Shown here piece after piece: positions 1 to 64,000 of a stretch of 64,000 bases of DNA. The notes beneath the pieces are model-generated. The model saw only the letters and a list, made by a program, of their open reading frames with translations, made no database searches and had not been told where the DNA came from. The stretch covers positions 193,075 through 257,074 of the forward strand of contig CAWIYK010000006.1 of assembly GCA_963840275.1 (NCBI GenBank), given 5' to 3'. A program made the position numbers and the translations under genes. Numbering within the stretch: the stretch's first letter is position 1; every line of letters begins with the position of its first letter. The stretch is from an uncultured Actinomycetota bacterium (GTDB lineage: Bacteria > Actinomycetota > Actinomycetes > Mycobacteriales > Pseudonocardiaceae).

Positions 1-113
1 TTGTCGGCCACGACACCTCCGATAGTCGGATCCCCAAACGATCCTGAACTGCGGTACCTTTTGCTGCTCACGTTCCTACCTCTTGAGTCCAGCTAGACAC
101 GAAGGGGCACGCC

Positions 114-347
114 GTGGTCCACGCATACATCCTGATCCAGACCGAGGTCGGCCAGGCCGCCGCGGTCGCCGCGAAGATCGCCGAGATCGCCGGCGTGACC
201 ACCGCGGAGGATGTCACCGGGCCGTACGACGTGATAGTCCGAGCCGAGGCGGACAACGTCGACCTGCTCGGCCAGCTCGTCGTCGCTCGCATCCAGAACG
301 TCGACGGCATCACGAGAACCCTCACCTGCCCGGTGGTCCACCTCTGA
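114..347 (+). CDS. Lrp/AsnC-family small ligand-binding (RAM domain only) protein
   Basis: 77-aa ORF from GTG 114 with GAAGGGG upstream. MVHAYILIQTE...VTGPYDVIVRAE...ITRTLT looks like the stand-alone AsnC/Lrp C-terminal fold. Its position next to DUF3515/ddl is typical of actinobacteria. Confidence 0.75.
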   Translation: MVHAYILIQTEVGQAAAVAAKIAEIAGVTTAEDVTGPYDVIVRAEADNVDLLGQLVVARIQNVDGITRTLTCPVVHL

Positions 348-366
348 GGCATGTTCTAGTTGGGCC

Positions 367-942
367 GTGTCCGACAAGCCCGACCAACCGCTCTCCCGCG
401 TGACGCTGGGCGTGGCCGTCGGCCTCGCCGTCGTGCTGGTGCTCGGTGTCATCGTGGCGAGTCTCGTGCTCGGCGGTGATCCCGACGAGCAGGCCGTGGC
501 GCCGACCACCACGCCCACCACCACCGCACCGCCGCGCACCGGGCCGTACGCGCTGGTCGCGGTGGACGCGCCCGCGGCGAACGCGCCCGGCTGCACGAGT
601 CTGACCGCCGCGCTGCCGAAAGAGCTGCCGAACAAGGGCGGCGTGCTGACGCGCCTGACGCTCGCCGAGCCGGCGCCGGCCGCGGCCGCGGCGTGGGCCG
701 GCGACCGGGGCGAGCCGGTGGTGCTGCGCTGCGGGCTCACCGAACCGGCGGAGCTGACGCCGACGGCGCGGCTGAAAGAAGTGTCCACGGTGAACTGGCT
801 CCCGATCGAGGGCGCCGGCGCGATCACCTGGTACACGGTGGACCGTCCGGTCTACATAGCGTTGACGATCCCGTCCGACACCGGCACCGGCGCCATCCAG
901 GAACTGTCGGAAACGATCGCCACCGCGGTACCGACCACCTGA
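367..942 (+). CDS. DUF3515-like membrane-anchored protein
   Basis: 191-aa ORF with an N-terminal TM helix (VTLGVAVGLAVVLVLGVIVASLVL), a Pro/Thr linker and a C-terminal globular part. It occupies the same position as Rv2980-type genes beside ddl. Confidence 0.65.
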   Translation: MSDKPDQPLSRVTLGVAVGLAVVLVLGVIVASLVLGGDPDEQAVAPTTTPTTTAPPRTGPYALVAVDAPAANAPGCTSLTAALPKELPNKGGVLTRLTLAEPAPAAAAAWAGDRGEPVVLRCGLTEPAELTPTARLKEVSTVNWLPIEGAGAITWYTVDRPVYIALTIPSDTGTGAIQELSETIATAVPTT

Positions 943-963
943 GCCCCACGAAGCGAAGCGAGC

Positions 964-1272
964 AGGCCGCGAATACGCGAGCGGAGCGAGCCAATGTCAC
1001 GCAGTGAGGGCGTGGGTGAGCGGCCGCCGGCGTCTGGACTGACGCTCGCGCGCAGACGCGTCAGCGCCGAGCACGGAGGAGGGAAGACGCCGGGTCCAGG
1101 CCGCGAATACGCGAGCGGAGCGAGCCAATGTCGCCAGTCGAGAGGCAGTGCGGTGAGCGGCCGCCGGCGTCTGGACTGACGCTCGCGCGCAGGCGCGTCA
1201 GCGCCGAGCACGGAGGGAGGGAAGACGCCGGGTACAGGCCGCGAATACGCGAGCGGAGCGAGCCAATGTCAC
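964..1272. repeat. Tandem repeat, about 135-bp unit, 2.3 copies
   Basis: The unit start AGGCCGCGAATACGCGAGCGGAGCGAGCCAATGTC occurs at 964, 1098 and 1236. Each full unit carries interleaved inverted repeats (for example GCGTCTG 1030-1036 with CAGACGC 1053-1059, and CTGACGC 1039-1045 with GCGTCAG 1058-1064). Confidence 0.9.
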
Positions 1273-1290
1273 AGCTACCGCGAGCCACTC

Positions 1291-2388
1291 TCACCGCAAG
1301 CCGGTGCCCCTGGCGATGGCGGTGTCGATCAGGGTGGACAGGAGCGTCGGGTAGTCGAGGCCGGTGACGGCCCACATCTTCGGGTACGCGGACGTCGGGG
1401 TGAAGCCGGGCATGGTGTTCAGCTCGTTGATGGTGAGCGTGCCGTCGGCGCCGACGAAGAAGTCGACGCGGGCGAGGCCCTGGCCGTCGAGCGCGCGGAA
1501 CGCCTGGATGGCCATGGCGCGCAGGCGTTCGGTGACCGCGTCGTCGAGCTTCGCCGGGATGTCCAGCTCCGCCTTGTCGTCGAGGTACTTGGTCTCGAAG
1601 TCGTAGAAGTCGAGGCTGTCGTCGAGGATGCGGATCTCCGCGGGCAGCGACGCCTCGACGCGGCCGTCGGGGAACTCGAGCACGCCGCACTCGACCTCGC
1701 GGCCGACGAGCATCGCCTCGACGAGCACCTTGGGGTCGATGGCGCGGGCGGTGGCGATGGCCTCATCGAGGTCGGCCCAGTCGGTGACCTTCGTGATGCC
1801 GGTCGACGAGCCCGCGCGGGCCGGCTTGACGAACACCGGCAGCCCGAGGCGTTCGCGCTGGTCCTCGGTCAGGGTCTTCTCGCCGCGGCGCAGTGTCGCG
1901 TAGGGACCGACGGGCAGCCCGTCGGCGATGAGGAGCTTCTTGGTGAACTCCTTGTCCATGGCCACGGCGCTGGCGAGCACGCCGGCGCCCGCGTAGGGCA
2001 GGCCGACCATCTCGAGGAGACCCTGGATGGTGCCGTCCTCGCCGTACGCGCCGTGCAGCACCGGGAACACGACGTCGACGGCGGAGAGGACCTCGCCCTC
2101 GCGGCCGCGTTCGAGCACGACGAGGTTCGCGGCGGTCGGGTCGGCCGGCAGGGTCAGCGCGGTGCCGGACGTGATCGTCGGCATCGTCCTGCCCTCGATC
2201 GCCAGCGTCGCCGGGTCCGCGGGGCCGAGCACCCACGTGCCGCTCGGTGTGATGCCGACCGGCAGGACCTCGAAACGCTCCTGGTCGAGGTTCGCGAGCA
2301 CGCTCGCCGCCGACACACAGGACACGGTGTGCTCCGTGCTCTGTCCACCGAAGACGACTGCCACGCGGGTTCGCTGTTGGCTGGCCAT
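1291..2388 (-). CDS. ddl: D-alanine--D-alanine ligase
   Basis: 365 aa from ATG (cat at 2386-2388): [24 protein letters not shown]...[17 protein letters not shown]...ELNTMPGFT. The longer 719-aa ORF prefix is an Arg/Gly-rich artefact. Confidence 0.95.
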
Positions 2389-2399
2389 GGCGCCCGACC

Positions 2400-3791
2400 C
2401 TACCCTTGCGCCTGGCCGGCGGAACCAACCAGCTCCACCAGCACCGGCAGGGCTCGCAGCAGCTGTTCCCGCGAGCAGGCCGCATACCCCAGCGCGACGC
2501 CGAACCAGCGGGCCCGGCCGACGTGGTGGCGGGCGAGGCCGTCCAGCAGCAGCCCGCGGGCCAGCGCGGCACGCAGCAGCTCCCGCTCCGCCTCCGCCGA
2601 CGCGACCGGGACGACCACGTGCGCGCCCGCGTCGTCGCCGAGCACCCGGACTCCCCCGCGCACCAACGTCTCCACCACCAGCGTCCGGCGTTCGGACAGC
2701 TCGCGGCGCAGCCTGCGCAGGTGTCGGCCGAGGTCGCCGTTGCGGGCCAGCTCCACCACCACGAGCTGGCCGGCGGGCGCCGGGCCGATGCCGGTCGCCT
2801 CGCGGTGCGCGAGCACGGCGGCCACCACCGCGGGCGGTGCGACCATCCAGCCGATGCCGAGCGTCGGTGTGAGGATCTTGCTCGTGGTGCCCAGGTGCAC
2901 CACCACGTCCGGCGCGAGCGCGGCGAGCAGCGGCAGCGGCGCCACGTCGTAACGCAGCTCGCCGTCGTAGTCGTCCTCGATCACGAGCCAGCCCTGCTCG
3001 CGGGCACGTTCGGCCAGCGCGACCCGCCGGCCGGCGGACATGCGCCCGCCGAGCGGGTACTGGTGGGCGGGCGAGCAGTACACCGCGCGCGCCGAGCCCG
3101 GGATCGCGTCGATGAGCAGGCCGTCGGCGTCCACCGGCGCCGGCACGACCCGCATGCCGGCGGCGCGCAGCGCGCCGACCGCACGCTGGTAGCCGGGCTC
3201 CTCGACGGCGACGATCTCCCCCGGCCGCAGCACCGCCCGGCTCAGCTCGGCCGCGGCGGAGCTGGTGCCCGCAGTGGCGAGCAGGACCTCGCTGTCCCCG
3301 ACCCGCAAACCGCGGTGCCGCAACAGGTGTTCGGCGACCGCGGCCCGGTACTCCGGCAGCCCGGCCCGGTTCGGCCGCACCATCGGCGCCACGTGGGAGG
3401 CCGCCCGCCACGCTCGCCGCCACGCCGCCTGCTCGATCCCGCCCGCCCACGGCGAGCCCGGCGTGAGGTCGACGGCGGTCTCGAGCACGGCGTCGCGGCG
3501 CGGCGGTTTCGGTGTCGCGCGCAGCGAGCCGGGCGGCGCGGTCGTGATGTAGGTGCCCGACCCGTGCCGGCCGGCGATCCAGCCCTCGGCGTGCAGCTGC
3601 TCGTAGGCGGCCGCGGTCACCGTCCTGCTGACGCCCAGCTCACCGGCGAGTGCCCTGGTCGACGGCAGCCGGTCGCCGCTGCGCAGCCGCCCGTCGCCGG
3701 CGGCCGCCCGCAGCTGCTCGGCGAGCTGCACGGCGAGCGGCGTCGCGGACTCGCGTTCCAGTGTCACCGGGAGCACCGGGGTCTCCGTCAT
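2400..3791 (-). CDS. MocR/PdxR-type regulator (GntR HTH fused to a PLP aminotransferase-like domain)
   Basis: Starts at MTETPVLPV (cat at 3789-3791). The N-terminal GntR wHTH reads [30 protein letters not shown]. It is followed by a roughly 350-aa fold-type-I aminotransferase-like domain. Confidence 0.85.
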
Positions 3792-3852
3792 GAAGTGGCC
3801 TTCCGGAATCACGGGGTCGTGGCCCTTCAATGATGCCACTCGTGGCGTCACA

Positions 3853-4536
3853 GTGAACAGCGTGACCCTTTCTCCCACGCCACGCAGCACCATTCAGCGC
3901 GGCAAGAACCGCGCCGTGACCGACCGTGCCGCACTCGCCGCCGTGCTCGACGCCGGCCTGATCTGCCACCTCGCGTTCGTGACGCCGGACGGCGCGCCGG
4001 TCGTGATCCCCACGGGTTACGGCCACGAGGGCAACACCCTGTACGTGCACGGGTCGACGGGCGCGGCGAGCCTGCGCGCCGGTGTCGGCGCGGAGGTGTG
4101 CGTGAACGTGACGCTGCTCGACGGCGTGATCTACAGCCGCGCGGTCTTCCACCATTCGGTGAACTACCGGTCCGCGACGGTCCACGGCCGCGCGACGCAG
4201 GTGACCGACCCGGACGCGAAGCTGCACGCGCTGCGGGTGATCACCGACCACATCGCGCCCGGCTCGTGGGACCACGCACGTGGCCCGAGCCCACAGGAGT
4301 TCGCGAAGACCGCGGTGCTGGCGGTCGACCTGACGGAGGCGGCCGTGAAGATCCGCACCGGCGGGCCCGGCGAGGAGCCCGCGGACCTGACCCCGGACCG
4401 GGTCGGCGCCAGCTGGGCCGGCGTGCTGCCGCTGGTCCGGAACTGGGGTGCGCCGGAGCCGTGCGAGCACCTGCCCGCCGACGTCGCGGTGCCGGACTAT
4501 GTCAGCTCGCGCGGGCCTCAGGACGGTCCGCAGTAA
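3853..4536 (+). CDS. Pyridoxamine 5'-phosphate oxidase family (NimA-like flavin-binding) protein
   Basis: LICHLAFVTPDGAPVVIPTGYGHEGNTLYVHGS...AVFHHSVNYRSATVHG fits the split-barrel FMN-binding fold. The start is uncertain (GTG 3853 or 3862; the ORF opens at 3790). It is divergent from the MocR gene. Confidence 0.7.
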   Translation: MNSVTLSPTPRSTIQRGKNRAVTDRAALAAVLDAGLICHLAFVTPDGAPVVIPTGYGHEGNTLYVHGSTGAASLRAGVGAEVCVNVTLLDGVIYSRAVFHHSVNYRSATVHGRATQVTDPDAKLHALRVITDHIAPGSWDHARGPSPQEFAKTAVLAVDLTEAAVKIRTGGPGEEPADLTPDRVGASWAGVLPLVRNWGAPEPCEHLPADVAVPDYVSSRGPQDGPQ

Positions 4537-4978
4537 GACCACCTTCGACAGCGCCTTCGACACTGCGCATGGTCCGGGTCGCGCGGTAGACGTGCAGGCT
4601 CACCGCGGGGTCCGGGCCCTCGTTGACGACCCGGTGGGCGTAGCCGGGGCCGAACACCCGCGACTGACCGGGGACGAGCACGTGCGTCGCGCCGCCGCGG
4701 CGCACGTGCTCGGTGAGCGAGCCGGACACGAGCGTGAACGCGCCGGTCGCCGCGCCGTGGTCGTGCGGGTCGGTGTGCTGGCCGGGCAGCCAGCTCATCA
4801 GCCAGACCTCCTGCTCGGCGGTGGCCTCGACGAGGACCGCGAACCGCTCGTCCGGGTCGTAGCGCAGCAGGTGCGCCCACCGGGTGCGGTCCTGCGCGTA
4901 GGCACGGGCGATCAGCGCGGGGTGGACGGTCGCGGCGACAGCGGTGGACGCGATGGTGTTGGCCGGTACGGCGAACAT
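4502..4978 (-). CDS. Cysteine-dioxygenase-like cupin
   Basis: 158 aa from MFAVPANT (cat at 4976-4978). It has a cupin metal motif WLPGQHTDPHDHG and a later His in GPGYAHRVVN. Confidence 0.6.
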   Translation of the reverse strand: MFAVPANTIASTAVAATVHPALIARAYAQDRTRWAHLLRYDPDERFAVLVEATAEQEVWLMSWLPGQHTDPHDHGAATGAFTLVSGSLTEHVRRGGATHVLVPGQSRVFGPGYAHRVVNEGPDPAVSLHVYRATRTMRSVEGAVEGGLTADRPEARAS

Positions 4979-5221
4979 GGCAGGGCCTTCTCGGGAGAGG
5001 TGCGATGCGGACGCGGGTGCCTCACCGGGAAGGACACAGCGCGCTGGCGACCCGGCGAAGCTGGATACAGCCCCACCGACCGGTGTGCGCGCTCGACAAC
5101 ATGAGAATAATGAAAGCACCCCGGCCGTGCGGGGGCAATCCGGTCCAGCTGGTGGGATCGTGTGACCCATCCGCGCGGGGTTCGGCTCCGAACTGCGATC
5201 GACGGACGAGAGCAGGTGGTC

Positions 5222-5821
5222 ATGGGCGATCGGGTGCGGCGGGTGCGAGAAGCCCGCCAGGAGCCGGCGGGCGAGATCGGCGCGGTCGGCGCGGAGTTGA
5301 TGCAGCGGGTGGCACGCGGCGACGAGGCCGCGTTCGAGCAGCTGTACGACCTGTTGGTCGGCCCGGTGTTCGGGCTGGTGCGCCGGATCGTGCGCGATCC
5401 CGCGCAGTCCGAGGAGGTCGTGCAGGAGATCATGGTCGAGCTGTGGCGGAGCGCGGCCAGGTACTCACCGGAGCGCGGCAGCGCCATGACGTGGACGATG
5501 ACCATGGCCCATCGCAGAGCCGTGGACCGGGTCCGGTCCGCGCAGGCCGCCGCCGACCGCGACGACACGGTGGGCCGGCGCGACGTCGGCCGGCCGTTCG
5601 ACGAGGTCGCCGAGCAGGTGACGACGCGGCTGGAGCAGGAGCAGGTGCGCCGCTGTCTGCGCACACTCACCGAGCTGCAGCGGGAGTCGGTGCTGCTCGC
5701 CTACTACGGCGGCCGCACGTACCGGGAGGTCGGCGAGCTGCTCGACACACCGCTCGGGACGATCAAGACCCGGCTGCGCGACGGGCTCATCCGGTTGCGT
5801 GACTGCTTGGGGGTGGCGTGA
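5222..5821 (+). CDS. sigK: ECF sigma factor, SigK-like
   Basis: Region 2 reads FEQLYDLLVGPVFGLVRRIVRDPAQSEEVVQEIMVELW. Region 4 reads LTELQRESVLLAYYGGRTYREVGELLDTPLGTIKTRLRDGL. A 4-nt overlap links it to an RskA-type anti-sigma gene. The start could also be 5162. Confidence 0.85.
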   Translation: MGDRVRRVREARQEPAGEIGAVGAELMQRVARGDEAAFEQLYDLLVGPVFGLVRRIVRDPAQSEEVVQEIMVELWRSAARYSPERGSAMTWTMTMAHRRAVDRVRSAQAAADRDDTVGRRDVGRPFDEVAEQVTTRLEQEQVRRCLRTLTELQRESVLLAYYGGRTYREVGELLDTPLGTIKTRLRDGLIRLRDCLGVA

Positions 5822-6552
5822 TGACCGCGGACATTCACGCGCTGACGGGCGCATACGCGCTGGACGCCGTGTCCGACGACGAGCGGACCGAGTTCGAGCG
5901 GCACCTCGCCGAATGCGAGTCGTGCGCGCAGGAGGTCGCCGAGCTGCGGGAGACCGCGACGAGGCTCGCGTTCGCGGCGACCGAGGAGCCACCCGCCGCG
6001 CTCAAGACGAGGGTGCTGGGCCAGATCGGCACCGTTCGCCAGCTGCCGCCGGAGACGACGGTGGTGCCGTTGCGGCGCAGGGGCCGCAGGCCGCTCGCGC
6101 AGCGGCTGACGACGATGGCCGCCGCCGTGCTGCTGGTGGTCGCCGCCGCGCTCGGCGTGCTCGTGGTGCGGCAGAACCAGCAGCTCGACGACACCAGGAC
6201 GCAGGCCGCGGAGATGTCGGAGATCCTGCGGGCGGGCGACGCGCAGGTGTTGACGCTCGACGGTGGCGAGGGTGGCCAGATGACCGTGGCGATGTCGCGG
6301 TCGCTGGACCGGATGCTGCTGCTCGGCGACGAGCTGCCGGACCCGCCGTCCGGGCACGACTTCCAGGTGTGGTCCGGGCACGACGGCACGATGGTGTCGG
6401 CCGGTCTCCTGACCCCGGACCACGGCGAGGCGTTGCTGGCGGTCGACGGTTTCGGCGACGCGGACCAGATCGCGGTCACGGTCGAGCCGGACGGCGGCTC
6501 CGACCAGCCGACGACCGAGCCCGTGATGGCCGTGGACCTGCCGACCGCGTGA
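5818..6552 (+). CDS. rskA: Anti-sigma-K factor RskA
   Basis: The N-terminal zf-HC2-like segment is HALTGAYALDAVSDDERTEFERHLAECESCAQEV. It has a central TM helix (MAAAVLLVVAAALGVLVV) and an extracytoplasmic RskA-type C-terminus. Its start overlaps the sigma gene stop. Confidence 0.85.
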   Translation: MMTADIHALTGAYALDAVSDDERTEFERHLAECESCAQEVAELRETATRLAFAATEEPPAALKTRVLGQIGTVRQLPPETTVVPLRRRGRRPLAQRLTTMAAAVLLVVAAALGVLVVRQNQQLDDTRTQAAEMSEILRAGDAQVLTLDGGEGGQMTVAMSRSLDRMLLLGDELPDPPSGHDFQVWSGHDGTMVSAGLLTPDHGEALLAVDGFGDADQIAVTVEPDGGSDQPTTEPVMAVDLPTA

Positions 6553-6556
6553 CGGC

Positions 6557-6589
6557 ACGGACGCCTTCCCCGCGCGGGAAGGCGTCCGT
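6557..6589. terminator. Bidirectional hairpin between convergent rskA and gpsA
   Basis: ACGGACGCCTTCCC-cgcgc-GGGAAGGCGTCCGT forms a perfect 14-bp stem with a 5-nt loop. It starts 5 nt after the rskA stop and touches the gpsA stop codon. Confidence 0.6.
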
Positions 6590-7602
6590 CAGCGTTCCGG
6601 CTTGGTCTTGCGGCCGATCAGCTCGCCGGCCATCTCCCTCGGGTCGAAGCCGTCGTGGCAGACCCGGTGCACGACCTCGGTGATGGGCATCTCCACACCG
6701 TGGCGCAGCGCCAGCTCACGGATCGACGAGCACGACTTCACGCCCTCGGCCACCTGTCCGTGCGCGGCCGCCTGCGCCTGCGCGACCGTGTCGCCCTGGC
6801 CGAGCCGGGCGCCGAAGGAACGGTTGCGCGACAGCGGCGACGAGCACGTGGCGACCAGGTCGCCGAGCCCGGCGAGCCCGGCGAAGGTCATCGGGTCCGC
6901 GCCGAGCGCCTGCCCGAGCCGGGACGTCTCCGCGAGGCCGCGGGTGATCAGCGTGGCGAGCGTGTTGTCGCCGAAACCGAGCCCGCCCGCCATGCCGCAG
7001 GACAGCGCGATCACGTTCTTGCACGCGCCGCCCAGCTCGACGCCGACGACGTCGGTCAGCGTGTAGGGCCGGAAGTAGCCGGTGGTGCACGCCTCCTGCA
7101 CGGCGACCGCGCGGTCGTGGTCGGTGCAGGCGATCACCGAACCGGTCGGCTGCTCCTCGGCGATCTCCTTGGCGAGGTTCGGGCCGGACACCGCGGCGAC
7201 GTGGCTCTCCGGCACGTCGAGGACCTCGGTGATCACCTGGCTCATCCGCTTGAGGGTGCCGAGCTCGACGCCCTTCGCGAGGCTGACGAACGTCGCGGCG
7301 GAGTCCATCAGCCCGCGCCACGCGGTGAGGTTGTGCCGCAGGCTCTGGCTGGGCACCGCGAGCACGACCGCGCTCGCGCCGTCCAGCGCGACCCTGGGGT
7401 CCGAAGTGGACCGCAGGCTCGCGGGCAGTGTGACGCCGGGCAGGTAGTCCGGGTTCTCCCGGCGGCCGGCGATCGCCTCGGACACCTCGCGCCTGCGTGC
7501 CCACAGCGTCACGTCGCTGCCCGCGTCGGCGAGCACCTTCGCGAACGCGGTGCCCCACGAGCCGGCGCCGAATACCGCGATCCGCATGTCAGCCGTCGGC
7601 AT
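6589..7602 (-). CDS. gpsA: NAD(P)H-dependent glycerol-3-phosphate dehydrogenase
   Basis: 337 aa with [23 protein letters not shown] (Rossmann fold), ...[14 protein letters not shown]... and ...SRNRSFG. Confidence 0.95.
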
Positions 7603-8341
7603 CCGACTCGGCGGCCGGCTTCTTCTTCGCCTTGGCCGGCACGAAGAACTCGGTCGGCGCCGGCTCGCCGCGCAGCTTCGCGAGCTGGTCGCGGACGCGG
7701 ACCATGAGGAAGTCGGTGACGTCGCGCAGCAGGTCGTTGTTGACCGGCCGGTCCCGGAACTCCGTGAGGTCGACGGGCGGCGACACGTCGATCGAGATCT
7801 TCTTGCGCGGGAACGGGCGGAACTTTCGGGTGTAGCCGTTGAGGATGTCGCTCGTGCCCCAGCGGGCCGCGGTGAGCACCGGCACGTCGTGCTCGAGGCA
7901 GTCCAGCGCGAGGCGCGCGACGCCGGTGCGGGCGCGCATCGGCCAGCCGGTGGGATCCTTGGTGATCGTGCCCTCCGGGTAGATCACCACCAGCTTGCCG
8001 TTCCGCAGCGCCTCCCGCGCGGCGACGAGGCTGTCGGCCGCGCCGACGCTCTGCCGGTACACGGGGATGCTGCCGGCGCCGTTGATCATGTACTTGAACA
8101 CCGGGGTGCGGAACAGGCTCGCCTTCGCGAGGAACCGCGGCACGCGGCCGTTGCGGTGCACGAACACCGCGTCGACCGGCGGATCCAGGTGTGAGATGTG
8201 GTTCATCACCAGCAGGATGCCGCCGTCGTGGTGGATGTGCTCCGCGCCGGTCCACCTGGTCTTGCCGATCGCGGCGATCGGGTAGAAGACCGCCGCCGTC
8301 ACCCACACCCAGAACCCGGTCTTCTCGAATCGCGCCGGCAC
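7589..8341 (-). CDS. 1-acyl-sn-glycerol-3-phosphate acyltransferase (PlsC family)
   Basis: It carries the NHISHLD (NHxxxxD) motif and YPEGTITKD. Its stop overlaps the gpsA start by 14 nt, which suggests an operon. Confidence 0.85.
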
Positions 8342-8412
8342 CTGTCCTCCTCGTCACTGTTTCCGCAGTGAGTATGCCCCGGTCGCGGCGCACCGCTCCG
8401 GGGTCCTGCACG

Positions 8413-9093
8413 ATGGGTGCCGTGGAGCATGAAGTCGGCGCGGTCGACCTGGTCGTCCCGGTCAAGACGCTGGAGCGGGCGAAGTCCCGGCTGCGCGGCG
8501 CGGTGCCGGCGCGGCGGCATGCCGAGCTGGTGCTCGCGCTGCTGCTCGACACCGTCACCGCGGCGGTCGCGGCCGCCGGTGTGCGGCGGGTGCTGGTGGT
8601 CTGCGAGGACGACCGGATCCCGGTCGCGCTGCGCGGCACCGGGGTCGAGTGCGTCGACGAGCGCGGCCTGCCCGGTCTGAACGCCGCGCTGTCCTACGGC
8701 GCGGAGCTGCTGCGCGAGCCGGGCCGGGCGGTCGGCGCGCTCCAGGCGGACCTGCCGGCGCTGCGCCCCGACGACCTCGCCGCCGCGATCGCGGCGGCGC
8801 ACGGGCGGCGCGCGTACTGCGCGGACCGGCCGGGCACCGGCACCACACTGTTGCTCGCCGCGCCCGGCGAGCCGCTGAGTCCTCGGTTCGGCGCGGGTTC
8901 CGCCGCCGCGCACGCGGCGAGCGACGCGACGCCGGTCGGCGCCGCGCTGGCGTCCCTGCGATGTGACGTCGACACCGAGGAGGACCTCGCGGTGGCCGCC
9001 GACCTGGGGCTCGGCACGCACAGCGCCATCCTGTTGACACGCGAGGGAAAGTTCACCCTTCCGTTCGACCGTGGCTGCACCACTCGGCCGTAA
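8413..9093 (+). CDS. cofC: 2-phospho-L-lactate / PEP guanylyltransferase (CofC/FbiD, F420 biosynthesis)
   Basis: 226 aa from ATG 8413: VDLVVPVKTLERAKSRLRG...LQADLPALRPDDL. It sits in the same position as Rv2983 upstream of ppk. Confidence 0.8.
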   Translation: MGAVEHEVGAVDLVVPVKTLERAKSRLRGAVPARRHAELVLALLLDTVTAAVAAAGVRRVLVVCEDDRIPVALRGTGVECVDERGLPGLNAALSYGAELLREPGRAVGALQADLPALRPDDLAAAIAAAHGRRAYCADRPGTGTTLLLAAPGEPLSPRFGAGSAAAHAASDATPVGAALASLRCDVDTEEDLAVAADLGLGTHSAILLTREGKFTLPFDRGCTTRP

Positions 9094-9111
9094 TTGCTGG
9101 ACAATGGGGTT

Positions 9112-11307
9112 GTGAGCACCGAACCCAACGTCGAGCAGAGTGACCGGACCAGCCAGCAGACCGACGTCGCCGAGTCGGCGGAGCAGGTCACGCCGGAGCC
9201 GCGTGGGGTGCCGTCCGCGCCGCCGGCGGTCACGCAGGACACGGCGGTCACCGACCTGCCCGACGACCGGTACCTCAACCGGGAGCTGTCCTGGCTGGAC
9301 TTCAACGCGCGGGTGCTCGCGCTCGCGGAGGACGAGTCTCAGCCGCTGCTCGAGCGCGCCAAGTTCCTCGCGATCTTCTCGTCGAACCTCGACGAGTTCT
9401 ACATGGTGCGGGTCGCCGGGCTGAAGCGCCGCGACGAGACCGGGCTGTCGGTGCGCAGCGCGGACGGACTGACCCCGCGCGAACAGCTGGCCTACATCTC
9501 CAAGCGCAACCAGGAGCTCGTCGAGCAGCACGCGGCCGCGTGGGAGAAGCGGATGCGCGCCAAGATCGCCGAGAAGGGCATCCGGATCGCGAAGTGGTCG
9601 GAGCTCTCCGACGAGCAGCGCGAGCGGCTGTCGAGCTACTTCCGCGACCAGATCTTCCCGGTGCTCACCCCGCTCGCGGTGGACCCGGCGCATCCGTTCC
9701 CCTACATCTCCGGGCTGTCGCTCAACCTCGCGGTGACCGTGCGGGACCCCAACGGCGGCGGCGAGCGGTTCGCGCGTGTGAAGGTGCCGGACAACGTGTC
9801 CCGGCTCGTGCCGGTCGACCACAGTCGCGACGAGCGCGGCGCCACGTTCCTCCCGCTCGAGGAGCTGATCGCGGTCCACCTCAACGACCTGTTCGCCGGC
9901 ATGCAGGTCACGGAGGTGCACGCGTTCCGCGTCACCCGCAACGCCGACCTCGAGGTCGAGGAGGACCAGGACGAGGATCTGTTGAAGGCACTGGAACGTG
10001 AGCTGGCGCAGCGCCGGTTCGGGCCGCCGGTGCGGCTCGAGGTCGCCGACGACATGAGCGAGCACATGATGGAGCTGCTGCTGCGCGAGCTGGAGGTCGA
10101 CCCGCACGACGTGGTCGTGGTGCCCGGCCTGCTCGACCTGTCGTGCCTGTGGCAGCTGCACTCGGTGGACCGCCAGGACCTCAAGGACCCGCCGTTCGTG
10201 CCCGCGACCCACCCCGCGTTCGGCGAACGGGAGACCCCGAAGAGCGTGTTCGCGACCCTGCGCGAGGGCGACGTGCTCGTGCACCACCCCTACGACTCGT
10301 TCTCCACGAGCGTGCAACGGTTCATCGAGCAGGCGGCCGCGGACCCGAAGGTGCTCGCGATCAAACAGACGCTCTACCGGACCTCCGGTGACTCCCCCAT
10401 CGTCGACGCGCTGATCGACGCCGCCGAGGCGGGCAAGCAGGTGGTGGCGCTCGTGGAGATCAAGGCGCGGTTCGACGAGCAGGCGAACATCAAGTGGGCG
10501 CGGACGCTGGAGAAGGCGGGCGTGCACGTGGTCTACGGCATGGTCGGGTTGAAGACGCACTGCAAGACGGCGTTGGTGGTGCGGCAGGAGGGGTCGGTCA
10601 TCCGGCGCTACTGCCACATCGGCACCGGCAACTACAACCCGAAGACGGCGCGGCTGTACGAGGACGTCGGCCTGCTCACCGCGGAGCCGTCGATCGGCGC
10701 GGACCTCACGGACCTGTTCAACGTGCTGACCGGGTACGCGCGGCAGGACACCTACCGCAGCCTCCTCGTGGCGCCGTACGGGATCCGGCGCGGCATCGTC
10801 GAGCAGATCGAGAGGGAGATCGAGCACCTGCGTGCCGGCCGGCCGGCGGGCATCCGCGTCAAAATCAACTCGTTGGTGGACGAGCAGGTGATCGACGCGC
10901 TGTACCGGGCGTCGCAGGCCGGCGTCGAGGTCGACATCGTGGTGCGCGGGATCTGCGCGTTGAAGCCGGGCATCGCGGGGCTGTCGGACAACATCCGGGT
11001 GCGGTCGATCCTCGGCCGGTTCCTCGAGCACTCCAGGGTGCTCCAGTTCGCGGGGTCCGACGAGCACTGGATCGGCAGCGCGGACCTCATGCACCGCAAC
11101 CTCGACCGGCGCGTCGAGGTCCAGGTGCGGATCACCGACCGGAAGCTGACGGGCCAGCTGGACGCGATGTTCGAGTCCGCGCTGGACCCCGCGACGCGTT
11201 GCTGGGTGCTGGAGCAGAACGGTGACTGGACGGCGTCGCCCGCGGACGGGTCGTCGGTCAGAGACCACCAGGCCCAGATGCTCGCCGGACACCGCGCGCT
11301 GGCGTAG
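9112..11307 (+). CDS. ppk: Polyphosphate kinase 1
   Basis: [50 protein letters not shown] and [18 protein letters not shown] are PPK1 hallmarks. The start is either GTG 9112 or TTG 9094. Confidence 0.95.
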
Positions 11308-11310
11308 CCG

Positions 11311-12186
11311 ATGGGTCGGGAGATCGCCGCGGCCGGCGCGGTGGTGTGGCGTTTCGCCGGCGACGAGACCGAGGTCGTGCTGGTGCACCGGCCCCGGTAC
11401 GACGACTGGAGCCTGCCGAAGGGAAAGCTCGAGGAGGACGAGTCCGTGCGGGACGCGGCCGTCCGGGAGGTGGCCGAGGAGACCGGGGTACGGGCCGTGC
11501 TCGGGCGTTTCCTCGGCAGGGTCCGGTATCGCGTCGAGGGCGACGACAAGGTCGTGGACTACTTCGCGGCCCACGCGGAGTCCGGCTCGTTCGTGCCGTC
11601 CGACGAGGTGGACGAGGTGTGCTGGCTGCCGGTGGCGCTCGCCCGCGCCAAGCTCACGCGCGAGCACGACCGTTCCGTGCTCGACGAGTTCGCGGCGCTG
11701 CCGGCGGTGCTCACGCCGCTCCTGCTGGTGCGCCACGCGAAGGCGGGCAGCCGGAGCCAGTGGCAGGACGCGGACGAGCTGCGGCCGCTGTCGAAGAACG
11801 GGCAGCGTCAGGTGCCGCCGATACGTGCGCTGGCCGCGCTGTACCGCGCAGACCGCGTGTGCGCCGCGCCGCTCGTGCGGTGTGTACAGACGGTCCAGCC
11901 GATCGCGGACGACCTCGGCGTCAAGGTGGTCGAGGAGGAGCTGCTGTCGGAGAAGTCCCACACCGGCGCGGAGACCGCGGCCCAGCGCCGGCTGCTCGAG
12001 ATCGTGGCCGACGGCGGGGTTCCGGTGGCGTGCAGTCAGGGCGGGGTCATCCCCGATCTGGTGTCGCGTCTGGCCGCCGCGAGCGGGCTGCCGCTTGATC
12101 GCGCGGAGAGCAAGAAGGGCAGCGTATGGGCCCTGTTCTTCGACCAGGACCGGCTGGTCGCGGCGGACTACATCGCGGTGCCCTAG
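11311..12186 (+). CDS. mutT1: NUDIX hydrolase fused to a histidine-phosphatase (SixA-like) domain, MutT1-type
   Basis: The Nudix box reads LPKGKLEEDESVRDAAVREVAEETG. The C-terminal half starts LLLVRHAKAGSR (RHG-type phosphatase motif). Architecture and position match Rv2985. Confidence 0.8.
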   Translation: MGREIAAAGAVVWRFAGDETEVVLVHRPRYDDWSLPKGKLEEDESVRDAAVREVAEETGVRAVLGRFLGRVRYRVEGDDKVVDYFAAHAESGSFVPSDEVDEVCWLPVALARAKLTREHDRSVLDEFAALPAVLTPLLLVRHAKAGSRSQWQDADELRPLSKNGQRQVPPIRALAALYRADRVCAAPLVRCVQTVQPIADDLGVKVVEEELLSEKSHTGAETAAQRRLLEIVADGGVPVACSQGGVIPDLVSRLAAASGLPLDRAESKKGSVWALFFDQDRLVAADYIAVP

Positions 12187-12550
12187 CTCGGGTTTCGCAC
12201 GTGTGTCCAGTGTGGCCGGTGCGGATCCGGTGCCCGGCAAGGGCTTCGCCGGAAGCCCCTGGCGTCAAAGAGAAGCAGCGTAGGCCCTATTTCGGGGCGG
12301 AAATTCACACACCTGCGGGGTCGCGGGACGCTCGAGAACGAACACGTCGGCACGGCGGCCCCAGAGCGTCCCGGAGCGACCGGGCGGCGCCCGGGGGCCC
12401 GAACCCCTTGCCAGCCACGAAGACTGGCTCACGCCCGGCAGAGGGCCTGCGTAAGCCCCATTCCGACCGGACGGCCGCCCAGTTCTTCGCGGCCACCGAA
12501 GTCCCAGCGTACGGGCGTTTTCGTCCTGAGTGTCCGTACCAGGAAACGCA

Positions 12551-12584
12551 GAAGGCCACCGCCCGGATCGGGTCGGTGGCCTTC
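12551..12584. terminator. Hairpin downstream of hupB in the convergent spacer
   Basis: GAAGGCCACCG-cccggatcgggt-CGGTGGCCTTC forms an 11-bp perfect stem 16 nt beyond the hupB stop. T-rich tracts flank it on both strands. Confidence 0.55.
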
Positions 12585-12599
12585 TGCTTCGAGACTGGA

Positions 12600-13223
12600 C
12601 TACTTCTTCTTCGCCGCCGTCTTCTTGGCGGCCGGCTTGGCAGCCGGGCGAGCCTTGGCGGTCGTCGCCTTGGCGGTCGCCTTGGCCGGCGTGGCCTTCT
12701 TGGCCGCCGCCTTGGCCGGAGCGGCCTTCTTGGCGGTGGTGGCCTTGGCCGGAGCCTTGGCAGCCGTGGCCTTGGCGGCGGTGGTGCGCGCTGCCGGCTT
12801 CGCCGCCGCGGCCCGCGTACGGGTCGTGGTGGCAGCCGCGCGGGACGCCGGCCGGGCGGCCGCGGTCCGCGTGGTCGCAGCAGCCGCGCGGGTCGTGGAC
12901 GCCGTACGGCTGGCAGCCGAACGCGTCGTCGCGACCTTGGGCAGCTTCTTCGCGCCGCTCACCACGTCCTTGAACGTGGTGCCGGCACGGAACGCTGGCA
13001 CGTTGGTCTTCTTGACCTTCACCGTCTCGCCCGTACGCGGGTTGCGGGCGGTGCGAGCGGCACGCGCACGCTTCTCGAACACCCCGAAGCCGGTGATGTT
13101 CACCTTCTCGCCCTTGTTGACCGTGCGGACGATCACATCGACGAGACCGTCGACCGCAGCGCCTGCGGCCTTCTTGTCGCCGAGGCGATCCGAGAGCGCC
13201 TCGATAAGCTGGGCCTTGTTCAC
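12600..13223 (-). CDS. hupB: Histone-like DNA-binding protein HU with Lys/Ala-rich C-terminal tail
   Basis: The HU fold [15 protein letters not shown]...[22 protein letters not shown] is followed by about 110 aa of AAKK/TTRA repeats, as in mycobacterial HupB. Confidence 0.95.
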
Positions 13224-13378
13224 CCTTCAGTCCTCCGTTTTGACCACACTTGCGTTCTCGGCCAATCCGGCCGACTTCTGGCCACCGTATGCCTAACTCG
13301 GCACAATTTCCACGCGACTCGCCCAGATTCCCCGCTAAGGGTGTCTGATTCTGTTGCGTGGCTGCCTATTCGGCGGCG

Positions 13379-13978
13379 TCAGATCGAGAGTGTAGAGGTG
13401 GTCGGCTTCCAGGGTTCCCTTGCCTCCTCGAAAGACCCGATCGCGTCCTCGTGCCGCAGCGTGAGAGCGATGTCGTCGAGTCCTTCGAGCAGCCGCCAGC
13501 GGGTGTAGTCGTCGATCTGGAACGGCGCCGAGAAGTCCTTGGCACGCACTGTCTTGTCCCGGAGATCCACGGTCACCTCGGTGCCCGGCTCGGCTTCCAG
13601 GAGCTTCCACAGCAGCTCGACGTCGGACTGCGCGCACTCGGCCGCGAGCAGCCCCGCCTTCCCCGCGTTGCCACGGAAGATGTCGGCGAACCGGGACGAG
13701 ACGACCACCCGGAAGCCGTAGTCGGACAGGGCCCAGACGGCGTGCTCCCGGGAGGAGCCGGTGCCGAAGTCGGGGCCCGCCACGAGGACGCTGCCCGCAC
13801 GGAAGGGTTCCAGGTTGAGCACGAACTGGTCGTCCGCGCGCCAGGCTGAGAACAGTCCGTCCTCAAAACCGGTGCGACTCACCCGCTTGAGGTACACGGC
13901 AGGGATGATCTGGTCGGTGTCCACGTTGGACCGGCGCAGGGGCACGCCGACCCCGGTGTGTGAGCTGAACGCATCCAT
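13379..13978 (-). CDS. leuD: 3-isopropylmalate dehydratase small subunit
   Basis: 199 aa with [20 protein letters not shown]...[17 protein letters not shown]. Confidence 0.95.
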
Positions 13979-13994
13979 GGGTCGATACCCCTTT

Positions 13995-15422
13995 CTAGGC
14001 GCGGAGGTCTTCTGGGGAGGACAGGGTGCCGCGTACGGCGGTCGCCGCGGCGACGAGCGGGGACACCAGGTGGGTCCGCCCGCCCTTGCCCTGCCGGCCC
14101 TCGAAGTTGCGGTTCGATGTGGACGCGCTGCGCTCGCCGGGGGTGAGCTGGTCGGGGTTCATGCCGAGACACATGGAGCAGCCGGCCTGCCGCCACTCGG
14201 CGCCGGCGTCGAGGAACACCTCGTGCAGCCCCTCCGACTCGGCGGCCGCCCGGACCCGCATCGAGCCCGGCACGACCAGCATCCGCACCCCGGCGGCCAC
14301 CTTGCGGCCCCGCAACACGTCCGCGGCGGCCCGCAGGTCCTCGATCCGGCCGTTCGTGCAGGAGCCCAGGAAGACCGTGTCCACGTGGATCTCCCGCAGC
14401 GGCGTGCCCGGCGTGAGGTTCATGTAAGTCAGCGCCTTCTCGGCGGCGACGCGCTCGTGCTCGTCCACGATCTGCTCGGGGTCGGGAACCCGTTCCGACA
14501 GCGGCAAACCCTGGCCGGGGTTCGTGCCCCACGTCACGAAGGGGGTCAGCGTGCTCGCGTCGATGTGGACCTCGGCGTCGAACTCGGCGTCGTCGTCGGT
14601 GCGCAGCGCGCCCCACGACTCGACCGCGTCGTCCCAGTTCTGGCCGGTCGGCGCGTGCGGACGGCCCTTCAGGTAGGCGAACGTGGTGTCGTCCGGGGCG
14701 ATCATGCCGGCGCGGGCGCCCGCCTCGATGGACATGTTGCACACGGTCATCCGCGCCTCCATCGACAGCTTCTCGATGGCCGCGCCGCGGTACTCGAGCA
14801 CGTAGCCCTGCCCGCCGCCGGTGCCGATCTGCGCGATGACCGCGAGGATGACGTCCTTCGCCGTGACGCCGTCGCGCAGCTCTCCGTCCACCGTGATGGC
14901 CATGGTCTTGAACGGCCGCAGCGGCAACGTCTGCGTGGCGAGCACGTGCTCGACCTCGGACGTGCCGATGCCGAACGCGAGCGCGCCGAACGCGCCGTGC
15001 GTCGAGGTGTGACTGTCACCGCACACCACCGTCATCCCGGGCTGCGTCAGGCCGAGCTGCGGCCCGACGACGTGCACGATGCCCTGTTCGACGTCACCCA
15101 TCGGGTGCAGCCGGACCCCGAACTCCGCGCAGTTCTTGCGGAGCGTGTCCACCTGCGTCTTGGAGACCGGGTCCGCGATCGGCAGCTCGATGTCGATCGT
15201 CGGGACGTTGTGGTCCTCCGTCGCGATGGTGAGGTCCGGCCTGCGCACGGGGCGACCGGACAGTCGCAGTCCGTCGAACGCCTGGGGGCTCGTCACCTCG
15301 TGGATGAGGTGGAGGTCGATGTACAGGAGGTCCGGTTCGGCGCCGGTGCCGTGCCGGACGACGTGTTGGTGCCAAACCTTTTCGGCGAGTGTCTTGCCCT
15401 GCTTGTCTGCCACGTCTTTCAC
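13995..15422 (-). CDS. leuC: 3-isopropylmalate dehydratase large subunit
   Basis: [13 protein letters not shown]...[15 protein letters not shown]...[24 protein letters not shown]...[12 protein letters not shown]. The start is GTG at 15422 or 15413. The ORF extension to 16313 is an artefact. Confidence 0.95.
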
Positions 15423-15499
15423 CCATCGACTTCCGGGAAGTGGGTTCCCACGATCTGAAACACTGGACTTCCCATATACCGGGAACATAATATCGAGAC

Positions 15500-16201
15500 G
15501 TGGGACAGCATAGCGGCATCGGCGTACTGGACAAGGCAATGGCCGTGCTGCAGGAGGTGGCCAAAGAGCCCTGCGGACTGGCCGAGCTGTGCACGCGAAC
15601 GGGCCTCCCCCGTGCGACGGCGCACCGGCTCGCGGTCGGCCTCGAGGTGCATCGCCTGCTGCGCAGGGGAAGTGACGGGCGGTGGCGGCCGGGTGCCGCG
15701 CTGGCCGAGCTGGCCGGCGGCGCGGTCGACCCGCTGCTCGACGCGGCGAGCTCGGTGCTGCCCCGGTTGCGGGACCGTACGGGCGAGAGCGTGCAGCTGT
15801 ACCGAAGGGATGGCGTGCACCGGATCTGCATCTCCACGGCGGAGCCGCCGAGTGGCCTGCGCGACACCGTGCCGGTCGGCGCGCGGCTCCCGATGACGGC
15901 CGGCTCCGGCGCGAAGGTCCTTGCGGCGTGGACGGACCCGGCGACGCAGCGGTCGCTGCTCGCGGAGGCGGTGTACGGCGAACGCGCGCTGCTCGAGGTG
16001 CGCAGGCGCGGCTGGGCGCAGAGCGTGGCGGAGCGGGAACCCGGTGTGGCAAGCGTGTCCGCGCCGGTGCGGGACGCGTCCGGCGCGGTCGTCGCGGCGG
16101 TGTCGGTGTCCGGCCCCATCGACCGCATGGGCCGCCGGCCCGGCGCCCGGTGGGCGGCGGACCTGCTCGCGGCGGCGGACGCGCTGCAGTCCCGCCTGTG
16201 A
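15500..16201 (+). CDS. IclR-family transcriptional regulator (LtbR/Rv2989-like)
   Basis: The wHTH reads [42 protein letters not shown]. It has an IclR effector domain. It is divergent from leuCD, as in Corynebacterium and Mycobacterium. Confidence 0.85.
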
Positions 16202-16217
16202 TCGACCTGTGATCAAC

Positions 16218-16378
16218 TCGTCCACAGCGATCGGACTCTGTGGACGGTCCAGGGGGCCCGTGCCCCGAGGGCGTGGCCTCCGGCCCCCCGAGATCAACGC
16301 TACGGCAGGGCACCGACAGTTCTGCCGCTCATCGGCCCGGGAACGCCCGGTTGTCCACAGCCGCGGCGGTTGTCCACA
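16218..16378. promoter_or_regulatory. Cluster of DnaA-box-like 9-mers
   Basis: Two perfect TTGTCCACA boxes lie at 16351-16359 and 16370-16378, inside a 14-nt direct repeat CGGTTGTCCACAGC. An inverted pair CGTCCACAG (16219-16227) and CTGTGGACG (16238-16246) is also present. Confidence 0.4.
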
Positions 16379-16758
16379 GCGCCCGCGCCGCTCGCCATGG
16401 GGTGTCGGTCGTCGCTGTTAGCGTGGATTCCGGGGGGCCGGAGGCCGCTCCCCTCCCCTGACGGCGACGGTCCGCCGCCCGACACCCGGACGCCGGCGGG
16501 GTGCGCCTGACGTCCGGGGCTGGGACGCCGGGCAGCGGACCGAACCGAGCCGTCCTTTGGGGGACATTTCGAGACTAGGAGCGGGCGACGGCCCGCGGGA
16601 GTCACCGCCGTCCGGACTTTCGCGCGGATCGGCCGCCCTTTGGTTCAGACAACGCGGCGGACAGCTCTTGGACAGCTCGGTCCCGGCAAGCTGACAATCG
16701 CGAAGAACTCTCGACACAGGCGGTAGCGTCGAACTCACCCTGAGCTGAGGAGCACGCC

Positions 16759-18834
16759 GTGCCGAGCAGACCGCGTCTCGGGCCGTCGGAGGGCGACCAT
16801 CTCGAGCGCTTCCTCTCCGCGTTGCGCCGGACGCCGATTCCCACCGCGCCGTCCCCGCACGACGGCTACCAGGAGGCGCTCGGACTGAACCTGCTGGCAC
16901 TGGGCCTGCGGCTGGAGCACGTCGACCGGATGACCGAGTCGTTGACACTCGCCGACTCCACCCACATGGCCCGCTCGGTGAGCATCGACATCAACATGAA
17001 CGTGCTGACCGCGGAGCAGAAGTGGGCCCTGCGCACCGATCCGAGCGGGGCCGCGGACCGGCCGGCGACCGTGTGGCTGCCGGTGTCGCGGCAGTCCCGG
17101 CTGGATCTGGCGCCGGTGGTGGTGCGCGACTCGGCGGGCAACGTGGTGCCGAGGACGACCCAGGTCGAGACGGCCCGCGCGCTGACACACGGGCTGTGCC
17201 GGGTGTTCCGCATGTTCCTCACGTCCGACCGGCGCACCGAGGACCCGGACGAGCTGCTGCACGGGATCCGCTACAGCCTCAACCGGTCCCGCTGGCTGAT
17301 CGAGGCCACCATCGCCACCATGATCGCGAACGGGCGCCAGCATGCCGCCCCGCCACCGCACCCCACCGGCAGCGGCCGCGCGACCGACTCGGAAAGCATC
17401 CGGGACAAGGCGACCACCGCCGTCGAGCAGCTCTTCGCGCCGGACAGCCCGTTCCTGCGGCTGCTCGACGTCGCGTCGTCGGAGTACCTGCTCGTGGTGG
17501 AGATGCCGACGCACCGGGCACAGTCGTTCCTGCGCTACGAGGCGCCCGTGATCCCGGCCCGTTCGCAGAACCTTCGAGCACGCAACACGTTCCTTCGGTG
17601 GGCGACGTTCCGGCACGAGTTCACCGTGCGGTACTCCACGCTCATCCCCCGCGCGGTCAACTCCTACCACGTGACCGTCGAGGTGCCGCCCGAGATCCAG
17701 GTCCGCCGGTTCTTCCTCACGAGCGACGTCGACTCGCCCGCGTTGCGGTCGCTGGTCGACGACATGCGCGCGGTGGCGGCGAGCTACGACAACCTGTGCC
17801 GGGTCGCGCCCAAGCTGCTCGAGCTGGAGCTGCAGGGCATCGCGTCCCGCCTCGCCGAGCTCGGCCGCCGCCGCCAGCGCGACCTCGAGTCGTACGTCGC
17901 CTACATCGACGAGCGCTACGCGACGTTCGCGGCTCGCCCGCCGCGGTGGCCGGGCCGGCCGGAGCCGACCGCGCCCGGCGACACCGGTCTCGGCGAGCAA
18001 CGCCCGGTCGTCACGAGACTCACCCGGTTCGCGAACCAGTACGAGGCCGACCAGTTCCGCAAGCTCGCCGACGGGCTGGTCACCAGCGCGGCGCTCGACC
18101 GGCTGGCGGCCGAGCTGGTCGAGTCACAGGTCGACAAGGACGTCCACGTGGACAACGACCCGAGGGAGAACGCCGGCCACGCGCAGTGGCAGCGGCGGCC
18201 GTTCGGCGCCGACCCGCAGTCGGTCGAGCCGGTGACCTCGACCGTCTACATCGCACTCGTCGACGACCCGCCGTCGCTGGGGTCCAACGTGTCGAAGCTG
18301 CTGCTCGCGGTGCTGCTGCTGGTCGTCGGCTTCGGTGTCGTGCTGGAGCCGACGTTCTTCGCGCACGTGCCGGTCCTCGGCGACCTCGGCGCGCGGTACC
18401 GGCCGGTGGTCTCCGGCGAGGGCCCGATCTCCTCCGCCGACGCCGTCGTGACCATGCTGCTGCTGGTGCCCGGTCTGCTGCTGTCGCGGCTGGAGATCCC
18501 GTCGAACAAGACCGTGCTCGGCCAGCTCCGCCTGTTCCCGCGCTATGTCGCGTACACATCGGTCATCATCGCGGGGACGCTCGCGCTGCTGGTCGCGTCC
18601 GGCCGCTCGGACCGGCTGCACGGGCCGTTCGTGTTCGGGATGGGCGCGCTGCTCCTGCTGTTCGTGCTCGTCGGGCTCGACGGCATCGGCAAGGCGGTCA
18701 AGCGACGGCGGCGCGTGCCGGTGAACCGGGTGAGCCCGGCCTGGCTCATCGCCGAGATCCGGCGGCGGCCGGTGCGGCGCTGGAAACGGTTCCGCGCCGA
18801 GTTCTCCACGATCGGCACCGATGACCATGCCTAG
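16759..18834 (+). CDS. Hypothetical 691-aa protein: about 490-aa soluble N-terminal region plus a C-terminal polytopic membrane domain
   Basis: A long ORF with normal amino-acid composition. C-terminal TM helices include LLLAVLLLVVGFGVVL, VVTMLLLVPGLLLS, VAYTSVIIAGTLALLVA and FVFGMGALLLLFVLVGL. I recognise no motif. The start (GTG 16759) is uncertain. Confidence 0.7.
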   Translation: MPSRPRLGPSEGDHLERFLSALRRTPIPTAPSPHDGYQEALGLNLLALGLRLEHVDRMTESLTLADSTHMARSVSIDINMNVLTAEQKWALRTDPSGAADRPATVWLPVSRQSRLDLAPVVVRDSAGNVVPRTTQVETARALTHGLCRVFRMFLTSDRRTEDPDELLHGIRYSLNRSRWLIEATIATMIANGRQHAAPPPHPTGSGRATDSESIRDKATTAVEQLFAPDSPFLRLLDVASSEYLLVVEMPTHRAQSFLRYEAPVIPARSQNLRARNTFLRWATFRHEFTVRYSTLIPRAVNSYHVTVEVPPEIQVRRFFLTSDVDSPALRSLVDDMRAVAASYDNLCRVAPKLLELELQGIASRLAELGRRRQRDLESYVAYIDERYATFAARPPRWPGRPEPTAPGDTGLGEQRPVVTRLTRFANQYEADQFRKLADGLVTSAALDRLAAELVESQVDKDVHVDNDPRENAGHAQWQRRPFGADPQSVEPVTSTVYIALVDDPPSLGSNVSKLLLAVLLLVVGFGVVLEPTFFAHVPVLGDLGARYRPVVSGEGPISSADAVVTMLLLVPGLLLSRLEIPSNKTVLGQLRLFPRYVAYTSVIIAGTLALLVASGRSDRLHGPFVFGMGALLLLFVLVGLDGIGKAVKRRRRVPVNRVSPAWLIAEIRRRPVRRWKRFRAEFSTIGTDDHA

Positions 18835-20368
18835 CCCCGGCCTGCGGCACTCGGCGCTCGCGGCGGTCGCCGCCCGGGCCGCGAACTCCGGCAGCCCCGC
18901 GGTCCTCTTCGACATCACGCACGTCGGGCCCGAGGCCGACACGCCGCTCACCGACGTCATCCCGCCGACCGCACTGGATCGATTCGCCACCGAGACTCTC
19001 GCGTTCCACGTCGCGGGCGCGGGCTTCCAGGTGCACACGTGGACCCCGGACACGCCGAGCAAGCATCAGGACGGCGTGTCCACCAACCGGATCACCGTCC
19101 GTCCACACGAGACGAACGGGCACGGCCCGGCGCACGGCATGTTCAACGGCAGCGTGATGATCAACCCGGACTTCCTCTACGACGCGGAGCACAGCGTCGA
19201 GATCCTCCTGACGCTCGGCTACGAGCCGTGGCGGCCGACCTACGCCGACTCGCTGATGATCATGTTGGCGTACCAGGGCATGACGGGCGCCGCCGCGACG
19301 AAGGACTCCGACGACGGCGCGCCGGTGCTGTTCCTGCAGTCGCCGGTGGCGCCGTTCCGGGACCCGCCGCGGCAGTTCCGGGTGGACGGCTCCGGCGAGG
19401 CGCCCCGGGTCGCCAACGGGATGGCGCTGCGGATGCTCGTCGGGCTCGAGCACGGCAACCAGCGCAAACGCCTGGGACTCATGTGCGACCTCGTCGCGCT
19501 CGCCACCGAGAACGGGTTCGGGCTGCAGGTGGCCGACCGGCGTTTCGGGCGCGTGCGCGGCGAGTGGTGGTCGGTGCTGCCGCTGGACGAGAAGCGGTAC
19601 ACCGAGCGGCGGAAGGAGCTGTTCGGCTGGGCGCCGGAGGGCGTGCCGACCGCCGTGCAACTGCTGACGTTCGTCGGCCCGGCGCGGCTCGGCTCCTCCG
19701 CCGCGATCGCCGCCGACCTGCTGTCGCGCAACGTCGGCGTGCTCGCCGTGTCCGAGGCGTCCATGCAGGAGATCGCGTTCATCAACATGATGGTGCCGAT
19801 CGCGCCGGCGCGGATCGGCCGGGCACGACTGTCGAGCGCCAGCCTGTCCGTCGCGGACGGGTTGGGGCAGACGGCGAGCGAGTGCGGGCTCACACGCCGC
19901 CAGGCCGTCCGCGCCAAGAGCCGGATCGCGGGTTCGGCGGCCACCGACTACCGGGTGCTGCGCACCGGCCCGATGCGGCCACCGATCCGGGAGTCGGCGG
20001 CCGCGGGCGGATATCCGGTGTGGCTGTCGTGGGGCCTGCCGCTCCGCGACCACCACCGGCCCGACGTCGCGGAGCTGGTCGTCGCCCAGCTTCGCGCCGC
20101 GACCGACGTGGTGGCCGACGCCCGGATCGACTACTACCGCGCCAGGGTGCTGCCGGACGGTCGCGTCACCGGTCGCGCGAAGCTCGCGGTGTCACTGGTG
20201 GACGGCCCGGCCCCGGCCCGGATTCCCGCACTGCTGAGCGAACTGTGCCCAAGAGCCCAACGGGAGGCGGTGGCCCACCTGGTCGGCGACGACCTGCCAC
20301 TGAGCGCCGTCCGGCTGCGCCTCGCATGGCGGGAGCGATGGCTCGGACACTCGACCACGATCGCCTGA
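18821..20368 (+). CDS. Hypothetical 515-aa protein with ACT-like C-terminal segments
   Basis: The ATG overlaps the upstream stop by 14 nt. The segment LLTFVGPARLGSSAAIAADLLSRNVGVLAVSEASMQEIAFINMMV resembles an ACT ligand-binding fold. I do not recognise the N-terminal 290 aa. Confidence 0.65.
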   Translation: MTMPSPGLRHSALAAVAARAANSGSPAVLFDITHVGPEADTPLTDVIPPTALDRFATETLAFHVAGAGFQVHTWTPDTPSKHQDGVSTNRITVRPHETNGHGPAHGMFNGSVMINPDFLYDAEHSVEILLTLGYEPWRPTYADSLMIMLAYQGMTGAAATKDSDDGAPVLFLQSPVAPFRDPPRQFRVDGSGEAPRVANGMALRMLVGLEHGNQRKRLGLMCDLVALATENGFGLQVADRRFGRVRGEWWSVLPLDEKRYTERRKELFGWAPEGVPTAVQLLTFVGPARLGSSAAIAADLLSRNVGVLAVSEASMQEIAFINMMVPIAPARIGRARLSSASLSVADGLGQTASECGLTRRQAVRAKSRIAGSAATDYRVLRTGPMRPPIRESAAAGGYPVWLSWGLPLRDHHRPDVAELVVAQLRAATDVVADARIDYYRARVLPDGRVTGRAKLAVSLVDGPAPARIPALLSELCPRAQREAVAHLVGDDLPLSAVRLRLAWRERWLGHSTTIA

Positions 20369-20624
20369 GCCGCGGGCGTTCCGCACAGGGAGCGCACAAC
20401 GGCCTGCTAACAGTTGGTTTCTTCGTGTTGGGCGACGTGCGCCCTGTGGTTGTCTTGGCGCGCGCGAACATGCGCCGCACCTGGGGGAACGATGGAAGAC
20501 AACGACATACCGGCGCCGCCGTCCGAGCCACCGCCCCCGATGCCGGCCGGGTCCACCCTCGCCGCGGTCCTGCTCAACCTCACCGGACTCGGCCTCGGCT
20601 ACGGCTATCTCCGGCAGCCGGCTG

Positions 20625-21911
20625 TTGCTCGCGGTCGCGCTCGTCGTGGTGGCCGCGCTCGGGACCGTCGCGTTCCTCACCGACGCCGCGGCGCGGCCGT
20701 GGCTGTGGCGTGGCCTCTCCGGCGGCTGGGTGCTGGGGCTGGGGCTGCATGCCTGGCTCATCGCCAGGCCGCGGCCGGCGCCGGCCACCGCGTGGCGGCC
20801 GGTGGCGATCGGCGCCGCGGCGGTCGCGGTGGTGGTCGCCGGGTACGTCGGGTACGGGATCGCGGGGCGGGGTGTCCACGCCGACGGGCTGGCCGCGCAG
20901 GCGCGTGCCGACTGCCCGACCGCCGTCGAACGGTTCGACACCGTCACCGGGCCCTTCGAGTTGACGCTGAGCACTACGGTCACCGACGCGGGCGCCAAGC
21001 GGACCGAGTGCGCCGAGTTCCTCCAGGGCGTCGATGCGCAGCGGCGCCGCTCGCCGGAGGTGGCGGTGCACCAGTACCGCCAGTTCCGTGCCGACCACCC
21101 GACCAGCGTGCTGGCTCCCTTCGCGCGCACCAACCTCGCCGAGTCCTATGTGGATGTCGCCACCGGGTGGCAGGCGCCGCTCAACGCGGTCGCGGCCCGC
21201 GAGAGCGTCGACATGCTCCTGATGGTGAGCCGCGAGTTCGGCGACACCCCGTCCGCGAAGCGGGCGCCGAAGGGCATCACCGACGCGTTCGCCGCCGCGA
21301 CCGCGCCCTACACCGACGGGGCGTTCTGCGACGCGCTGCCGGCGCTGGACTACTTCGCCGGCCTCGACCGGGCCGGCATCGGCGACACCGTGGACACCGC
21401 CAACACCTACCGGGCGCAGGCGTTGTACGAGTGCGGCCTCGGCCAGGCCCGCGCCGGCGACGTCACCGCCGCGACCACATTGGACACTTTCGTCAAGGCC
21501 TACCCGCAGCACCCCGGCATGGCGCAGGCGAAGTCCGCGCTGATCTCCGCGCGGGTGGCCAAGGCGGCGGGCGTCCCGCTGGCCGTCCCGCCCCCGTTGG
21601 GCGACAACAATCCCGGCTCGATCCCGGTGACCTTCTACAACGACGGCAACACACCGCTGATCATCCTGGTCGCCGGCCCCACCGCGCACGAGCTCTCGCT
21701 GCCGGCGTGCGCGACGTGTCCCGCGGACTACCCGCTCGGCGGAGCCGGCTGCGCCGACCTCACCGGCCGCCCGTCGGTCACGCTCCGGCTGGCCGCGGCG
21801 CCGTACCACTACACGACCATCCGCAACGACCGCGTCGAGAGCCTGGTCAGCTCGGTGACCCCGATGCCGGGCTTCGTCCACTCCCAGTGCGTCTTCGTCG
21901 AACAGCCCTAG
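20625..21911 (+). CDS. Membrane-anchored hypothetical protein (helical-repeat ectodomain plus Cys-containing C-terminal domain); 5' end probably disrupted
   Basis: The first in-frame start (TTG 20625) falls inside a TM helix (LAVALVVVAALGTVAFL). A high-GC3 ORF from ATG 20492 in another frame encodes a plausible missing N-terminus (MEDNDIPAPPSEPPPPMPAGSTLAAVLLNLTGLGLGYGYLRQ). Confidence 0.6.
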   Translation: MLAVALVVVAALGTVAFLTDAAARPWLWRGLSGGWVLGLGLHAWLIARPRPAPATAWRPVAIGAAAVAVVVAGYVGYGIAGRGVHADGLAAQARADCPTAVERFDTVTGPFELTLSTTVTDAGAKRTECAEFLQGVDAQRRRSPEVAVHQYRQFRADHPTSVLAPFARTNLAESYVDVATGWQAPLNAVAARESVDMLLMVSREFGDTPSAKRAPKGITDAFAAATAPYTDGAFCDALPALDYFAGLDRAGIGDTVDTANTYRAQALYECGLGQARAGDVTAATTLDTFVKAYPQHPGMAQAKSALISARVAKAAGVPLAVPPPLGDNNPGSIPVTFYNDGNTPLIILVAGPTAHELSLPACATCPADYPLGGAGCADLTGRPSVTLRLAAAPYHYTTIRNDRVESLVSSVTPMPGFVHSQCVFVEQP

Positions 21912-22303
21912 CCGTTCTGTCCGGTGGCGAGGCACTCCAGCACGCGCTCGCGGAAGAGGTCGTACTGCGCACGACACCGCCTCGGCGGCCCGGGCGGCCG
22001 GGACACGACCTGCCCGCGGACGACGGTCTCCTCCGGCCGGAACTGTCCTCGGGTCAGGTCGACCTCCACCCCGGTCCCGAACCGGTTCCAGTAGTGCATC
22101 CCGGTCCGCGCGCCGTCGACCTCGACCTCGCCGAGCACCAGGTCGCCACCGAACAGGTCGTGCAGCACCAGGGCGGTGACCCCACACTGGCCGCGGGCGG
22201 CGTTGCCGGGATGCCAGTCGGCGAGATCGACCGGATCGCACGTGTCGGCGCCCCAGCTCGTCCGCACCGCACGCTCGACGTCCGCGAGTGTCCACACAGC
22301 CAT
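21908..22303 (-). CDS. Hypothetical small protein (YunG-like)
   Basis: 131-aa ORF reading MAVWTLADVERAVRTSWGADTCDP...GQCGVTALVLHDLFGG...HYWN. It has typical composition. The family assignment comes from memory only. Confidence 0.55.
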   Translation of the reverse strand: MAVWTLADVERAVRTSWGADTCDPVDLADWHPGNAARGQCGVTALVLHDLFGGDLVLGEVEVDGARTGMHYWNRFGTGVEVDLTRGQFRPEETVVRGQVVSRPPGPPRRCRAQYDLFRERVLECLATGQNG

Positions 22304-22320
22304 GACGGCATCATGGCACC

Positions 22321-23046
22321 ATGACGACGGCGGAGCGGGCGCTTCATCGCCGCGCGGAGCTGGCCTGCCGCGCCGCGGCGGCGGCCGGGGTGCCGGGCCG
22401 TTTCCGGGTCTGGGAGCGGGCGGGGCTGATGGCCGTACTGGCGTCGGCGCCCGCGTTGGGCTTCCTGTCGACGGTCTCCGGGGTGACGCGGGAGACCGTG
22501 CCCGCTGTGCTCGACCTCCTCGAATCGCCCGTCTGGCAGGGAGTCCGGCCGACGGTGATCGTCACGGCGGGCACCGACACGTCGGGACTGGCGGCGGCGG
22601 GGCTGGTCCGCGCGGACGACCGCGGGCTGGCGATCCGACGGCTCGGCGACCCCCACGCGCCGGTCGACGTCCGCGAGGCGGGTGCCGACTTCGCGACGCT
22701 TCTCCTGGCCGGCTTCGAGGTCGACGGCCCGATCGCCGCCTTCATCGAGGCGGAGGCCAGACTTCCCGAGATGCGCCGGTTCGTCGCGGTGGCCGAGGGA
22801 ACGCCGATCGCCGCGGCGGCCATGACGATCCACGACGGTGTCGCCGTGCTCGGCGGCGCGTCGACACTGCGCGCGCACCGCGGCGCGGGCGCCCAGTCGC
22901 GGTTGCTGCGGCACCGCCTCATGGTCGCCACCGAGGCGGGGTGCGGCCTGGCGATCGCGACCGCCAAGCCCGACTCGGTGAGCGCGCGAAACCTGCGGCG
23001 TAACGGTTTCGCCGTCCACCGCCGCGAGGCGTGGGCGCGGCCCTGA
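22321..23046 (+). CDS. GNAT-family N-acetyltransferase
   Basis: The C-terminal half VAVAEGTPIAAAAMTIHDGVAVLGGASTLRAHRGAGAQSRLLRHRL...NLRRNGF matches the acetyl-CoA-binding motif A pattern (R/Q-x-x-G-x-G/A). Confidence 0.75.
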   Translation: MTTAERALHRRAELACRAAAAAGVPGRFRVWERAGLMAVLASAPALGFLSTVSGVTRETVPAVLDLLESPVWQGVRPTVIVTAGTDTSGLAAAGLVRADDRGLAIRRLGDPHAPVDVREAGADFATLLLAGFEVDGPIAAFIEAEARLPEMRRFVAVAEGTPIAAAAMTIHDGVAVLGGASTLRAHRGAGAQSRLLRHRLMVATEAGCGLAIATAKPDSVSARNLRRNGFAVHRREAWARP

Positions 23047-23065
23047 GCTCGGGCATACTGGCGCG

Positions 23066-24136
23066 GTGGCACGACTTCTGCTGCTCGTCGCGGGTTTGCT
23101 GCTGGTCGTGACGGCGTGCGGTGCCCCCGCGGTGCGGCCGAGCGAGCCGCCCCGGGTGTCCGCTCCGACGACCGTCCTCGCCGACGGCACCGTCCCGTGG
23201 GTCGACGAGCCGGCGGGGAAGGACGAGTTCAGCCTGCCGCCACGGGTTCGGCGGGTCGACCCGGCCGCGGCCCCCTGTGTCGCGGCCGAGCTGCGCGGCG
23301 AGCTGTCGTCGTGGCCGGCGGCCGGGGACAGCGGTGAGCCGGAGGCCGCGAAGGACCTGCCGACCATGCTCATCGGTTTCGCGCGGGTCACCAACATCGG
23401 CGAGCGCACGTGCCGGCTACGCGGTGAGGTGGACACGCGGCTGCGCGGCCGGGACGGCTCGCTGAACATCGGCTATTCGCACGACGTCAACGAGGAAGGT
23501 GCGCGGCGCGTCACGATCGTGCCGCCCGGGGAGTCGGCGGATCTGCGACTGGCGTGGACCGCGCCGTTCTGCGTGCCGGCCGGTGGGTTGGACGTGGAGA
23601 TCGCCCTGCCGGAGGACGGCGGCACACTGCGCGCGCCGATGACCGACCCGACGGTGCCGCCGTGCGGTGCCACCGACGGGTTCCGCCCCGGCACCACGTC
23701 GTTCCTGTCCGCCAGCGCGTTCGACGAGGTGGCCGAGCCCACGGTGATGGACTCACCCCTCGCGAAGCTGACCGCCACCATCGAGCCGGTGGCCACCGCC
23801 GGGCCGGACGAGCTGGTCACCTTCCACGTGATGCTGACCAATCCGACCGCGGCTGTCGTTCCCCTCGACCCGTGCCCCGGCTACTACCAGGAACGCTTCT
23901 CCCAGGGCTCGGCCGAAGTACCGGCCATCAACGACGGTGGCCCGTACCGACTGAACTGCCGCGCCGTGAAGTCCGTCCCAGCCAACGGTTCCGTCCGGTT
24001 CGCCATGGGAGTGCGGGTGCCCTCGGAGCTGACGGGCGGGCGGCAGCTGACGGTGACCTGGTGGCTGATCGCCCCGACACTCGCCGGCGAACCACACCTA
24101 CGCGGCAGCTTCACCCTCACCACCACCGAGAGATGA
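23066..24136 (+). CDS. Lipoprotein with two Cys-framed beta-sandwich (DUF4232-like) domains
   Basis: It has a signal peptide with lipobox MARLLLLVAGLLLVVTAC. A repeated pattern of C...TN.G...C.L.G follows. Confidence 0.7.
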   Translation: MARLLLLVAGLLLVVTACGAPAVRPSEPPRVSAPTTVLADGTVPWVDEPAGKDEFSLPPRVRRVDPAAAPCVAAELRGELSSWPAAGDSGEPEAAKDLPTMLIGFARVTNIGERTCRLRGEVDTRLRGRDGSLNIGYSHDVNEEGARRVTIVPPGESADLRLAWTAPFCVPAGGLDVEIALPEDGGTLRAPMTDPTVPPCGATDGFRPGTTSFLSASAFDEVAEPTVMDSPLAKLTATIEPVATAGPDELVTFHVMLTNPTAAVVPLDPCPGYYQERFSQGSAEVPAINDGGPYRLNCRAVKSVPANGSVRFAMGVRVPSELTGGRQLTVTWWLIAPTLAGEPHLRGSFTLTTTER

Positions 24137-24215
24137 CGTGGATGTTCGTCGGCAGGCACTCTCCGGTGGCGGCACGTTCATCGCGCGGTGGTTGGGTCGG
24201 CGTGGCGTGTACAGC

Positions 24216-24866
24216 TCAGTCGAGGTCTGGGCGGCTGGCTACGCAGGCCTCGTTGCCTTCGGCGTCGGCGAGCACCCACCACTCCGGCGCGTCTCGGTCG
24301 TCCACCAGTCGCCCGCCCGCGGCGATGGCCGCCGACACTCGAGCCTCGGCCTGGTCGTGCGGTACCCAGACGTCGATGTGGAGTCGGTTGCGTTGCGGGC
24401 GTGGCGCGTCCAGCTGGTTGAAGTAGAAGACCGGCCAGCGCAGGTGCGGGTCGTACAGCTCCTCGTCCGGAGTGTCCGCCCTGGGCCGGTAGCCGAGGAC
24501 GGCACGCCAGAACGGGAGCACGTCGGCGATGGCGAGCGCGTCGACCGAGACCACGAGGTTCTGTACGGCGGACGGGTCCGCGGACACGCCGAGCTCGTGC
24601 GCCACCGACGAGATCCGCCGCGCCAGCTCACCGTGCCGCGCGCTCAGCCCGCCCGACAGGAACGTGAAGACGCGCACGGTCACGCCGTCGCGCCGGACGT
24701 CTATCGCGGGGTGGAAGTCGTCGATTCCGTCCAGCGCGCCGATCGCCTGCGCGAGCTGTGCGCCGGCCGCGAGCGATCCGGTGCGGAGGTGCGTGCACGC
24801 CGTCTGGCCGACGAGCCGCCAGTCCGCGCCCGCGGTGGCGTGGAACTCCCTCGGGGTGACGGTCAC
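24216..24866 (-). CDS. Pterin-4a-carbinolamine-dehydratase-like domain fused to a VOC/glyoxalase-like domain
   Basis: From GTG (cac at 24864-24866). The N-terminal half has ...DDFHPAIDVRRDGVTVRVFTFLSGGLSARHGELARRIS (PCD-like). The C-terminal half has LPFWRAVLGY...RLHIDVWVP...WWVLADAEGNEACV (VOC). It overlaps the upstream GNAT stop by 4 nt (GTGA). Confidence 0.6.
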   Translation of the reverse strand: MTVTPREFHATAGADWRLVGQTACTHLRTGSLAAGAQLAQAIGALDGIDDFHPAIDVRRDGVTVRVFTFLSGGLSARHGELARRISSVAHELGVSADPSAVQNLVVSVDALAIADVLPFWRAVLGYRPRADTPDEELYDPHLRWPVFYFNQLDAPRPQRNRLHIDVWVPHDQAEARVSAAIAAGGRLVDDRDAPEWWVLADAEGNEACVASRPDLD

Positions 24867-25477
24867 GGTGCGAAGTCGATCCGCATGACCACGCGCCGAA
24901 GGGTCGGGTGGCTGACCTCCTCGAACCCCGCCTCCTCGAAGACCTGGCGGGCGCCGACGTTCAGCTCGCCCCACGTGATCTCCTTGCCCGGTTGCGTGAT
25001 CATCGGGTAGGCCTCCAGCGCCCGCGCGCCGCGCGCTCTCGCGTAGTCGATCGTGGCTCTGGCCAGCGGGTAGGTGAGGCCGCGTCCCCGGTAGCCCTTG
25101 CGGACCACGAAACACGTCACCGCCCAGACACCCTCGTCGTCCTTGTCCTCGTCCCGGCCGGTCCACGGGATGCGGGTGCCGCGCAGCTTCGGGTACGCGG
25201 TGCGCGGCTCGACCGCGACCCAGCCCGCCGGCGCACCGTCCACATAGGCCACCAGCCCACTCGTGCCCGTGGCGTCGGGATCGTCGCAGCCGGTCTGCTC
25301 CCGCAGCATCGCGGACCGCTCCTCCTCCGTCGAGTCACGCCAGATCCAGCCGCGGACCTTGAGCCGCTGACAGCGGCAGCGGCCCGCGTAGTCGGCGGTG
25401 CCGAAGACCGCGACGAGGTCGTCCCAGGACGCCTCGTTGGCGGGAACGATGGTGGGCGGCACGGTGCCCTCGGTCAT
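24863..25477 (-). CDS. GNAT-family N-acetyltransferase
   Basis: 204 aa with WAVTCFVVRKGYRGRGLTYPLARATIDYARARGARALEAYP, the GNAT motif A. Confidence 0.8.
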   Translation of the reverse strand: MTEGTVPPTIVPANEASWDDLVAVFGTADYAGRCRCQRLKVRGWIWRDSTEEERSAMLREQTGCDDPDATGTSGLVAYVDGAPAGWVAVEPRTAYPKLRGTRIPWTGRDEDKDDEGVWAVTCFVVRKGYRGRGLTYPLARATIDYARARGARALEAYPMITQPGKEITWGELNVGARQVFEEAGFEEVSHPTLRRVVMRIDFAP

Positions 25478-25530
25478 GCCGGCACGGTAGCGTCCAATCC
25501 GGACGTTCGGCTACCGGAACGGATGGCGTC

Positions 25531-26496
25531 ATGCGACCCGACACCAGCCCCACCGCGCGGGCGCTCCTGGCCCTCGAACTGGTCCAGGGCAGCCCCGGCA
25601 TCACCGCGGACCGGCTCGCCGACAAGCTCGGCGTCACCGAGCGGGCCGCGCGACGCTACGTCGGCATCCTCCGCGAGGCCGGCATTCCGATCGAGGCCGC
25701 CCGCGGCCCGCACGGCGGCTACCGCCTCGGTCGCGGCCTGCGGCTGCCACCGCTGATGTTCAGCGCGGCGGAGGCGCTCGGCCTGGTCATGGCCGTCCTC
25801 GACGGCCACCACGACGCCGGCGATCCCACCGATCCGGTCGGCAGCGCGCTCGGCAAGCTCGTCCGCGCCCTCCCGGAGCCGGTGGCCGCGCAGGCGGCGG
25901 CGGTCCGCCGCACCACGGCGCCCGCCCCCGACCGCGCCGCCGCCCGGCCCGACCCCGCGACCACCGCCGCACTCGTGGACGCGTGCGCCGGCCGCAGGCG
26001 GGTGCGACTCGACTACCGCTCCGAGGCCGGCTCCGAGTGGACCTTCGACGCCGACCCGTGGGCGGTCGTGGTGCGCCACGGGCGGTGGTACCTGCTGTGC
26101 CGGTCCGTGCCCAAGGACGCCGTGCGCGCGTACCGGATCGACCGCGTCCGGACCGTCGCGGTCCTCGACGACACCTTCGTGCCACCCAACGACCTCGACC
26201 CGGTCGCCATGCTCGAGGAGCACCTCGCGACCGGCTGGGAGTACGACGTCGAGGTCGTCATCGACGCGCCCGTCGACACCGTGGCGCGCTGTGTCCCCCG
26301 CGCGATCGGACGACTCGAGCCGGTCGACGCGGCGACCACGCGTCTGGTCGGCAGCACCAGCAACCCGTTCTGGTACGCGGAACAGCTCGCGCTGATCCCG
26401 GCGCCGTACCGGATCGTGCGCTGCCCCGCGGTCCGGGACGCCGCACGCGCCCTCGGGCAGCGAATGCTCGCGGCGGTCGGCGACCCGCGCCCGTGA
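25531..26496 (+). CDS. HTH plus WYL-domain transcriptional regulator (YafY-like)
   Basis: The N-terminal HTH reads ARALLALELVQGSPGITADRLADKLGVTERAARRYVGILREAGIPIEA. The WYL region reads VRLDYRSEAGSEWTFDADPWAVVVRHGRWYLLC. Confidence 0.85.
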   Translation: MRPDTSPTARALLALELVQGSPGITADRLADKLGVTERAARRYVGILREAGIPIEAARGPHGGYRLGRGLRLPPLMFSAAEALGLVMAVLDGHHDAGDPTDPVGSALGKLVRALPEPVAAQAAAVRRTTAPAPDRAAARPDPATTAALVDACAGRRRVRLDYRSEAGSEWTFDADPWAVVVRHGRWYLLCRSVPKDAVRAYRIDRVRTVAVLDDTFVPPNDLDPVAMLEEHLATGWEYDVEVVIDAPVDTVARCVPRAIGRLEPVDAATTRLVGSTSNPFWYAEQLALIPAPYRIVRCPAVRDAARALGQRMLAAVGDPRP

Positions 26497-26548
26497 CGAC
26501 GAACAGCCGGCGGACCATGTCCACCGGCTGTCTCTTGTCGGTCGATCG

Positions 26549-27709
26549 TCACTGGAGCTGGCGGGCCTTGAGGTAGCGGCGCCACTTCTGTGTCGGCGTC
26601 TCGACGAGACGCCACGAGAGCTGGCCGAACGCGTAGGCCAACGGCGCCGAGATGGCGAGCAGCACCCAGCCGTTCGTGACGCCGAGCGCGATGATGATCT
26701 GTTGCAGCGGCGCGCCCCAGAGGTAGAGGCCGTAGCTGCCGTAGACCCACCGCGCGGCGCCTTCGAGCCGTTTGGGCCAGTGCGTGCCGAGCACGATCGC
26801 GCCGTATCCGATGGCGAGCGCCATGAGCCACTTGTCCAGCGATACCAGGCGGAACAGCGCGCCGTCGATGCCCGAGGTCGCACCGGGAAGCCCGGCGGCC
26901 TCCGACATGAACCCGAGGTGGATCAACAGCCACGCGGCGACGAGCGCCACCGCGTACCGCGGTCGGAACGCGATCTTGTGCCGGTAGGCATGCAGGACCA
27001 TGCCCACGGCGAACGCGATCAGGAACTTGACCAGGAAGACCATCGGCGTGACGCCGATCTGGCCGCCGGAGTCGAACGGGCCGAGGGTGTCGTCGAACAC
27101 GGCCTGGGTCACCATCAGACCGCCGAGCAGCACCGGCAGGATCAGCTTGGGCAGACCGATCGCGATGGCCAGGCCGGCGACCAGGATGATGCCGTAGCCG
27201 AGCAGCTCCATGGGCAGCGTCCACAGCGACGGGTTCAGCGACTCGAAGTGCGGGTTGTCCGAGAAGGTGCCGGGCAGCGGTCCCTGAAGCCAGAACGGGA
27301 TGACGTTGACCAGGTAACCCCACGTCAACCCGGCACCAAGGTAGGCGCTGAGCGACAGCGTGCTGAAGATCGGGCCGATCACGAGCACGGAGACCGCCAC
27401 CACCACGGCGAGTGGCGGCAGGATCCGCAGCAGCCGCCGGGCACTGAACCGCCACCAGGACGGGTCGCGTTGCCAACTGTCGTGGATCTGGTACCCGCTC
27501 ATCGCGAAGACCGCCAGCAGCGCGAACTCCCCGACCCCGACGCCGAGGAACAGCGGTGGGTGCATCGGGTTCAGCAGCCAGAACGAGTGGCTGAAGATGA
27601 CGATCAGGCTGCAGGTCACGCGCAACCAGGCGAAACCGACGTGCGGACGCGCGTACGACTCCTTGAGGAATACTCGCTTATTAGGCTGAGTTTCTTGTTT
27701 GATTACCAT
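26549..27709 (-). CDS. Membrane acyltransferase family 3 (OatA/NolL-like)
   Basis: 386 aa and about 10 TM helices. The N-terminus has the conserved His context FAWLRVTCSLIVIFSHSFW. The 5' end of the gene is markedly lower in GC. Confidence 0.8.
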   Translation of the reverse strand: MVIKQETQPNKRVFLKESYARPHVGFAWLRVTCSLIVIFSHSFWLLNPMHPPLFLGVGVGEFALLAVFAMSGYQIHDSWQRDPSWWRFSARRLLRILPPLAVVVAVSVLVIGPIFSTLSLSAYLGAGLTWGYLVNVIPFWLQGPLPGTFSDNPHFESLNPSLWTLPMELLGYGIILVAGLAIAIGLPKLILPVLLGGLMVTQAVFDDTLGPFDSGGQIGVTPMVFLVKFLIAFAVGMVLHAYRHKIAFRPRYAVALVAAWLLIHLGFMSEAAGLPGATSGIDGALFRLVSLDKWLMALAIGYGAIVLGTHWPKRLEGAARWVYGSYGLYLWGAPLQQIIIALGVTNGWVLLAISAPLAYAFGQLSWRLVETPTQKWRRYLKARQLQ

Positions 27710-28352
27710 TAAGTTCTAACCTTCCCTCCAGAGGCTCACACGAATTATCAGGTGAACCCCGGCCCACTCTTCGGGGAATGCGTCCTCGCCGGACTGGGAA
27801 CCCGACGGGCGCGGATTGCGCCATTCGAGTGAACGGCACAAATGAGAATCTTCCAGTGGTTCGCTATCGTTTTCGGGTGCCAACCACCGAATCGACACGA
27901 CCCGCTCGAATCGCTCGAATCGCACATCGCCGCCAAACCGTACGTGAATCGAACACCGTGTACTCGAACTTCACATCGTCGAACACAGCGTGACAGCAAA
28001 GCCTGTGACCAGTACTAATGCCGGCAGTAGACCCCGAAGACTCGACCTATGAGCCGGACTCATCTGGTGGCCGCCGCCAAACGTGGAACATCGTTTGTAG
28101 CGCACAGACCCCTCACCACAGGAGTTCGGCCCCCACGATGGCGGCCGCCCGGCATCGCGACGCATTCGAGGCCACATTCGACCGGAACGACGGCTACTGT
28201 GACCGGGATTACTCCGGCACCGTATCCAGCCGATTCCCATGCGGCACAGGGCGTGACATACCGATAGTTTCGGATGCGCCTGTCGGACGAAGAACCGAGT
28301 GCCAGCGGAAACTAGGGTGACAGTCCGTAACGGGCGGTATATAACTGGAGCC
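27710..28352. other. Low-GC non-coding island with short GAATCG-type repeats
   Basis: A hand count of 27941-28000 gives 29/60 G+C, against 44/60 in typical coding DNA. It contains GCTCGAATCGCTCGAATCGC (27904-27923) and further (C/T)GAA(T/C) repeats. Only short, compositionally implausible ORFs are present. Confidence 0.7.
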
Positions 28353-29024
28353 GTGGCGCTGACTCCGTGCTCCGACCTGTCCCCCGCCGACTGGATCGTG
28401 TCGAGCGAACTGCCGTGGGAGCGGCTGGTGTGCTTCGGCCCGTCCGGCTTCGCGGCCTACGCGCGGCTGCGGTTCCTGCCCGACCCCGCCTTCGAAGGAC
28501 AGAGCGAGAACGACGCGGAAGGCGACCCCGCCCAGAGCGACAACGAGCGGCTGCGGCTGCTCTTCGAGGTGCTGGCCGCGCACACCCGAACCCCGCGGGA
28601 CTGCTATTTCTGTCTGTGGGACGGCTACGGCGACCTCTACGGCGGTGATGCCATCGGCGTCGTGGTCGCCAGCGACGACGGACACCCGCGGCCGGTGCCG
28701 AGGGTGGCGCCGGCCTTCCCACCCGAGGTGCTCGACGGGCCAAGGGTCGTGGTGCCCGCACGCGACTACGTCATGTTCCGCGGGCCGCTGCACGAGGCAG
28801 GCGACTGGGGCGCGGCGGAACTGTGGCCGGGGCAGCCTCGGCTGAGCATGCCGGTGCCCGCGTTCGCCTGGCCGGCCGACCACGCGTGGTGTGTCGCCAG
28901 CGATGTCGACCCGCACTGGGCCGGGATCGGCGCGGACCGGCTCGTCATCGACCAGCTCGTCGCCGACCCGCGCCTCGACGTGGTGCCCGCCGACCCGGAC
29001 CGGCAGCAGCCGGCCTACCGGTGA
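28353..29024 (+). CDS. Hypothetical protein
   Basis: GTG 28353 is preceded by CTGGAG. The product (VALTPCSDLSPADWIVSSELPWERLVCFGPSGFAAYARLRF...) has normal composition, but I recognise no motif. Confidence 0.55.
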   Translation: MALTPCSDLSPADWIVSSELPWERLVCFGPSGFAAYARLRFLPDPAFEGQSENDAEGDPAQSDNERLRLLFEVLAAHTRTPRDCYFCLWDGYGDLYGGDAIGVVVASDDGHPRPVPRVAPAFPPEVLDGPRVVVPARDYVMFRGPLHEAGDWGAAELWPGQPRLSMPVPAFAWPADHAWCVASDVDPHWAGIGADRLVIDQLVADPRLDVVPADPDRQQPAYR

Positions 29025-29029
29025 GCCCG

Positions 29030-29617
29030 ATGCCCACCTTCGACGAGATCACCCGACACACCGACTCCGACCCGTCCGAGGACCCGTGGGTCCTGGGTCC
29101 GCCCCAGCCCGAGACGATCAAGATCGTGCCGTACGACCCGCGGTGGCCGCACCGCTACGAGGCCCTGTCGGCGGGGATCCGCGCGGCGCTCGGCGAGGTG
29201 GTCCTTGACCTCGAGCACATCGGATCGACCTCCGTCGAGGGACTGGCCGCCAAGGACGTGATCGACATCGACCTCACGGTCGCCGACCCTCGGGAAGAGG
29301 ACCGGTACGTTCCCGCGCTGGAGCGCCTCGGCTACGTCCTCATCATTCGGGAGCGGTCGTTCCACGAACATCGGTGTCTGAGGTTCGCCGAGCCCCGCGC
29401 GAACCTGCACGTGTTCGGCCCGGACTGCCCGGAGGCCATTCGGCACCGCATGTTCCGCGACTGGCTGCGTGCCCACCCCGAGGATCGCGCGCGCTACGCG
29501 GAGGCGAAGCGAGCGGCGGTCCCCGGCGGCGGGCACGTCATGGACTACAACGCGCGCAAGGAGAAGGTGGTCCACGAGATCTACGACCGACTCTTCCGCG
29601 CGGCGGGAATGCTGTAA
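29030..29617 (+). CDS. GrpB-family (nucleotidyltransferase-fold) protein
   Basis: IVPYDPRWPHRYEALSAGIRAALGEVVLDLEHIGSTSVEGLAAKDVIDIDL...RDWLRAHPEDRARYAEAK is the typical GrpB pattern. Confidence 0.8.
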   Translation: MPTFDEITRHTDSDPSEDPWVLGPPQPETIKIVPYDPRWPHRYEALSAGIRAALGEVVLDLEHIGSTSVEGLAAKDVIDIDLTVADPREEDRYVPALERLGYVLIIRERSFHEHRCLRFAEPRANLHVFGPDCPEAIRHRMFRDWLRAHPEDRARYAEAKRAAVPGGGHVMDYNARKEKVVHEIYDRLFRAAGML

Positions 29618-29623
29618 GTCTCG

Positions 29624-31885
29624 CTAGCGCAGCCCGTTGTCGAGCGCGGTCATCAGTGGGCCGTTGTCCCCGGACATCTCCCAGATCATCGCGCCGAGCA
29701 GGTTCTCCTCCTTGACGATCGTCATCTTCCTGCCGATCGACCAGGCGTCGTCGAAGGTCCACCACTGCCCGTTCTGCCCGGTGTAGCCGTAGGTCGCGAG
29801 TGCCTGTTCGTCGTGGTGGACGGTCATGTTCGGGTAGCTCGCCATCAGGTTGCCGTACCCGCGGGTGCCGGCCTCCTCCGGGAACTGGCCCGGCGCCGCC
29901 CCGTTCGCCGCCTGCCACTCGCCGTGCCTGCCGCCGTCGGTGACGCCCTGCCAACCCCGGCCGTAGAAGGGGATCCCGATCGTCAGCTTGCGCGGGCTCA
30001 CGCCGACGCCGGTGTACTCCGCGAGCGCCGAGGCCGCGCTGAAACGGGTGCCGTACGGGTCGTCGACGTCGTTGTGCCAGTTCGCCTGGTGCCCGGTGCG
30101 GTTGGGCTCCCACGAGTTGTCGCTGCCCGCGCCGTGGAAGTCGTAGCCCTGCACGTTCGCGAAGTCCATGTACCTGAACACGTGGTCGCTGCCCGAGATC
30201 TCCCAGCCGGCGGCGATCTTCGCCGGGTCGGCCGGGGTGAAGGCGGTCAGCAGGTACCGCTTGCCGGTCTGCGCGGTGAGCGCGTCGAACTGGCGGCGGA
30301 ACTCCGCGAACAGCAACGTGTTGTTCCGCTTGTCGGCCGGACTCACGTGGTTGCCGGCGTGCCCTTCCGCGCCCGGCCACTCCCAGTCGAGGTCGATGCC
30401 GTCGAAGATCCCCTCGGCCACGCCCGGACCACCGGCGCCGTTGTACAGCGGCAGGTTGCCCCTGAGGTACATGTCGACGCAGGAGGTGACGAACTTGCGC
30501 CGGGACGCGTCGGTGGCGGCCGCGTCGGAGAAGAACTTCGAGTACGTCCAGCCGCCGAGCGACATCAGCACCTTGAGATGCGGTTGCTTCGCCTTGAGCT
30601 TGCGCAGCTGGTTGAAGTTGCCGCGCAGCTTCTCCCACCCGGTGTCCGCCACACCGTCGACCGACTGACCCGCAGCCATCGGCCTGCCGTAGTCGGCGTC
30701 CGCGTCGCCGGCGCCGGTGCCCTGGTCGGGGTCCTGCGGGTCGGGCGTCGTGCCCCGTGTGACCCCGCCGAGGCACGTCAGGTTCACCGGGTCGATGTTG
30801 CCGAACGCGTAGTTGAGGTGCGTCAGCTTCGCGGCGGCGCCGGACGTGTCCAGGTTCCGCACGAAGTACTGGCGGCCGTAGATGCCCCACTGGACGAAGT
30901 AGCCGACCCTGGCGTAGTCGCCGCCGCCGACCACGTCGTCGGTGGTCGCCTGGACCGTATTGCTCGCCGGGGAGACGTTGTCGTAGTTGTCGCGCGCCTT
31001 CACCGTGAACGCGTACGGCGTGGACGGCGACAGGCCGGCCACCGTGGCCGAGGTGCCGGTGGCGAAGGCGGCCAACGTGTCGCCGGTGTACACCTCGTAG
31101 CCGGCGATCCCGCTGCCGTCGGAGGAGGCGCTCCAGGCAAGCGACACACTGCTCGACGTCACGGCCGTGGCACGCGGGTTCGTCGGCGTGCTCGGCGGCT
31201 GGGTGTCGTCGGCGGGGTCGTTGGTCCGGACGGTGACCGCGTCGCTCGGCTGCGAGGTGTTGCCCCGACCGTCCTTCGCGCGCACGGTGAACGTGTACCC
31301 GGTGTTCGGGCTCAGCCCGCTGACGAGTGCCGTGGTGCCGCTGACCGTCGCGGTGCCGCCGCCGGTCACCACGTAGCCCGAGACCGGGAAATCGCCGGGG
31401 GCGGCGGCATTCCACGCGAGTGTCACGGTCCTGGTGGTCGCGCCCGTCGAGCGCAGGTTGCCGGGGACGCCGGGCGGCTGGTCGGCGGAGCCGTCGCACC
31501 GGTTGCCGTTGACCCGGCAGTTGACCGGTTGGCCGGCGCCGAACAGCTCGAACCACGGGCTGTACGGCTCGGTGTTCCCACCTGGCCGCACCGACTTGTT
31601 GTAGTGCTCGGCGTCGATGGTGACGTGACTGCCGACGACGGTCTTGACCCCGTACCAGACGGTGCCGACGGTCGTGCCGGACGGCAGGTCGAACTCGATG
31701 CGCCAGGTGTCGGACGCGGTGTCGCCGCCGTTGGCGACGACGTACCTGCCCTGCTTCCAGGAACCGTGGTCGGTCACCGAGAACGTGGCGGTGAGGGTGG
31801 CCGCGGCCCGCGCGGTGGCCGCCACCGTGGTCATGGCCATCAGAAGCGCGGCGACGAGGACCACCGTTCGTCGTGTCGCGGACAT
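29624..31885 (-). CDS. Secreted GH18 chitinase: signal peptide, CBM2-like domain, two FN3 domains, GH18 catalytic domain
   Basis: Starts MSATRRTVVLVAALLMAMTTVAATARA (cat at 31883-31885). It has two FN3 repeats (LAWNAAAP...YTFTVRAKD and LAWSASSD...YAFTVKARD). The catalytic motif is FDGIDLDWEWPG. Confidence 0.9.
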   Translation of the reverse strand: MSATRRTVVLVAALLMAMTTVAATARAAATLTATFSVTDHGSWKQGRYVVANGGDTASDTWRIEFDLPSGTTVGTVWYGVKTVVGSHVTIDAEHYNKSVRPGGNTEPYSPWFELFGAGQPVNCRVNGNRCDGSADQPPGVPGNLRSTGATTRTVTLAWNAAAPGDFPVSGYVVTGGGTATVSGTTALVSGLSPNTGYTFTVRAKDGRGNTSQPSDAVTVRTNDPADDTQPPSTPTNPRATAVTSSSVSLAWSASSDGSGIAGYEVYTGDTLAAFATGTSATVAGLSPSTPYAFTVKARDNYDNVSPASNTVQATTDDVVGGGDYARVGYFVQWGIYGRQYFVRNLDTSGAAAKLTHLNYAFGNIDPVNLTCLGGVTRGTTPDPQDPDQGTGAGDADADYGRPMAAGQSVDGVADTGWEKLRGNFNQLRKLKAKQPHLKVLMSLGGWTYSKFFSDAAATDASRRKFVTSCVDMYLRGNLPLYNGAGGPGVAEGIFDGIDLDWEWPGAEGHAGNHVSPADKRNNTLLFAEFRRQFDALTAQTGKRYLLTAFTPADPAKIAAGWEISGSDHVFRYMDFANVQGYDFHGAGSDNSWEPNRTGHQANWHNDVDDPYGTRFSAASALAEYTGVGVSPRKLTIGIPFYGRGWQGVTDGGRHGEWQAANGAAPGQFPEEAGTRGYGNLMASYPNMTVHHDEQALATYGYTGQNGQWWTFDDAWSIGRKMTIVKEENLLGAMIWEMSGDNGPLMTALDNGLR

Positions 31886-31899
31886 GGCTCGCTCCTCGC

Positions 31900-32370
31900 T
31901 CAGCACGGCCCGGCGTCCCGCCAGACGGCCCACGATCCGGCCGCTCCCGGTTCGGCGCCGGTGGAGTACCAGGTGGACTCCCACTTGCGTCCGTTGTGCG
32001 ACACCACGTCCCCGGTCACGTAGGCGGTGGCGGCATTCCACGCCGGCGCGGTGCAGTCCGACGGCGTGCCGACAATCAGCGTGAGTCGCACGGTGTGGTC
32101 CACGTCCGCGCCGTCCGCGGTGATGGTGACCTGCGCGGTCCCGTTCGGCGTGCTCGCCGTGGTGGCGATGGCGACGGTGGCCGACTCCCCCGACCGGATC
32201 GACGCCGGGGTGAACGTGGCGGTCGCGCCAGGAGGCAGCCCGCTCGCGCTCAGGCTCACCGCCTGCGGACCGCCTTCGGTGACCGCGCTGCCCACGGTCG
32301 CCGTCCCCGACCGTCCGGGTTGGACGGTGAGGGAGGCCGGGTCGACCGACAGTGAGAAGTCGTTGTCGGC
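31900..32370 (-). repeat. Copy 1 of a duplicated roughly 470-bp C-terminal module (Ig-like plus CBM)
   Basis: It aligns by eye over its whole length with 33392-33868. Shared strings include GACAG(T/C)GAGAAGTCGTTGTC, CACGGTGTGGTC and GTCCCGTTCGG(C/T)GTGCTCGCCGTGGTGGCGA. Confidence 0.85.
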
Positions 32371-33327
32371 GGGCGGTTCGTCGTCGGTCACCGCCAGCTT
32401 CCACAGCGCGTACGCGATCGCGTCGCTGTTGTGGTTCAGCGGCGTGTCGGCGATGTTGGCGATGGTGTCGCAGGCCCGGTGGTAGCAGGCGTCGAACGGC
32501 GCTCCCGCGGTGCCGCCCCACTTCCGTTGCTGCGCGGCGGTCTTGGTCGATCCGGCCCCGGTGAACAGACCGCCGACCGGGATGCCGTAACGCTGGAACG
32601 ACGCGTGGTCGGAACGCCCGTCGCCTTCGGTGTCGGCCTCGGTGGCCAGGTCGACCGACCGGAAGTACTCGTCGAACACCGCCTTGATCGACGCCACGTC
32701 GTCGTAGACGAAGTAGCCCCAGTTCTTCGTGCCGACCATGTCGAAGTTGAGGTAGGCGTCGATCTTCGACCGGTCCGCCGCCGGCAGGGTGCTCACGTAG
32801 TGCTGCGAGCCACGCAGGCCGGACTCCTCGTCGGCCCACCAGCCGAACCGCACGTGCTTGGCCAGCAGGGGATGCGCCCTCGCCAGCGTCAGCGCGACCT
32901 CGAGGATGGCGGCGGAGCCGGTGCCGTTGTCGTTGATGCCAGGGCCGCCGCGGACGCTGTCCAGGTGTGCGCCCACCATGACGACGCTGTCGGGGTCACC
33001 GCCCGGCCAGTCCGCGATCAGGTTCTGCGACTGCCCGGCGCAGCTGGGGCAGGTCTGCCGGACGACCGTGTAGCCGGCCGACCGCAGCTGCTGTTCCACA
33101 TAGGACACCGACGCGGCGTAACCGCCGCCCGCGGCACGGTTTCCGCCGTTCTGCTGGGCGATGCTCTGCAGCTGGTTCAGATGCGTCCGGACGTTGGCCA
33201 CCGAGATGTCCGGCGCGGCCGCGACGGTGGTGGCCGGCCCCGCGCCCGACGCTGCGGCAGACAGGCCCGTCACCGTCAACGCGATGCCGGCGCAGACCGC
33301 GAGACCCGCCCGAAGGAACGTGTTCAT
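31900..33327 (-). CDS. Secreted M28 aminopeptidase with a C-terminal Ig-like domain and CBM5/12-type chitin-binding domain
   Basis: MNTFLRAGLAVCAGIALTVTG is the signal peptide. VMVGAHLDSVRGGPGINDNGTGSAAILE...WWADEESGLRGS are M28 metal ligands. The C-terminus reads CTAPAWNAATAYVTGDVVSHNGRKWESTWYSTG...WAVWRDAGPC. Confidence 0.85.
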   Translation of the reverse strand: MNTFLRAGLAVCAGIALTVTGLSAAASGAGPATTVAAAPDISVANVRTHLNQLQSIAQQNGGNRAAGGGYAASVSYVEQQLRSAGYTVVRQTCPSCAGQSQNLIADWPGGDPDSVVMVGAHLDSVRGGPGINDNGTGSAAILEVALTLARAHPLLAKHVRFGWWADEESGLRGSQHYVSTLPAADRSKIDAYLNFDMVGTKNWGYFVYDDVASIKAVFDEYFRSVDLATEADTEGDGRSDHASFQRYGIPVGGLFTGAGSTKTAAQQRKWGGTAGAPFDACYHRACDTIANIADTPLNHNSDAIAYALWKLAVTDDEPPADNDFSLSVDPASLTVQPGRSGTATVGSAVTEGGPQAVSLSASGLPPGATATFTPASIRSGESATVAIATTASTPNGTAQVTITADGADVDHTVRLTLIVGTPSDCTAPAWNAATAYVTGDVVSHNGRKWESTWYSTGAEPGAAGSWAVWRDAGPC

Positions 33328-33391
33328 GGCACCTCCAGTGGTGGCCGTGCGGCGACGCCAGGTCGACGCCGCCGCACGGGTTCGTGGGGAC

Positions 33392-33868
33392 CTAGCAGGC
33401 GCCGGCGTCGCGCCACACCGCCCAGGAGCCGGGGTCGCCCGGCACCGCACCGGTCGAGTACCAGGTGGCCTCCCACTCGTGACCGTTGTGGGACACCAGG
33501 TTGCCCGGCGCGTACGCCGTCTGGGCCGCCCACGGCGCCGCGGCGCAGCCCGGCGGGTTGCCGCTGCCGACCGTGAGACCGAGCTGCACGGTGTGGTCGA
33601 CGTCCGTGCCGTCGCCGGTGACGGTGACCTGCGTGGTCCCGTTCGGTGTGCTCGCCGTGGTGGCGACCGTCAACGTCGCGGAGCCGCCCGAGGAGACCGA
33701 CGCCGGGGCGAACGTCGCGGTGGCGCCGGCGGGCAGACCGCTCGCCCGCAGGTTCACCGTCTGCGCGCTGCCCGCGGTGATCCGGGTGGCCACGGTGACC
33801 GTGACCGACTGGCCCGGCTGGACCGTGGCCGAGGTCGGGGTCACCGACAGCGAGAAGTCGTTGTCCAC
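33392..33868 (-). repeat. Copy 2 of the duplicated C-terminal module
   Basis: See copy 1. At protein level, DNDFSLSV...ASGLP.GATATF.PAS...TASTPNGT.QVT.T.DG.DVDHTV.L is shared. Confidence 0.85.
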
Positions 33869-35440
33869 CGGCGGTTGCGAGTCGCAGACCGGCTCGCCGG
33901 ACTGCGCGGGCACGCTCACCGCGTTCCACGCGGCCTTGACCGAGTCGAACTCGGTGCAGCGCCCGGGGAACAGCGTGAGCGCCGCGGCCAGGGTCGCACG
34001 CCGGACGGCCGCGTGGTTCCAGGTCGACGTCTTGCGCAGCAGACCGTTGTAGAAGACCTGGCCGGCCTTCTGGACGCCGATCCCGGTGACCGTCGAGCCG
34101 TTGCACGTCGGGCTCGGCGGGTTGGCGTTGGAACCCTGTGCGAGGAGGTAGAACCAGTGGTTCTGCGGCCCGGCCGCGGCGTGGACCTCCGTGCCGGGAA
34201 TGGCCGAGGAGTAGCAGTTCGGGTGGTTGAGCGCCGCCGGGTTGTACATGTTGCGGATCGGGCCGTTGCCGACCAGGTTGACCTCCTCGCCGACGAGGAA
34301 GTCCGGTGGGTCGTTGGGGTTGTCGGCGTAGTGCTCGGTCAGCGCGCCGAAGATGTCGCCGGTGGACTCGTTGAGCCCGCCCTTCTCGTTCCCACCGCCG
34401 CCCGAGCCGCCCGGTGTGGTCTGGAAGATCGCGTGCCCGAGCTCGTGTGCGACCACGTCCATCGGGGTGGCCTGGCGCTGGCCGTCCGACGAGCGGCCGA
34501 ACGTCGCCGAGCTGCCGTCCCAGAACGCGTTGGCCTGGTTCAGCCCGACCCACATCGGGTAACCGCCGCCCTGGCCGTTGATCCCGCTGCGGCTCAGCCA
34601 GTCGCGCAGCATGTCCCACTCCCGCTGCGCGCCGTAGAGCGCGTCGACGCAGGCCGTCTCCAGGTTGGTGCCGGAACCGTTGCCCCACACGTCGTCCGGC
34701 CCGGTGTACACCTGCTTGGTGCTGTTGTTGCCGCAGCTGACCCCGTTGCGGTTCGGATCCCGCATCGAGTACCCGGCGCTGGTGTCGATGGTGACGCTGC
34801 CGTTGTGGTAACCCGTTCCCGAGCCGAACGGCGCGGCGTCGTCCGGCTGCGCGGCGTCTCGCACCTCGTCCCAGCGCTGTGCGACGGCACCGGTTCTCGC
34901 GTCGACGAAGACGTGCAGCTTGCTCGGGACGCCCTTGCTCCGGCCGGTGACCACGACCTCGTAGGCCAGCTTCGGCGCGTCCCCGGCGAGGACCACCAGC
35001 TCCGGGGCCGTCGAATGGTCCACAGTAGACAGTTGACGGCCCGCGATCGTGCTGGCGCGCTCGCCGGTCACCTCGGCGCGGGTGCCGACCGTGATCGGCT
35101 TTGTCGGCGCCGCGACGGTGTCGTGTACTCCCCCGGCTCCGTCGGCGACCACGACCGCGTCGCCGCCGACCACGCGAAGTCCGGTGTAGGTGCGCTCGTA
35201 GGCGGCGTAGAACAGGCCGTCCCCACCTGGTGTCAGTCCGACCCGGCGGAACGCCTCGGCCGGTGCTTTGCTCAGTTCGTCCAGACCGCTCGCGGCCGCG
35301 TGGTCGGCGGCCGCGGCGGCGATCACGGCGGGCGGTGGCGGCGCGCCGGCCGCCGCTGTCGCCGTCGCGGGCATGGCTGTCGTGAGGACGAGGCCGGCTA
35401 TTGCCGCCAGGCCCGTTCGGCGAATTCGCGCGGAGCTCAT
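33392..35440 (-). CDS. Secreted M4 (thermolysin-like) metalloprotease with the same C-terminal Ig-like plus chitin-binding module
   Basis: It has a signal peptide and propeptide. The zinc site is VVAHELGHAIF ... GGLNESTGDIFG. The C-terminus reads CAAAPWAAQTAYAPGNLVSHNGHEWEATWYSTG...WAVWRDAGAC. Confidence 0.9.
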   Translation of the reverse strand: MSSARIRRTGLAAIAGLVLTTAMPATATAAAGAPPPPAVIAAAAADHAAASGLDELSKAPAEAFRRVGLTPGGDGLFYAAYERTYTGLRVVGGDAVVVADGAGGVHDTVAAPTKPITVGTRAEVTGERASTIAGRQLSTVDHSTAPELVVLAGDAPKLAYEVVVTGRSKGVPSKLHVFVDARTGAVAQRWDEVRDAAQPDDAAPFGSGTGYHNGSVTIDTSAGYSMRDPNRNGVSCGNNSTKQVYTGPDDVWGNGSGTNLETACVDALYGAQREWDMLRDWLSRSGINGQGGGYPMWVGLNQANAFWDGSSATFGRSSDGQRQATPMDVVAHELGHAIFQTTPGGSGGGGNEKGGLNESTGDIFGALTEHYADNPNDPPDFLVGEEVNLVGNGPIRNMYNPAALNHPNCYSSAIPGTEVHAAAGPQNHWFYLLAQGSNANPPSPTCNGSTVTGIGVQKAGQVFYNGLLRKTSTWNHAAVRRATLAAALTLFPGRCTEFDSVKAAWNAVSVPAQSGEPVCDSQPPVDNDFSLSVTPTSATVQPGQSVTVTVATRITAGSAQTVNLRASGLPAGATATFAPASVSSGGSATLTVATTASTPNGTTQVTVTGDGTDVDHTVQLGLTVGSGNPPGCAAAPWAAQTAYAPGNLVSHNGHEWEATWYSTGAVPGDPGSWAVWRDAGAC

Positions 35441-35564
35441 TGATACGCCTTCCTTCAGGCAGGAACGTGCCGGACGCGAAAAGGGGCTGAAGGCGCGTCG
35501 ACACCTGACAGCAGGGGTGGAAGTCGTGCGGTAGCTGCGGCTACCTGGTCGGACACCTCATTAG

Positions 35565-35576
35565 AGGTCTAGACCT
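35565..35576. promoter_or_regulatory. DasR-responsive-element-like palindrome
   Basis: AGGTCTAGACCT is a perfect 12-bp palindrome. It matches the core of the Streptomyces dre consensus (A)CTGGTCTAGACCA(G)T at 10 of 12 positions. It lies 125 nt upstream of the M4 protease start and 241 nt upstream of the divergent secreted-protein gene. Confidence 0.45.
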
Positions 35577-35816
35577 ATCGTCGGGTCAATGCGCCATCCG
35601 GCGCAGCGCCGACCGAAGAAAAGGCGGCGACCAGGGCATTCTCGGACCCGAACATCAATGTTATGAGAAATTGGTATGACCCCGAACAATTCCGACTGCT
35701 CACCCCGCCGTTACTCCGTTCGGGTACTTCGCCGCCCGCGGAGGAAACCCCGCACGCGGTGGTGGCGTGTGCCACGGGAGCGGGCCGGCTCACGGGCCGC
35801 GACGAGAGGGGTTCCC

Positions 35817-36836
35817 ATGAGGACGGCGTTGTCTCGACGATCAGCGGTGTTCGTGTTCGGCGCCGTGCTGCTGTCGGCCGTGCTGAGCGCACCGGTCGCC
35901 GCGGCGGAGCCGGCGCCGTGCGCCTGGCAGGTCGCGCCCGTCCCGACGGATGGTTGGGACGCGGCGGGGGTGTTCGTCACCGGGAGCGACGGCCACGGGA
36001 ACTACTCGGGCTACGCGAGGTTCGGCCAGGACACGCAGCTCCTGCTGTGGACGCAGGGTGGCGAACCCGAAAGTGTCGAGCCGCCGAACGACTTCGGCAC
36101 GCGCACGCAACCGGTCGACGAGAACTCCGCGGGGACGGTTCTGCTCGAGACGTCCACGCCCGAAGGGTATGCCCGGCCGTTCCGCTACGTGGGCGGGCAC
36201 ACCGGCGCCGGGACCTTTCACGCGCTGCCGACCCCCGAGGGTCACGAGCAGCCGGAGGTGAGCGCGCTCAACGACCGGGGTGACGTCGTGGGCACCGCGC
36301 GACGCAGCGCCGACGCCCACATGGTCGCGGTCCTCTGGCCCGCGGCGGGTGGCGCGCCGGTCGTCATCGACTCGCCGGAGTACCACTGGACCGGGGCGAC
36401 GGACATCGACGAGGACGGCACGGTTCTGCTCGGCGGCGCCTACGAGGCGCACCTGTGGCGTGACGGCCAGGTCATCCCGCTGCCCGAACCGGCTCCGCCG
36501 GTCATCGGGCGGGCGTTGCGTGGCGGGAAGGCCGTCGGCATCGCGCTCGGTCCGGAAGCCCCGAGAGCGGTGCTGTGGAACTCACCGAGCGACATCCAGT
36601 TCCTCGACGGCGGCGGCACCGCGGAGGACATCAACCAGCACGGCCTGATCGCCGGCCACCTCGACACGTGGAACGGCCCGGCCGCCGCCTGGCAGGACGC
36701 CCAGCCACTCGGCCGGCTGCCGCTGCCACCGGGTGCCACCGCGGCGACCCTGCTCCGGGCCAGTGACGACAACACCATCTTCGGCTACGCCGAACCCGAC
36801 ATCGGGCCCGTGCGGTGGACGTGCGTCAGCGCTTGA
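35817..36836 (+). CDS. Secreted hypothetical protein (repeat-rich, probably beta-propeller-like)
   Basis: ATG 35817 opens MRTALSRRSAVFVFGAVLLSAVLSAPVAAAEP (signal peptide). Recurring ...N..G.VVG... / ...D..G.VLL.. segments follow. Confidence 0.6.
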   Translation: MRTALSRRSAVFVFGAVLLSAVLSAPVAAAEPAPCAWQVAPVPTDGWDAAGVFVTGSDGHGNYSGYARFGQDTQLLLWTQGGEPESVEPPNDFGTRTQPVDENSAGTVLLETSTPEGYARPFRYVGGHTGAGTFHALPTPEGHEQPEVSALNDRGDVVGTARRSADAHMVAVLWPAAGGAPVVIDSPEYHWTGATDIDEDGTVLLGGAYEAHLWRDGQVIPLPEPAPPVIGRALRGGKAVGIALGPEAPRAVLWNSPSDIQFLDGGGTAEDINQHGLIAGHLDTWNGPAAAWQDAQPLGRLPLPPGATAATLLRASDDNTIFGYAEPDIGPVRWTCVSA

Positions 36837-37148
36837 GCGGGTGAGGGGGTGGCCGGCATCGATGGTCGCGAGCAGCCGAGGTGGGTCGGGTGCCGGCCCA
36901 GCAGCTTCTGCGTTGGCGGCGCTGGGCCGGCGTGTCCATCGCGAAGGTCGGGCTGAGCCAGCCGAAGTGCCCGACCGCCCGCGCCACCGGAATGGGGTGA
37001 CCGTGGGACCGCGGACGTAGCAGCGCCTTGGCCTGCGGCAGGAACACCTCGCCGGCCTCGGTGAGGGCTGCCCGCGTGGAGCGGCGGCCGGTCGGCTACT
37101 GCTTAACCGGCCGACCACCTGACCCAGTCTTACCCGTTCGTCGTCCGA

Positions 37149-37832
37149 TTACAGTTCGCGGCGGTGCTCGACGAGCCAGGCGGCGACGTCGCGGAGTTTC
37201 ATGTTGGCGTTCTGCGAGGAGCTGACGAGCATGTGGAACGCCTGCTCCGGCTCGAGATCGTGGCGCTGCATGAGGATGCCCTTGGCCATGCCGATCAGGT
37301 CGCGGCTCTCGGCCGCCGTTCTGAGATTCGCCTCGGTCTGTGCGCCGACGAGCGCGACGGCGGCGTGGGTGGCGAACATCTGTCCGTCCTGCTCGGTCTG
37401 GTCGCTGAACGCGTCGGGTTGGCTGGAGTAGAGGTTGAGGGCACCGAGGGTGGTGTCGGTGATGAACAGCCGGTAGGCCAGCATCGACGTCACGCCGGCC
37501 TTCGCGGCCGCGTGCGTGAACGCGGGCCAGCGCGTCTCCTTGGCGAGGTCGCCGGTGCGATAGATGCGGTGTGCGGCGATCGCGTTCAGACAGGGGCCCT
37601 CCCCCGTGCGGTACTGCAGCTGATCGATCGTGTTGACGACCTCCCCGGTGGGAGCGACCGTGCGAACCTCGCCGCCGCGCTCGACCAGCGAGATCCCGGC
37701 GTGCTCGGCACCGGCGACGTGGTCCACGGCCACCTTGACGATCGCCGCGAGCGTCGCGTCGACGTCGGGTTCGGCCTGCAGCGTGCGCGCGATCTCGCCG
37801 AGCAGTTCGGCGATGCTGTCGTGCTCGGACAC
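37149..37832 (-). CDS. GAF plus ANTAR domain RNA-binding regulator
   Basis: GTG (cac at 37830-37832) is preceded by GGAAGGAG. The GAF core reads AGISLVERGGEVRTVAPTGE...GEGPCLNA. The ANTAR helix reads SRDLIGMAKGILMQRHDLEPEQAFHMLVSSSQNANMKLRDVA. Confidence 0.85.
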   Translation of the reverse strand: MSEHDSIAELLGEIARTLQAEPDVDATLAAIVKVAVDHVAGAEHAGISLVERGGEVRTVAPTGEVVNTIDQLQYRTGEGPCLNAIAAHRIYRTGDLAKETRWPAFTHAAAKAGVTSMLAYRLFITDTTLGALNLYSSQPDAFSDQTEQDGQMFATHAAVALVGAQTEANLRTAAESRDLIGMAKGILMQRHDLEPEQAFHMLVSSSQNANMKLRDVAAWLVEHRREL

Positions 37833-37916
37833 GGCCGCTCCTTCCTGACATGACGAGCGGTCAGGTAGGCCGCGGTCACTGCCCGTCCCCGACAATAGAC
37901 GCCGGCCGCGGCGGGA

Positions 37917-38309
37917 CTATGGCTGTCGGTAACCGTCCGGCGGAGCCGCCGGCTGCTGGCGCGGCTGGACGTACTGCTGGGGCTGGGCGCTGGGCCCGGA
38001 CGGCACGTAGTCGGTCGGTCGTCGGGTGATCACCTCGGACTCCGGCACCGGGGGCTCGGCCGCCGGACCGGCGAGCCGGTCGTTGCTGCGTCCACGCCGA
38101 ATCAGACCGACGAGGCCGACAAGGCCGAGCAGCCCGAGCAGACCCCACAGGCCGTGGTCGTCGCCTCGATCCTGGTCGTCGTCGTTCTGCTGCTGAACTA
38201 CGGCCGTGTTGGCCACGGCCGGGGACTCACTGGCCATCGCGGTGGGCCCGGCGGTCACCGTCGCGACGACGGCCGCGACCATGACGCCGTACCGAACTAC
38301 ACGCTTCAT
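37917..38309 (-). CDS. Small secreted or membrane-anchored protein with a WGLLGLLGLVGLVGL motif
   Basis: It has a signal peptide MKRVVRYGVMVAAVVATVTAGPTAMA, an acidic stretch, a Gly/Leu TM segment followed by RRGR, and a Pro/Gln-rich tail. Confidence 0.6.
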   Translation of the reverse strand: MKRVVRYGVMVAAVVATVTAGPTAMASESPAVANTAVVQQQNDDDQDRGDDHGLWGLLGLLGLVGLVGLIRRGRSNDRLAGPAAEPPVPESEVITRRPTDYVPSGPSAQPQQYVQPRQQPAAPPDGYRQP

Positions 38310-38472
38310 CTTCTGCTCCGATCACTCGGCGAATCTGGTGAGTTCGGTGAGTTCCCGGGAACATGGCGTCCGAAATGACGAGACAGCTGTATTCACCTGA
38401 TCTGATGGACGCCGCGTCCGTGGCGTGTTCCGTCGAAACCGGGGTATCCACGCCCCGACGGAAGAAGGAGCC

Positions 38473-38682
38473 ATGCCTGTAGACGACGAGGACACAGCAC
38501 GCCGCACGCCGGTCGAGCACCGCGAGGAGCACCTCGCGGGCGAGGTCGGAGTGGGTACCGACGGCAGCCTGCACAGCGCCCACGAGGTGCCGGACGACGA
38601 CGAACGCGAAGGCTACGGAGTCGGCACCGACGGCAGCCTCGGGGAGCACGTCGAGCGGCGGGTCACACGCGACCCCGAGTAG
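38473..38682 (+). CDS. Small acidic hypothetical protein with an internal GVGTDGSL repeat
   Basis: ATG 38473 is preceded by GAAGGAG. The 69-aa product contains GVGTDGSL twice. There is no other support. Confidence 0.35.
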   Translation: MPVDDEDTARRTPVEHREEHLAGEVGVGTDGSLHSAHEVPDDDEREGYGVGTDGSLGEHVERRVTRDPE

Positions 38683-38736
38683 CGACCACGTGACGGCCGT
38701 GGCGCGGGTGCGCCACGGCCGCCGCGCGTGACGCGG

Positions 38737-39177
38737 TCAGGCAGTGCGCCGGGCGCGGTTGCCGCGCAGGGCGACGCCGAGGCCGATCATGCCGACGGCG
38801 AGGAGGAGGTGCAGCCAGTTGTCGGCGGTGTTGAGCGGGACGAAGTTGGCCGGGCTGTCGAGGTCGATCAGGAGTCCGTACAGCCACAGCACCGCGTAGA
38901 CGACGCCGCCGCCGATGAGGAAGTTGGTCGCTCCCTTGGCGGTGCGGGCGAGCGCCAGGCCCACGATGCCGAACAAAAGGTGCACGACATTGTGCAGGAT
39001 GGAAACGTGGAACACGCCGAGCAGCATGGCGGTCGACTCGTGCCCGGCGAACGTCATTCCGTCATATTCGGTGGTGACACCGGGAATGAACCCGAGCACG
39101 CCGACAAGTAGGAACACGGCCGCGACGACGGTGGCCGCCAGCTGAACTGGATGTCTCGTACCCACGGTATTAGCCAT
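38737..39177 (-). CDS. DUF4383-like small membrane protein
   Basis: 146 aa with four TM helices: LAATVVAAVFLLVGVLGFIPG ... HNVVHLLFGIVGLALA ... NWLHLLLAVGMIGLG. Confidence 0.7.
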   Translation of the reverse strand: MANTVGTRHPVQLAATVVAAVFLLVGVLGFIPGVTTEYDGMTFAGHESTAMLLGVFHVSILHNVVHLLFGIVGLALARTAKGATNFLIGGGVVYAVLWLYGLLIDLDSPANFVPLNTADNWLHLLLAVGMIGLGVALRGNRARRTA

Positions 39178-39282
39178 GATTGGCCCTCCCAGAACTTTTC
39201 GTTGGCTGACGTGCAGTACCCGACGGCGCGACACCCAATCCTCTTGGCTCTGCGTGCCGAGGTTGATCGGTACGGTCGAGTC

Positions 39283-40449
39283 ATGACGGAACAGGAGTGG
39301 CTGCGCGCCTACACGGTGCTGATCCTGCGTCTGGACCGCAGGCTGGCCGACGCCGGCTGGGGTTGGATGTTGGACTACTTCGGGCCGGAGGAGTGGCGTG
39401 CGCAGATCACCGATGAGGAGCCGCGGCCGGCCGGGCGACTCGTCGACGACGCCGACGAGTTGGCGGCGGACCTGCCGTTCGACGAGCCGCGTCGCACCTA
39501 CCTCGCCGCGCATGTGCGGGCGCTCCGGGCGATCGCAGGCCAGGACGGCGGCGCTCGCACCGCAATGCCCGAACTTATCCGCGAATGCCTCGGTATCGAG
39601 GTCGACATGGTGGCGGAGACAGTGTTCGAGCAGGCGCACGACGAGCTGGACCGGGCATTGCCGAAGACAGCGGGCTCGCTCGCCGACCGGCTGCGGGACT
39701 GGCGCGCCGCGCACGCGCTCCCACGCGAGCAGCTCGACCAGCTCCCCGGCCTCGTCGCCCTCGCGGTCGCCGAGTGCCGGGCGCGCACGCACGAGCGGAT
39801 CGTGCCGCTGCCCGACGGCGAACGCGTCGGCTGCGAACTGGTTCCCGGCGTCGGCTTCGTCGGGGTCGGCGCCCACCACGGCGGCCTGGGCTCCACCATC
39901 CTGCTCAACGGCGACCGCCCGTTCACCCTCGCCGACCTGCTCTACGTCGTCGCGCACGAAGGCCATCCGGGGCACATCGCCGAGCAGGTGCTCAAGGAGA
40001 TCCACCTGTCCGACCGCGGCCGGCCCGAGCAGAAGGTGCGGTTCGCCCCGGCGCCGCCGTTCGTGCTCAGCGAAGGACTCGCCCTGCACGCGCAAGCCCT
40101 CCTCTTCCCCGGCGACGAGGCACAGGCCTGGCTCACCGACAACATCCTCACCCCACGGGGAATCCGACCCGACGGCAGCGACTTCGCCGCCATCCACCGC
40201 GCTCGCAACGCGCTGTTCGGCGTGCAGCACAACGCCGTGCTCCTCCTCGACCGAGGCCGCGAGGACACGGAGGTCACCGACTACCTGGCGCGGTGGGGCC
40301 TGATCGAGGAACCCAGCACGAACGGACTCGACCACCCGTACCTCTCCGCCTACTACCACGGCTGGCAACTGCTCGACGGCCGGTTGGACTCCCCGGACCT
40401 CGCCCGCCGGCTGCTCACCGAACAGGTCCTACCCGCCGACCTGGGCTGA
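39283..40449 (+). CDS. Hypothetical protein with an HEGHPGH..Q motif (DUF885-like putative metallohydrolase)
   Basis: ATG 39283 opens MTEQEWLRAY. The motif VVAHEGHPGHIAEQ resembles the HExxPGHxxQ signature I recall for DUF885. The protein is shorter than typical family members. Confidence 0.5.
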   Translation: MTEQEWLRAYTVLILRLDRRLADAGWGWMLDYFGPEEWRAQITDEEPRPAGRLVDDADELAADLPFDEPRRTYLAAHVRALRAIAGQDGGARTAMPELIRECLGIEVDMVAETVFEQAHDELDRALPKTAGSLADRLRDWRAAHALPREQLDQLPGLVALAVAECRARTHERIVPLPDGERVGCELVPGVGFVGVGAHHGGLGSTILLNGDRPFTLADLLYVVAHEGHPGHIAEQVLKEIHLSDRGRPEQKVRFAPAPPFVLSEGLALHAQALLFPGDEAQAWLTDNILTPRGIRPDGSDFAAIHRARNALFGVQHNAVLLLDRGREDTEVTDYLARWGLIEEPSTNGLDHPYLSAYYHGWQLLDGRLDSPDLARRLLTEQVLPADLG

Positions 40450-40505
40450 GGCAGCACGCGCGGTTTTCACCACGGCACCATCACGCTGACCGCGTAGGCG
40501 ACTGA

Positions 40506-41183
40506 TCAGACCGGGCGGGCCAGTTCGATGCCGATCTTCCCGCCTATTCGCAACGCCGTCGTGCGGGTCGGTTCCACGGCGAAGCCGGCCGAGGCGATCA
40601 GTTGTGACACGGCGTCGCCGACGTTGTCCCGTACCTGTTCGCGCATTTGATCGCGCATGCCGCGCCGGCGCCCGCCGCCGGGTCCGTGGCCGTGATGGTC
40701 GTCGACCACCGGGTCGGCCAGGATCAACATGCCGTCGGGCCGCAGCACCCGACGCACCTCGGCGAGCAGCGGGCCCTTCGACGTGTTGTCCAGGTGGTGC
40801 AGCATCAGGCTGGAGAAGACCCGGTCGAACGAGTCGTCGGGATAGGGCAGGTCCTGGGCGAACCCGCGGTCCAGCCGCATGTCGAGACCGGCCCGCCGCG
40901 CCTTCCGCCGGGCACGGGCCAGCGCCTTCTGGTCCGGGTCCAGACCGACGAGCTCGACCTCGGGGTACAGCTTGCCGGTCGCACGCAACAGATTCCCGGT
41001 GCAGCACCCGACGTCCAGCACGCGCTGTCCGTCCCGCAGCCCGGCCAGCGTGATCATCTCCCGGTGGACCCGGCGCAGCCCGAACACGTGGTGCACGACG
41101 TCGTAGAGGGGCGTCAGGAAGTGCTTGCCCAGGCCCGGTATGTACTCCCGCTCGGTACCCGACTGAGACATTCTTTCGGTCAT
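40506..41183 (-). CDS. Class I SAM-dependent methyltransferase
   Basis: Starts MTERMSQ (cat at 41181-41183). Motif I is VLDVGCCTGNL, motif II is VGLDPD, and there is a post-I region FDRVFSSLMLHHL. Confidence 0.85.
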   Translation of the reverse strand: MTERMSQSGTEREYIPGLGKHFLTPLYDVVHHVFGLRRVHREMITLAGLRDGQRVLDVGCCTGNLLRATGKLYPEVELVGLDPDQKALARARRKARRAGLDMRLDRGFAQDLPYPDDSFDRVFSSLMLHHLDNTSKGPLLAEVRRVLRPDGMLILADPVVDDHHGHGPGGGRRRGMRDQMREQVRDNVGDAVSQLIASAGFAVEPTRTTALRIGGKIGIELARPV

Positions 41184-41252
41184 ACTGCATTCTGGCCGCA
41201 GCTGGACCTGCGGACATGTACCGATCCGCCGCACTAGTGGGACGATTCGACG

Positions 41253-42188
41253 ATGAGAACCGCGCGACGGGCACCGGGCCGGGACCGACCGGCGACCTAC
41301 TCGATGCTGCCGACGCCCGGCGAACTGCCGGTGTCGACCTGGCGGCTCGACCACGGCTGGAAGGCCAACGGCTCCTTCGAGGAACACGCGCACGACTTCC
41401 CCGGCCTGGCGTACTTCCAGACCACCGGCGGGCTGCTGCGCACCGGCAACCGGGCCTGGCCGATCGAGGCCGGCGACCTGTTCGTGATCGCGCCCGGTGA
41501 CGTGATGGGCAGCATCGACGCCGCCGATCTGGCCGGCACCAACGGTTGGGGCGTGTTCTTCACCGCGGACGCGCTCGGCCCGGACGTCCCCGGCGCCCAC
41601 CTTGCCTGGCGCACCCACCCGCTGCTGTTCCCGTTCGTGCGTGGCGGGGCGATCGGCGCACTGCGGCTGCGGGTGCCCGAAACAGAACGGACCGAGTGGT
41701 CCACCCGGATCCACGCGCTGCACGACGAACTGGCGCGGCGCCGGGACGGCTACCGGGAGGCGGCGCTGGCCCACCTGGTGCTGCTGCTGGTCGGCGTGTC
41801 CCGGCTGGCCGCCGACGTGGTGGGCGACCTGCGCGAGAACCGGGAACCGCTGCTCGCCGAGGTGTTCGAGGTCATCGAGCGCCGCTACCCGCACCCGCTG
41901 TCCCTGCGCGACGTGGCCGCCGCGGTGAACATCTCCCCGGGACACCTCACCTCGACGGTCCGCAGACAGACCGGCCGCACCGTGCAGCAGTGGATCACCG
42001 AGCGGCGCATGGTCCAAGCCCGGCGCCTGCTCGCCGCGACCGAACTACCGGTCGGCGAGGTGGGCAGACGGGTGGGCTTTCCGGACGCCGGTTACTTCGC
42101 GCGCACCTTCGGCAGAGTCCACAGCATGAGCCCGGCCCGGTGGCGACAGGCCGGCGCGGGCGAATCCGGCCCGGGTTCAGGTGAGTGA
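41253..42188 (+). CDS. AraC-family transcriptional regulator (cupin sensor plus dual HTH)
   Basis: It has an N-terminal cupin (HAHDFPGLAYF...GDLFVIAPGD). The C-terminal AraC HTH reads LSLRDVAAAVNISPGHLTSTVRRQTGRTVQQWITERRMVQARRLL...VGFPDAGYFARTF. Confidence 0.85.
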   Translation: MRTARRAPGRDRPATYSMLPTPGELPVSTWRLDHGWKANGSFEEHAHDFPGLAYFQTTGGLLRTGNRAWPIEAGDLFVIAPGDVMGSIDAADLAGTNGWGVFFTADALGPDVPGAHLAWRTHPLLFPFVRGGAIGALRLRVPETERTEWSTRIHALHDELARRRDGYREAALAHLVLLLVGVSRLAADVVGDLRENREPLLAEVFEVIERRYPHPLSLRDVAAAVNISPGHLTSTVRRQTGRTVQQWITERRMVQARRLLAATELPVGEVGRRVGFPDAGYFARTFGRVHSMSPARWRQAGAGESGPGSGE

Positions 42189-42229
42189 TAACGCGCATTC
42201 AAAGTCGTCGGCTCTGTATCGTCGATGAC

Positions 42230-42814
42230 ATGTCGTCGACACCTCCTCAAGCGTCCATCGAGCAGTTCGATGGTCCACTGGCGGAGTTTTCCGCGCTCCG
42301 CGACGAGATTCAGGAACGGGTCAAGGCGCAGCAACACATGCTTTCGCTCCAACTGACGCTCGCCAGCGCGGTGTTCGGATTTGCGATCTCACGGTCCGGA
42401 ATGACGGCCCTTCTGTTGATCGTTCCTTTCAGCTCGTATCTCCTGTGCGGAAGACTGGTGGCACACCACTTCGGCACCTTGCGGGTGGCGGAGTACATCA
42501 AGGAGGAGCTGAGCACGCGAGTGCCGGGCGGGTTACGTTGGGAGCAATGGCTGGAAAGGCGACAGAACAGGCGCCCCCATCTCCTGGGATCGACATTGCC
42601 CCTGCTGCTCACCTTCGTTGGCGCAAGCCTGCTGGCGCTGGCGTGGACCATCGGATATGTCTTTGTTCGCGACGACGTGCCGACATTTCCCCGTATCGGT
42701 CTCGCGTCCCTGTGGATCCTCGGTCTGGCCGCCACCGGGCTGTCCACCATGCTCGTCCTGCAGATGGCTGACCGACTCCCGGTAAGCAGTTGGAACCAAA
42801 CCGGGTTGTCGTGA
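42230..42814 (+). CDS. Hypothetical 4-TM membrane protein, lower-GC gene
   Basis: ATG 42230 opens an N-terminal amphipathic helix (EFSALRDEIQERVKAQQHML) followed by two TM hairpins. The gene is visibly poorer in GC than its neighbours. Confidence 0.5.
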   Translation: MSSTPPQASIEQFDGPLAEFSALRDEIQERVKAQQHMLSLQLTLASAVFGFAISRSGMTALLLIVPFSSYLLCGRLVAHHFGTLRVAEYIKEELSTRVPGGLRWEQWLERRQNRRPHLLGSTLPLLLTFVGASLLALAWTIGYVFVRDDVPTFPRIGLASLWILGLAATGLSTMLVLQMADRLPVSSWNQTGLS

Positions 42815-42869
42815 CCGCACGCTGGTAGCGTGGCCGGTCGTCGTGAAGTTTGGCCAGGGGTGGGGCAAA

Positions 42870-43841
42870 ATGCGCGGTGCCACAATTGATTTCACGACCG
42901 GTGCGCCCGTCACCGGCGCGCTGCCCGTGCGGTGGAACCACGGCTCCCGGTCGGTTCGGTACAACACCGACCCGCCCATCCAGGTGCACGCGTACGACGA
43001 GCACACCTTCGTGCTCCGGCAGAACAAGGCCGTGCACTACGAAGCACCGTTCCTCTACCTGTTCTGCGGCAACGACCGGGCGCTGCTCCTCGACACGGGC
43101 GCGACCGCGAACCCGGACCGCTTTCCCTTGCGGGACACCGTGGACGCCCTGCTTCGGAGCTGGCTGGCCGAGCACCCGCGAGCCGACTACGAGCTGGTCG
43201 TCGCGCACACGCACGGGCATTCCGACCACGTCGCCGGCGATGCCCAGTTCGACGGCCGCCCACACACCACCGTGGTGTCCGCGGACCTCGCCGCCGTCCG
43301 GTCGTTCTTCGGCATCGCCGACTGGCCGGCCGACATCGTGCGACTCGACCTCGGCGGCCGGGTGCTGGAGGTCACCGGCTGCCCCGGCCATCACAAGGCG
43401 TCCATCGCGGTCCACGACCCGTGGACCGGTTTCCTGGTCACCGGCGACACCGTGTACCCGGGCCGGCTCTACGTGAACGACATCGCCGCCTTCCAGGACA
43501 GCCTGGACCGACTGGTCGCGTTCACCCGGAGCCGACCGGTCACCCACGTCATGGGGTGCCACATCGAGATGAGCCGCCGCCCCGGGCACGACTACCCGAT
43601 CGGCGCCACCTTCCAGCCGGACGAACCGCCGCTGCAGCTGACCGTGGCGCGGCTGACCGCGATTCGGGACGCCGCCAACGCGGTCGCCGACCGGCCCGGG
43701 GCGCACGCCTTCAACGACTTCGTCGTCTTTCACGGCCCGTGCCGGCAGGACATGCGCAGACATGCGGCCAGGAGATGGTGGAGCGGACTGCGAAGCCGCA
43801 TCGCCGACTACGGCCACGCCCTCGACCCACGACGAGGCTGA
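42870..43841 (+). CDS. Metallo-beta-lactamase-fold hydrolase
   Basis: It carries the HxHxDH motif AHTHGHSDHVAG, plus GCPGHHKAS and LVTGDTVYPG. Confidence 0.8.
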   Translation: MRGATIDFTTGAPVTGALPVRWNHGSRSVRYNTDPPIQVHAYDEHTFVLRQNKAVHYEAPFLYLFCGNDRALLLDTGATANPDRFPLRDTVDALLRSWLAEHPRADYELVVAHTHGHSDHVAGDAQFDGRPHTTVVSADLAAVRSFFGIADWPADIVRLDLGGRVLEVTGCPGHHKASIAVHDPWTGFLVTGDTVYPGRLYVNDIAAFQDSLDRLVAFTRSRPVTHVMGCHIEMSRRPGHDYPIGATFQPDEPPLQLTVARLTAIRDAANAVADRPGAHAFNDFVVFHGPCRQDMRRHAARRWWSGLRSRIADYGHALDPRRG

Positions 43842-43848
43842 GCAAGGC

Positions 43849-44232
43849 TCAGCCGACACCGACCGTCTGTCGCTCGGGCTCGATCAGGACCACGATGCGC
43901 TCGTGCTCCCGGGGGTAGGGCGCACCGGTGTACTTCATGGCCAGCCGGTCGATGATCTCCCACGCCGCGTCGCCCTCGACCCATTCGACGACCCGCCCAC
44001 GGACGGCAACAGGCTCGAACGGGTTGTCGACGGGCACGATCGACAGCGCTATCCGAGGGTCGCGGCGCAGGTTGCGTGCCTTGCGCGTGCCAGGACCGGT
44101 GAAGAAGACGATCCGGTCGCCGTGCGCGCCGACGAACACGGGAACGGTGTGGGGCGAGCCGTCCGGGAGGACGGTGGCGAGGTGCGCGAACGAGGCGCCG
44201 TCGAGTACGCGACGCACGTCGGGGTCAAGCAT
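43849..44232 (-). CDS. PPOX-class (probably F420-dependent) split-barrel protein
   Basis: 127 aa reading MLDPDVRRVLDGASFAHLATVLPDGSPHTVPVFVGAHGDRIVFFTGPGTRKARNLRRDPRIALSI. An 8-bp hairpin (43836-43854) spans the two convergent stop codons. Confidence 0.8.
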   Translation of the reverse strand: MLDPDVRRVLDGASFAHLATVLPDGSPHTVPVFVGAHGDRIVFFTGPGTRKARNLRRDPRIALSIVPVDNPFEPVAVRGRVVEWVEGDAAWEIIDRLAMKYTGAPYPREHERIVVLIEPERQTVGVG

Positions 44233-44800
44233 GTGTGCTCCTTCAGCGGGGGGTTGTCGGCACGCCACGCGACGTAGTCGGCGACCGCCGCGGCGACGTC
44301 GAAGGTCGGCGCGAAGCCAGTGTCGTGGGTCAGCCGGGTGATGTCGAGGTACGGGTCGGCGCCCGGGCCGTTCTGGCCGGCCGCTGGACACCGCGAGGCT
44401 GTGCGTGGTGAGTGGCTCGACGGCCTTCTTGAAGGCGACGATCAGGTGCGGCAGCGCCGCGGTGGGCAGCGCGAGTTCCTCGCGGGCAGCGTCGAGCGCG
44501 TTGAGCAGACCTGCTGTGTCCGTACGGAAGTAGCGGACCGGGTCCTCGTCGGGGATGCTGCCGGCGAGGTGCACGATGTCGCTGATGTCGCTGATGTCGT
44601 GACGCTCGCCTGGCCAGAAAGGCGTCCCGGTCGGTGACGTCGAGGGACTCCACGGCGACCCGGCCGGCGATGAACGACGGGACCTCGGCCCGCCGGTGCG
44701 AGGTGACGACCACCTCGTGTCCGAGGTCGAGGAGCGCGCGGACGGTGTGGCGCCGATCATGCCCAACCCTCCGGTGACGAGGATCGTCGGACCACCTCGT
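44233..44800 (-). pseudogene. Decayed NAD-dependent epimerase/dehydratase (frameshifted and internally deleted)
   Basis: The fragments lie in different frames. They are [12 protein letters not shown] (Rossmann GxxGxxG); [45 protein letters not shown]; [33 protein letters not shown]; and [36 protein letters not shown]. The catalytic S...YxxxK segment is missing. The boundaries are approximate. Confidence 0.5.
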
Positions 44801-44935
44801 CGACGAGGTCCTTCAGCGTGAACCCGTCGAACACCTGGCTCGGCGTGTCCCCGTCCATGTACCAGTCGAGAACATGCCCGCGTCGCCGAGACCGCGGCCG
44901 AACTCCTCGTGCGTGTACCCGACACTATGGGGTGC

Positions 44936-45529
44936 ATGACGAGCGACATGGAGCGTTTCTGGGACTCGCAGGCGTCACGTTTCGACGAGGAGGCCGACCA
45001 CGGTCTGCGCGACCCCGAGGTTCGGGCACGCTGGCGCGAGGTGCTGCTGTCGGCGCTGCCGCCGGCGCCCGCGCGGATCGCCGATCTGGGGTGCGGCACG
45101 GGAAGTGTCACCGTGTTGTTGGCGGCCGAGGGCTACGAGGTCCAGGGCGTGGACCTGTCCGCGGCGATGGTGGCCGCCGCGGCGGCGAAGGCGGCCGAGG
45201 CAGGCGTGCGGGCGCAGGTCCGGCAGGGGGACGCCGCGTTCCCGCCGCTCGAGGCCGCCTCGTTCGACGTGGTCTTCGCCCGCCACGTGTTGTGGGCGTT
45301 GCCCGACCCGGAAGCCGTGGTGGGGCGCTGGATCCGGCTGCTGCGGCCGGGTGGGCGTCTCGTCCTGGTCGAGGGCCACTGGTTCACCGGTTCCGGGCTC
45401 TCCGCCGACCGGTGCCGAGAGCTGGTGGCGGCGCACCGCGGCGAGGTGGCCGTGCACGCCTTGGACGACCCCGGGCTGTGGGGAAAGCCCGTCACCGACG
45501 AGAGATACTTGCTCGTCAGCCGTTCCTGA
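44936..45529 (+). CDS. Class I SAM-dependent methyltransferase
   Basis: ATG 44936 opens MTSDMERFWD. Motif I is IADLGCGTGSVTVLLA. Also present: YEVQGVDLS, FDVVFARHVLWAL and LRPGGRLVLVEG. Confidence 0.85.
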   Translation: MTSDMERFWDSQASRFDEEADHGLRDPEVRARWREVLLSALPPAPARIADLGCGTGSVTVLLAAEGYEVQGVDLSAAMVAAAAAKAAEAGVRAQVRQGDAAFPPLEAASFDVVFARHVLWALPDPEAVVGRWIRLLRPGGRLVLVEGHWFTGSGLSADRCRELVAAHRGEVAVHALDDPGLWGKPVTDERYLLVSRS

Positions 45530-45541
45530 CCTTGGAGATGC

Positions 45542-45996
45542 CGTGACTGATCTTGCCCCCTTTGCCGACCTGGTGCCTCTCGATCACGGCCTGTGTGTGA
45601 TCAGCACGTTGCGGGGCGACGGCGGTGTCCAGTCGTCGGTGGTCAACGCCGGGGTTCTGGCACATCCGTTGCTGGATAGGCAGGTTGTCGGGTTCGTCGC
45701 CACCGGCGGCTCCCGCAAGCTGCGCAACCTGCGTGCCGAACGCCCGGACCACGATCGTCGCCAGGGCGGGCTGGCAATGGGCGACCGTCGAGGGCGACGC
45801 CGAGATCATCGGCCCGGACGACCCGCATCCCGGCCTCGACGGCGAAGCGATGAAACTGTTGCTGCGCGACATCTTCCGAGCCGCCGGCGGTACGCACGAC
45901 GACTGGGACGCCTACGACCGGGTGATGGCACAGGAACGGCGAGCAGCCGTCCTCGTCGTCCCCCGCCGCGTCTACACCAACCCGCAAACCTCCTGA
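45542..45996 (+). pseudogene. F420-dependent PPOX-class oxidoreductase (Rv1155-like) with a single frameshift
   Basis: The frame from GTG 45542 gives VTDLAPFADLVPLDHGLCVISTLRGDGGVQSSVVNAGVL...GGSRKLRNLRAERP. The sensible continuation TTIVARAGWQWATVEGDAEIIGPDDPH...RRAAVLVVPRRVYTNP lies in another frame from about 45755. Confidence 0.6.
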
Positions 45997-46010
45997 CCGG
46001 AGGCGGCGAC

Positions 46011-47066
46011 CTACGCCGCCAGGCTGATCAGGGTCGGGGCACCGTCCGTCGAGATCAGCAACTTGTCCGGCGCCCAGTTCAGCCGGGTGCCGTCCGCCGC
46101 GGTCATGTTCTCAGCGCTGTGCAGCTTGCGCGGCTCGCCGCCGGGCTCGGCCACCACGTTGAGCGTGCGGCGCAGGTCGAGGTAGGCGATGGCGTGGCCT
46201 TCCGGCGCCCAGGTCGGATACCCGACCTCACCGTCGGCCACCGGCACCGCGTTGCCGCCGTCGGTCGGCAACGCTCGAGCCGAGCCCCGCACGGGGCTGG
46301 TGTCGGCGTACCTGGCCATCGAGTCGATCAGCAGCCACTGCCCGTCGGGGGAGAACGACAGCGCCCTTCGGCCCTCGTACCTCATGCCGGGCAGCGCGGC
46401 TTTCGGTTCGCCACCAGCCTGATCTGCCAGCCACAGCTCGGGTTCCCGCGCGCCGCACGACCACGCGACGTGCTCGCTCGACCAGTCGAGCTCGGTCAGC
46501 TGTACCGCACCGCACGGGATGTCGCGGATCGGCGACACCGCGCCACCCCCGGCGGGCACCGACACCAGGTCGATGGTGTTCGAACCGATGTGGGCACGCG
46601 CGAACCGGATCGTCCTGCCGTCCGGCGACCACGACGGCAGCAGGTCGACATGTGTGTCCGGAGCCGGCTCGTTCAGGTCGAAGTCGTCTTCGAAGTCGTT
46701 GGTGAGATTGTGCAGTCGGCCCGACACCACGTCGAACACCCACAGGTCCGGCTCGCGGAACCTGTTCCAGAAGTCGTCGGTGAAAGCGAGCGTCCTGCCG
46801 TCGGGTGACCACTCGGCTCGGTCCAGGTCGGGGTCCACGTCCTCGCGGTCGATACACCGCTTCGCGGACCCGTCGAGAGCGGTGACGCAGGGCTCGCCGG
46901 ACAGCCACAGCAGACGGGTGCCGTCCGACGAGAGCCGGACCGGGCCCTCGGCGCGCAGCGGCGCGGTGTCGGTTACCCGCAGTGCCGTCACGTCGGGCTC
47001 AGCCGGTTCGGAAGAACAACCGAGAAGTGCGAGTCCGAGCGGGAGAACACAACACAGTCGCCACAC
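46011..47066 (-). CDS. Lipoprotein with TolB-like (PD40/WD40-like) beta-propeller repeats
   Basis: A GTG start opens VWRLCCVLPLGLALLGCSS (lipobox). Recurrent WSPDGRTLAF / WSPDGRTIRF / FSPDGQWLL motifs follow. Confidence 0.75.
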   Translation of the reverse strand: MWRLCCVLPLGLALLGCSSEPAEPDVTALRVTDTAPLRAEGPVRLSSDGTRLLWLSGEPCVTALDGSAKRCIDREDVDPDLDRAEWSPDGRTLAFTDDFWNRFREPDLWVFDVVSGRLHNLTNDFEDDFDLNEPAPDTHVDLLPSWSPDGRTIRFARAHIGSNTIDLVSVPAGGGAVSPIRDIPCGAVQLTELDWSSEHVAWSCGAREPELWLADQAGGEPKAALPGMRYEGRRALSFSPDGQWLLIDSMARYADTSPVRGSARALPTDGGNAVPVADGEVGYPTWAPEGHAIAYLDLRRTLNVVAEPGGEPRKLHSAENMTAADGTRLNWAPDKLLISTDGAPTLISLAA

Positions 47067-47256
47067 GTGCCGATGATGACAGCCGAGTAGTCGATGTCGC
47101 GGCGCTCGTCACCTTCCTGCCAGGTCACCGCCGCCGCGGCGACGCGATTCGTTCTCGAGTTACTTGCTGCCAGTGACCGAGCAATCACAGGTATACCTGG
47201 TCAGGTGCCTATGGGCGCTGGGGTCGGAGAAGAGATGATCAAGGGGAAGATCACAC

Positions 47257-47904
47257 ATGCTCGCGACAGATCTGTGCCAAGCGAAACAATGCGACGCCTA
47301 TGAGGTCGACACCGGGCCTTCGCACCGCACTCAGGGGGGACAGCGCCTGTGCCGGCGATGTCTGACCCGCACGCGACGACTTCTCGCTGACCTGCCGGCG
47401 TTGTTCGACGCCTGTGCGCACGAGCTGTCGCCCCGCTCCAGGTCCAGCTACACGACCGAGCGGGTGGCCGGCACCGGCGTCCTGGGAATCGAACTGAAGG
47501 AGGACGCGCTCAACGCCCGCGCCTGGGTTCTCAACATTCTTCGGCTGTGGACCCGTCTGGTCGTCGACGAGCTCGGAGTCCCGTTCGAGGACGTGCCGTC
47601 GGTGTCGAACCTGGCCCGCTTCCTGGGCCGGCACGCCGACTGGCTCGCCAAGCACCCGGCGGCCGGTGACTTCGCCGACGAGCTCGTCGAGACGGCCGTG
47701 CGCGTACGGCGCGTGGTGGACGCGAACCCGGTGCGCCGCGTCGTGCTCGGCACGTGCGTCGATGCCGACTGCGGCGGGGTTCTGCTCGCGCACCTGCGCC
47801 AGCGGGACGAGCTGTTGCCCAGCGAGATCCGCTGTTCCGGCGAACACGGCTGGCGGCCCGACCAGTGGCTGCTCCTCGGCCGCCGGATCAAGGAGGCGTG
47901 CTGA
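47257..47904 (+). CDS. Cys-rich hypothetical protein (several CxxC-type pairs)
   Basis: ATG 47257 follows a lower-GC leader. Cys pairs include LCQAKQC, RLCRRC, CVDADC and IRCSGEHGW. It sits 1 nt upstream of the HTH gene. Confidence 0.55.
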   Translation: MLATDLCQAKQCDAYEVDTGPSHRTQGGQRLCRRCLTRTRRLLADLPALFDACAHELSPRSRSSYTTERVAGTGVLGIELKEDALNARAWVLNILRLWTRLVVDELGVPFEDVPSVSNLARFLGRHADWLAKHPAAGDFADELVETAVRVRRVVDANPVRRVVLGTCVDADCGGVLLAHLRQRDELLPSEIRCSGEHGWRPDQWLLLGRRIKEAC

Positions 47905-47905
47905 G

Positions 47906-48103
47906 ATGCCGGGTCGACGTGCTCCGCGCACCGTGCCGACCGCCGTGGCGGCCCTCGCCGTCGGCGTGTCCGAGACGACCATCAGGCAGTGGGTCTACCG
48001 GGGCAAGCTCACCAGGTACGGCACCCCACGCCACGCCGAGTTCGACATCGAGGAGCTGACCGCGCACGCCGAGCGGCTGCACGGCGGGTCGACGCGGTCC
48101 TAG
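47906..48103 (+). CDS. Excisionase/MerR-like small HTH protein
   Basis: 65 aa reading TAVAALAVGVSETTIRQWVYRGKLTRYGTPRHAEFDIEEL, the Xis-type helix-turn-helix pattern. Confidence 0.6.
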   Translation: MPGRRAPRTVPTAVAALAVGVSETTIRQWVYRGKLTRYGTPRHAEFDIEELTAHAERLHGGSTRS

Positions 48104-49506
48104 TAGGCGCGGGCCAGGTAGGCGATCAGGTCGGGCTCGTCGGTGGAGTCGGGCAGCGAGCCGTCGGGGCGTTCGATGCAACGCACGCTGAGGCCGTCGC
48201 CAAGGCGGCCCTCGGCCTCCTCGTCGCGGACGGCCTTGTACGCGATCCTGGCCCAGCCGGTGCGCCCGACCTCGGCGGCCTCGGCGAGCGTCGAGACGTC
48301 GAAGGTGTTGTCGTCGCGGTGGCGGGTGGCCTCGTCGAGGAGGCCGCGCTGGATCTCGTCCATCAGCCGCGCACACGTGTCGGCCACGGCACCGATAGGC
48401 ACGACGACCTTCTCTCCCGTGTCGCGACGGGCGAGGGTGACGTTGCCGCCCGCGACGTCGCGGGGACCGACCTCGACCCGCACCGGGACCCCGACCAGCT
48501 CCCAGTCGACGACCCGACGGCCGAACGACGTCGAGGTGTTCCGGTCGACGGTCGACCGGAGCCCGGCCGCACGCAGCTCGTCCTGCAGCCGGGTGACCGT
48601 CGCGTCGACCTCGGCGGTCTCCTTGATCGCCAGCACGACCACCTGGTCGGGAGCGATGGCGGGCGGCACCCGAAGACCGGCGTCGTCACCGTGGGTCATG
48701 ATCAGCGCGCCGACGAGCCGGGTGCTCGCGCCCCACGACGTCTGCCAGACGTGCTCGCGCGTGCCCTTGTCGGACAGGTAGGTGGTGTCGAACGCCTTCG
48801 CGAAGTTCTGCCCCAGCTCGTGGCTCGTCGCGGACTGCAGCGCCTTGCCGTCCCGCATCATCGCCTCGAGCGTGTAGGTGTTGATGGCGCCGGCGAACCG
48901 CTCCCGGTCGGTCTTGACGCCCACCCGCGCGGGGATCGCCAGCACGTCGCGCACCACCTCGAGGTACGGGGAGTTGGCGATCAGCCGGGCGAACTCGCGC
49001 GCCTCCGGCATCGTGGCGTGGCAGGTGTGCCCCTCCTGCCAGAGGAACTCCGAGGTACGCAGGAACAGCCGGGGCCGCATCTCCCACCGGACGACGTTGG
49101 CCCACTGGTTGATCAGCAGCGGCAGGTCCCGATAGCTCTGCACCCAGTCCGAGAAGCTCGCGTTGATGACGGTCTCGGAGGTCGGCCGGACGACGATCGG
49201 CTCGTCCAGCTCCTTGCCGCCACCCTGCGTGACCACGGCCAGCTCGGGGCTGAAGCCCTCGACGTGCTCGGCTTCCCTGCGCAGGTAGTCGTACGGGATG
49301 AACAGCGGGAAGTAGGCGTTGCGGACCCCCACCGCGCGGAAGCGCGTGTCCAGCTCACGCTGGATGTTCTCCCACAGCGCGTACCCGTTCGGCCGGATCA
49401 CCATCGTCCCGCGCACCGGCCCGTTGTCGGCGAGCTTCGCCTTGGCGACGACATCCTGGAACCACTGTGGAAAGTTCTCGCTCTGCGGAGTGAGCACGCT
49501 TGGCAT
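48100..49506 (-). CDS. proS: Proline--tRNA ligase, archaeal/eukaryote-like short form (no INS editing domain)
   Basis: 468 aa with FPQWFQDVVAKAKLAD...RGTMVIRPNGYALWE...RPTSETV...FLWQEGHT...SHELGQNFAKAF and a C-terminal ...YLARAY ending in Tyr. AGGAAGG lies upstream of the ATG. Confidence 0.95.
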   Translation of the reverse strand: MPSVLTPQSENFPQWFQDVVAKAKLADNGPVRGTMVIRPNGYALWENIQRELDTRFRAVGVRNAYFPLFIPYDYLRREAEHVEGFSPELAVVTQGGGKELDEPIVVRPTSETVINASFSDWVQSYRDLPLLINQWANVVRWEMRPRLFLRTSEFLWQEGHTCHATMPEAREFARLIANSPYLEVVRDVLAIPARVGVKTDRERFAGAINTYTLEAMMRDGKALQSATSHELGQNFAKAFDTTYLSDKGTREHVWQTSWGASTRLVGALIMTHGDDAGLRVPPAIAPDQVVVLAIKETAEVDATVTRLQDELRAAGLRSTVDRNTSTSFGRRVVDWELVGVPVRVEVGPRDVAGGNVTLARRDTGEKVVVPIGAVADTCARLMDEIQRGLLDEATRHRDDNTFDVSTLAEAAEVGRTGWARIAYKAVRDEEAEGRLGDGLSVRCIERPDGSLPDSTDEPDLIAYLARAY

Positions 49507-49568
49507 GGCCGAAGGCTACCTTCCTGTCCCGCACGGCCGTCATGCGCCTGTCACCCGGTGTCACCCGG

Positions 49569-51458
49569 TCAGCGCAGCGGCCAGCTGTCGAAGTGCCCCC
49601 TTGTGACCACGAGGACGTCGTCCTCTATCAGCTGCTCGACCGGTCGCCCGGACGCCGCCAGTCGCTTTGCGACGAGCTCGGCGTGCCGGTCGCGGGCGTC
49701 TCGCGGCAACGGAACGGAACCGACCTCGGCGAGCCGGACGGCGCCGGAACGGTCCCGGACCGACACGACCTGCCCGCGGTTCCACACGCTCGGCGAGAAC
49801 GGGACGTCGAGATAGCCGAGCTCGATCGCCCGTTCGACCGCGAGGCCGAAGTCGCCCTCCCCCGCTTTCAGCGCGGCGTCGAGGACGGCCCGTGCCTCCA
49901 CGGTGATCAGCTCCACCTCCTCCGCGACCCCCTCGATCTGCCGGGTCGAGCCCCGAGCGGCCGCCAGCGCCCCGCGGACGAGCTGCACGCTCTCCGCGTT
50001 CTCCTCGGCGGTCGGGATCCGCCGCGCCTCGACGTGCGTCTTGACCATCAGCCGCGTGGCGCCGCTGTGCCCGGCCGTCGTCGCGGAGCCCCGCAGCAGC
50101 TCCCTCGACTTGTCCTGGTCGGTGGGGAACGCGCCCATGTACTGGTGGAACACGGTGTGCACGGCGACGTCCGCGAAGGAGAAGTCGTCGAGGTACTGGC
50201 GGGCGACGGCACGCATCGCCTGTATCGCCGCGACGTCCTGGGCGTGGTTGCCCTGCTCGGCGTAGCCGAGGGACACCGACTTCACCCCGCCTTCCGCGGC
50301 CAGCAACGCTTCCAGCACGTTGGCCACCACCGCGACGAACGGCGGCACGAGGCTCGCCGTGAGCACGCCGAAGAACTCGCGGTCGATGACGTGGCCGAAC
50401 CGCTCGTGGTAGGACCCGGCCAGGCGGTCGACGTACCGCCACCGCGCGACCGACTGACGGGGCGCGTAGTCGCGGTAGTAGGGAAGGTTGTAGGTGATCG
50501 CCCCTCCCTCGAACGCGGCGACCCCGCCCGCGAACGAGATCTCCGCGAGCAGCCGCGGGTCTCTTGTGGAGTGACGGACCTGCATGGGCACGTCCCGGAA
50601 CTCACCGGTGATCGCGAGGAGGTCCGCCACGCCGTGGTTGACCATCGGATAACCGTTGAGTCCCTGTCCCGGGGTGCGCCGGGTGGCCAGCTCCTTCAGC
50701 GCGATCTCGACGTCCTCGTAGGCGTTGTTCCTGGTGAGGGAGTCGATCTGGAACGAGAGGACGTCGGCGCCCGCACGCCGCAGCTGGTGGAACAGCGAGC
50801 GCTGGTCGACCGCGTTCGGCACCCCGCAACGGGGATGGACCAGGGTGACGCCGTCCTCGTCGGCCGCCTGCTGGGCCGCGGCGAGCGTCGGCCGGGACGC
50901 CAGGGCGCTCGCCGCGCGCGCGAAGTCCTGTGCCTCCGCGCCGGTGTGCCACTGCATCAGGACTTCCTCGCGCTGCTCGGCGAACGGCGCGACGTCGACG
51001 TCGGGCGGGGCCGACCGCGCCGGTGCCGGCTGGTCGGCGACCGCGACCCCGGACGGGACGGCGTCGCCGAGGTCGTGCTCGAGGGCGGCCAGCACGGTCG
51101 GCAGCTCGACGAAGCCGTTGAAGACGCGCGTGAAGCCGAGCCGACCGAGGTCGGTCATCGCCTCGTCGTCCTTGGTCACGGAGGGGTTGCCGCCCAGGTA
51201 CCACACGCCGCCGTCGACTCCGAGCTCCGCCCGCATCGCCGGGAGGTCACGCAGGTAGTGCCAGGCGTGTCCGTCCATGTTGGACACGAGCACGGCGTCC
51301 GCGCCGACCGCGGCGGCACACACGTCGCCGACCGTGTTCTGCGTCGCCAGGTACCGGACCCGATAGCCGGCCCTGACCAGCATCCCGCGCAACACGATGA
51401 GCCCCACCGAGTGCGCGTCGCCGCCGACCCCGCACAGCACGATCGTCGGCGCACTCAC
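49569..51458 (-). CDS. Fused B12-dependent glutamate (methylaspartate) mutase-like protein, S-type domain plus E-type domain
   Basis: The N-terminal cobalamin domain has DxHxxG (GGDAHSVG) and YLGGN. The C-terminal part has GYPMVNHGV...MQVRHSTRDPRLLAEISFAGGVAAFEGGAITYNLPYYRDY, which is typical of the GlmE/MutE chain. The start is GTG 51458 (RBS GAGGGGAC) or TTG 51473. Confidence 0.85.
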   Translation of the reverse strand: MSAPTIVLCGVGGDAHSVGLIVLRGMLVRAGYRVRYLATQNTVGDVCAAAVGADAVLVSNMDGHAWHYLRDLPAMRAELGVDGGVWYLGGNPSVTKDDEAMTDLGRLGFTRVFNGFVELPTVLAALEHDLGDAVPSGVAVADQPAPARSAPPDVDVAPFAEQREEVLMQWHTGAEAQDFARAASALASRPTLAAAQQAADEDGVTLVHPRCGVPNAVDQRSLFHQLRRAGADVLSFQIDSLTRNNAYEDVEIALKELATRRTPGQGLNGYPMVNHGVADLLAITGEFRDVPMQVRHSTRDPRLLAEISFAGGVAAFEGGAITYNLPYYRDYAPRQSVARWRYVDRLAGSYHERFGHVIDREFFGVLTASLVPPFVAVVANVLEALLAAEGGVKSVSLGYAEQGNHAQDVAAIQAMRAVARQYLDDFSFADVAVHTVFHQYMGAFPTDQDKSRELLRGSATTAGHSGATRLMVKTHVEARRIPTAEENAESVQLVRGALAAARGSTRQIEGVAEEVELITVEARAVLDAALKAGEGDFGLAVERAIELGYLDVPFSPSVWNRGQVVSVRDRSGAVRLAEVGSVPLPRDARDRHAELVAKRLAASGRPVEQLIEDDVLVVTRGHFDSWPLR

Positions 51459-51469
51459 GACGTCCCCTC
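51454..51469. repeat. 16-nt direct repeat copy A (CTCACGACGTCCCCTC)
   Basis: It is identical to 51528-51543. On the coding strand it reads GAGGGGACGTCGTGAG, which is an RBS plus a GTGA start/stop overlap. Confidence 0.9.
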
Positions 51470-51527
51470 GCAAGCTCCGGGACGCCGCTCACGGTCGCCC
51501 TGTGACATTGGTTCGCTCGCAAGCTCG

Positions 51528-51543
51528 CTCACGACGTCCCCTC
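51528..51543. repeat. 16-nt direct repeat copy B (CTCACGACGTCCCCTC)
   Basis: See copy A. The flanking CTCGCAAGCTC is also duplicated, at 51467-51477 and 51516-51526. Confidence 0.9.
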
Positions 51544-52329
51544 CCGCGCCAGCAGCAGGGTGCGGCTCATCGGCGTCGGCTCCACAGTGGACACCGTCCG
51601 CCAGCCGTCGCGGCCGGCGTCCTCGTAGAGCAGCCGGGCGAGGCCGACCGGGGTTCGCGCCAGCACCGCGATGTCCGGTGGACCCGTCCGCGCGACCTGT
51701 TCGAGCACGGCTCGCTTGCCGGTCAGACCGTTCGCCAGGAACACCAGACCCACCTCCCGGTAGTCGAAGTGGCGGCCGTCGGCCGCGTGGGCGCGGACCG
51801 TCGTGCCCGGCCACGCGGCGCGGTGCCGGCTGAGGATCTTGTTCGCGAGACGCACGGTGACCGGGTCACGGTCGAGGGCGACGCCGCGGTCGGTCACCAC
51901 ACCGTGGTCGCCGAGCGCGATCATCGTCTCCGGGTACGCGCCACAGCCGACGACGACGGCCCGGTCGAAGGTCCGGCCGGCCAGCGTCGCCAGTTCGGCG
52001 CCGACCCCGGCGTAGCCCTCGGTGGCGAGCACGGACCCGCCCCGCTCGTGCGGATGCGACACGAGCCGGTCGCTCTGCACCCGCTCCATCTCGCGGATGT
52101 GCGCGGCCCACGGCACGGCAAGGGTCTGGCGCAGCCGGGAGAAGTCGACCGACGCCGTCACCGCACGCAGCGTCGGCTCGTCCCGCACGCTCGTCACCAC
52201 CCGCCACAGCTCGTCCATGACGTGCCGGGGCGCCGGCTGCCGCCCGTCGAGGGCGCACCGGTCGGCGAGGTCGTGGAGCGTCGCGATCAGCTCGGTCAGC
52301 TCCAGCGCGGGGCCGCTAGCGGTGCGCAT
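51529..52329 (-). CDS. SAM-binding-fold protein resembling nicotianamine synthase-like enzymes
   Basis: 266 aa from MRTASGPAL (cat at 52327-52329). It has a glycine-rich loop VVVGCGAYPET, an acidic beta-2 end VALDRD, and LVFLANGLTGK, which resembles the NAS signature VFLAALVGM..K. The family call comes from memory. Confidence 0.55.
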   Translation of the reverse strand: MRTASGPALELTELIATLHDLADRCALDGRQPAPRHVMDELWRVVTSVRDEPTLRAVTASVDFSRLRQTLAVPWAAHIREMERVQSDRLVSHPHERGGSVLATEGYAGVGAELATLAGRTFDRAVVVGCGAYPETMIALGDHGVVTDRGVALDRDPVTVRLANKILSRHRAAWPGTTVRAHAADGRHFDYREVGLVFLANGLTGKRAVLEQVARTGPPDIAVLARTPVGLARLLYEDAGRDGWRTVSTVEPTPMSRTLLLAREGTS

Positions 52330-53221
52330 GAGCCCCGCCCGTCGCCGACCGCACGCCGGGCCGTCCCGGCGCGAAGACCGCGTAGACACGCCGCAACCTG
52401 CGCTTCGAGTCGATCTCGGTGAACGGCAGCCGGCCGTGCAGGAAGCGCGCGTTGTTCCACACCAGCAGGTCGCCCCGCTCGAGCAGCACGGGGTGCTGGA
52501 ACGCCGGCGTCGCACACAGCTCGTCGAGCAGGTCCATCGCGGCGACGAGCCGGTCGGGCAGCTGCGCGCCCGCGGTGGTGTGGCCCAGCTCGATGTAGCG
52601 GCGCAGGTACCGCAGCTCGAACCGACCGTCCTGATCGGACAGGATCGCCTGTTTCCGCGTGGTGACCCCGGGTTGCTGCCCCTGGAGGTCGAAGTGGTGT
52701 GCCCGCCGCAGCTCGGCGAGGTGCCGGGGATCGTCGGCGCGCAGTGCCTCGCACAGCGCCGCGCCGTCGACCAGGACGGTCTCACCGCCGATGTCGGCCG
52801 AGGAGAGACCGAGCAGGACGGCGAAGTCCGGCGGCTGCGGCAGCAGGGTGCCGTCGGTGTGGAAACCGCCCGCGCGGCTCGTGCCGGAGTAGTGGCTGAC
52901 GGTCGCGGCCGAGGCACCCACCTCGACCGGGTACACGAGCTCCCCGGTGCGGTACTGCGGGACCGGCCGGCCGAGGGTGGTGACCAGGTTCCACGCGGCG
53001 GTGGTCAACGCGTGGTCGTCCATCCCGGCGGTGCCGAGCCGCAGCACCGCGTAGCCCGGCTCGCCGCGCACGAGGTCGAGCGCGGACGCGGCGAACGCGC
53101 GGAACTCGTCGCCGACGTCGGCCGGCGCGGTCGGCCACGCGTCCGGCGGTCGGCCGGCGGCGACCGTCCGCCCGGCCGCCTCGGCGGTGAGGGCGGCACT
53201 CATCGACAGAACAGCAGTCAT
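52316..53221 (-). CDS. TauD/TfdA-family Fe(II)/2-oxoglutarate-dependent oxygenase
   Basis: 301 aa from MTAVLSMS. The HxD facial triad is in GGFHTDG. The distal His/Arg is in WNNARFLHGRLPF. Confidence 0.85.
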   Translation of the reverse strand: MTAVLSMSAALTAEAAGRTVAAGRPPDAWPTAPADVGDEFRAFAASALDLVRGEPGYAVLRLGTAGMDDHALTTAAWNLVTTLGRPVPQYRTGELVYPVEVGASAATVSHYSGTSRAGGFHTDGTLLPQPPDFAVLLGLSSADIGGETVLVDGAALCEALRADDPRHLAELRRAHHFDLQGQQPGVTTRKQAILSDQDGRFELRYLRRYIELGHTTAGAQLPDRLVAAMDLLDELCATPAFQHPVLLERGDLLVWNNARFLHGRLPFTEIDSKRRLRRVYAVFAPGRPGVRSATGGAHAHR

Positions 53222-53241
53222 GCCGTTTCCTTTCTTGATCG

Positions 53242-54174
53242 TCACCGTCGCTCGGCGCCGGCGACGGCGAGCAACAAGCTGCCCGGACCGACGGGAGGAC
53301 TGACCGTCACGAACACGCACACGCCCGTCTCCGGCGCCAGGACCACCTCGACCTCGCGGCCGTGTGGGTCGAGGATCCGGCCGACGTGCTGTCCGGCCAC
53401 CACCTCCTGGCCCGGCTCGACGGCCGGCTCCCACCACCCCGTGGCGCCGGCGCGCAGCCAGCGGAACGTGGTCATGTGCCGCACCCGCGGCGGTGCCGGC
53501 ACGCTCGGGTCGGCCGGCAGGACACCGAGCCGGACGGCCACCCGGCGCAGGCCGAGCACGTGTGTCCCGACGGCCCGAGGGGTGACCACGCCGCAACCAC
53601 CCGCCTCCGCGATGAAGGCCGGGATGCCGGCGTCGGCCGCCGCGGCGCTGGTGCTGCCCCCGACGGTGCGCTCGTCGGCCGGCTGCGTGACGCAGATCGG
53701 CGCCCCGTACGCCTCGGCCAGGTCCCACGCGCGCTCGACGACGGGCGAGGAGTCGCACAGCGTGAACGGGCTCAGGTCCTCCGTCAGGTCGCCGGCGTGG
53801 ACATCGACGACGGCGTCGCTGTCGAGCACGAACCGCTCGAACACCAGGTCGGCCAGCCGCTCGCTGTACGTTCCCCGCGGCTCACCGGGAAAGCACCGGT
53901 TCAGGTTCTTGCCGTCGACCGGTGACACGAACGGACTGCGGGCACGGAAGGCCGCCACGTCGACCATCAGCACCGCACGGATCCGGCCGCGCACCACCCG
54001 TTCGTCCACGCCCGCCATGAACTCGCGGAGCGCGGCCATGGGGGTGTACTCGCACCCGTGCACCCCGGCGAGCAGGGTGAGGCTCGGTCCGTCCTCGGCG
54101 CCTCGCACCTCCGCGACGGGCAGCTCGTGCCCGGCGCCGAGCCACTCCGCGCGCGCGAAACCGTAAGTGGCCAC
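53242..54174 (-). CDS. Succinylglutamate desuccinylase/aspartoacylase (AstE/AspA, M14-like Zn) family deacylase
   Basis: The GTG start has GGAGGAGAA upstream. It carries LLAGVHGCEYTP (HxxE), NLNRCFPG and VVDVHAGD. Confidence 0.8.
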   Translation of the reverse strand: MATYGFARAEWLGAGHELPVAEVRGAEDGPSLTLLAGVHGCEYTPMAALREFMAGVDERVVRGRIRAVLMVDVAAFRARSPFVSPVDGKNLNRCFPGEPRGTYSERLADLVFERFVLDSDAVVDVHAGDLTEDLSPFTLCDSSPVVERAWDLAEAYGAPICVTQPADERTVGGSTSAAAADAGIPAFIAEAGGCGVVTPRAVGTHVLGLRRVAVRLGVLPADPSVPAPPRVRHMTTFRWLRAGATGWWEPAVEPGQEVVAGQHVGRILDPHGREVEVVLAPETGVCVFVTVSPPVGPGSLLLAVAGAERR

Positions 54175-54213
54175 GCGGCTTCTCCTCCGAGTCGTCGCCG
54201 CGCGGCCCTGTCC

Positions 54214-55212
54214 CTACCGCGTGGCTGCCCGCCGCAACGCCATCCCGGTGAGCAGTTCGAGAACCACCCGGTTGGCCAGCAGCGCGGTGATGTTCATCGG
54301 TTGGTCGTAGTGCGGCGACACCTCGACGATGTCCGCGCCGACCACCGGCAGCTCGGTGGCCAGCCGGCGGACGGAGTCCAGGAGCTGACGTGAGGTCAGG
54401 CCACCGGGCTCCGGCGTGCCGGTGCCCGGCGCCATCCCGGGGTCCACGACGTCGATGTCCACGGACAGGAAGACCCCGCGGGCCGGTTCCGGGCCGGACG
54501 TGGACGCGTGCGCCACGGCTTCGTCGACCACGATGTCGACCCCGCGCCGGTTCACCTCGTCCATGTAGTAGCTGCGCATGTCCCGCTCGCGCATCCAGGC
54601 GATGACGTCCGGCGGCGGCCAGTAGCCCCGGAGTCCGATTTGGACGAACCGGTGGCCGGGCACCATGCCCGACTCGATCAGCCGCCGCATCGGCGCGCCG
54701 TGTCCCATCATCTCGGCGCGCGAGTACTCCCCGGTGTCCGCGTGCGCGTCGAAGTGCACGAGCGCGACGGCGCCGGGGCCGTGGTGGCGCGCGACCGCGG
54801 TGGCGTTCGGGAGCGTGACGCTGTGGTCGCCGCCGAGGACGACCGGAATGCCGCCACGGGAGGTGATCTCGTACACGTACCGCTCGATCGACTCGAGCGA
54901 CGCCTCGATGTACCCGCGCACCATCGGGATGTCCCCGGCGTCGACCACCGGCATGGCGCGAAGCGGGTCGACGCCGGCCGACAGGTGCGGCCGCGAGCCG
55001 TCCGGTTCGAGGTAGTCCGCGTCGCGGATCGCCCTCGGCCCGAACCGGGCCCCCGGCCGGAAGCTCGTCCCCCAGTCGAACGGCGCGCCGATCACCACCA
55101 CGTCGCCGGCGGCGACCTCGTCCACCCGGCGGACCGGCACGCCGCAGAACGAGCCGCGGGAGCCGAACGGCTCCACGAACTGACCGTCGTACGGATCGAC
55201 GAATTCCGACAT
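54214..55212 (-). CDS. Arginase/agmatinase-family Mn ureohydrolase (guanidino-group hydrolase)
   Basis: All the signature motifs are present: VLGGDHSVT, HFDAHADT, SVDIDVVDP and GADIVEVSP. Confidence 0.9.
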   Translation of the reverse strand: MSEFVDPYDGQFVEPFGSRGSFCGVPVRRVDEVAAGDVVVIGAPFDWGTSFRPGARFGPRAIRDADYLEPDGSRPHLSAGVDPLRAMPVVDAGDIPMVRGYIEASLESIERYVYEITSRGGIPVVLGGDHSVTLPNATAVARHHGPGAVALVHFDAHADTGEYSRAEMMGHGAPMRRLIESGMVPGHRFVQIGLRGYWPPPDVIAWMRERDMRSYYMDEVNRRGVDIVVDEAVAHASTSGPEPARGVFLSVDIDVVDPGMAPGTGTPEPGGLTSRQLLDSVRRLATELPVVGADIVEVSPHYDQPMNITALLANRVVLELLTGMALRRAATR

Positions 55213-55247
55213 CCCCTGGTGCTCCGATCAGTTCGACTGCTGGCCGG

Positions 55248-58200
55248 TCATGCCGCGAGGTCACGCGGTTCGACGAGCTCGTCGAGCGCGGACCCCAGCA
55301 AGTCAAGATAGCGGGACGCCCACCCGCCGACCTGGTCCGCGGTGAACCGGTGCAGGTGGTACCAGAAGTTGAACCGGGGTTCGCCCTCCCAGATGTCGAT
55401 GATCAGGAACAGGCCGGCGATCTCGACCAGCGTCGGTGCGTCGAGCCCGGCCAGCTCCGGGTCGGACAGTGGCGCGAGGCACTCGAGCACCTCGACGCGT
55501 GGCCGCGCGGTGACTTCCTCGCGCTGGTAGTTGTTGAACATGATGAAGGGGTCGGTGAAGTACGTGTCCTCCGGCAGGTCGTCGAACGGGGGCACGTGCG
55601 TGACCAGGTCGACGGGCGGGTAGGCGCACCGCTCGTTGATGGCGGCGACCAGGCGGTTGCACAGCCTCGCCAGCTCGCCGACGGGACGGTCGGTGCTGGG
55701 CACCGAGATGGGGAACGGCGCCACGAACGGCCCGATGGTCCTGGCGAAGCGCTCGTCCGACCGCCCGGTCACGATGGTCCCGACCGTGACGTCCGGCCTA
55801 CCGCTCAGCTCGGCGACCAACCGCAGGTACACCGCGCACAGCAGGGCGAAAGGCGACACGTTCGCCTGCTGCGCGGCGTCCTGCAGGCGGGGCCACAGCT
55901 CGGCCCGCACCGGCGGGGTGAGCCGACCGGACCGATGGCCCTCGGTGGCCCGGCCGCCGGAATGGCCGGGCAGCAGCGTCCGGCCGGGTCCCGTGGCATG
56001 CAGGCCGGTGAAGAACGCCCGCTCGACGACGACGTCGCCGGCGAGATAGTCGGTCTGCCAGCGCACGAACTCGCCGTACTGCGTCGGCACGTCGGCCAGC
56101 GGCGGCTCCCCGGCCACCGCCCGCCGATAGCTCTCCCTGAGCTCGTCGACGAACACCGAGACGGACACGCCGTCGAACTCGAGGTGCTGGCTGGACAACA
56201 GGACGAGGAACCGTCCTTCGTCCAGCCGGACCGCGCGGATCGTCCACGGCACCGAGGTCGCCGGGTCCGGCATGTCCTCGCGGGCCGCCTGTCCGAGCTC
56301 GGCCAGCCGCTCGGCCCGGCCCGGCATCGGCAGGTCCGCGAGGTCGACGAACAGCACGTCGTCGGCCGGCAGTGCCTCCTCGACCGGCAGCAGGTGCGCG
56401 GCGTCCTCGTCGAAGCGACAGCGCAGCACGTCGTGGCGGCCGACCACGGTCGCGAGCGCGTCGCGAAACGCCGTGCGGTCCAACGCGGCCTCGAACATGA
56501 TCGGCGTGACGAGCTGGCCGTAGCCGATGCGTCGGAGCATCAGCCAGCGGCGCTGCTGGGTGGACAGCGGCAGCGTCTCCGACGTGGTCGTCGGTCGCGA
56601 CACCGGCTCGACCCCTGGCGCCGCACGCCGCGCCGAGGTCCGCCACCGGTCGGTCAGCACACCGGTGTCCAGGTACTCGGCGATCGCCGAGATGGACGGG
56701 TGCTGGAAGCAGAGCGTGGTCGGCAGCTGGCAGTCCAAAGTGGACTGGAGCCGGTTGCGGAGCTGGATCGCCGACAGCGAGTCCATGCCCAGCCGGACCA
56801 GGTGCTCGTCGTCCTCGGCGGCGGCCACGCCGAGCAGCTGTCCCGCCAGCTCCCGCACGTGGTCGAGGATCAGCTCACGACGAGGCTCCCCTGCCGCGCC
56901 GGCGATCCGGTCGCCGACGGTCTCCTCCTGGGGCGGTGCCGTCTCCTCGTCGGTGACCTCGGTGAAGAACGGATCGCCGTGCAGACCGTGCCAGCGCAGG
57001 AATGTCGGCCAGCGCGTCGGCAGGATCCCGACCTGGGCGGCGGTCCCGGCGAGCAGGTGGTCGAACGCGGCCGCGCCCTGGGACGCGGAGAAGGCGCCCA
57101 TGCCGCTGCGTTCGATCTGCGCCATCGTGCCGGCCTGGTCGGCGAGGAAGCCCGCGCCGGCCCAGGCGCCCCAGTTGACCGCGACCGCCGGCCTGCCGTT
57201 CGCGCGCCGGTGGTGGGCCAGTGCGTCGAGGAAGGTGTTCGCGGCCGCGTAGTTCGCCTGACCGGAGTTGCCCACGAGCGCGGTCGCCGAGGAGAAGTAC
57301 AGGCAGAAGTCGAGGTCGTGACCGCGCTCCCGGCACCACACGTGCAGGTTCCACGCGCCCTGGGCCTTCGGGGCGAACACCGGGCCGAACCGCGTCCAGT
57401 CGAGGCTGCGCAGCACGCCGTCGTCCAGGATCGCGGCCGTGTGCACCACTCCCCGCAGTGGCACGCCGAGTTCCGCGATCCGGTCGAACAGTCCGGCGAC
57501 CGCGCCCTGGTCGGCGATGTCGGCCCGCTCGACCACGACTCTCGTTCCCCGCGCGCGCATCCGGTCGAGGCGTTCGGCGACCTCCGCCGTCGGCGCGCCG
57601 CGGCCGACCAGCACCACCGTGCCGGCGCCGGCGGCGGAAAGGCGTTCCGCGGCGAGCACCCCGAGTCCGCGCACACCGCCGACCACGAGGTAGCACGCGT
57701 CGGCGCGCAGCCGTGCCGGCTGGTCGGCGGCCGGTGCCCGCACGAGGCGGCGCACGTGACGCACCCCGGCGCGCAGGGCCACCTCCCGCTCGCCACCGAC
57801 GCCGTCCAGCTCGCCGAGCAGCTCTGCCGCCCGCGCCGCCGGGTCGTCGACACCGTCGAGGTCGACCCGGACGAACGACAGCTCGGGGTGTTCCATCGCG
57901 GCGATCTTCGCGAGACCCCACAGTGGCGCCTGCGCGACACCGTCCGCCCGGTCGGACTCGCCGACCACGTGGACGTTGCTGGTGACGAGCACCAGCGCCG
58001 GTCGCGCGTCGTCGTCGCGCGCGGCGAGCGCCTTGACCAGCTCCACGACGCTGGCCGCACCGGTCGCCGCAGCCGCCACGACGCTGTCGGGCGCGGCGGC
58101 GAGCGCCGCGGTGCTGTCCGGGAGGGCCGGCGTCTCGAGGCTCCACAGGTGGACCACGCCCTCGATCGGGCCCGGGACGGTGTCGAGCAGCTCGCCCGCG

Positions 58201-61040
58201 AACCCCTCTTCCCTGCGCACGACCACGCACGGCCGGCCGTCGGAGCGGAGCCGGTCGGCCACGGCGTCCCCGATGCCGTACCGGTCGGCGAACACGATGA
58301 CCGTGCCCCGGGTCGGCTCCGCGTCGGGTCCCCGACGCGGGGCCGGCGCGGGTCGCCAGACCGGCTCGTGCACCAGGCTCCGCCAGTCCTCGGTCGGCCG
58401 TGGCGGCGCGGCCGGCTCGCGGTCCGGCGCGTCGATCCAGTAGCGCCGACGCTGGAACGGGTAGGTCGGCAGGTGGAGCCTGCGGCGCTGCTCCGGACCG
58501 GACACCGCCGCCCAGTCGATGTCGGCGCCGAGCTCGTAGAGCCGACCCAGCGCCGTGCCCAGCTCGGCCCAGTCGGGGCGGCCCGGCCGCAGGCTGGGCA
58601 GCCATGGCCCGGGATGGTCGGGAAGTACCGCGCCGGCCATCCCGAGGAGCACCGGCACGGAACCGATCTCCACGAACGCGTCGGCCCCGGCGGCGGCGAC
58701 CGAGCGGACACCCGTGGCGAAGCGCACCGGTTCGCGCAGCTGGCGCCGCCAGTACCCGCTGGTGCCGATCAGGTCGCCGATCAGCTCGCCGGTCACGTCC
58801 GACACGATCGGCGACCGGGGCGCGCCCATCGTGCAGAGGCCCACCTCGTGCTCGAACTCGTCGAGTACGCCGTCCACGTCCGGGGAGTGCCCGGCACCGC
58901 CGTAGCCGAGGTCCTTGACCTGGATCCCCCGAGCGTCCAGCCGGGCGCCGAGGTCGCGCAGCGCGTCCGCCCGGCCGGCGACCACGGTGTTCGCCGGCCC
59001 GTTCGACGCCGCCACGGACACCGCGCCCGCGTAGCGCGCGATCTCCTCCCCCGCGTCGTGTTCGCCGAGGCCGACGGCCATCATGGCGCCGCCGTCGGGC
59101 AGCGTGGACAGCAACCGGGCGCGGGTGGCGACGAGGTGCGCGCCGGTGGCGATGTCGAAGACCCCGGCCGCGCAGGCGGCGGCGAACTCGCCGAGGCTGT
59201 GGCCGAGCACCGCGGCCGGCTCGACACCCCACGACCGCCACAGTTCGACCAGGCCGAGCTGCACCGCGAACTGAGCGGGCTGCGCACGCGCCAGCCAGCT
59301 CGTCCGATCGCCTTCGTGCTCTCCCCCGTACAGCACCTCCGCCGCGGTCACGCCCAGCTCGTCCCGGTACACCGCCGAGCAGAGGTCGACGGTCTCGCGG
59401 AACACCGGTGACGTCCGGTACAGCGTCGCGCCGACGCCGGCGATGTCCGCCCGGTACCCGGTGAACAGCATGGCGACCCGCGGGGGCGTGAGATCCCCAC
59501 CGCCGGTCGACGGACGGCCGGCCAGCTCGGCCGCGGCCCGCCGCGGTGAGTCGGCGACCACCGCGGCGCGGTACTCGTGGTGGCGCCGACCGGTGTTCGC
59601 CGAGTTGGCGACGTCCGCGAGGTCCTGCTCCGGGTGGTCCACGAGGTGCTGGCGGTACCGGGCGGTGAGGTCCCGCAGCGCGGCCGGCGTGCGGGCGCTG
59701 AGCGTCAGCACCTGCCAGTCGCGCTCGGCGGCGGGCACCGCCGGGAGCGCCGGTGGTTCCTCGAGCACCACGTGGGCGTTGGTGCCGCCGAGCCCGAACG
59801 CGCTCACGCCGGCACGGCGCGGGGCGTCGACCGGGCTGGGCCAGTCCCGCAGGCTGGTGTTGACGAAGAACGGGGAGTCCGCGAACCCGATCCGCGGGTT
59901 CGGTTCGGTGAAGTGCAGGCTCGGCGGGAGCTGGCGGTGCCGGAGGGCGAACACCGCCTTGATCAGGCTGGCCATGCCGGCGGCCCAGCCGAGGTGCCCG
60001 ATGTTGGTCTTCACCGACCCGATGGCGCAGCTGGCGCCGGGCGCCGAGCCGAACGCCCTGGTGAGCGCCTCGATCTCGATCGGGTCGCCCAGGGCGGTGC
60101 CGGTGCCGTGCGTCTCGACGTAGCCGACCGTCTCCGCGGGCACCTCGGCGACCCGGAGGGCTTCGGCGACCACCGCCGCCTGACCGCTCACGCCGGGGGC
60201 GGTCATCCCGACCTTCCGGGCCCCGTCGTTGTTGACGGCCGTGCCCTTGATGACGGCGTAGACCGGGTCCCCGTCGGCCACCGCCTCGGCGAGCGGCTTC
60301 AGCGCCACGACCCCGACGCCGCTGCCGAACACCGTGCCGTCGGCACGTGCGTCGAAGGCACGGCAGTAGCCGTCCGACGAGAACACCATGCCGGACTCGT
60401 ACAGGTAGGAGGAGAGCTGGGGCACCGGGACGTTGGCCGCGCCGGCCAGCGCCAGGTCGCACTCGCCGGCGAGCAGGGCCTGGCACGCGAAGTGCACGGC
60501 GTACAGCGAGGTCGCGCAGGCCGCCTGGAGGTTCACGCTCGGGCCGCGGAGGTCGAGCTTGTAGGAGGTGCGGCTGGTGAGGAAGTCCTTGTCCGAGGCG
60601 ATCAGCAGCTGGAGCTCGGCCGTCGAGTCGAGCATCGTCCGGTCCGGCCGCCAGTCGTCGGCGTGCACGTTGTTGATGAGGTAGCTGCTCGGTCCGGTGC
60701 CGCCGTAGACGCCAACGGCCCCCGGATAGGCGCTGCCGTCGTACCCGGCGTCCTCCAGCGCCTCCCAGGAGCATTCGAGGAAGAGCCGGTGCTGCGGGTC
60801 GAGCCGCTCCGCCTCGCGCGTGCCGAAGCCGAAGAACTCGGCGTCGAACCCCTCGATGTCGGTGAGCAGGCCGCCGGCCCTGATCGCCCCGTCCGCACCG
60901 GACTCGTGCCGGGTGATCGAGTCGACGCCGTCCCGGACGTTGCGCCAGAACGCCGACGGATCGCCGGCCCCCGGGAAGCGACAGGCCATGCCGATGATCG
61001 CGATGTCGTTGTCCCGCACCGGCATCCCGGTCTCGTTCAT
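55248..61040 (-). CDS. Type I PKS module with terminal condensation domain (KS-AT-KR-ACP-C), 1930 aa
   Basis: Starts MNETGMPVRDNDIAIIGMACRFPG. The ATG overlaps the upstream stop (ATGA at 61037-61040). Domain motifs are listed in the sub-features. There is no DH, ER or TE. Confidence 0.95.
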   Translation of the reverse strand: MNETGMPVRDNDIAIIGMACRFPGAGDPSAFWRNVRDGVDSITRHESGADGAIRAGGLLTDIEGFDAEFFGFGTREAERLDPQHRLFLECSWEALEDAGYDGSAYPGAVGVYGGTGPSSYLINNVHADDWRPDRTMLDSTAELQLLIASDKDFLTSRTSYKLDLRGPSVNLQAACATSLYAVHFACQALLAGECDLALAGAANVPVPQLSSYLYESGMVFSSDGYCRAFDARADGTVFGSGVGVVALKPLAEAVADGDPVYAVIKGTAVNNDGARKVGMTAPGVSGQAAVVAEALRVAEVPAETVGYVETHGTGTALGDPIEIEALTRAFGSAPGASCAIGSVKTNIGHLGWAAGMASLIKAVFALRHRQLPPSLHFTEPNPRIGFADSPFFVNTSLRDWPSPVDAPRRAGVSAFGLGGTNAHVVLEEPPALPAVPAAERDWQVLTLSARTPAALRDLTARYRQHLVDHPEQDLADVANSANTGRRHHEYRAAVVADSPRRAAAELAGRPSTGGGDLTPPRVAMLFTGYRADIAGVGATLYRTSPVFRETVDLCSAVYRDELGVTAAEVLYGGEHEGDRTSWLARAQPAQFAVQLGLVELWRSWGVEPAAVLGHSLGEFAAACAAGVFDIATGAHLVATRARLLSTLPDGGAMMAVGLGEHDAGEEIARYAGAVSVAASNGPANTVVAGRADALRDLGARLDARGIQVKDLGYGGAGHSPDVDGVLDEFEHEVGLCTMGAPRSPIVSDVTGELIGDLIGTSGYWRRQLREPVRFATGVRSVAAAGADAFVEIGSVPVLLGMAGAVLPDHPGPWLPSLRPGRPDWAELGTALGRLYELGADIDWAAVSGPEQRRRLHLPTYPFQRRRYWIDAPDREPAAPPRPTEDWRSLVHEPVWRPAPAPRRGPDAEPTRGTVIVFADRYGIGDAVADRLRSDGRPCVVVRREEGFAGELLDTVPGPIEGVVHLWSLETPALPDSTAALAAAPDSVVAAAATGAASVVELVKALAARDDDARPALVLVTSNVHVVGESDRADGVAQAPLWGLAKIAAMEHPELSFVRVDLDGVDDPAARAAELLGELDGVGGEREVALRAGVRHVRRLVRAPAADQPARLRADACYLVVGGVRGLGVLAAERLSAAGAGTVVLVGRGAPTAEVAERLDRMRARGTRVVVERADIADQGAVAGLFDRIAELGVPLRGVVHTAAILDDGVLRSLDWTRFGPVFAPKAQGAWNLHVWCRERGHDLDFCLYFSSATALVGNSGQANYAAANTFLDALAHHRRANGRPAVAVNWGAWAGAGFLADQAGTMAQIERSGMGAFSASQGAAAFDHLLAGTAAQVGILPTRWPTFLRWHGLHGDPFFTEVTDEETAPPQEETVGDRIAGAAGEPRRELILDHVRELAGQLLGVAAAEDDEHLVRLGMDSLSAIQLRNRLQSTLDCQLPTTLCFQHPSISAIAEYLDTGVLTDRWRTSARRAAPGVEPVSRPTTTSETLPLSTQQRRWLMLRRIGYGQLVTPIMFEAALDRTAFRDALATVVGRHDVLRCRFDEDAAHLLPVEEALPADDVLFVDLADLPMPGRAERLAELGQAAREDMPDPATSVPWTIRAVRLDEGRFLVLLSSQHLEFDGVSVSVFVDELRESYRRAVAGEPPLADVPTQYGEFVRWQTDYLAGDVVVERAFFTGLHATGPGRTLLPGHSGGRATEGHRSGRLTPPVRAELWPRLQDAAQQANVSPFALLCAVYLRLVAELSGRPDVTVGTIVTGRSDERFARTIGPFVAPFPISVPSTDRPVGELARLCNRLVAAINERCAYPPVDLVTHVPPFDDLPEDTYFTDPFIMFNNYQREEVTARPRVEVLECLAPLSDPELAGLDAPTLVEIAGLFLIIDIWEGEPRFNFWYHLHRFTADQVGGWASRYLDLLGSALDELVEPRDLAA
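55266..56579 (-). other. C-terminal condensation domain (approx. residues 1488-1925)
   Basis: SSQHLEFDGVS is a variant of HHxxxDG that retains the second His. It is about 430 aa, the typical C-domain length. Confidence 0.75.
56661..56888 (-). other. ACP domain (approx. residues 1385-1460)
   Basis: LGMDSLSAIQL carries the phosphopantetheine Ser1421. Confidence 0.85.
57156..57698 (-). other. KR catalytic subdomain (approx. residues 1115-1295)
   Basis: The NADPH site is VVGGVRGLG. An LDD motif lies at 1205-1207. The catalytic residues are in SSATALVGNSGQANYAAAN. Confidence 0.85.
58461..59480 (-). other. AT domain (approx. residues 521-860)
   Basis: GHSLGE occupies residues 613-618. The specificity motif position reads GAGH (715-718) instead of HAFH or YASH. 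Confidence 0.85.
59751..61013 (-). other. KS domain (approx. residues 10-430)
   Basis: The active-site Cys is in QAACATSL (Cys175, codon 60516-60518). His residues are in ETHGTGT and KTNIGHL. Confidence 0.9.
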
Positions 61041-62944
61041 CCCGCCCGCCTCGTCTCGTCCTGCCTGGCCAGCAAGCGGGTCCGCCGATCCGGGCGCCGC
61101 AGCACCCGCCGGTCGCGACCGTCCGGGGCCGCGTCGGCTCCCGGCGCGTCGATCCGAGCCGCCAGCGACCGGACGGTCGGGTGCTCGAACAGGGCGACCG
61201 CCGGCAGCGTGGTCCCCATCCTGGTGGTCATCGTGGTGGTCAGCGCACGGTGGACGTAGGTGACGAGCAGCGAGCTGCCGCCCAGCTCGAAGAAGTTGTC
61301 GAGCACCCCGACCTCCCGCAGCCGCAACGCCTCCCGCCACACCTCGGCGACCGCGCGCTCGGTGTCGGTCGCGGGCGGCACCATGGGGGTGTCCAGGGTC
61401 GGGCGGTCGTTGGAGACGAGCGGCAGACCCGCGCGGTCGATCTTCCCGTTGGGCGACAACGGCATCTCCGCCACGCGCACGAAGCTCTGCGGCACCATGT
61501 ACTCCGGGAGCCGGTCCGCGAGGTAGGCGTGCCAGCTCGGCTCGAACAACCGGAACACGCCGTCCGCACGGTCCGCCCCGCCGAGGACGACGTAGGCGAC
61601 GAGACGTCGCTGTCCGGCCGCGTCCTCGTCGGTGAGCACCGCGCACTCGGTGACGTCGGGATGCTGTGCCAGCGCCGCCTCGACCTCACCCAGCTCGACC
61701 CGGTGCCCCCGGATCTTGACCTGGCGGTCGGTCCGGCCGAGGAACTCGAGCGCTCCCAGCCCGTCGTACCGGACCCGGTCGCCGGTGCGGTAGAGCCGGG
61801 CGCCGGTGGGGCCGGGCGCGAACCGCTCGTCGGTGAGGTCGGGCCGCCCGAGGTACCCGTCGGCGAGTCCCGGGCCACCGATGTAGAGCTGACCGGGCTG
61901 TCCCGGCGACACCGGGCGGCCCTCGTCGTCGAGCACGTGGGCGTCCACGTGCGGCAGCGGGGGGCCGATCGGGGGCAGGTCCGGCCAGTCCGCCGGCGGA
62001 CCGGTCAGCTCGTGCACGGTGACCACGTGCGTCTCGGTCGGCCCGTAGTGGTTGAAGAGCCGGCACCACGGCATGCGGGCGAACCAGTCGCGGATCGCGG
62101 GCGTGACGCGCAGCTGGTCGCCGAGCACCACCACGGTCCGCAGGTCGGGCAGGGGCGACTCGGCCGCCGCGGCCAGGACGGGCAGCAGCACGGTCGGCAC
62201 GAAGAACCGGCCGACCCGCTCGTCGGCGAGCAGGCGCAGCAACCCGTTCGCGTCGTGCCGCTGGCCCTCGTCGAGCAGCAACAGGGTGCCGCCGTTGCAC
62301 AGGGTGGAGTAGATCTCCTGCACCGACACGTCGAAGCTGATCGGCGCGAACTGGAGCGTGGTGACGCCGGTCTGCGGCCCGTCGGCGCTCCGGTGCCAGT
62401 CGACGAGCGTGCCGAAGGCGCCATGGCTCATGACGACGCCCTTGGGTGTTCCCGTCGAGCCGGAGGTGTAGATCAGGTACAGCGGGTCCCGCTGCCTCGG
62501 GTGCGGCGGCACTGCCGGGGCCGCGCCGTCCTCGCTCGCCACGAGGTCCTCGACGAGCAAGGTCGTCGGGCCGTCGCCGGCACTGTGCGCGGTGGCCGCG
62601 CGGCACGTGAGCACCGCACGCGCACCCGAGTCGGCCAGCATGAGCTTGCGGCGGACCTCCGGGTAGTCGGCGTCGAGCGGTAGGCACGCCGCGCCGGACC
62701 AGGCGATGCCGAGCAACCCGACGATCAGGTCGACGCCGCGCGGCATGCTCAGCGCCACCGGCTCCGACCCGAGACCGGCGCGACGCAAGCCCGCCGCCAC
62801 CCGCCCGGCGCGACGCACGAGCTCGCGATAGGTCACCTCGGTGGTGCCGTGGCGCAGTGCGACCACGTCCGGGTGTGCCCGCGCGACCTCGTCGATCATC
62901 CGCGGCAGCAGGCTCGGCGCCTCCCCCGGCGACCCGCCGCTCAC
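61037..62944 (-). CDS. Stand-alone NRPS loading didomain (A-T), 635 aa
   Basis: The GTG (cac at 62942-62944) overlaps the methyltransferase stop (GTGA). Core motifs are LIYTSGSTGTPKGV, FDVSVQE, NHYGPTE, YRTGD and GRTDRQVKIRG. The T domain has FFELGGSSLL. Confidence 0.9.
   Translation of the reverse strand: MSGGSPGEAPSLLPRMIDEVARAHPDVVALRHGTTEVTYRELVRRAGRVAAGLRRAGLGSEPVALSMPRGVDLIVGLLGIAWSGAACLPLDADYPEVRRKLMLADSGARAVLTCRAATAHSAGDGPTTLLVEDLVASEDGAAPAVPPHPRQRDPLYLIYTSGSTGTPKGVVMSHGAFGTLVDWHRSADGPQTGVTTLQFAPISFDVSVQEIYSTLCNGGTLLLLDEGQRHDANGLLRLLADERVGRFFVPTVLLPVLAAAAESPLPDLRTVVVLGDQLRVTPAIRDWFARMPWCRLFNHYGPTETHVVTVHELTGPPADWPDLPPIGPPLPHVDAHVLDDEGRPVSPGQPGQLYIGGPGLADGYLGRPDLTDERFAPGPTGARLYRTGDRVRYDGLGALEFLGRTDRQVKIRGHRVELGEVEAALAQHPDVTECAVLTDEDAAGQRRLVAYVVLGGADRADGVFRLFEPSWHAYLADRLPEYMVPQSFVRVAEMPLSPNGKIDRAGLPLVSNDRPTLDTPMVPPATDTERAVAEVWREALRLREVGVLDNFFELGGSSLLVTYVHRALTTTMTTRMGTTLPAVALFEHPTVRSLAARIDAPGADAAPDGRDRRVLRRPDRRTRLLARQDETRRAG
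61160..61363 (-). other. Thiolation (PCP) domain (approx. residues 528-595)
   Basis: The GGSS motif has its Ser557 codon at 61274-61276 and Ser558 as the likely carrier serine. Confidence 0.8.
61430..62911 (-). other. Adenylation domain (approx. residues 12-505)
   Basis: The specificity residues, read by eye against GrsA-PheA numbering, are D V Q F V L H V V K. Confidence 0.8.
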
Positions 62945-63987
62945 CGCGCCCGCCGGAGCAGGTAGCCGATCTCCAGGCCGGTGGAGTCGACGTTGTCGTC
63001 GGGATGCCCCACAGCGACGACCTCCAGACCGGCCTCGTGGAAGAGCTCCTCCCAGAACTCGCGGCGCTCGAGGCGCTGCTCGGTCAGCTCGTGCAGCAGG
63101 TAGTACGGGTTGTAGTAGGCGAGCCCGAGCCCGTGGCGCATCACCGACGGCTCGTCCGCGCGGTAGTCGACCTCGATGACCAGCCAGTGCGCGTCGGGGT
63201 GCCGCCGCACGGTCTCCCGCAGCATGGCCACGATCGGCTCCCGGCCGCGCTGCTCGAGCACCTCCTGGAGCACGAAGGCGGTGAGGAAGCACAGGTTGCC
63301 GTGCGCCGGCAGGTCGAGGTCGACGACGTCGAGCGCTCCGGCCTGGTGCAGGTCGACCCGATCGGCGAGGCCCTCGCGCTCGATCCGCGCCCGCGCGAGG
63401 TCGAAACCGCCGGCGTCGGGTTCGAGACCGACGCCGGTGACGCCGGGCAGCGACCGGCAGAGGGCGGCGAGGAACCCTGCGTCACCGCAGCCGAGGTCGA
63501 CGACCGTGGTGTGGTCGGTCTCGAGCCGGCCGATCAGCCGTTCCGCGAGCGGCAGCGCGTCGTAGGCGCTGATCCCGCAGCTGCCGGCACCGACGTCGCC
63601 CCCGTTCCGGCCGGCGTAGGGCGCGTCGGCGCGCAGGGTGTCGCCGAGCTGGGCGAAGGTGCTGGTGTAGCCGCCGACCAGCAGCTTGTACCAGGCGCGG
63701 AACTCGTTGGTCTGCCTCGCCTTCGACGTCAGCCGCCAACCATCGCCGTCGGCATTGCCGTCGCAGGCGAGGAAACCCTCGTTGGCGAGGTAGCGCAGGA
63801 AGCCGCCGAGACGGGCCTCGTCCATGCCGAGCTTGCCGGCGACCGTGCTCGCCGAGAGCCCGGGGTCGGCCGCCAGCAGGTCATGGATTCCGGAGTCCAT
63901 CAGGACGAACACCGCCTGGGCGAGCGCGAAGCCCCGAACCGGTTGCAGCGCCTGGATCAGCCGCGCCTCGAAATCGGTCGCGATCAT
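62941..63987 (-). CDS. SAM-dependent methyltransferase with N-terminal winged-helix dimerisation domain
   Basis: 348 aa. The N-terminal wHTH-like region reads VAGKLGMDEARLGGFLRYLANEGFL. Motif I is VVDLGCGDAGFL and motif II is VGLEPD. It is the first gene of the array that is fully inside the window. Confidence 0.8.
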   Translation of the reverse strand: MIATDFEARLIQALQPVRGFALAQAVFVLMDSGIHDLLAADPGLSASTVAGKLGMDEARLGGFLRYLANEGFLACDGNADGDGWRLTSKARQTNEFRAWYKLLVGGYTSTFAQLGDTLRADAPYAGRNGGDVGAGSCGISAYDALPLAERLIGRLETDHTTVVDLGCGDAGFLAALCRSLPGVTGVGLEPDAGGFDLARARIEREGLADRVDLHQAGALDVVDLDLPAHGNLCFLTAFVLQEVLEQRGREPIVAMLRETVRRHPDAHWLVIEVDYRADEPSVMRHGLGLAYYNPYYLLHELTEQRLERREFWEELFHEAGLEVVAVGHPDDNVDSTGLEIGYLLRRAR

Positions 63988-64000
63988 GGGAGTGGTCCCT

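Follow-up and report, generated by a model that had tools for sequence, protein, structure and literature searches.

The biosynthetic gene array in the window (the whole 64-kb stretch of DNA analyzed) ends in a gene for a prolyl-tRNA synthetase (ProRS), and the loading domain of the same array carries a proline-like code. This raises the question of whether proS belongs to the pathway and, if so, what a pathway primed with proline would gain from a tRNA synthetase. The analysis suggests that proS is a functional, conserved part of a family of proline-primed hybrid NRPS-PKS clusters and is most likely the producer's self-resistance copy, a reading to which we assign a probability of about 0.5. 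Its basis is that proS belongs to the cluster, that the loading domain has a proline-type code, that the catalytic site is intact, and that the genes are arranged as in an operon.

The Terminal Gene Encodes a Short-Form ProRS with a Conserved Active Site

The protein scores 468.8 bits against TIGR00408 (proS_fam_I; cutoff 437), which identifies it as type I, the archaeal/eukaryote-like form; models of the bacterial type reach 85–112 bits against cutoffs of 307–558. Its Pfam domains are tRNA-synt_2b (PF00587) and HGTP_anticodon (PF03129), and these two alone were also found in all of the 120 homologs listed. No ProRS C-terminal Pfam domain was detected at E ≤ 0.001, and the match to TIGR00408 ends at profile position 411 of 475. 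E. coli ProS can be aligned only at its residues 54–172 and 416–568. Since the middle third of the E. coli enzyme (residues 173–415) is left unmatched, the INS domain is absent, and the sequence-only reading of the gene as a short archaeal-type proS without INS and ending in ARAY is borne out.

The nearest solved structure is that of Thermus thermophilus ProRS (PDB 1H4Q/1HC7; E 1e-138). The two enzymes are alike in architecture over residues 5–420 and share the C-terminal tyrosine, but the final ∼50 residues are not alignable. The zinc site of Thermus ProRS appears to be missing, as there is a single Cys in this last segment. The active site is preserved. Among residues that we take, from the Thermus and human structures, to form the proline and ATP sites, nearly all positions checked are identical, including T111, E113, R142, T153, W158, E160, H162, F205, T228, H230, S258, W259, G260, and R264 (Thermus numbering), and the same 14 residues are identical in four other cluster-linked ProRS copies. 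As the catalytic and proline-pocket residues are all conserved, the enzyme is predicted to be able to charge tRNAPro. One serine, S225, lies beside the conserved T227 and H229 and is unique to the window protein. The alignment was also searched for convergent resistance-type substitutions, and none was found that is common to the cluster-linked copies and missing from non-cluster relatives; the differences all track phylogeny. Resistance would therefore need to be a trait of the entire short-form type.

proS Is the Last Gene of an Operon-like Array

The biosynthetic genes are tightly packed on the minus strand with proS at their end, as first proposed (Table 1). Gaps within the array are 70 nt or shorter, three gene junctions overlap (the ATG of the PKS-NRPS gene, for example, overlaps the stop codon of the A-T gene in ATGA), and there is no terminator-like site on the same strand. 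The start of the A-T gene was adopted from the gene call in locus L004, in which further upstream genes are also visible, the cluster extending past the end of the window.

Table 1. Features of the proS End of the Cluster
Feature	Position	Strand	Details
Small HTH_17 (excisionase-like) ORF	47909–48103	+	PF12728, E 6.4e-4 (below Pfam cutoff)
proS, archaeal/eukaryote-like (type I) prolyl-tRNA synthetase	48100–49506	−	ATG start; 468 aa, ending ...ARAY*; last gene of the array
Mutase-proS spacer	49507–49568	−	62 nt; tandem CCGGGTGACA x2, GGAAGG
Fused S+E glutamate (methylaspartate) mutase	49569–51458	−	PF06368, 1.4e-128, plus B12-binding domain; TIGR01503, 413.9 bits (cutoff 390.1)
NAS/CntL-like SAM-dependent aminobutyrate transferase	51529–52329	−	266 aa; profile versus PDB, AF2 and Foldseek
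TauD-family Fe/2OG oxygenase	52316–53221	−	PF02668, 2.1e-31
AstE/AspA-like zinc deacylase	53242–54174	−	PF24827, 1e-25
Arginase-family ureohydrolase (agmatinase-like)	54214–55212	−	PF00491, 2.3e-85; TIGR01230, 196.5 bits (cutoff 174.3)
PKS-NRPS module, KS-AT-KR-ACP-C	55248–61040	−	Pfam domains; translation from 61040 begins MNETGMP
Stand-alone loading A-T didomain	61037–62944	−	AMP-binding, AMP-binding_C, PP-binding; proline-type code DVQFVLHVVK
2-ketoarginine 3-methyltransferase (beta-methylarginine branch)	62941–63987	−	348 aa; TIGR04543, 446.3 bits (cutoff 425); PDB 8r4z, E 3.6e-85

The junction before proS was reproduced as it had been reported: a short gap with a direct repeat in two copies, a ribosome-binding site, and no hairpin. 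Between the mutase stop codon, which begins at 49569, and the proS ATG at 49506 lie 62 nt. Exactly two copies of CCGGGTGACA are present in the window, arranged in tandem at 49549–49568. At least two matches to a repeat of this type arose somewhere in 9 of 100 shuffles, so the tandem placement is its sole notable aspect, and the repeat is absent from two related clusters (L018 and L021). In the same comparison, GTAnCCTTCGGC, immediately 5′ of the proS ATG, is conserved; GGAAGG lies 12 nt upstream of the ATG. No terminator-like hairpin was found in 47800–49800, and the single one in 47000–64000 is on the opposite strand, within the mutase gene. Folding of the spacer is not significant (z = −0.32). 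Thus proS appears to be cotranscribed with the biosynthetic genes. Its third-position GC content (GC3 0.94) is that of the cluster genes, versus 0.85 for the genes downstream. The small HTH_17 ORF, convergent with proS and overlapping its stop, marks the edge of the cluster; the genes beyond have no homologs beside other cluster copies. A tRNA-Pro called once by ARAGORN at 62461–62554, antisense inside the A-domain gene, has no Rfam support, and no Rfam tRNA gene was found within the window.

The Loading Domains Carry Proline-Type Codes

Re-extraction of the loading code returned the sequence noted before, DVQFVLHVVK. The loaders decoded in three related ProRS-bearing clusters and in Streptomyces virginiae read DVQFIAHVVK or DVQFVAHVVK, which we take to be proline codes; the window departs from them in a single residue of the pocket, where A is replaced by L. 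All loading A domains decoded in the family thus carry a proline-type code, and the link between pathway and proline proposed for the window alone extends to every one of them. A ProRS gene beside an NRPS on plasmid pSALBX2 of S. albogriseolus was treated as unrelated, its two decoded A-domain codes not being proline-like.

ProRS Recurs in Homologous Clusters

Homologous clusters with a short-type ProRS were found in Streptomyces sp. NPDC126499 (L007; NZ_JBEOUO01), Kitasatospora kazusensis (L008; NZ_BAAANT01), a Streptosporangiaceae MAG, and a Pseudonocardia MAG, so that the association is seen in five organisms including that of the window. In the four further organisms, ProRS lies either within the cluster or at its border in three gene orders, and the enzymes fall into two subclades. 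The window reads ...TauD-NAS-GlmSE-ProRS; L018/L019/L029 and L021/L022 read Blac-TauD-A-T-PKS-GlmSE-ProRS with a spacer of 58 nt, the mutase directly preceding ProRS in L018/L019 and L021/L022 as well; L008 reads ...Blac-arginase-ProRS; and L007 reads PKS-rSAM-regulator-ProRS-...-AstE-NAS-GlmSE. The TauD oxygenase is conserved in all related clusters, and orthologs of the zinc deacylase are present in L007, L008, and L016. A truncated class II synthetase-like gene in L007 proved to be an AsnA-type asparagine synthetase and not a tRNA ligase. No ProRS was found at up to 10 kb from the NAS-like gene in S. tibetensis (L015) or S. virginiae (L016/L017; GCA_043199695.1), the sequence covered stopping short of the distal ends of these clusters. 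One of the three gene orders is a minimal six-gene operon (L029 type) that includes ProRS. It sits between genes for a large serine recombinase and Replic_Relax on one side and DUF397/DUF2637/DUF5131 genes on the other; this mobile-element location makes it an unlikely home for a sole housekeeping ProRS.

The history of proS is not that of its neighbors. The core proteins of the window are closer to L008 than to L018 (A-T, 50% versus 41% identity; PKS, 51% versus 43%; GlmSE, 57% versus 53%; TauD, 51% versus 46%), but for ProRS the order is reversed, with 60% identity to L008 and 74% to L018. The ProRS tree and the cluster-core tree disagree, which implies that proS was recruited or replaced more than once, under selection.

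Where relatives lack the cluster, their ProRS homologs have different neighbors. Crossiella and Allokutzneria show the order DUF4097-ProRS, and Streptomyces sp. SAT1 has MFS-proS-DUF2993. The same family is also found outside clusters in Pseudofrankia, and in one MAG the short ProRS lies between ffh and rpsP-rimM-trmD-rplS, a housekeeping neighborhood. The suspicion that proS might occupy the same locus with or without the cluster was checked, and the genes downstream of proS were found to differ between all cluster-bearing loci. proS is accordingly a real, conserved member of the cluster.

A Proposed Model for Self-Resistance

In the pathway that we envisage, the stand-alone A-T protein would load L-proline and the KS-AT-KR-ACP module would add one reduced C2 unit to it. 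The TauD oxygenase and a beta-lactamase-fold hydrolase could supply or tailor further parts, the fused glutamate mutase could supply 3-methylaspartate, and, in the window, the NAS-like, deacylase, ureohydrolase, and beta-methylarginine enzymes might add or tailor others. The proline-derived product, or a warhead released from it, would then inhibit prolyl-tRNA synthetase, and the cotranscribed archaeal/eukaryote-like ProRS would maintain the supply of charged tRNAPro in the producing cell. What we infer here comprises the inhibitor, its target, and an insensitive cluster enzyme; ProRS is the most likely target, with the cluster copy as the producer's protection.

Such a target bypass would resemble the second IleRS, ThrRS, TrpRS, SerRS, or LeuRS copies of other producers. 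Resistance copies include MupM (IleRS) for mupirocin, BorO (ThrRS) for borrelidin, the TrpRS of the indolmycin producer, and SerRS2 for albomycin. Documented cluster-encoded examples are AcmD (AlaRS) for ascamycin and SbzA (IleRS) for SB-203208 (PMC12945691), together with the ThrRS of the vibriomycin cluster (PMC13515044). Like these, proS is a complete synthetase gene, embedded in its cluster and co-conserved with it, on the same strand and in operon-like arrangement, and the amino acid that it handles is a building block of the pathway. It differs in being a ProRS and in the lack of diagnostic substitutions in the cluster copies. Neither the product, or a ProRS-inhibiting natural product of this kind, nor a cluster-encoded ProRS for any bacterial natural product was found described in the literature searched.

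The lack of special substitutions counts against resistance but would be explained by a swap of types. A eukaryote-like IleRS2 that occurs beside the bacterial IleRS1 is reported to have low sensitivity to mupirocin (PMC4861432). As with the two types of ProRS, two deeply divergent forms of one synthetase occur in bacteria in this system, and a "foreign" ProRS could, like IleRS2, be intrinsically insensitive to an inhibitor of the bacterial form, so that special substitutions would not be needed.

Alternative Roles for the Cluster ProRS

The strongest alternative, although an unlikely one, is that the cluster ProRS serves an amide-forming, tRNA-dependent pathway enzyme by making Pro-tRNAPro or charging a dedicated substrate, as VlmL does for valanimycin and AcmD for ascamycin. 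Synthetase copies that feed tRNA-dependent tailoring, sometimes with a part in resistance too, have been described (PMC12945691). The window ProRS looks fully competent for tRNA charging, and a supply role is kept open because FemAB-like tRNA-dependent ligase genes are present in the clusters of K. kazusensis (two copies) and S. virginiae. The minimal operon, however, has ProRS with no Fem-like gene in ∼6.5 kb upstream or ∼10 kb downstream, and L007 retains ProRS while carrying ATP-grasp ligases instead. Moreover, the pathway has its own A-T protein to activate proline, and the housekeeping ProRS would normally provide enough Pro-tRNA.

Less probable again is the suggestion that the pathway makes a free proline analog, either azetidine-2-carboxylate formed with the NAS-like enzyme or a hydroxylated or methylated proline, and that a more discriminating ProRS prevents its misincorporation. 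The SAM enzyme of nicotianamine synthase (NAS) type that had been noted in the cluster is the 266-aa protein, and its assignment stands on both profile and fold. The 348-aa methyltransferase was considered for this role and rejected, being the 2-ketoarginine enzyme. A search with the 266-aa sequence by itself returned the self-match alone, so a profile of three sequences was needed; a first metagenome scan with that profile gave no matches. Profile comparison with the PDB gave CntL (E 1.9e-6) and MtNAS (2.6e-5). The AF2 model (pLDDT 87) matched CntL (Foldseek E 6.7e-15, TM 0.68) and MtNAS (TM 0.69), the next fold class being weaker by ∼6 orders of magnitude. Orthologs carry PF03059, and E82, invariant in 6/6 homologs, aligns with the Glu of VKQVEVIR in CntL, which by counting coincides with, or lies close to, E84 of PDB 7c9k once an expression tag is allowed for.

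The presence of this gene in the window, L007, L008, L015, and L016 would fit an analog, as would the A to L change in the window loading code and the position of S225; the beta-methylarginine and ureohydrolase enzymes could in principle lead to methyl-ornithine or methyl-proline. The azetidine route to a proline mimic, as originally proposed, found no support. The best matches, CntL and archaeal NAS, are aminobutyrate transferases, to which the 266-aa protein is related in fold and in the aligned glutamate but at an identity of only ∼16%, with nothing pointing to azetidine ring formation. Neither the PDB sequence matches (E ≤ 1) nor the 50 best fold matches include an entry described as an azetidine-2-carboxylate synthase (AzeJ/VioH type), the presence of such structures in the collection being unconfirmed. 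What speaks against the link is that ProRS persists in the minimal operon, where the flanks given above contain no NAS-like gene, and that the remaining decoded loaders have the DVQF(I/V)AHVVK codes. Resistance to an inhibitor also fits better than protection from misincorporation, since an extra, discriminating ProRS could not stop the resident housekeeping enzyme from mischarging.

It is improbable, too, that the pathway merely drains the proline pool and that a coexpressed extra ProRS sustains translation with no inhibitor involved. Proline as the starter unit, the apparent cotranscription of proS, and the lack of resistance-type substitutions would all agree with such metabolic buffering, but it leaves unexplained both the repeated recruitment of ProRS and its presence in a six-gene operon carried by a mobile element. 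We know of no precedent for it among the many proline-using NRPS clusters, which counts against it further.

That proS is an ordinary housekeeping or second ProRS adjoining the cluster by chance might be suggested by the non-cluster contexts of the family and its place beside ffh in one MAG, but this very improbable reading is already contradicted by the recurrence of the gene in four further organisms and by downstream flanks that differ in every cluster-bearing locus.

Two Forms of ProRS in Actinomycetes

The premise that actinobacterial ProRS is normally the long bacterial form is weaker than stated: the short type is widespread in Actinomycetota and has a housekeeping neighborhood in at least one lineage. 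No bacterial-type proS was found in the 64-kb window and its ±10-kb flanks. From 46 Streptomyces and Kitasatospora genomes, 42 bacterial-type and 34 archaeal/eukaryotic-type ProRS have been collected (PMC10404621); most of the sampled genomes thus carry both types, and the short form is commonly the second of two copies in these genera. Among large records labeled "plasmid," the Embleya records with the short form are not among the 60 bacterial-type matches listed (seven more records lie beyond these). The ProRSx/tRNAProX pair of Streptomyces and Kitasatospora likewise provides an accessory ProRS, sporadic in Streptomycetaceae, but it derives from the bacterial-type enzyme, is encoded alongside murG and a special tRNA, and functions in mistranslation (PMC10404621). 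The window ProRS was rejected as a ProRSx, being archaeal/eukaryote-like by TIGR00408 and lying in an NRPS-PKS cluster with no tRNA gene nearby.

A wider proposal, which we hold tentatively and consider rather doubtful, is that actinomycetes may make an undiscovered class of proline-derived ProRS inhibitors from this mobile cluster family, to which the short-form ProRS would be intrinsically insensitive. The second, short-form ProRS that is common in Streptomycetaceae and further actinomycetes would in that case be, at least partly, a resistance determinant in circulation against such compounds, a parallel to IleRS2 and mupirocin. The finding also offers a testable reason for the two unrelated ProRS forms in many actinomycetes. 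ProRS is a validated drug target, addressed by halofuginone and by newer antimalarial and antifibrotic leads. Conserved as it is in small, proline-primed, and in part mobile clusters, the ProRS gene makes a classic starting point for target-directed genome mining. Culturable carriers of the cluster include K. kazusensis JCM 14560, Streptomyces sp. NPDC126499, and S. virginiae, and the minimal six-gene operon is small enough for heterologous expression.

Organization of the Array That Ends in proS

The short-form prolyl-tRNA synthetase (ProRS) gene, proS, is the last of a series of closely spaced minus-strand genes (see table), in which no intergenic gap exceeds 70 nt and neighbouring genes overlap at three junctions. 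Within 47000–64000, the sole terminator-like site is on the opposite strand. A short Logan contig (L004) carries the array upstream past the window end and adds genes for an aminotransferase, a PhyH oxygenase, a beta-lactamase-fold hydrolase and an alcohol-dehydrogenase-like protein. The start of proS lies 62 nt past the mutase stop codon. Neither a terminator-like hairpin nor an unusual fold was found in this spacer, which agrees with the hairpin-free gap described in the sequence-only reading; the tandem CCGGGTGACA ×2 that it noted there is real and is not conserved in related clusters.

Coordinates of the minus-strand array in the window
Feature	Coordinates	Strand	Remark
proS	48100–49506	−	ORF; 468 residues, ATG to ...ARAY
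Fused S+E glutamate mutase	49569–51458	−	directly before proS
NAS/CntL-like gene	51529–52329	−	domain/profile assignment
TauD oxygenase	52316–53221	−	
AstE-like deacylase	53242–54174	−	
Agmatinase-like ureohydrolase	54214–55212	−	
KS-AT-KR-ACP-C protein	55248–61040	−	
Stand-alone A-T	61037–62944	−	
2-Ketoarginine methyltransferase	62941–63987	−	

The methyltransferase scores above the TIGR04543 cutoff, matches MrsA in the PDB (E 3.6e-85) and adjoins a HisC-like aminotransferase (L004 2794–3813). The pair forms a beta-methylarginine branch peculiar to the cluster as it occurs in the window; no counterpart was seen in the sequenced portions of L007, L008, L016 or L018 (related loci described below). 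The spacer between the NAS-like and mutase genes, 70 nt long in the window (51459–51528), carries an exact 74-nt tandem duplication in ENA's assembly of this sequence (L001 7905–8048). The duplicated unit is bounded by GAGGGGACGTCGTGAG, within which lie the RBS and the context of the GTG start. The discrepancy reflects either a difference in assembly or genuine heterogeneity of the population. A small plus-strand ORF (47909–48103) with weak similarity to HTH_17 (excisionase-type, E 6.4e-4) is convergent with proS, the two sharing four bases at the proS stop codon; no family match was obtained for the 215-aa ORF that precedes the small one.

The ProRS Is Predicted to Be a Competent Enzyme

The protein matches TIGR00408 (proS family I) with 468.8 bits against a cutoff of 437, and bacterial-type ProRS models score well under their cutoffs. 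Pfam assigns a class II core and an HGTP anticodon-binding domain, and the closest solved structure is Thermus thermophilus ProRS (E 1e-138, residues 5–420). Only residues 54–172 and 416–568 of E. coli ProS are alignable, indicating that the INS editing domain is absent, as first proposed from the sequence. All checked proline- and ATP-site residues are invariant, and comparison of cluster copies with non-cluster relatives revealed no substitution common to the former. These observations predict a competent synthetase with no visible resistance signature. S225 is unique to the window protein, the rest of the family having M or L. No known ProRS C-terminal domain is recognizable in the last ∼50 residues, which nevertheless keep the terminal Tyr; this is a trait of the entire actinobacterial family.

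A ProRS Also Occurs in Homologous Clusters

When genomes were scanned with the mutase as query, homologous clusters emerged in two organisms, Streptomyces sp. NPDC126499 (L007) and Kitasatospora kazusensis (L008), each with a ProRS 60% identical to that of the window. It lies at the cluster end, after an arginase-family gene, in L008, and between a regulator and a deacylase, with cluster genes on either side, in L007. The loci of the closest ProRS homologues (74%–75% identity) gave a second route: Streptosporangiaceae (L018/L019/L029) and Pseudonocardia (L021/L022) MAGs have the order beta-lactamase-fold hydrolase, TauD, A-T, PKS, mutase and ProRS, with a 58-nt mutase-ProRS spacer. Chance adjacency of proS to the cluster is excluded by these comparisons. 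No genes 3′ of proS are common to the window, L018 and L021, so that proS marks a conserved cluster edge. The six-gene operon is flanked upstream by NUDIX, Replic_Relax and large serine recombinase genes (L029 1–6200) and downstream by DUF397, DUF2637 and DUF5131 genes (L018 11500–21400); such neighbours suggest that the minimal operon, ProRS included, is carried by an integrative or conjugative element.

Directly 5′ of the proS ATG, GTAnCCTTCGGC is kept in three clusters (window 49507–49530; L018 and L021 ∼9975–10000), within a spacer that is otherwise divergent; the motif may act as an element for translation initiation.

Tailoring genes differ between related clusters: they include a formyltransferase-like and two FemAB-like genes in K. 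kazusensis (L008 12818–16048), and an AsnA-type asparagine synthetase and a B12-radical SAM enzyme in L007 (20602–21615 and 90–2288). The peptide ligases also vary: K. kazusensis and S. virginiae (L016) have FemAB-like enzymes, whereas L007 and S. tibetensis have four ATP-grasp ligases and an MFS transporter.

ProRS homologues also occur outside such clusters: in Crossiella equi and Allokutzneria behind a DUF4097 gene, in Streptomyces sp. SAT1 (MFS-proS-DUF2993), and in Embleya and Pseudofrankia. In an actinobacterial MAG from the window's study series (L031 7001–8413), the gene sits between ffh and rpsP-KH-rimM-trmD-rplS, so the short form is probably the housekeeping enzyme in some lineages. 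A published survey of 46 genomes from Streptomyces and Kitasatospora counted 42 ProRSs of bacterial type and 34 of archaeal/eukaryotic type (PMC10404621), indicating that there the short form is commonly a second copy. Neighbour-joining analysis splits the cluster copies between two subclades, both of which also contain non-cluster relatives. The window's core enzymes are nearer to K. kazusensis than to the Streptosporangiaceae MAG, but its ProRS shows the opposite. This discordance indicates that such ProRSs were recruited or replaced more than once, which argues for selection for having one in the cluster.

Possible Roles of the Cluster ProRS

The most economical reading is that the cluster proS is a self-resistance gene, a target-bypass copy against a proline-derived ProRS inhibitor: the product would inhibit ProRS, and the cluster enzyme would bypass the inhibited target in the producer. 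By analogy with IleRS2 and mupirocin, the archaeal/eukaryote-like ProRS may be intrinsically insensitive to a compound that inhibits the bacterial-type form, in which case no special substitutions would be expected. Speculatively, the warhead could be carried on different peptide handles, compatible with the variable ligases. Reviewed examples of cluster-encoded synthetases are Ala- and Ile-specific (PMC12945691) and Thr-specific (PMC13515044). The literature searched contained neither a cluster-encoded ProRS nor a bacterial natural product targeting ProRS.

Alternatively, the ProRS could supply tRNA-dependent ligases. This is possible but weakened, since ProRS is present both in the minimal operon and in L007, neither of which shows a FemAB-like gene in the visible sequence.

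The sequence-only reading instead linked ProRS to protection against a proline mimic such as an azetidine, from a NAS-type enzyme and a proline-like loader code. Both observations hold. A three-orthologue profile of the 266-aa protein matches CntL (E 1.9e-6) and archaeal NAS; its AlphaFold model (pLDDT 87) gives TM 0.68–0.69 to CntL and MtNAS, the Foldseek E values of the next fold class being weaker by ∼six orders of magnitude. The window code DVQFVLHVVK was reproduced; the other loaders decoded read DVQFIAHVVK (L008, L018 and L021) or DVQFVAHVVK (L016), which we take to be proline codes, and the L007 locus ends short of its A-T gene. The azetidine link is nevertheless weakened, because L029 has ProRS but no NAS-like gene in the flanks covered (∼6.5 kb upstream, ∼10 kb downstream), the other decoded codes are proline-type, and an extra ProRS cannot stop mischarging by the resident enzyme.

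ARAGORN placed a 94-nt tRNA-Pro(cgg) antisense within the A-domain coding sequence (62461–62554, plus strand). Rfam found no tRNA in the window, and the call was rejected as almost certainly a false positive and no partner of the ProRS.

In a further locus (L027 3–7979), a ProRS homologue (75% identity), followed by an overlapping methyltransferase gene, neighbours, in divergent orientation, an MFS transporter and a different sort of enzyme, a large acyl-AMP-ligase/PKS hybrid; the locus may represent a second type of ProRS-associated cluster.

Follow-up and report, generated by a model that had tools for sequence, protein, structure and literature searches.

A compact hybrid NRPS-PKS gene cluster with a nicotianamine-synthase-like enzyme, a fused glutamate mutase and a prolyl-tRNA synthetase in an actinomycete

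In the friulimicin and vicenistatin clusters, 3-methylaspartate is supplied by the glutamate mutases GlmA/GlmB and VinH/VinI, respectively. Aminoacyl-tRNA synthetases (aaRS) are also borne by biosynthetic clusters, either as immunity copies, such as BorO ThrRS and MupM IleRS, or as supply copies, such as VlmL SerRS of valanimycin. In the detoxin/rimosamide-like (DRL) clusters (RmoI, MirF/MirE, PipC), activated proline receives one malonate-type unit, ketoreduction gives a gamma-amino-beta-hydroxy acid of the detoxinine type, and the megasynthase has a conserved TauD-family oxygenase beside it (PMC9503745; PMC12828459; bioRxiv 10.1101/445270). The DRL hybrid has the order C-A-T-KS-KR-T-TE with a trans AT, together with a second NRPS that carries an ester-forming TE (PMC9503745; PMC12828459). 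Nicotianamine synthase (NAS)-like enzymes are listed in a 2023 SAM review solely in metallophore pathways, and the catalytic roles of Glu81 and Tyr107 have been described in MtNAS (PMC10491745). The window analysed here, a 64,000-nucleotide stretch of actinomycete DNA, contains a gene block that shares features with each of these systems.

The gene block and its relatives

Nine consecutive minus-strand genes occupy positions 48100-63987 (Table 1). They form a tight, operon-like block, and each of them has a GC3 of 0.92-0.95, a strong coding signature. The genes next downstream of ProRS run convergent to the block. The original prediction of at least nine such genes, forming a compact hybrid NRPS-PKS that has a single extension module and a terminal C domain and lacks a TE, agrees with these results; all its domain calls were recovered with Pfam and NCBIfam, which found no TE, DH or ER domain in the block. 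From the methyltransferase to ProRS, the junctions measure -4, -4, +35, +39, +20, -14, +70 and +62 nt, the last two separating the NAS-like gene from the mutase gene and the mutase gene from ProRS. The predicted range of -14 to +62 nt covers all junctions except NAS-to-mutase, where the spacer is 70 nt. Four 4-nt overlaps had also been proposed. Those at 62941-62944 and 61037-61040 lie at real gene boundaries, whereas those at 51529-51532 and 51455-51458 need a 25-codon ORF (51455-51532) that sits inside a 74-nt tandem repeat. The GC by codon position of this ORF (0.69/0.65/0.65) has no bias, and a second assembly (L003) has one extra unit of the repeat. The ORF is probably not coding, and for this reason the NAS-to-mutase spacer is taken to be really 70 nt.

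The cluster was expected to run past the window edge, and it does. A 6-kb contig (L001) whose sequence matches the window exactly over 61777-64000 extends it by four further same-strand genes beyond 64000, which encode an aminotransferase, a PhyH oxygenase, a beta-lactamase-fold hydrolase and a partial crotonyl-CoA carboxylase/reductase (CCR). Positions 48100-64000 and at least 3.8 kb beyond the window form one operon-like biosynthetic gene cluster of a high-GC actinomycete. It would be an antibiotic-type cluster with a small peptide-polyketide hybrid as its product, and it joins an uncommon set of enzymes to a ProRS of its own.

Six Streptomyces/Kitasatospora loci share the core, a stand-alone A-T with a proline-type code and the KS-AT-KR-ACP-C protein, with about 50% identity. 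In L004, L005, L006 and L011, the A-T gene precedes the PKS gene and the 4-nt overlaps are conserved as well. The NAS-like gene is also found in L004, L005 and L006, where it is translationally coupled to the A-T gene. The beta-lactamase-fold gene, the fused mutase and TauD occur together in L004, L005, L006 and L012, and a CCR gene is present in L001, L005, L011 and L013. Since orthologues of most genes are clustered in six other actinomycete genomes, the gene set is more than chance, and sequence comparison places the window cluster as one member of a recurrent actinomycete family rather than as a one-off.

Table 1. Features of the minus-strand block, in order of transcription
Feature	Position	Strand	Basis
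MrsA/ArgN-type 2-ketoarginine C-methyltransferase (predicted)	62941..63987	-	TIGR04543, MrsA structure 8r4z
A-T didomain, stand-alone	61037..62944	-	Pfam AMP-binding, AMP-binding_C, PP-binding
KS-AT-KR-ACP-C, one PKS module and terminal condensation domain, 1930 aa	55248..61040	-	Pfam domains
Arginase-family Mn ureohydrolase, agmatinase-like	54214..55212	-	PF00491 (E=2e-85)
AstE/AspA-family Zn amidohydrolase, DoeB-like N-acyl-amino-acid deacylase	53242..54174	-	PF24827
TauD/TfdA-family Fe(II)/2-oxoglutarate oxygenase	52316..53221	-	PF02668
NAS/CntL-family SAM-dependent 3-amino-3-carboxypropyl (aminobutyrate) transferase-like	51529..52329	-	Profile, fold, catalytic residues
74-nt tandem repeat	51455..51543	-	Direct repeat at 74-nt spacing, GTGA stop/start junction duplicated
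B12-dependent glutamate (methylaspartate) mutase, fused GlmS-like B12 domain and GlmE, 629 aa	49569..51458	-	PF06368 (E=1e-128), PF02310
Prolyl-tRNA synthetase (ProRS), archaeal/eukaryote-type, last block gene, 62 nt after mutase	48100..49506	-	TIGR00408

Megasynthase, building-block enzymes and ProRS

The specificity code extracted from the A domain, DVQFVLHVVK, is proline-like, as had been predicted. Pro-type codes are shared by the window and five relatives with a stand-alone A-T, the orthologous codes being DVQFVAHVVK or DVQFIAHVVK. The window code has Leu where the family has Ala (position 301), and the pocket is narrower. The A-T gene has a GTG start overlapping the methyltransferase stop by 4 nt, with an alternative ATG at 62899, and the phosphopantetheinyl Ser motif (GGSSL) is present in the protein. 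Homologues of about 2550-2600 aa are fused as A-T-KS-AT-KR-ACP-C, in support of the earlier idea of KS priming by the stand-alone A-T.

In the PKS protein, the Cys-His-His of the KS is intact (AACATS, HGTGT, NIGH), as are the LDD motif and catalytic Tyr of the KR (NYAAAN) and the DSL motif of the ACP with its phosphopantetheinyl Ser (MDSLS). The KR Tyr is His in three orthologues, and therefore the beta-hydroxy state may not hold across the family. The AT retains its active-site Ser (GHSLGE) and has GAGH, a non-canonical xAGH, in the usual HAFH/YASH position. Because of this motif and the upstream CCR gene, an unusual extender unit is suggested, probably not plain malonyl-CoA. The C domain reads QHLEFDG instead of HHxxxDG, as do all five homologues aligned with it (L004-L008): Gln takes the place of the first His, whereas the catalytic second His and the DG are conserved. 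Its closest counterparts are the elongation C domains of PvdL and Txo1, and it is closer to elongation C domains with carrier-bound acceptors than to the free-amine condensers of the VibH type (E=1e-3). The stand-alone A-T carries the only T domain in view that could serve as acceptor.

The first gene of the block had been called a wHTH-type SAM methyltransferase. It does encode a methyltransferase, but not a generic wHTH one: the protein scores 446.3 bits against TIGR04543 (cut-off 425, equivalog level) and matches the solved MrsA structure 8r4z over its full length (residues 4-347, E=3.6e-85). It is accordingly annotated as a 2-ketoarginine C-methyltransferase, with a predicted role in beta-methylarginine supply. 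A class I/II PLP aminotransferase gene ends 36 nt upstream, outside the window (L001). This aminotransferase scores HisC-like and is 51% identical to that in L002, where the same two-gene cassette stands beside an unrelated NRPS. Among the family loci compared, the cassette is found only in the window cluster, and no enzyme for beta-methylarginine attachment is seen in the part of the cluster in view.

The fused mutase reaches 413.9 bits against TIGR01503 (GlmE; cut-off 390.1, equivalog level), and 66 and 58 bits against the S-subunit models, both below their cut-offs. The B12 motif DxHxxG appears in the translation as GDAHSVG. Orthologues with 56-61% identity occur in L004, L005, L006 and L012; the enzyme is fused in four of four, and additionally split in one. 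Its linkage to the megasynthase in these four other loci fits the proposal that 3-methylaspartate or a similar building block comes from this enzyme.

The NAS-like protein alone has no Pfam match; the Pfam NAS model matches 18 of 36 members of the NAS-like family, the window protein not among them. A profile of this family matches MtNAS (5.4e-17) and CntL (1e-16) over the full length. With the AF2 model (pLDDT 93.5), Foldseek ranks 1-12 are all CntL or MtNAS (E about 1e-14, TM 0.62-0.73), followed by generic methyltransferases as E drops to 1e-8. E82 is nearly invariant in the family and aligns with MtNAS E81 (CntL E84), and the Tyr of ATEGYAG aligns with Y107. Profile, fold and the catalytic Glu and Tyr bear out the "nicotianamine-synthase-like" call of the original prediction, and the protein is predicted to be a true NAS/CntL-fold aminocarboxypropyl transferase. 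Among 5.8 billion sequences, none was found to be related to it by shared 5-residue words. AzeJ/VioH-type azetidine-2-carboxylate synthases (PDB 8RYD-8RYG series) gave no PDB sequence match (E up to 10) and are absent from the profile matches (E up to 1) and from the top 50 Foldseek hits.

Ligand motifs for Mn, Zn, Fe and B12 are seen in the translations of the respective enzymes. The ureohydrolase scores 196.5 bits against the agmatinase model TIGR01230 (cut-off 174.3), has a 43.5% identical homologue in the K. kazusensis cluster (L006) and probably strips the amidino group from a guanidino intermediate. The AstE/AspA protein has DoeB as its best NCBIfam match, below the cut-off of that model, and has orthologues with 55-61% identity in L005 and L006. 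The TauD translation shows the HxD and distal His, and its orthologues (L004, L005, L006, L012) are 49-51% identical.

ProRS (468.8 bits against TIGR00408, cut-off 437) is present in four of seven loci: the window, L006, L011 and L013. As L011 and L013 have no NAS-like gene, ProRS tracks the Pro-type A-T/PKS core and not the NAS-like enzyme. The three Streptomyces/Kitasatospora cluster copies are 76-81% identical to one another, though they lie in different cluster sub-families. The window ProRS is 74-75% identical to chromosomal Crossiella and Allokutzneria ProRS in non-cluster contexts, and 60-62% to the cluster-borne Streptomyces copies. Because it is closer to the former, it may have been recruited independently, or may be an adjacent housekeeping gene. 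ProRS looks functional and is found repeatedly in the cluster family, of which it forms part. The original prediction listed it without interpretation, in a finding whose start at 49569 leaves this gene outside. ProRS is not known to us as the target of any bacterial natural product.

A proposed route and its alternatives

The reading to which we give a little better than an even chance is a proline-primed, single-extension route with C-domain release and cluster-supplied unusual amino acids, in a cluster that belongs to a recurrent family. Every chemical step that follows is one we infer. The stand-alone A-T would activate proline or a close analogue and hand it over to the KS, as its code and the fused homologues suggest. 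The single PKS module would add one C2-type unit, the extender probably being a substituted malonyl unit provided via the cluster CCR, and reduction by the KR, with its intact motifs, would yield a gamma-amino-beta-hydroxy acyl-ACP. The terminal C domain (xHxxxDG) may then release the chain as an amide with an amino acid, for which 3-methylaspartate from the fused mutase, or a derivative, is the best candidate acceptor, as the conserved linkage suggests. The NAS/CntL-type enzyme would move the 3-amino-3-carboxypropyl group from SAM onto the amine of a building block or intermediate and, in the window variant, MrsA and the aminotransferase would provide beta-methylarginine. The ureohydrolase, TauD, PhyH, the AstE/AspA deacylase and the beta-lactamase-fold hydrolase could tailor or mature the product, conceivably from a pro-drug. 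ProRS may be a drug-insensitive target copy conferring immunity, or a Pro-tRNA supplier for tRNA-dependent ligases. The elongation-type C domain and the lack of a further acceptor T domain in view count against this route.

These two observations would instead fit a reversed, salinosporamide-like logic, in which KS-AT-KR-ACP builds a short beta-hydroxyacyl chain from an acyl starter, the C domain N-acylates the prolyl-S-T of the A-T, and the beta-lactamase-fold hydrolase releases the product. A canonical elongation C domain takes a carrier-bound acceptor, the T domain of the A-T is the sole one available in trans, and the cluster has a conserved serine-hydrolase-fold gene and no TE. However, in the homologues the A-T is N-terminal and directly precedes the KS, as a loading unit normally does; nothing in view could prime the KS as a loading AT/ACP, CoA ligase or starter C domain; and the A-T to PKS order with overlaps is kept in four loci. 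The reversed order is judged unlikely. A different starter would be provided if the NAS-like enzyme cyclised SAM to azetidine-2-carboxylate (AZE), which the A-T would load and ProRS would discriminate against, protecting the producer. Within nicotianamine, plant NAS closes an azetidine ring derived from SAM, and AZE is accepted by proline A domains (PMC11794875; PMC10491745); the coupling of the NAS-like gene to the A-T gene in three loci and the pocket narrowed by Leu at position 301 point the same way. Use of AZE is nevertheless improbable, as the NAS-like protein resembles neither AzeJ nor VioH, the proven bacterial AZE synthases, in sequence or fold, its nearest structures, CntL and MtNAS, are intermolecular transferases whose acceptor-deprotonating Glu and Tyr it retains, and ProRS also occurs in two related loci, L011 and L013, that are devoid of the NAS-like gene.

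In the window variant, the starter of the A-T might also be 3-methylproline, formed from beta-methylarginine via 3-methylornithine by means of the MrsA cassette and the ureohydrolase. The cassette and the Leu of the A code are both window-only, and the ureohydrolase gene directly follows that of the megasynthase. We regard this as very improbable: the genes in view include neither an ornithine cyclodeaminase nor a P5C-type reductase, the score of the ureohydrolase is that of an agmatinase-like rather than an arginase-like enzyme, L006 carries an arginase-family homologue without MrsA, and a bulkier pocket residue is at odds with a bulkier substrate. Finally, there is a small chance that the pathway has already been characterised, in a MIBiG entry or a recent paper, given about twenty homologue clusters of the same architecture in well-studied genera and a literature search that covered open-access text. 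This full-text search returned no characterised pathway or family member, in agreement with the original prediction; the metallophore-only listing of NAS-like enzymes in the 2023 review and the lack of word-sharing relatives of the NAS-like protein also speak against earlier characterisation.

Comparison with described systems

The proline-primed route is close in logic to that of the DRL clusters, with which the window shares a TauD gene beside a Pro-type A code and PKS module. In DRL, proline occupies the second position of a dipeptide, and ester-forming and hydrolytic TE domains bring about release, whereas the window has a stand-alone A-T, a cis AT with xAGH and a terminal C domain without TE. 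An A-T plus KS-AT-KR-ACP-C without TE does not match the DRL signature, and DRL clusters contain nothing equivalent to the mutase, NAS-like, AstE, ureohydrolase and ProRS genes.

With NAS and CntL, which act in nicotianamine, thermonicotianamine and staphylopine formation, the window protein shares the two-domain fold, the glycine-rich SAM motif (VGCGAYPET) and the catalytic Glu and Tyr. It is only about 16% identical to them, has no opine dehydrogenase (CntM) or racemase partner, and is encoded in a PKS-NRPS cluster instead of a metallophore operon. The methyltransferase resembles MrsA/MrsB (3-methylarginine, Pseudomonas syringae) and ArgM/ArgN (arginomycin) in its equivalog assignment and adjacent PLP aminotransferase. 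Here, however, the cassette lies inside an NRPS-PKS operon and is neither stand-alone nor serving a nucleoside pathway, and its aminotransferase, unlike MrsB/ArgM, was matched only to the HisC-like family. As in friulimicin and vicenistatin, a B12-dependent methylaspartate mutase is encoded inside the biosynthetic cluster, but here one protein comprises both the S and the E subunit, and the VinN/VinO-type enzymes with which the macrolactam route (vicenistatin) continues downstream are absent. Like BorO, MupM and VlmL, ProRS is an aaRS borne by a biosynthetic cluster; it is complete, its gene is the last of the operon, and it recurs in homologous clusters.

Gene order and boundaries of the cluster

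Nine successive genes occupy the minus strand at 48100-63987; their codon bias is of the actinomycete type (GC3 0.92-0.95), and the G+C content of the window is about 72% along its whole length. Start codons and junctions were taken straight from the sequence. All domain assignments of the original prediction were reproduced with Pfam and NCBIfam, and the same searches found none of the TE, DH or ER domains that it had reported missing from the block. Its claim that the cluster runs past the window edge is borne out by L001, a 6-kb contig 100% identical to window positions 61777-64000, which supplies four further same-strand genes. This contig covers 3.8 kb beyond the window, and the 5' end of the cluster lies further on.

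Cluster genes in the window and in the adjoining contig L001
Gene	Location	Strand	Gap from upstream gene (nt)	Remarks
Crotonyl-CoA carboxylase/reductase (CCR)	L001	same strand		partial gene
Beta-lactamase-fold serine hydrolase	L001	same strand		
PhyH-family oxygenase	L001	same strand		HxD motif
PLP aminotransferase	L001	same strand		ends 36 nt before MT
MrsA-type 2-ketoarginine methyltransferase (MT)	62941-63987	minus		first of nine genes in the window block
Stand-alone adenylation-thiolation protein (A-T)	61037-62944	minus	-4	GTGA overlap
KS-AT-KR-ACP-C megasynthase	55248-61040	minus	-4	ATGA overlap
Ureohydrolase	54214-55212	minus	+35	
AstE/AspA	53242-54174	minus	+39	
TauD	52316-53221	minus	+20	
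Nicotianamine synthase/CntL-type SAM enzyme (NAS-like)	51529-52329	minus	-14	
Fused mutase (GlmS-GlmE)	49569-51458	minus	+70	
Prolyl-tRNA synthetase (ProRS)	48100-49506	minus	+62	

Four 4-nt overlaps had been described. Those at 62941-62944 and 61037-61040 stand, whereas those at 51529-51532 and 51455-51458 merely flank a 25-codon ORF. The latter could be read as a tenth gene or a scaffold peptide, but it is probably non-coding, since its GC by codon position (0.69/0.65/0.65) is without bias and it sits in a tandem repeat. The 74-nt repeat unit (window 51440-51543, minus strand) duplicates the GTGA stop/start junction as well as the 3'-terminal codons of the NAS-like gene, and every unit contains the ORF without a coding signature. 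The spacer between the NAS-like and mutase genes is thus 70 nt, and the two genes were evidently stop/start-coupled in the past. One extra junction copy is present in the window and two in L003, a noisier assembly of the same strain (11320-11530), reflecting either copy-number polymorphism or an assembly difference.

The genes 3' of ProRS are convergent and not biosynthetic in function, and ProRS therefore marks the 3' boundary of the cluster. The other 48 kb of the window carries ordinary chromosomal functions. Two small plus-strand genes (47257-48103) converge on ProRS, one encoding a 215-aa protein without a family and the other a 65-aa protein with a likeness, by eye, to excisionase-type HTH proteins, whose stop overlaps that of ProRS; the pair may be left over from an integrative element at this boundary of the cluster. 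Three adjoining large plus-strand ORFs at 16744-21911 (about 696, 544 and 535 aa, with coding-type GC3) were without Pfam matches at E up to 1e-5. The Rfam scan of the entire window gave zero matches at gathering thresholds, and promoter and terminator scanning was uninformative in DNA of 72% GC. A 94-nt tRNA-Pro(cgg) called by ARAGORN at 62461-62554 (plus), antisense within the A-T gene, was judged a false positive, because Rfam gave no tRNA there with the threshold relaxed to E = 10, and a comparable spurious 94-nt call falls inside an ABC-transporter gene of a related Streptomyces locus (L004).

Assembly line and supply of building blocks

The A-domain code, DVQFVLHVVK, is near the canonical proline code. 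Fused homologues, conserved gene order and translational coupling indicate that the A-T protein most likely loads a proline-type starter onto the KS, which has its Cys-His-His triad. The AT contains GHSLGE, but carries GAGH at the position of the HAFH/YASH motifs of malonyl- and methylmalonyl-specific ATs. xAGH motifs accompany extender units of larger size, in agreement with the presence of the CCR gene. The KR retains the LDD motif and the catalytic Tyr, and the ACP has DSL. A single extension and ketoreduction of the prolyl starter would then give a gamma-amino-beta-hydroxy acyl-ACP. As there is no TE, the terminal C domain should be the releasing domain, presumably acting by amide formation. 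In its motif, QHLEFDG, the second His and DG are kept in all five aligned homologues, and its closest solved structures are the ordinary elongation C domains of PvdL and Txo1 rather than VibH.

Five of the seven loci compared, the window included, have a glutamate mutase alongside the megasynthase. The B12-binding domain (GDAHSVG in the window) is fused to GlmE in all five, one of which (L012) has an additional split copy, and the window protein scores above the GlmE equivalog cut-off. This linkage makes 3-methylaspartate or a derivative the leading candidate for the C-domain acceptor, as the original prediction had also guessed.

The MT exceeds the 2-ketoarginine methyltransferase equivalog cut-off (446 vs 425 bits) and aligns over its full length with the solved MrsA (E=3.6e-85). 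Together with the adjacent aminotransferase, it would constitute the known two-enzyme route to beta-methylarginine, which would be supplied in cis in the window variant. A scan of GTDB genomes with the MT found nothing but an unrelated NRPS locus bearing this two-gene cassette: in Streptomyces sp. NPDC006872 (L002, 8913-16371), the aminotransferase and methyltransferase (51% and 58% identity) lie directly upstream of a multi-A-domain NRPS. The beta-methylarginine supply thus seems to behave as a portable sub-cluster. No enzyme attaching beta-methylarginine is in view in the window and L001. The ureohydrolase, agmatinase-like by score, may remove the amidino group later, a reaction with a precedent in proclavaminate amidinohydrolase. 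The AstE/AspA family hydrolyzes N-acyl-Asp, N-acyl-Glu and N-acyl-diaminobutyrate, and deacylation of an N-acyl amino-acid unit would fit this activity. A role of the PhyH enzyme on the A-T protein, as a halogenase of the SyrB2 type, was rejected: an HxD motif is present (WHQDYS), and the enzyme matches hydroxylases best.

The NAS-like protein alone gave no match in Pfam or in a plasmid collection, and a 5-residue-word search of 5.8 billion proteins returned only the protein itself. An exhaustive HMMER search found 230 relatives, and the profile built from them matched MtNAS (5e-17) and CntL (1e-16), both at full length. With its AlphaFold model (pLDDT 93.5), the best 12 structural matches were all CntL or MtNAS, generic methyltransferases scoring six logs lower. 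Also conserved are the two catalytic residues, Glu and Tyr, by which MtNAS and CntL deprotonate the acceptor amine (PMC10491745). An AzeJ/VioH-type azetidine synthase was discarded, as PDB sequence, profile and structure searches gave no sequence or fold match. Most likely, the enzyme would transfer the aminocarboxypropyl unit of SAM to an amine, either on a building block or on an intermediate. The acceptor of MtNAS is glutamate, an isomer of the glutamate mutase product. In a 2023 review of SAM chemistry, NAS-like enzymes appear in metallophore pathways only; if the model holds, the NAS/CntL family would gain a role outside metallophore operons.

A recurrent cluster family and its ProRS

Homologues of the 1930-aa megasynthase with the same architecture (about 44-51% identity) occur in many Streptomyces and Kitasatospora. 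The genomic context of six was examined, and locus counts out of seven include the window.

Gene content of the related loci
Locus	Organism	Genes
L004	Streptomyces sp. HK10	NAS-like, A-T, fused mutase, TauD, four ATP-grasp ligases, MFS, beta-lactamase-fold
L005	S. phaeofaciens	AstE, NAS-like, A-T, mutase, TauD, CCR, FemAB-like, MFS, beta-lactamase-fold, extra NRPS parts
L006	K. kazusensis	AstE, NAS-like, A-T, mutase, TauD, formyltransferase, three FemAB-like (one upstream), beta-lactamase-fold, arginase-family, ProRS
L011	S. olivaceus	A-T, CCR, FemAB-like, MFS, ProRS, PanB-like, IDH-like, TauD; without mutase and NAS-like
L012, directly upstream of megasynthase	S. tibetensis	fused mutase, TauD, ATP-grasp ligases, beta-lactamase-fold (L004-like)
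L012, downstream of megasynthase	S. tibetensis	TE, truncated AMP-binding, 337-aa class II aaRS-like (tRNA-synt_2), Glu-synthase/FMN enzyme, split GlmS/GlmE
L013	S. achromogenes	A-T, CCR, two FemAB-like, MFS, ProRS, PanB-like, IDH-like, LeuA-like; without mutase and NAS-like

The stand-alone A-T codes of these loci, DVQFVAHVVK or DVQFIAHVVK, are all of the proline type. No stand-alone A-T is in view within L012 (1-21882), whose upstream set presumably follows another megasynthase copy beyond the locus. A more distant group has an A-T-KS-AT-KR-ACP-C fusion with the code DVLFMGIVVK, flanked in Kitasatospora phosalacinea (L007) and a metagenome (L008) by beta-lactamase-fold, PhyH, MT, TauD and a LuxC/LuxD/LuxE fatty-acid reductase set; no known pathway was found to match this group. 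The catalytic Tyr of the KR (NYAAAN in the window and the fused family; aligned to window residues 1264-1268) is replaced by His in three mutase-type orthologues, L004, L005 and L006, which read NHAAAN or NHSAAN. The KR of these three may be inactive, in which case a beta-keto group may be retained in what they make.

Four of the seven loci have an archaeal-type ProRS at their edge. The three Streptomyces/Kitasatospora copies form a tight group, sharing 76-81% identity across different cluster sub-families, and two of them belong to clusters without an NAS-like gene. The distribution of ProRS thus follows the proline-primed core, not a possible route to azetidine. The window ProRS is only 60-62% identical to these three, against 74-75% to Crossiella and Allokutzneria ProRS from non-cluster contexts, with whose loci no synteny was found. 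This pattern means that it was either recruited independently or is a native gene adjacent by chance; its recurrence in the relatives makes chance adjacency unlikely. FemAB-like (tRNA-dependent) ligases are present in all three Streptomyces/Kitasatospora clusters with ProRS, the two ATP-grasp variants have no ProRS, and L005 has a FemAB-like gene with no ProRS in view. These associations favor Pro-tRNA supply about as much as immunity.

A bolder and rather improbable reading is that the family makes ProRS-targeting antibiotics, the cluster copies being drug-insensitive immunity versions and that of the window independently recruited. Proline, one ketide unit and hydroxylation by TauD would yield a hydroxylated pyrrolidine with a beta-oxygenated two-carbon arm, the same pharmacophore as in febrifugine and halofuginone. 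This plant alkaloid type binds in two pockets of ProRS, those for proline and for tRNA-A76, and the enzyme is validated as an antiparasitic and antifibrotic target. If this reading is true, the family would be the first class of bacterial natural products to target ProRS, and would place an NAS-type aminocarboxypropyl transferase in an assembly-line pathway, without known earlier example. For a resistance-guided search for ProRS inhibitors, the recurrent ProRS is a concrete and testable lead. If ProRS merely feeds the FemAB-like ligases, the cluster would be a useful example of tRNA-dependent tailoring and otherwise an ordinary orphan.

Relation to known pathways

No characterised counterpart was found in the searchable full-text literature, and the cluster counts provisionally as an orphan. 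Actinomycetes commonly carry orphan NRPS-PKS clusters; this one is distinguished by the recurrent unusual enzyme combination and the cluster-borne ProRS. If the model holds, the family would represent a new class of small-molecule scaffold uniting four unusual supplies within a single assembly line: a proline-derived gamma-amino-beta-hydroxy acid, 3-methylaspartate, a SAM-derived aminocarboxypropyl unit and, in the window variant only, beta-methylarginine.

The cluster bears a likeness to the detoxin/rimosamide-like clusters (PMC9503745, PMC12828459, bioRxiv 10.1101/445270), in which detoxinine is made by the same chemistry of extension and ketoreduction and a TauD enzyme is also retained. However, membership of that family is ruled out by architecture, which there is C-A-T-KS-KR-T-TE with a trans AT and here A-T plus KS-AT-KR-ACP-C. 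The cluster thus works like a detoxin/rimosamide module while standing outside the family.
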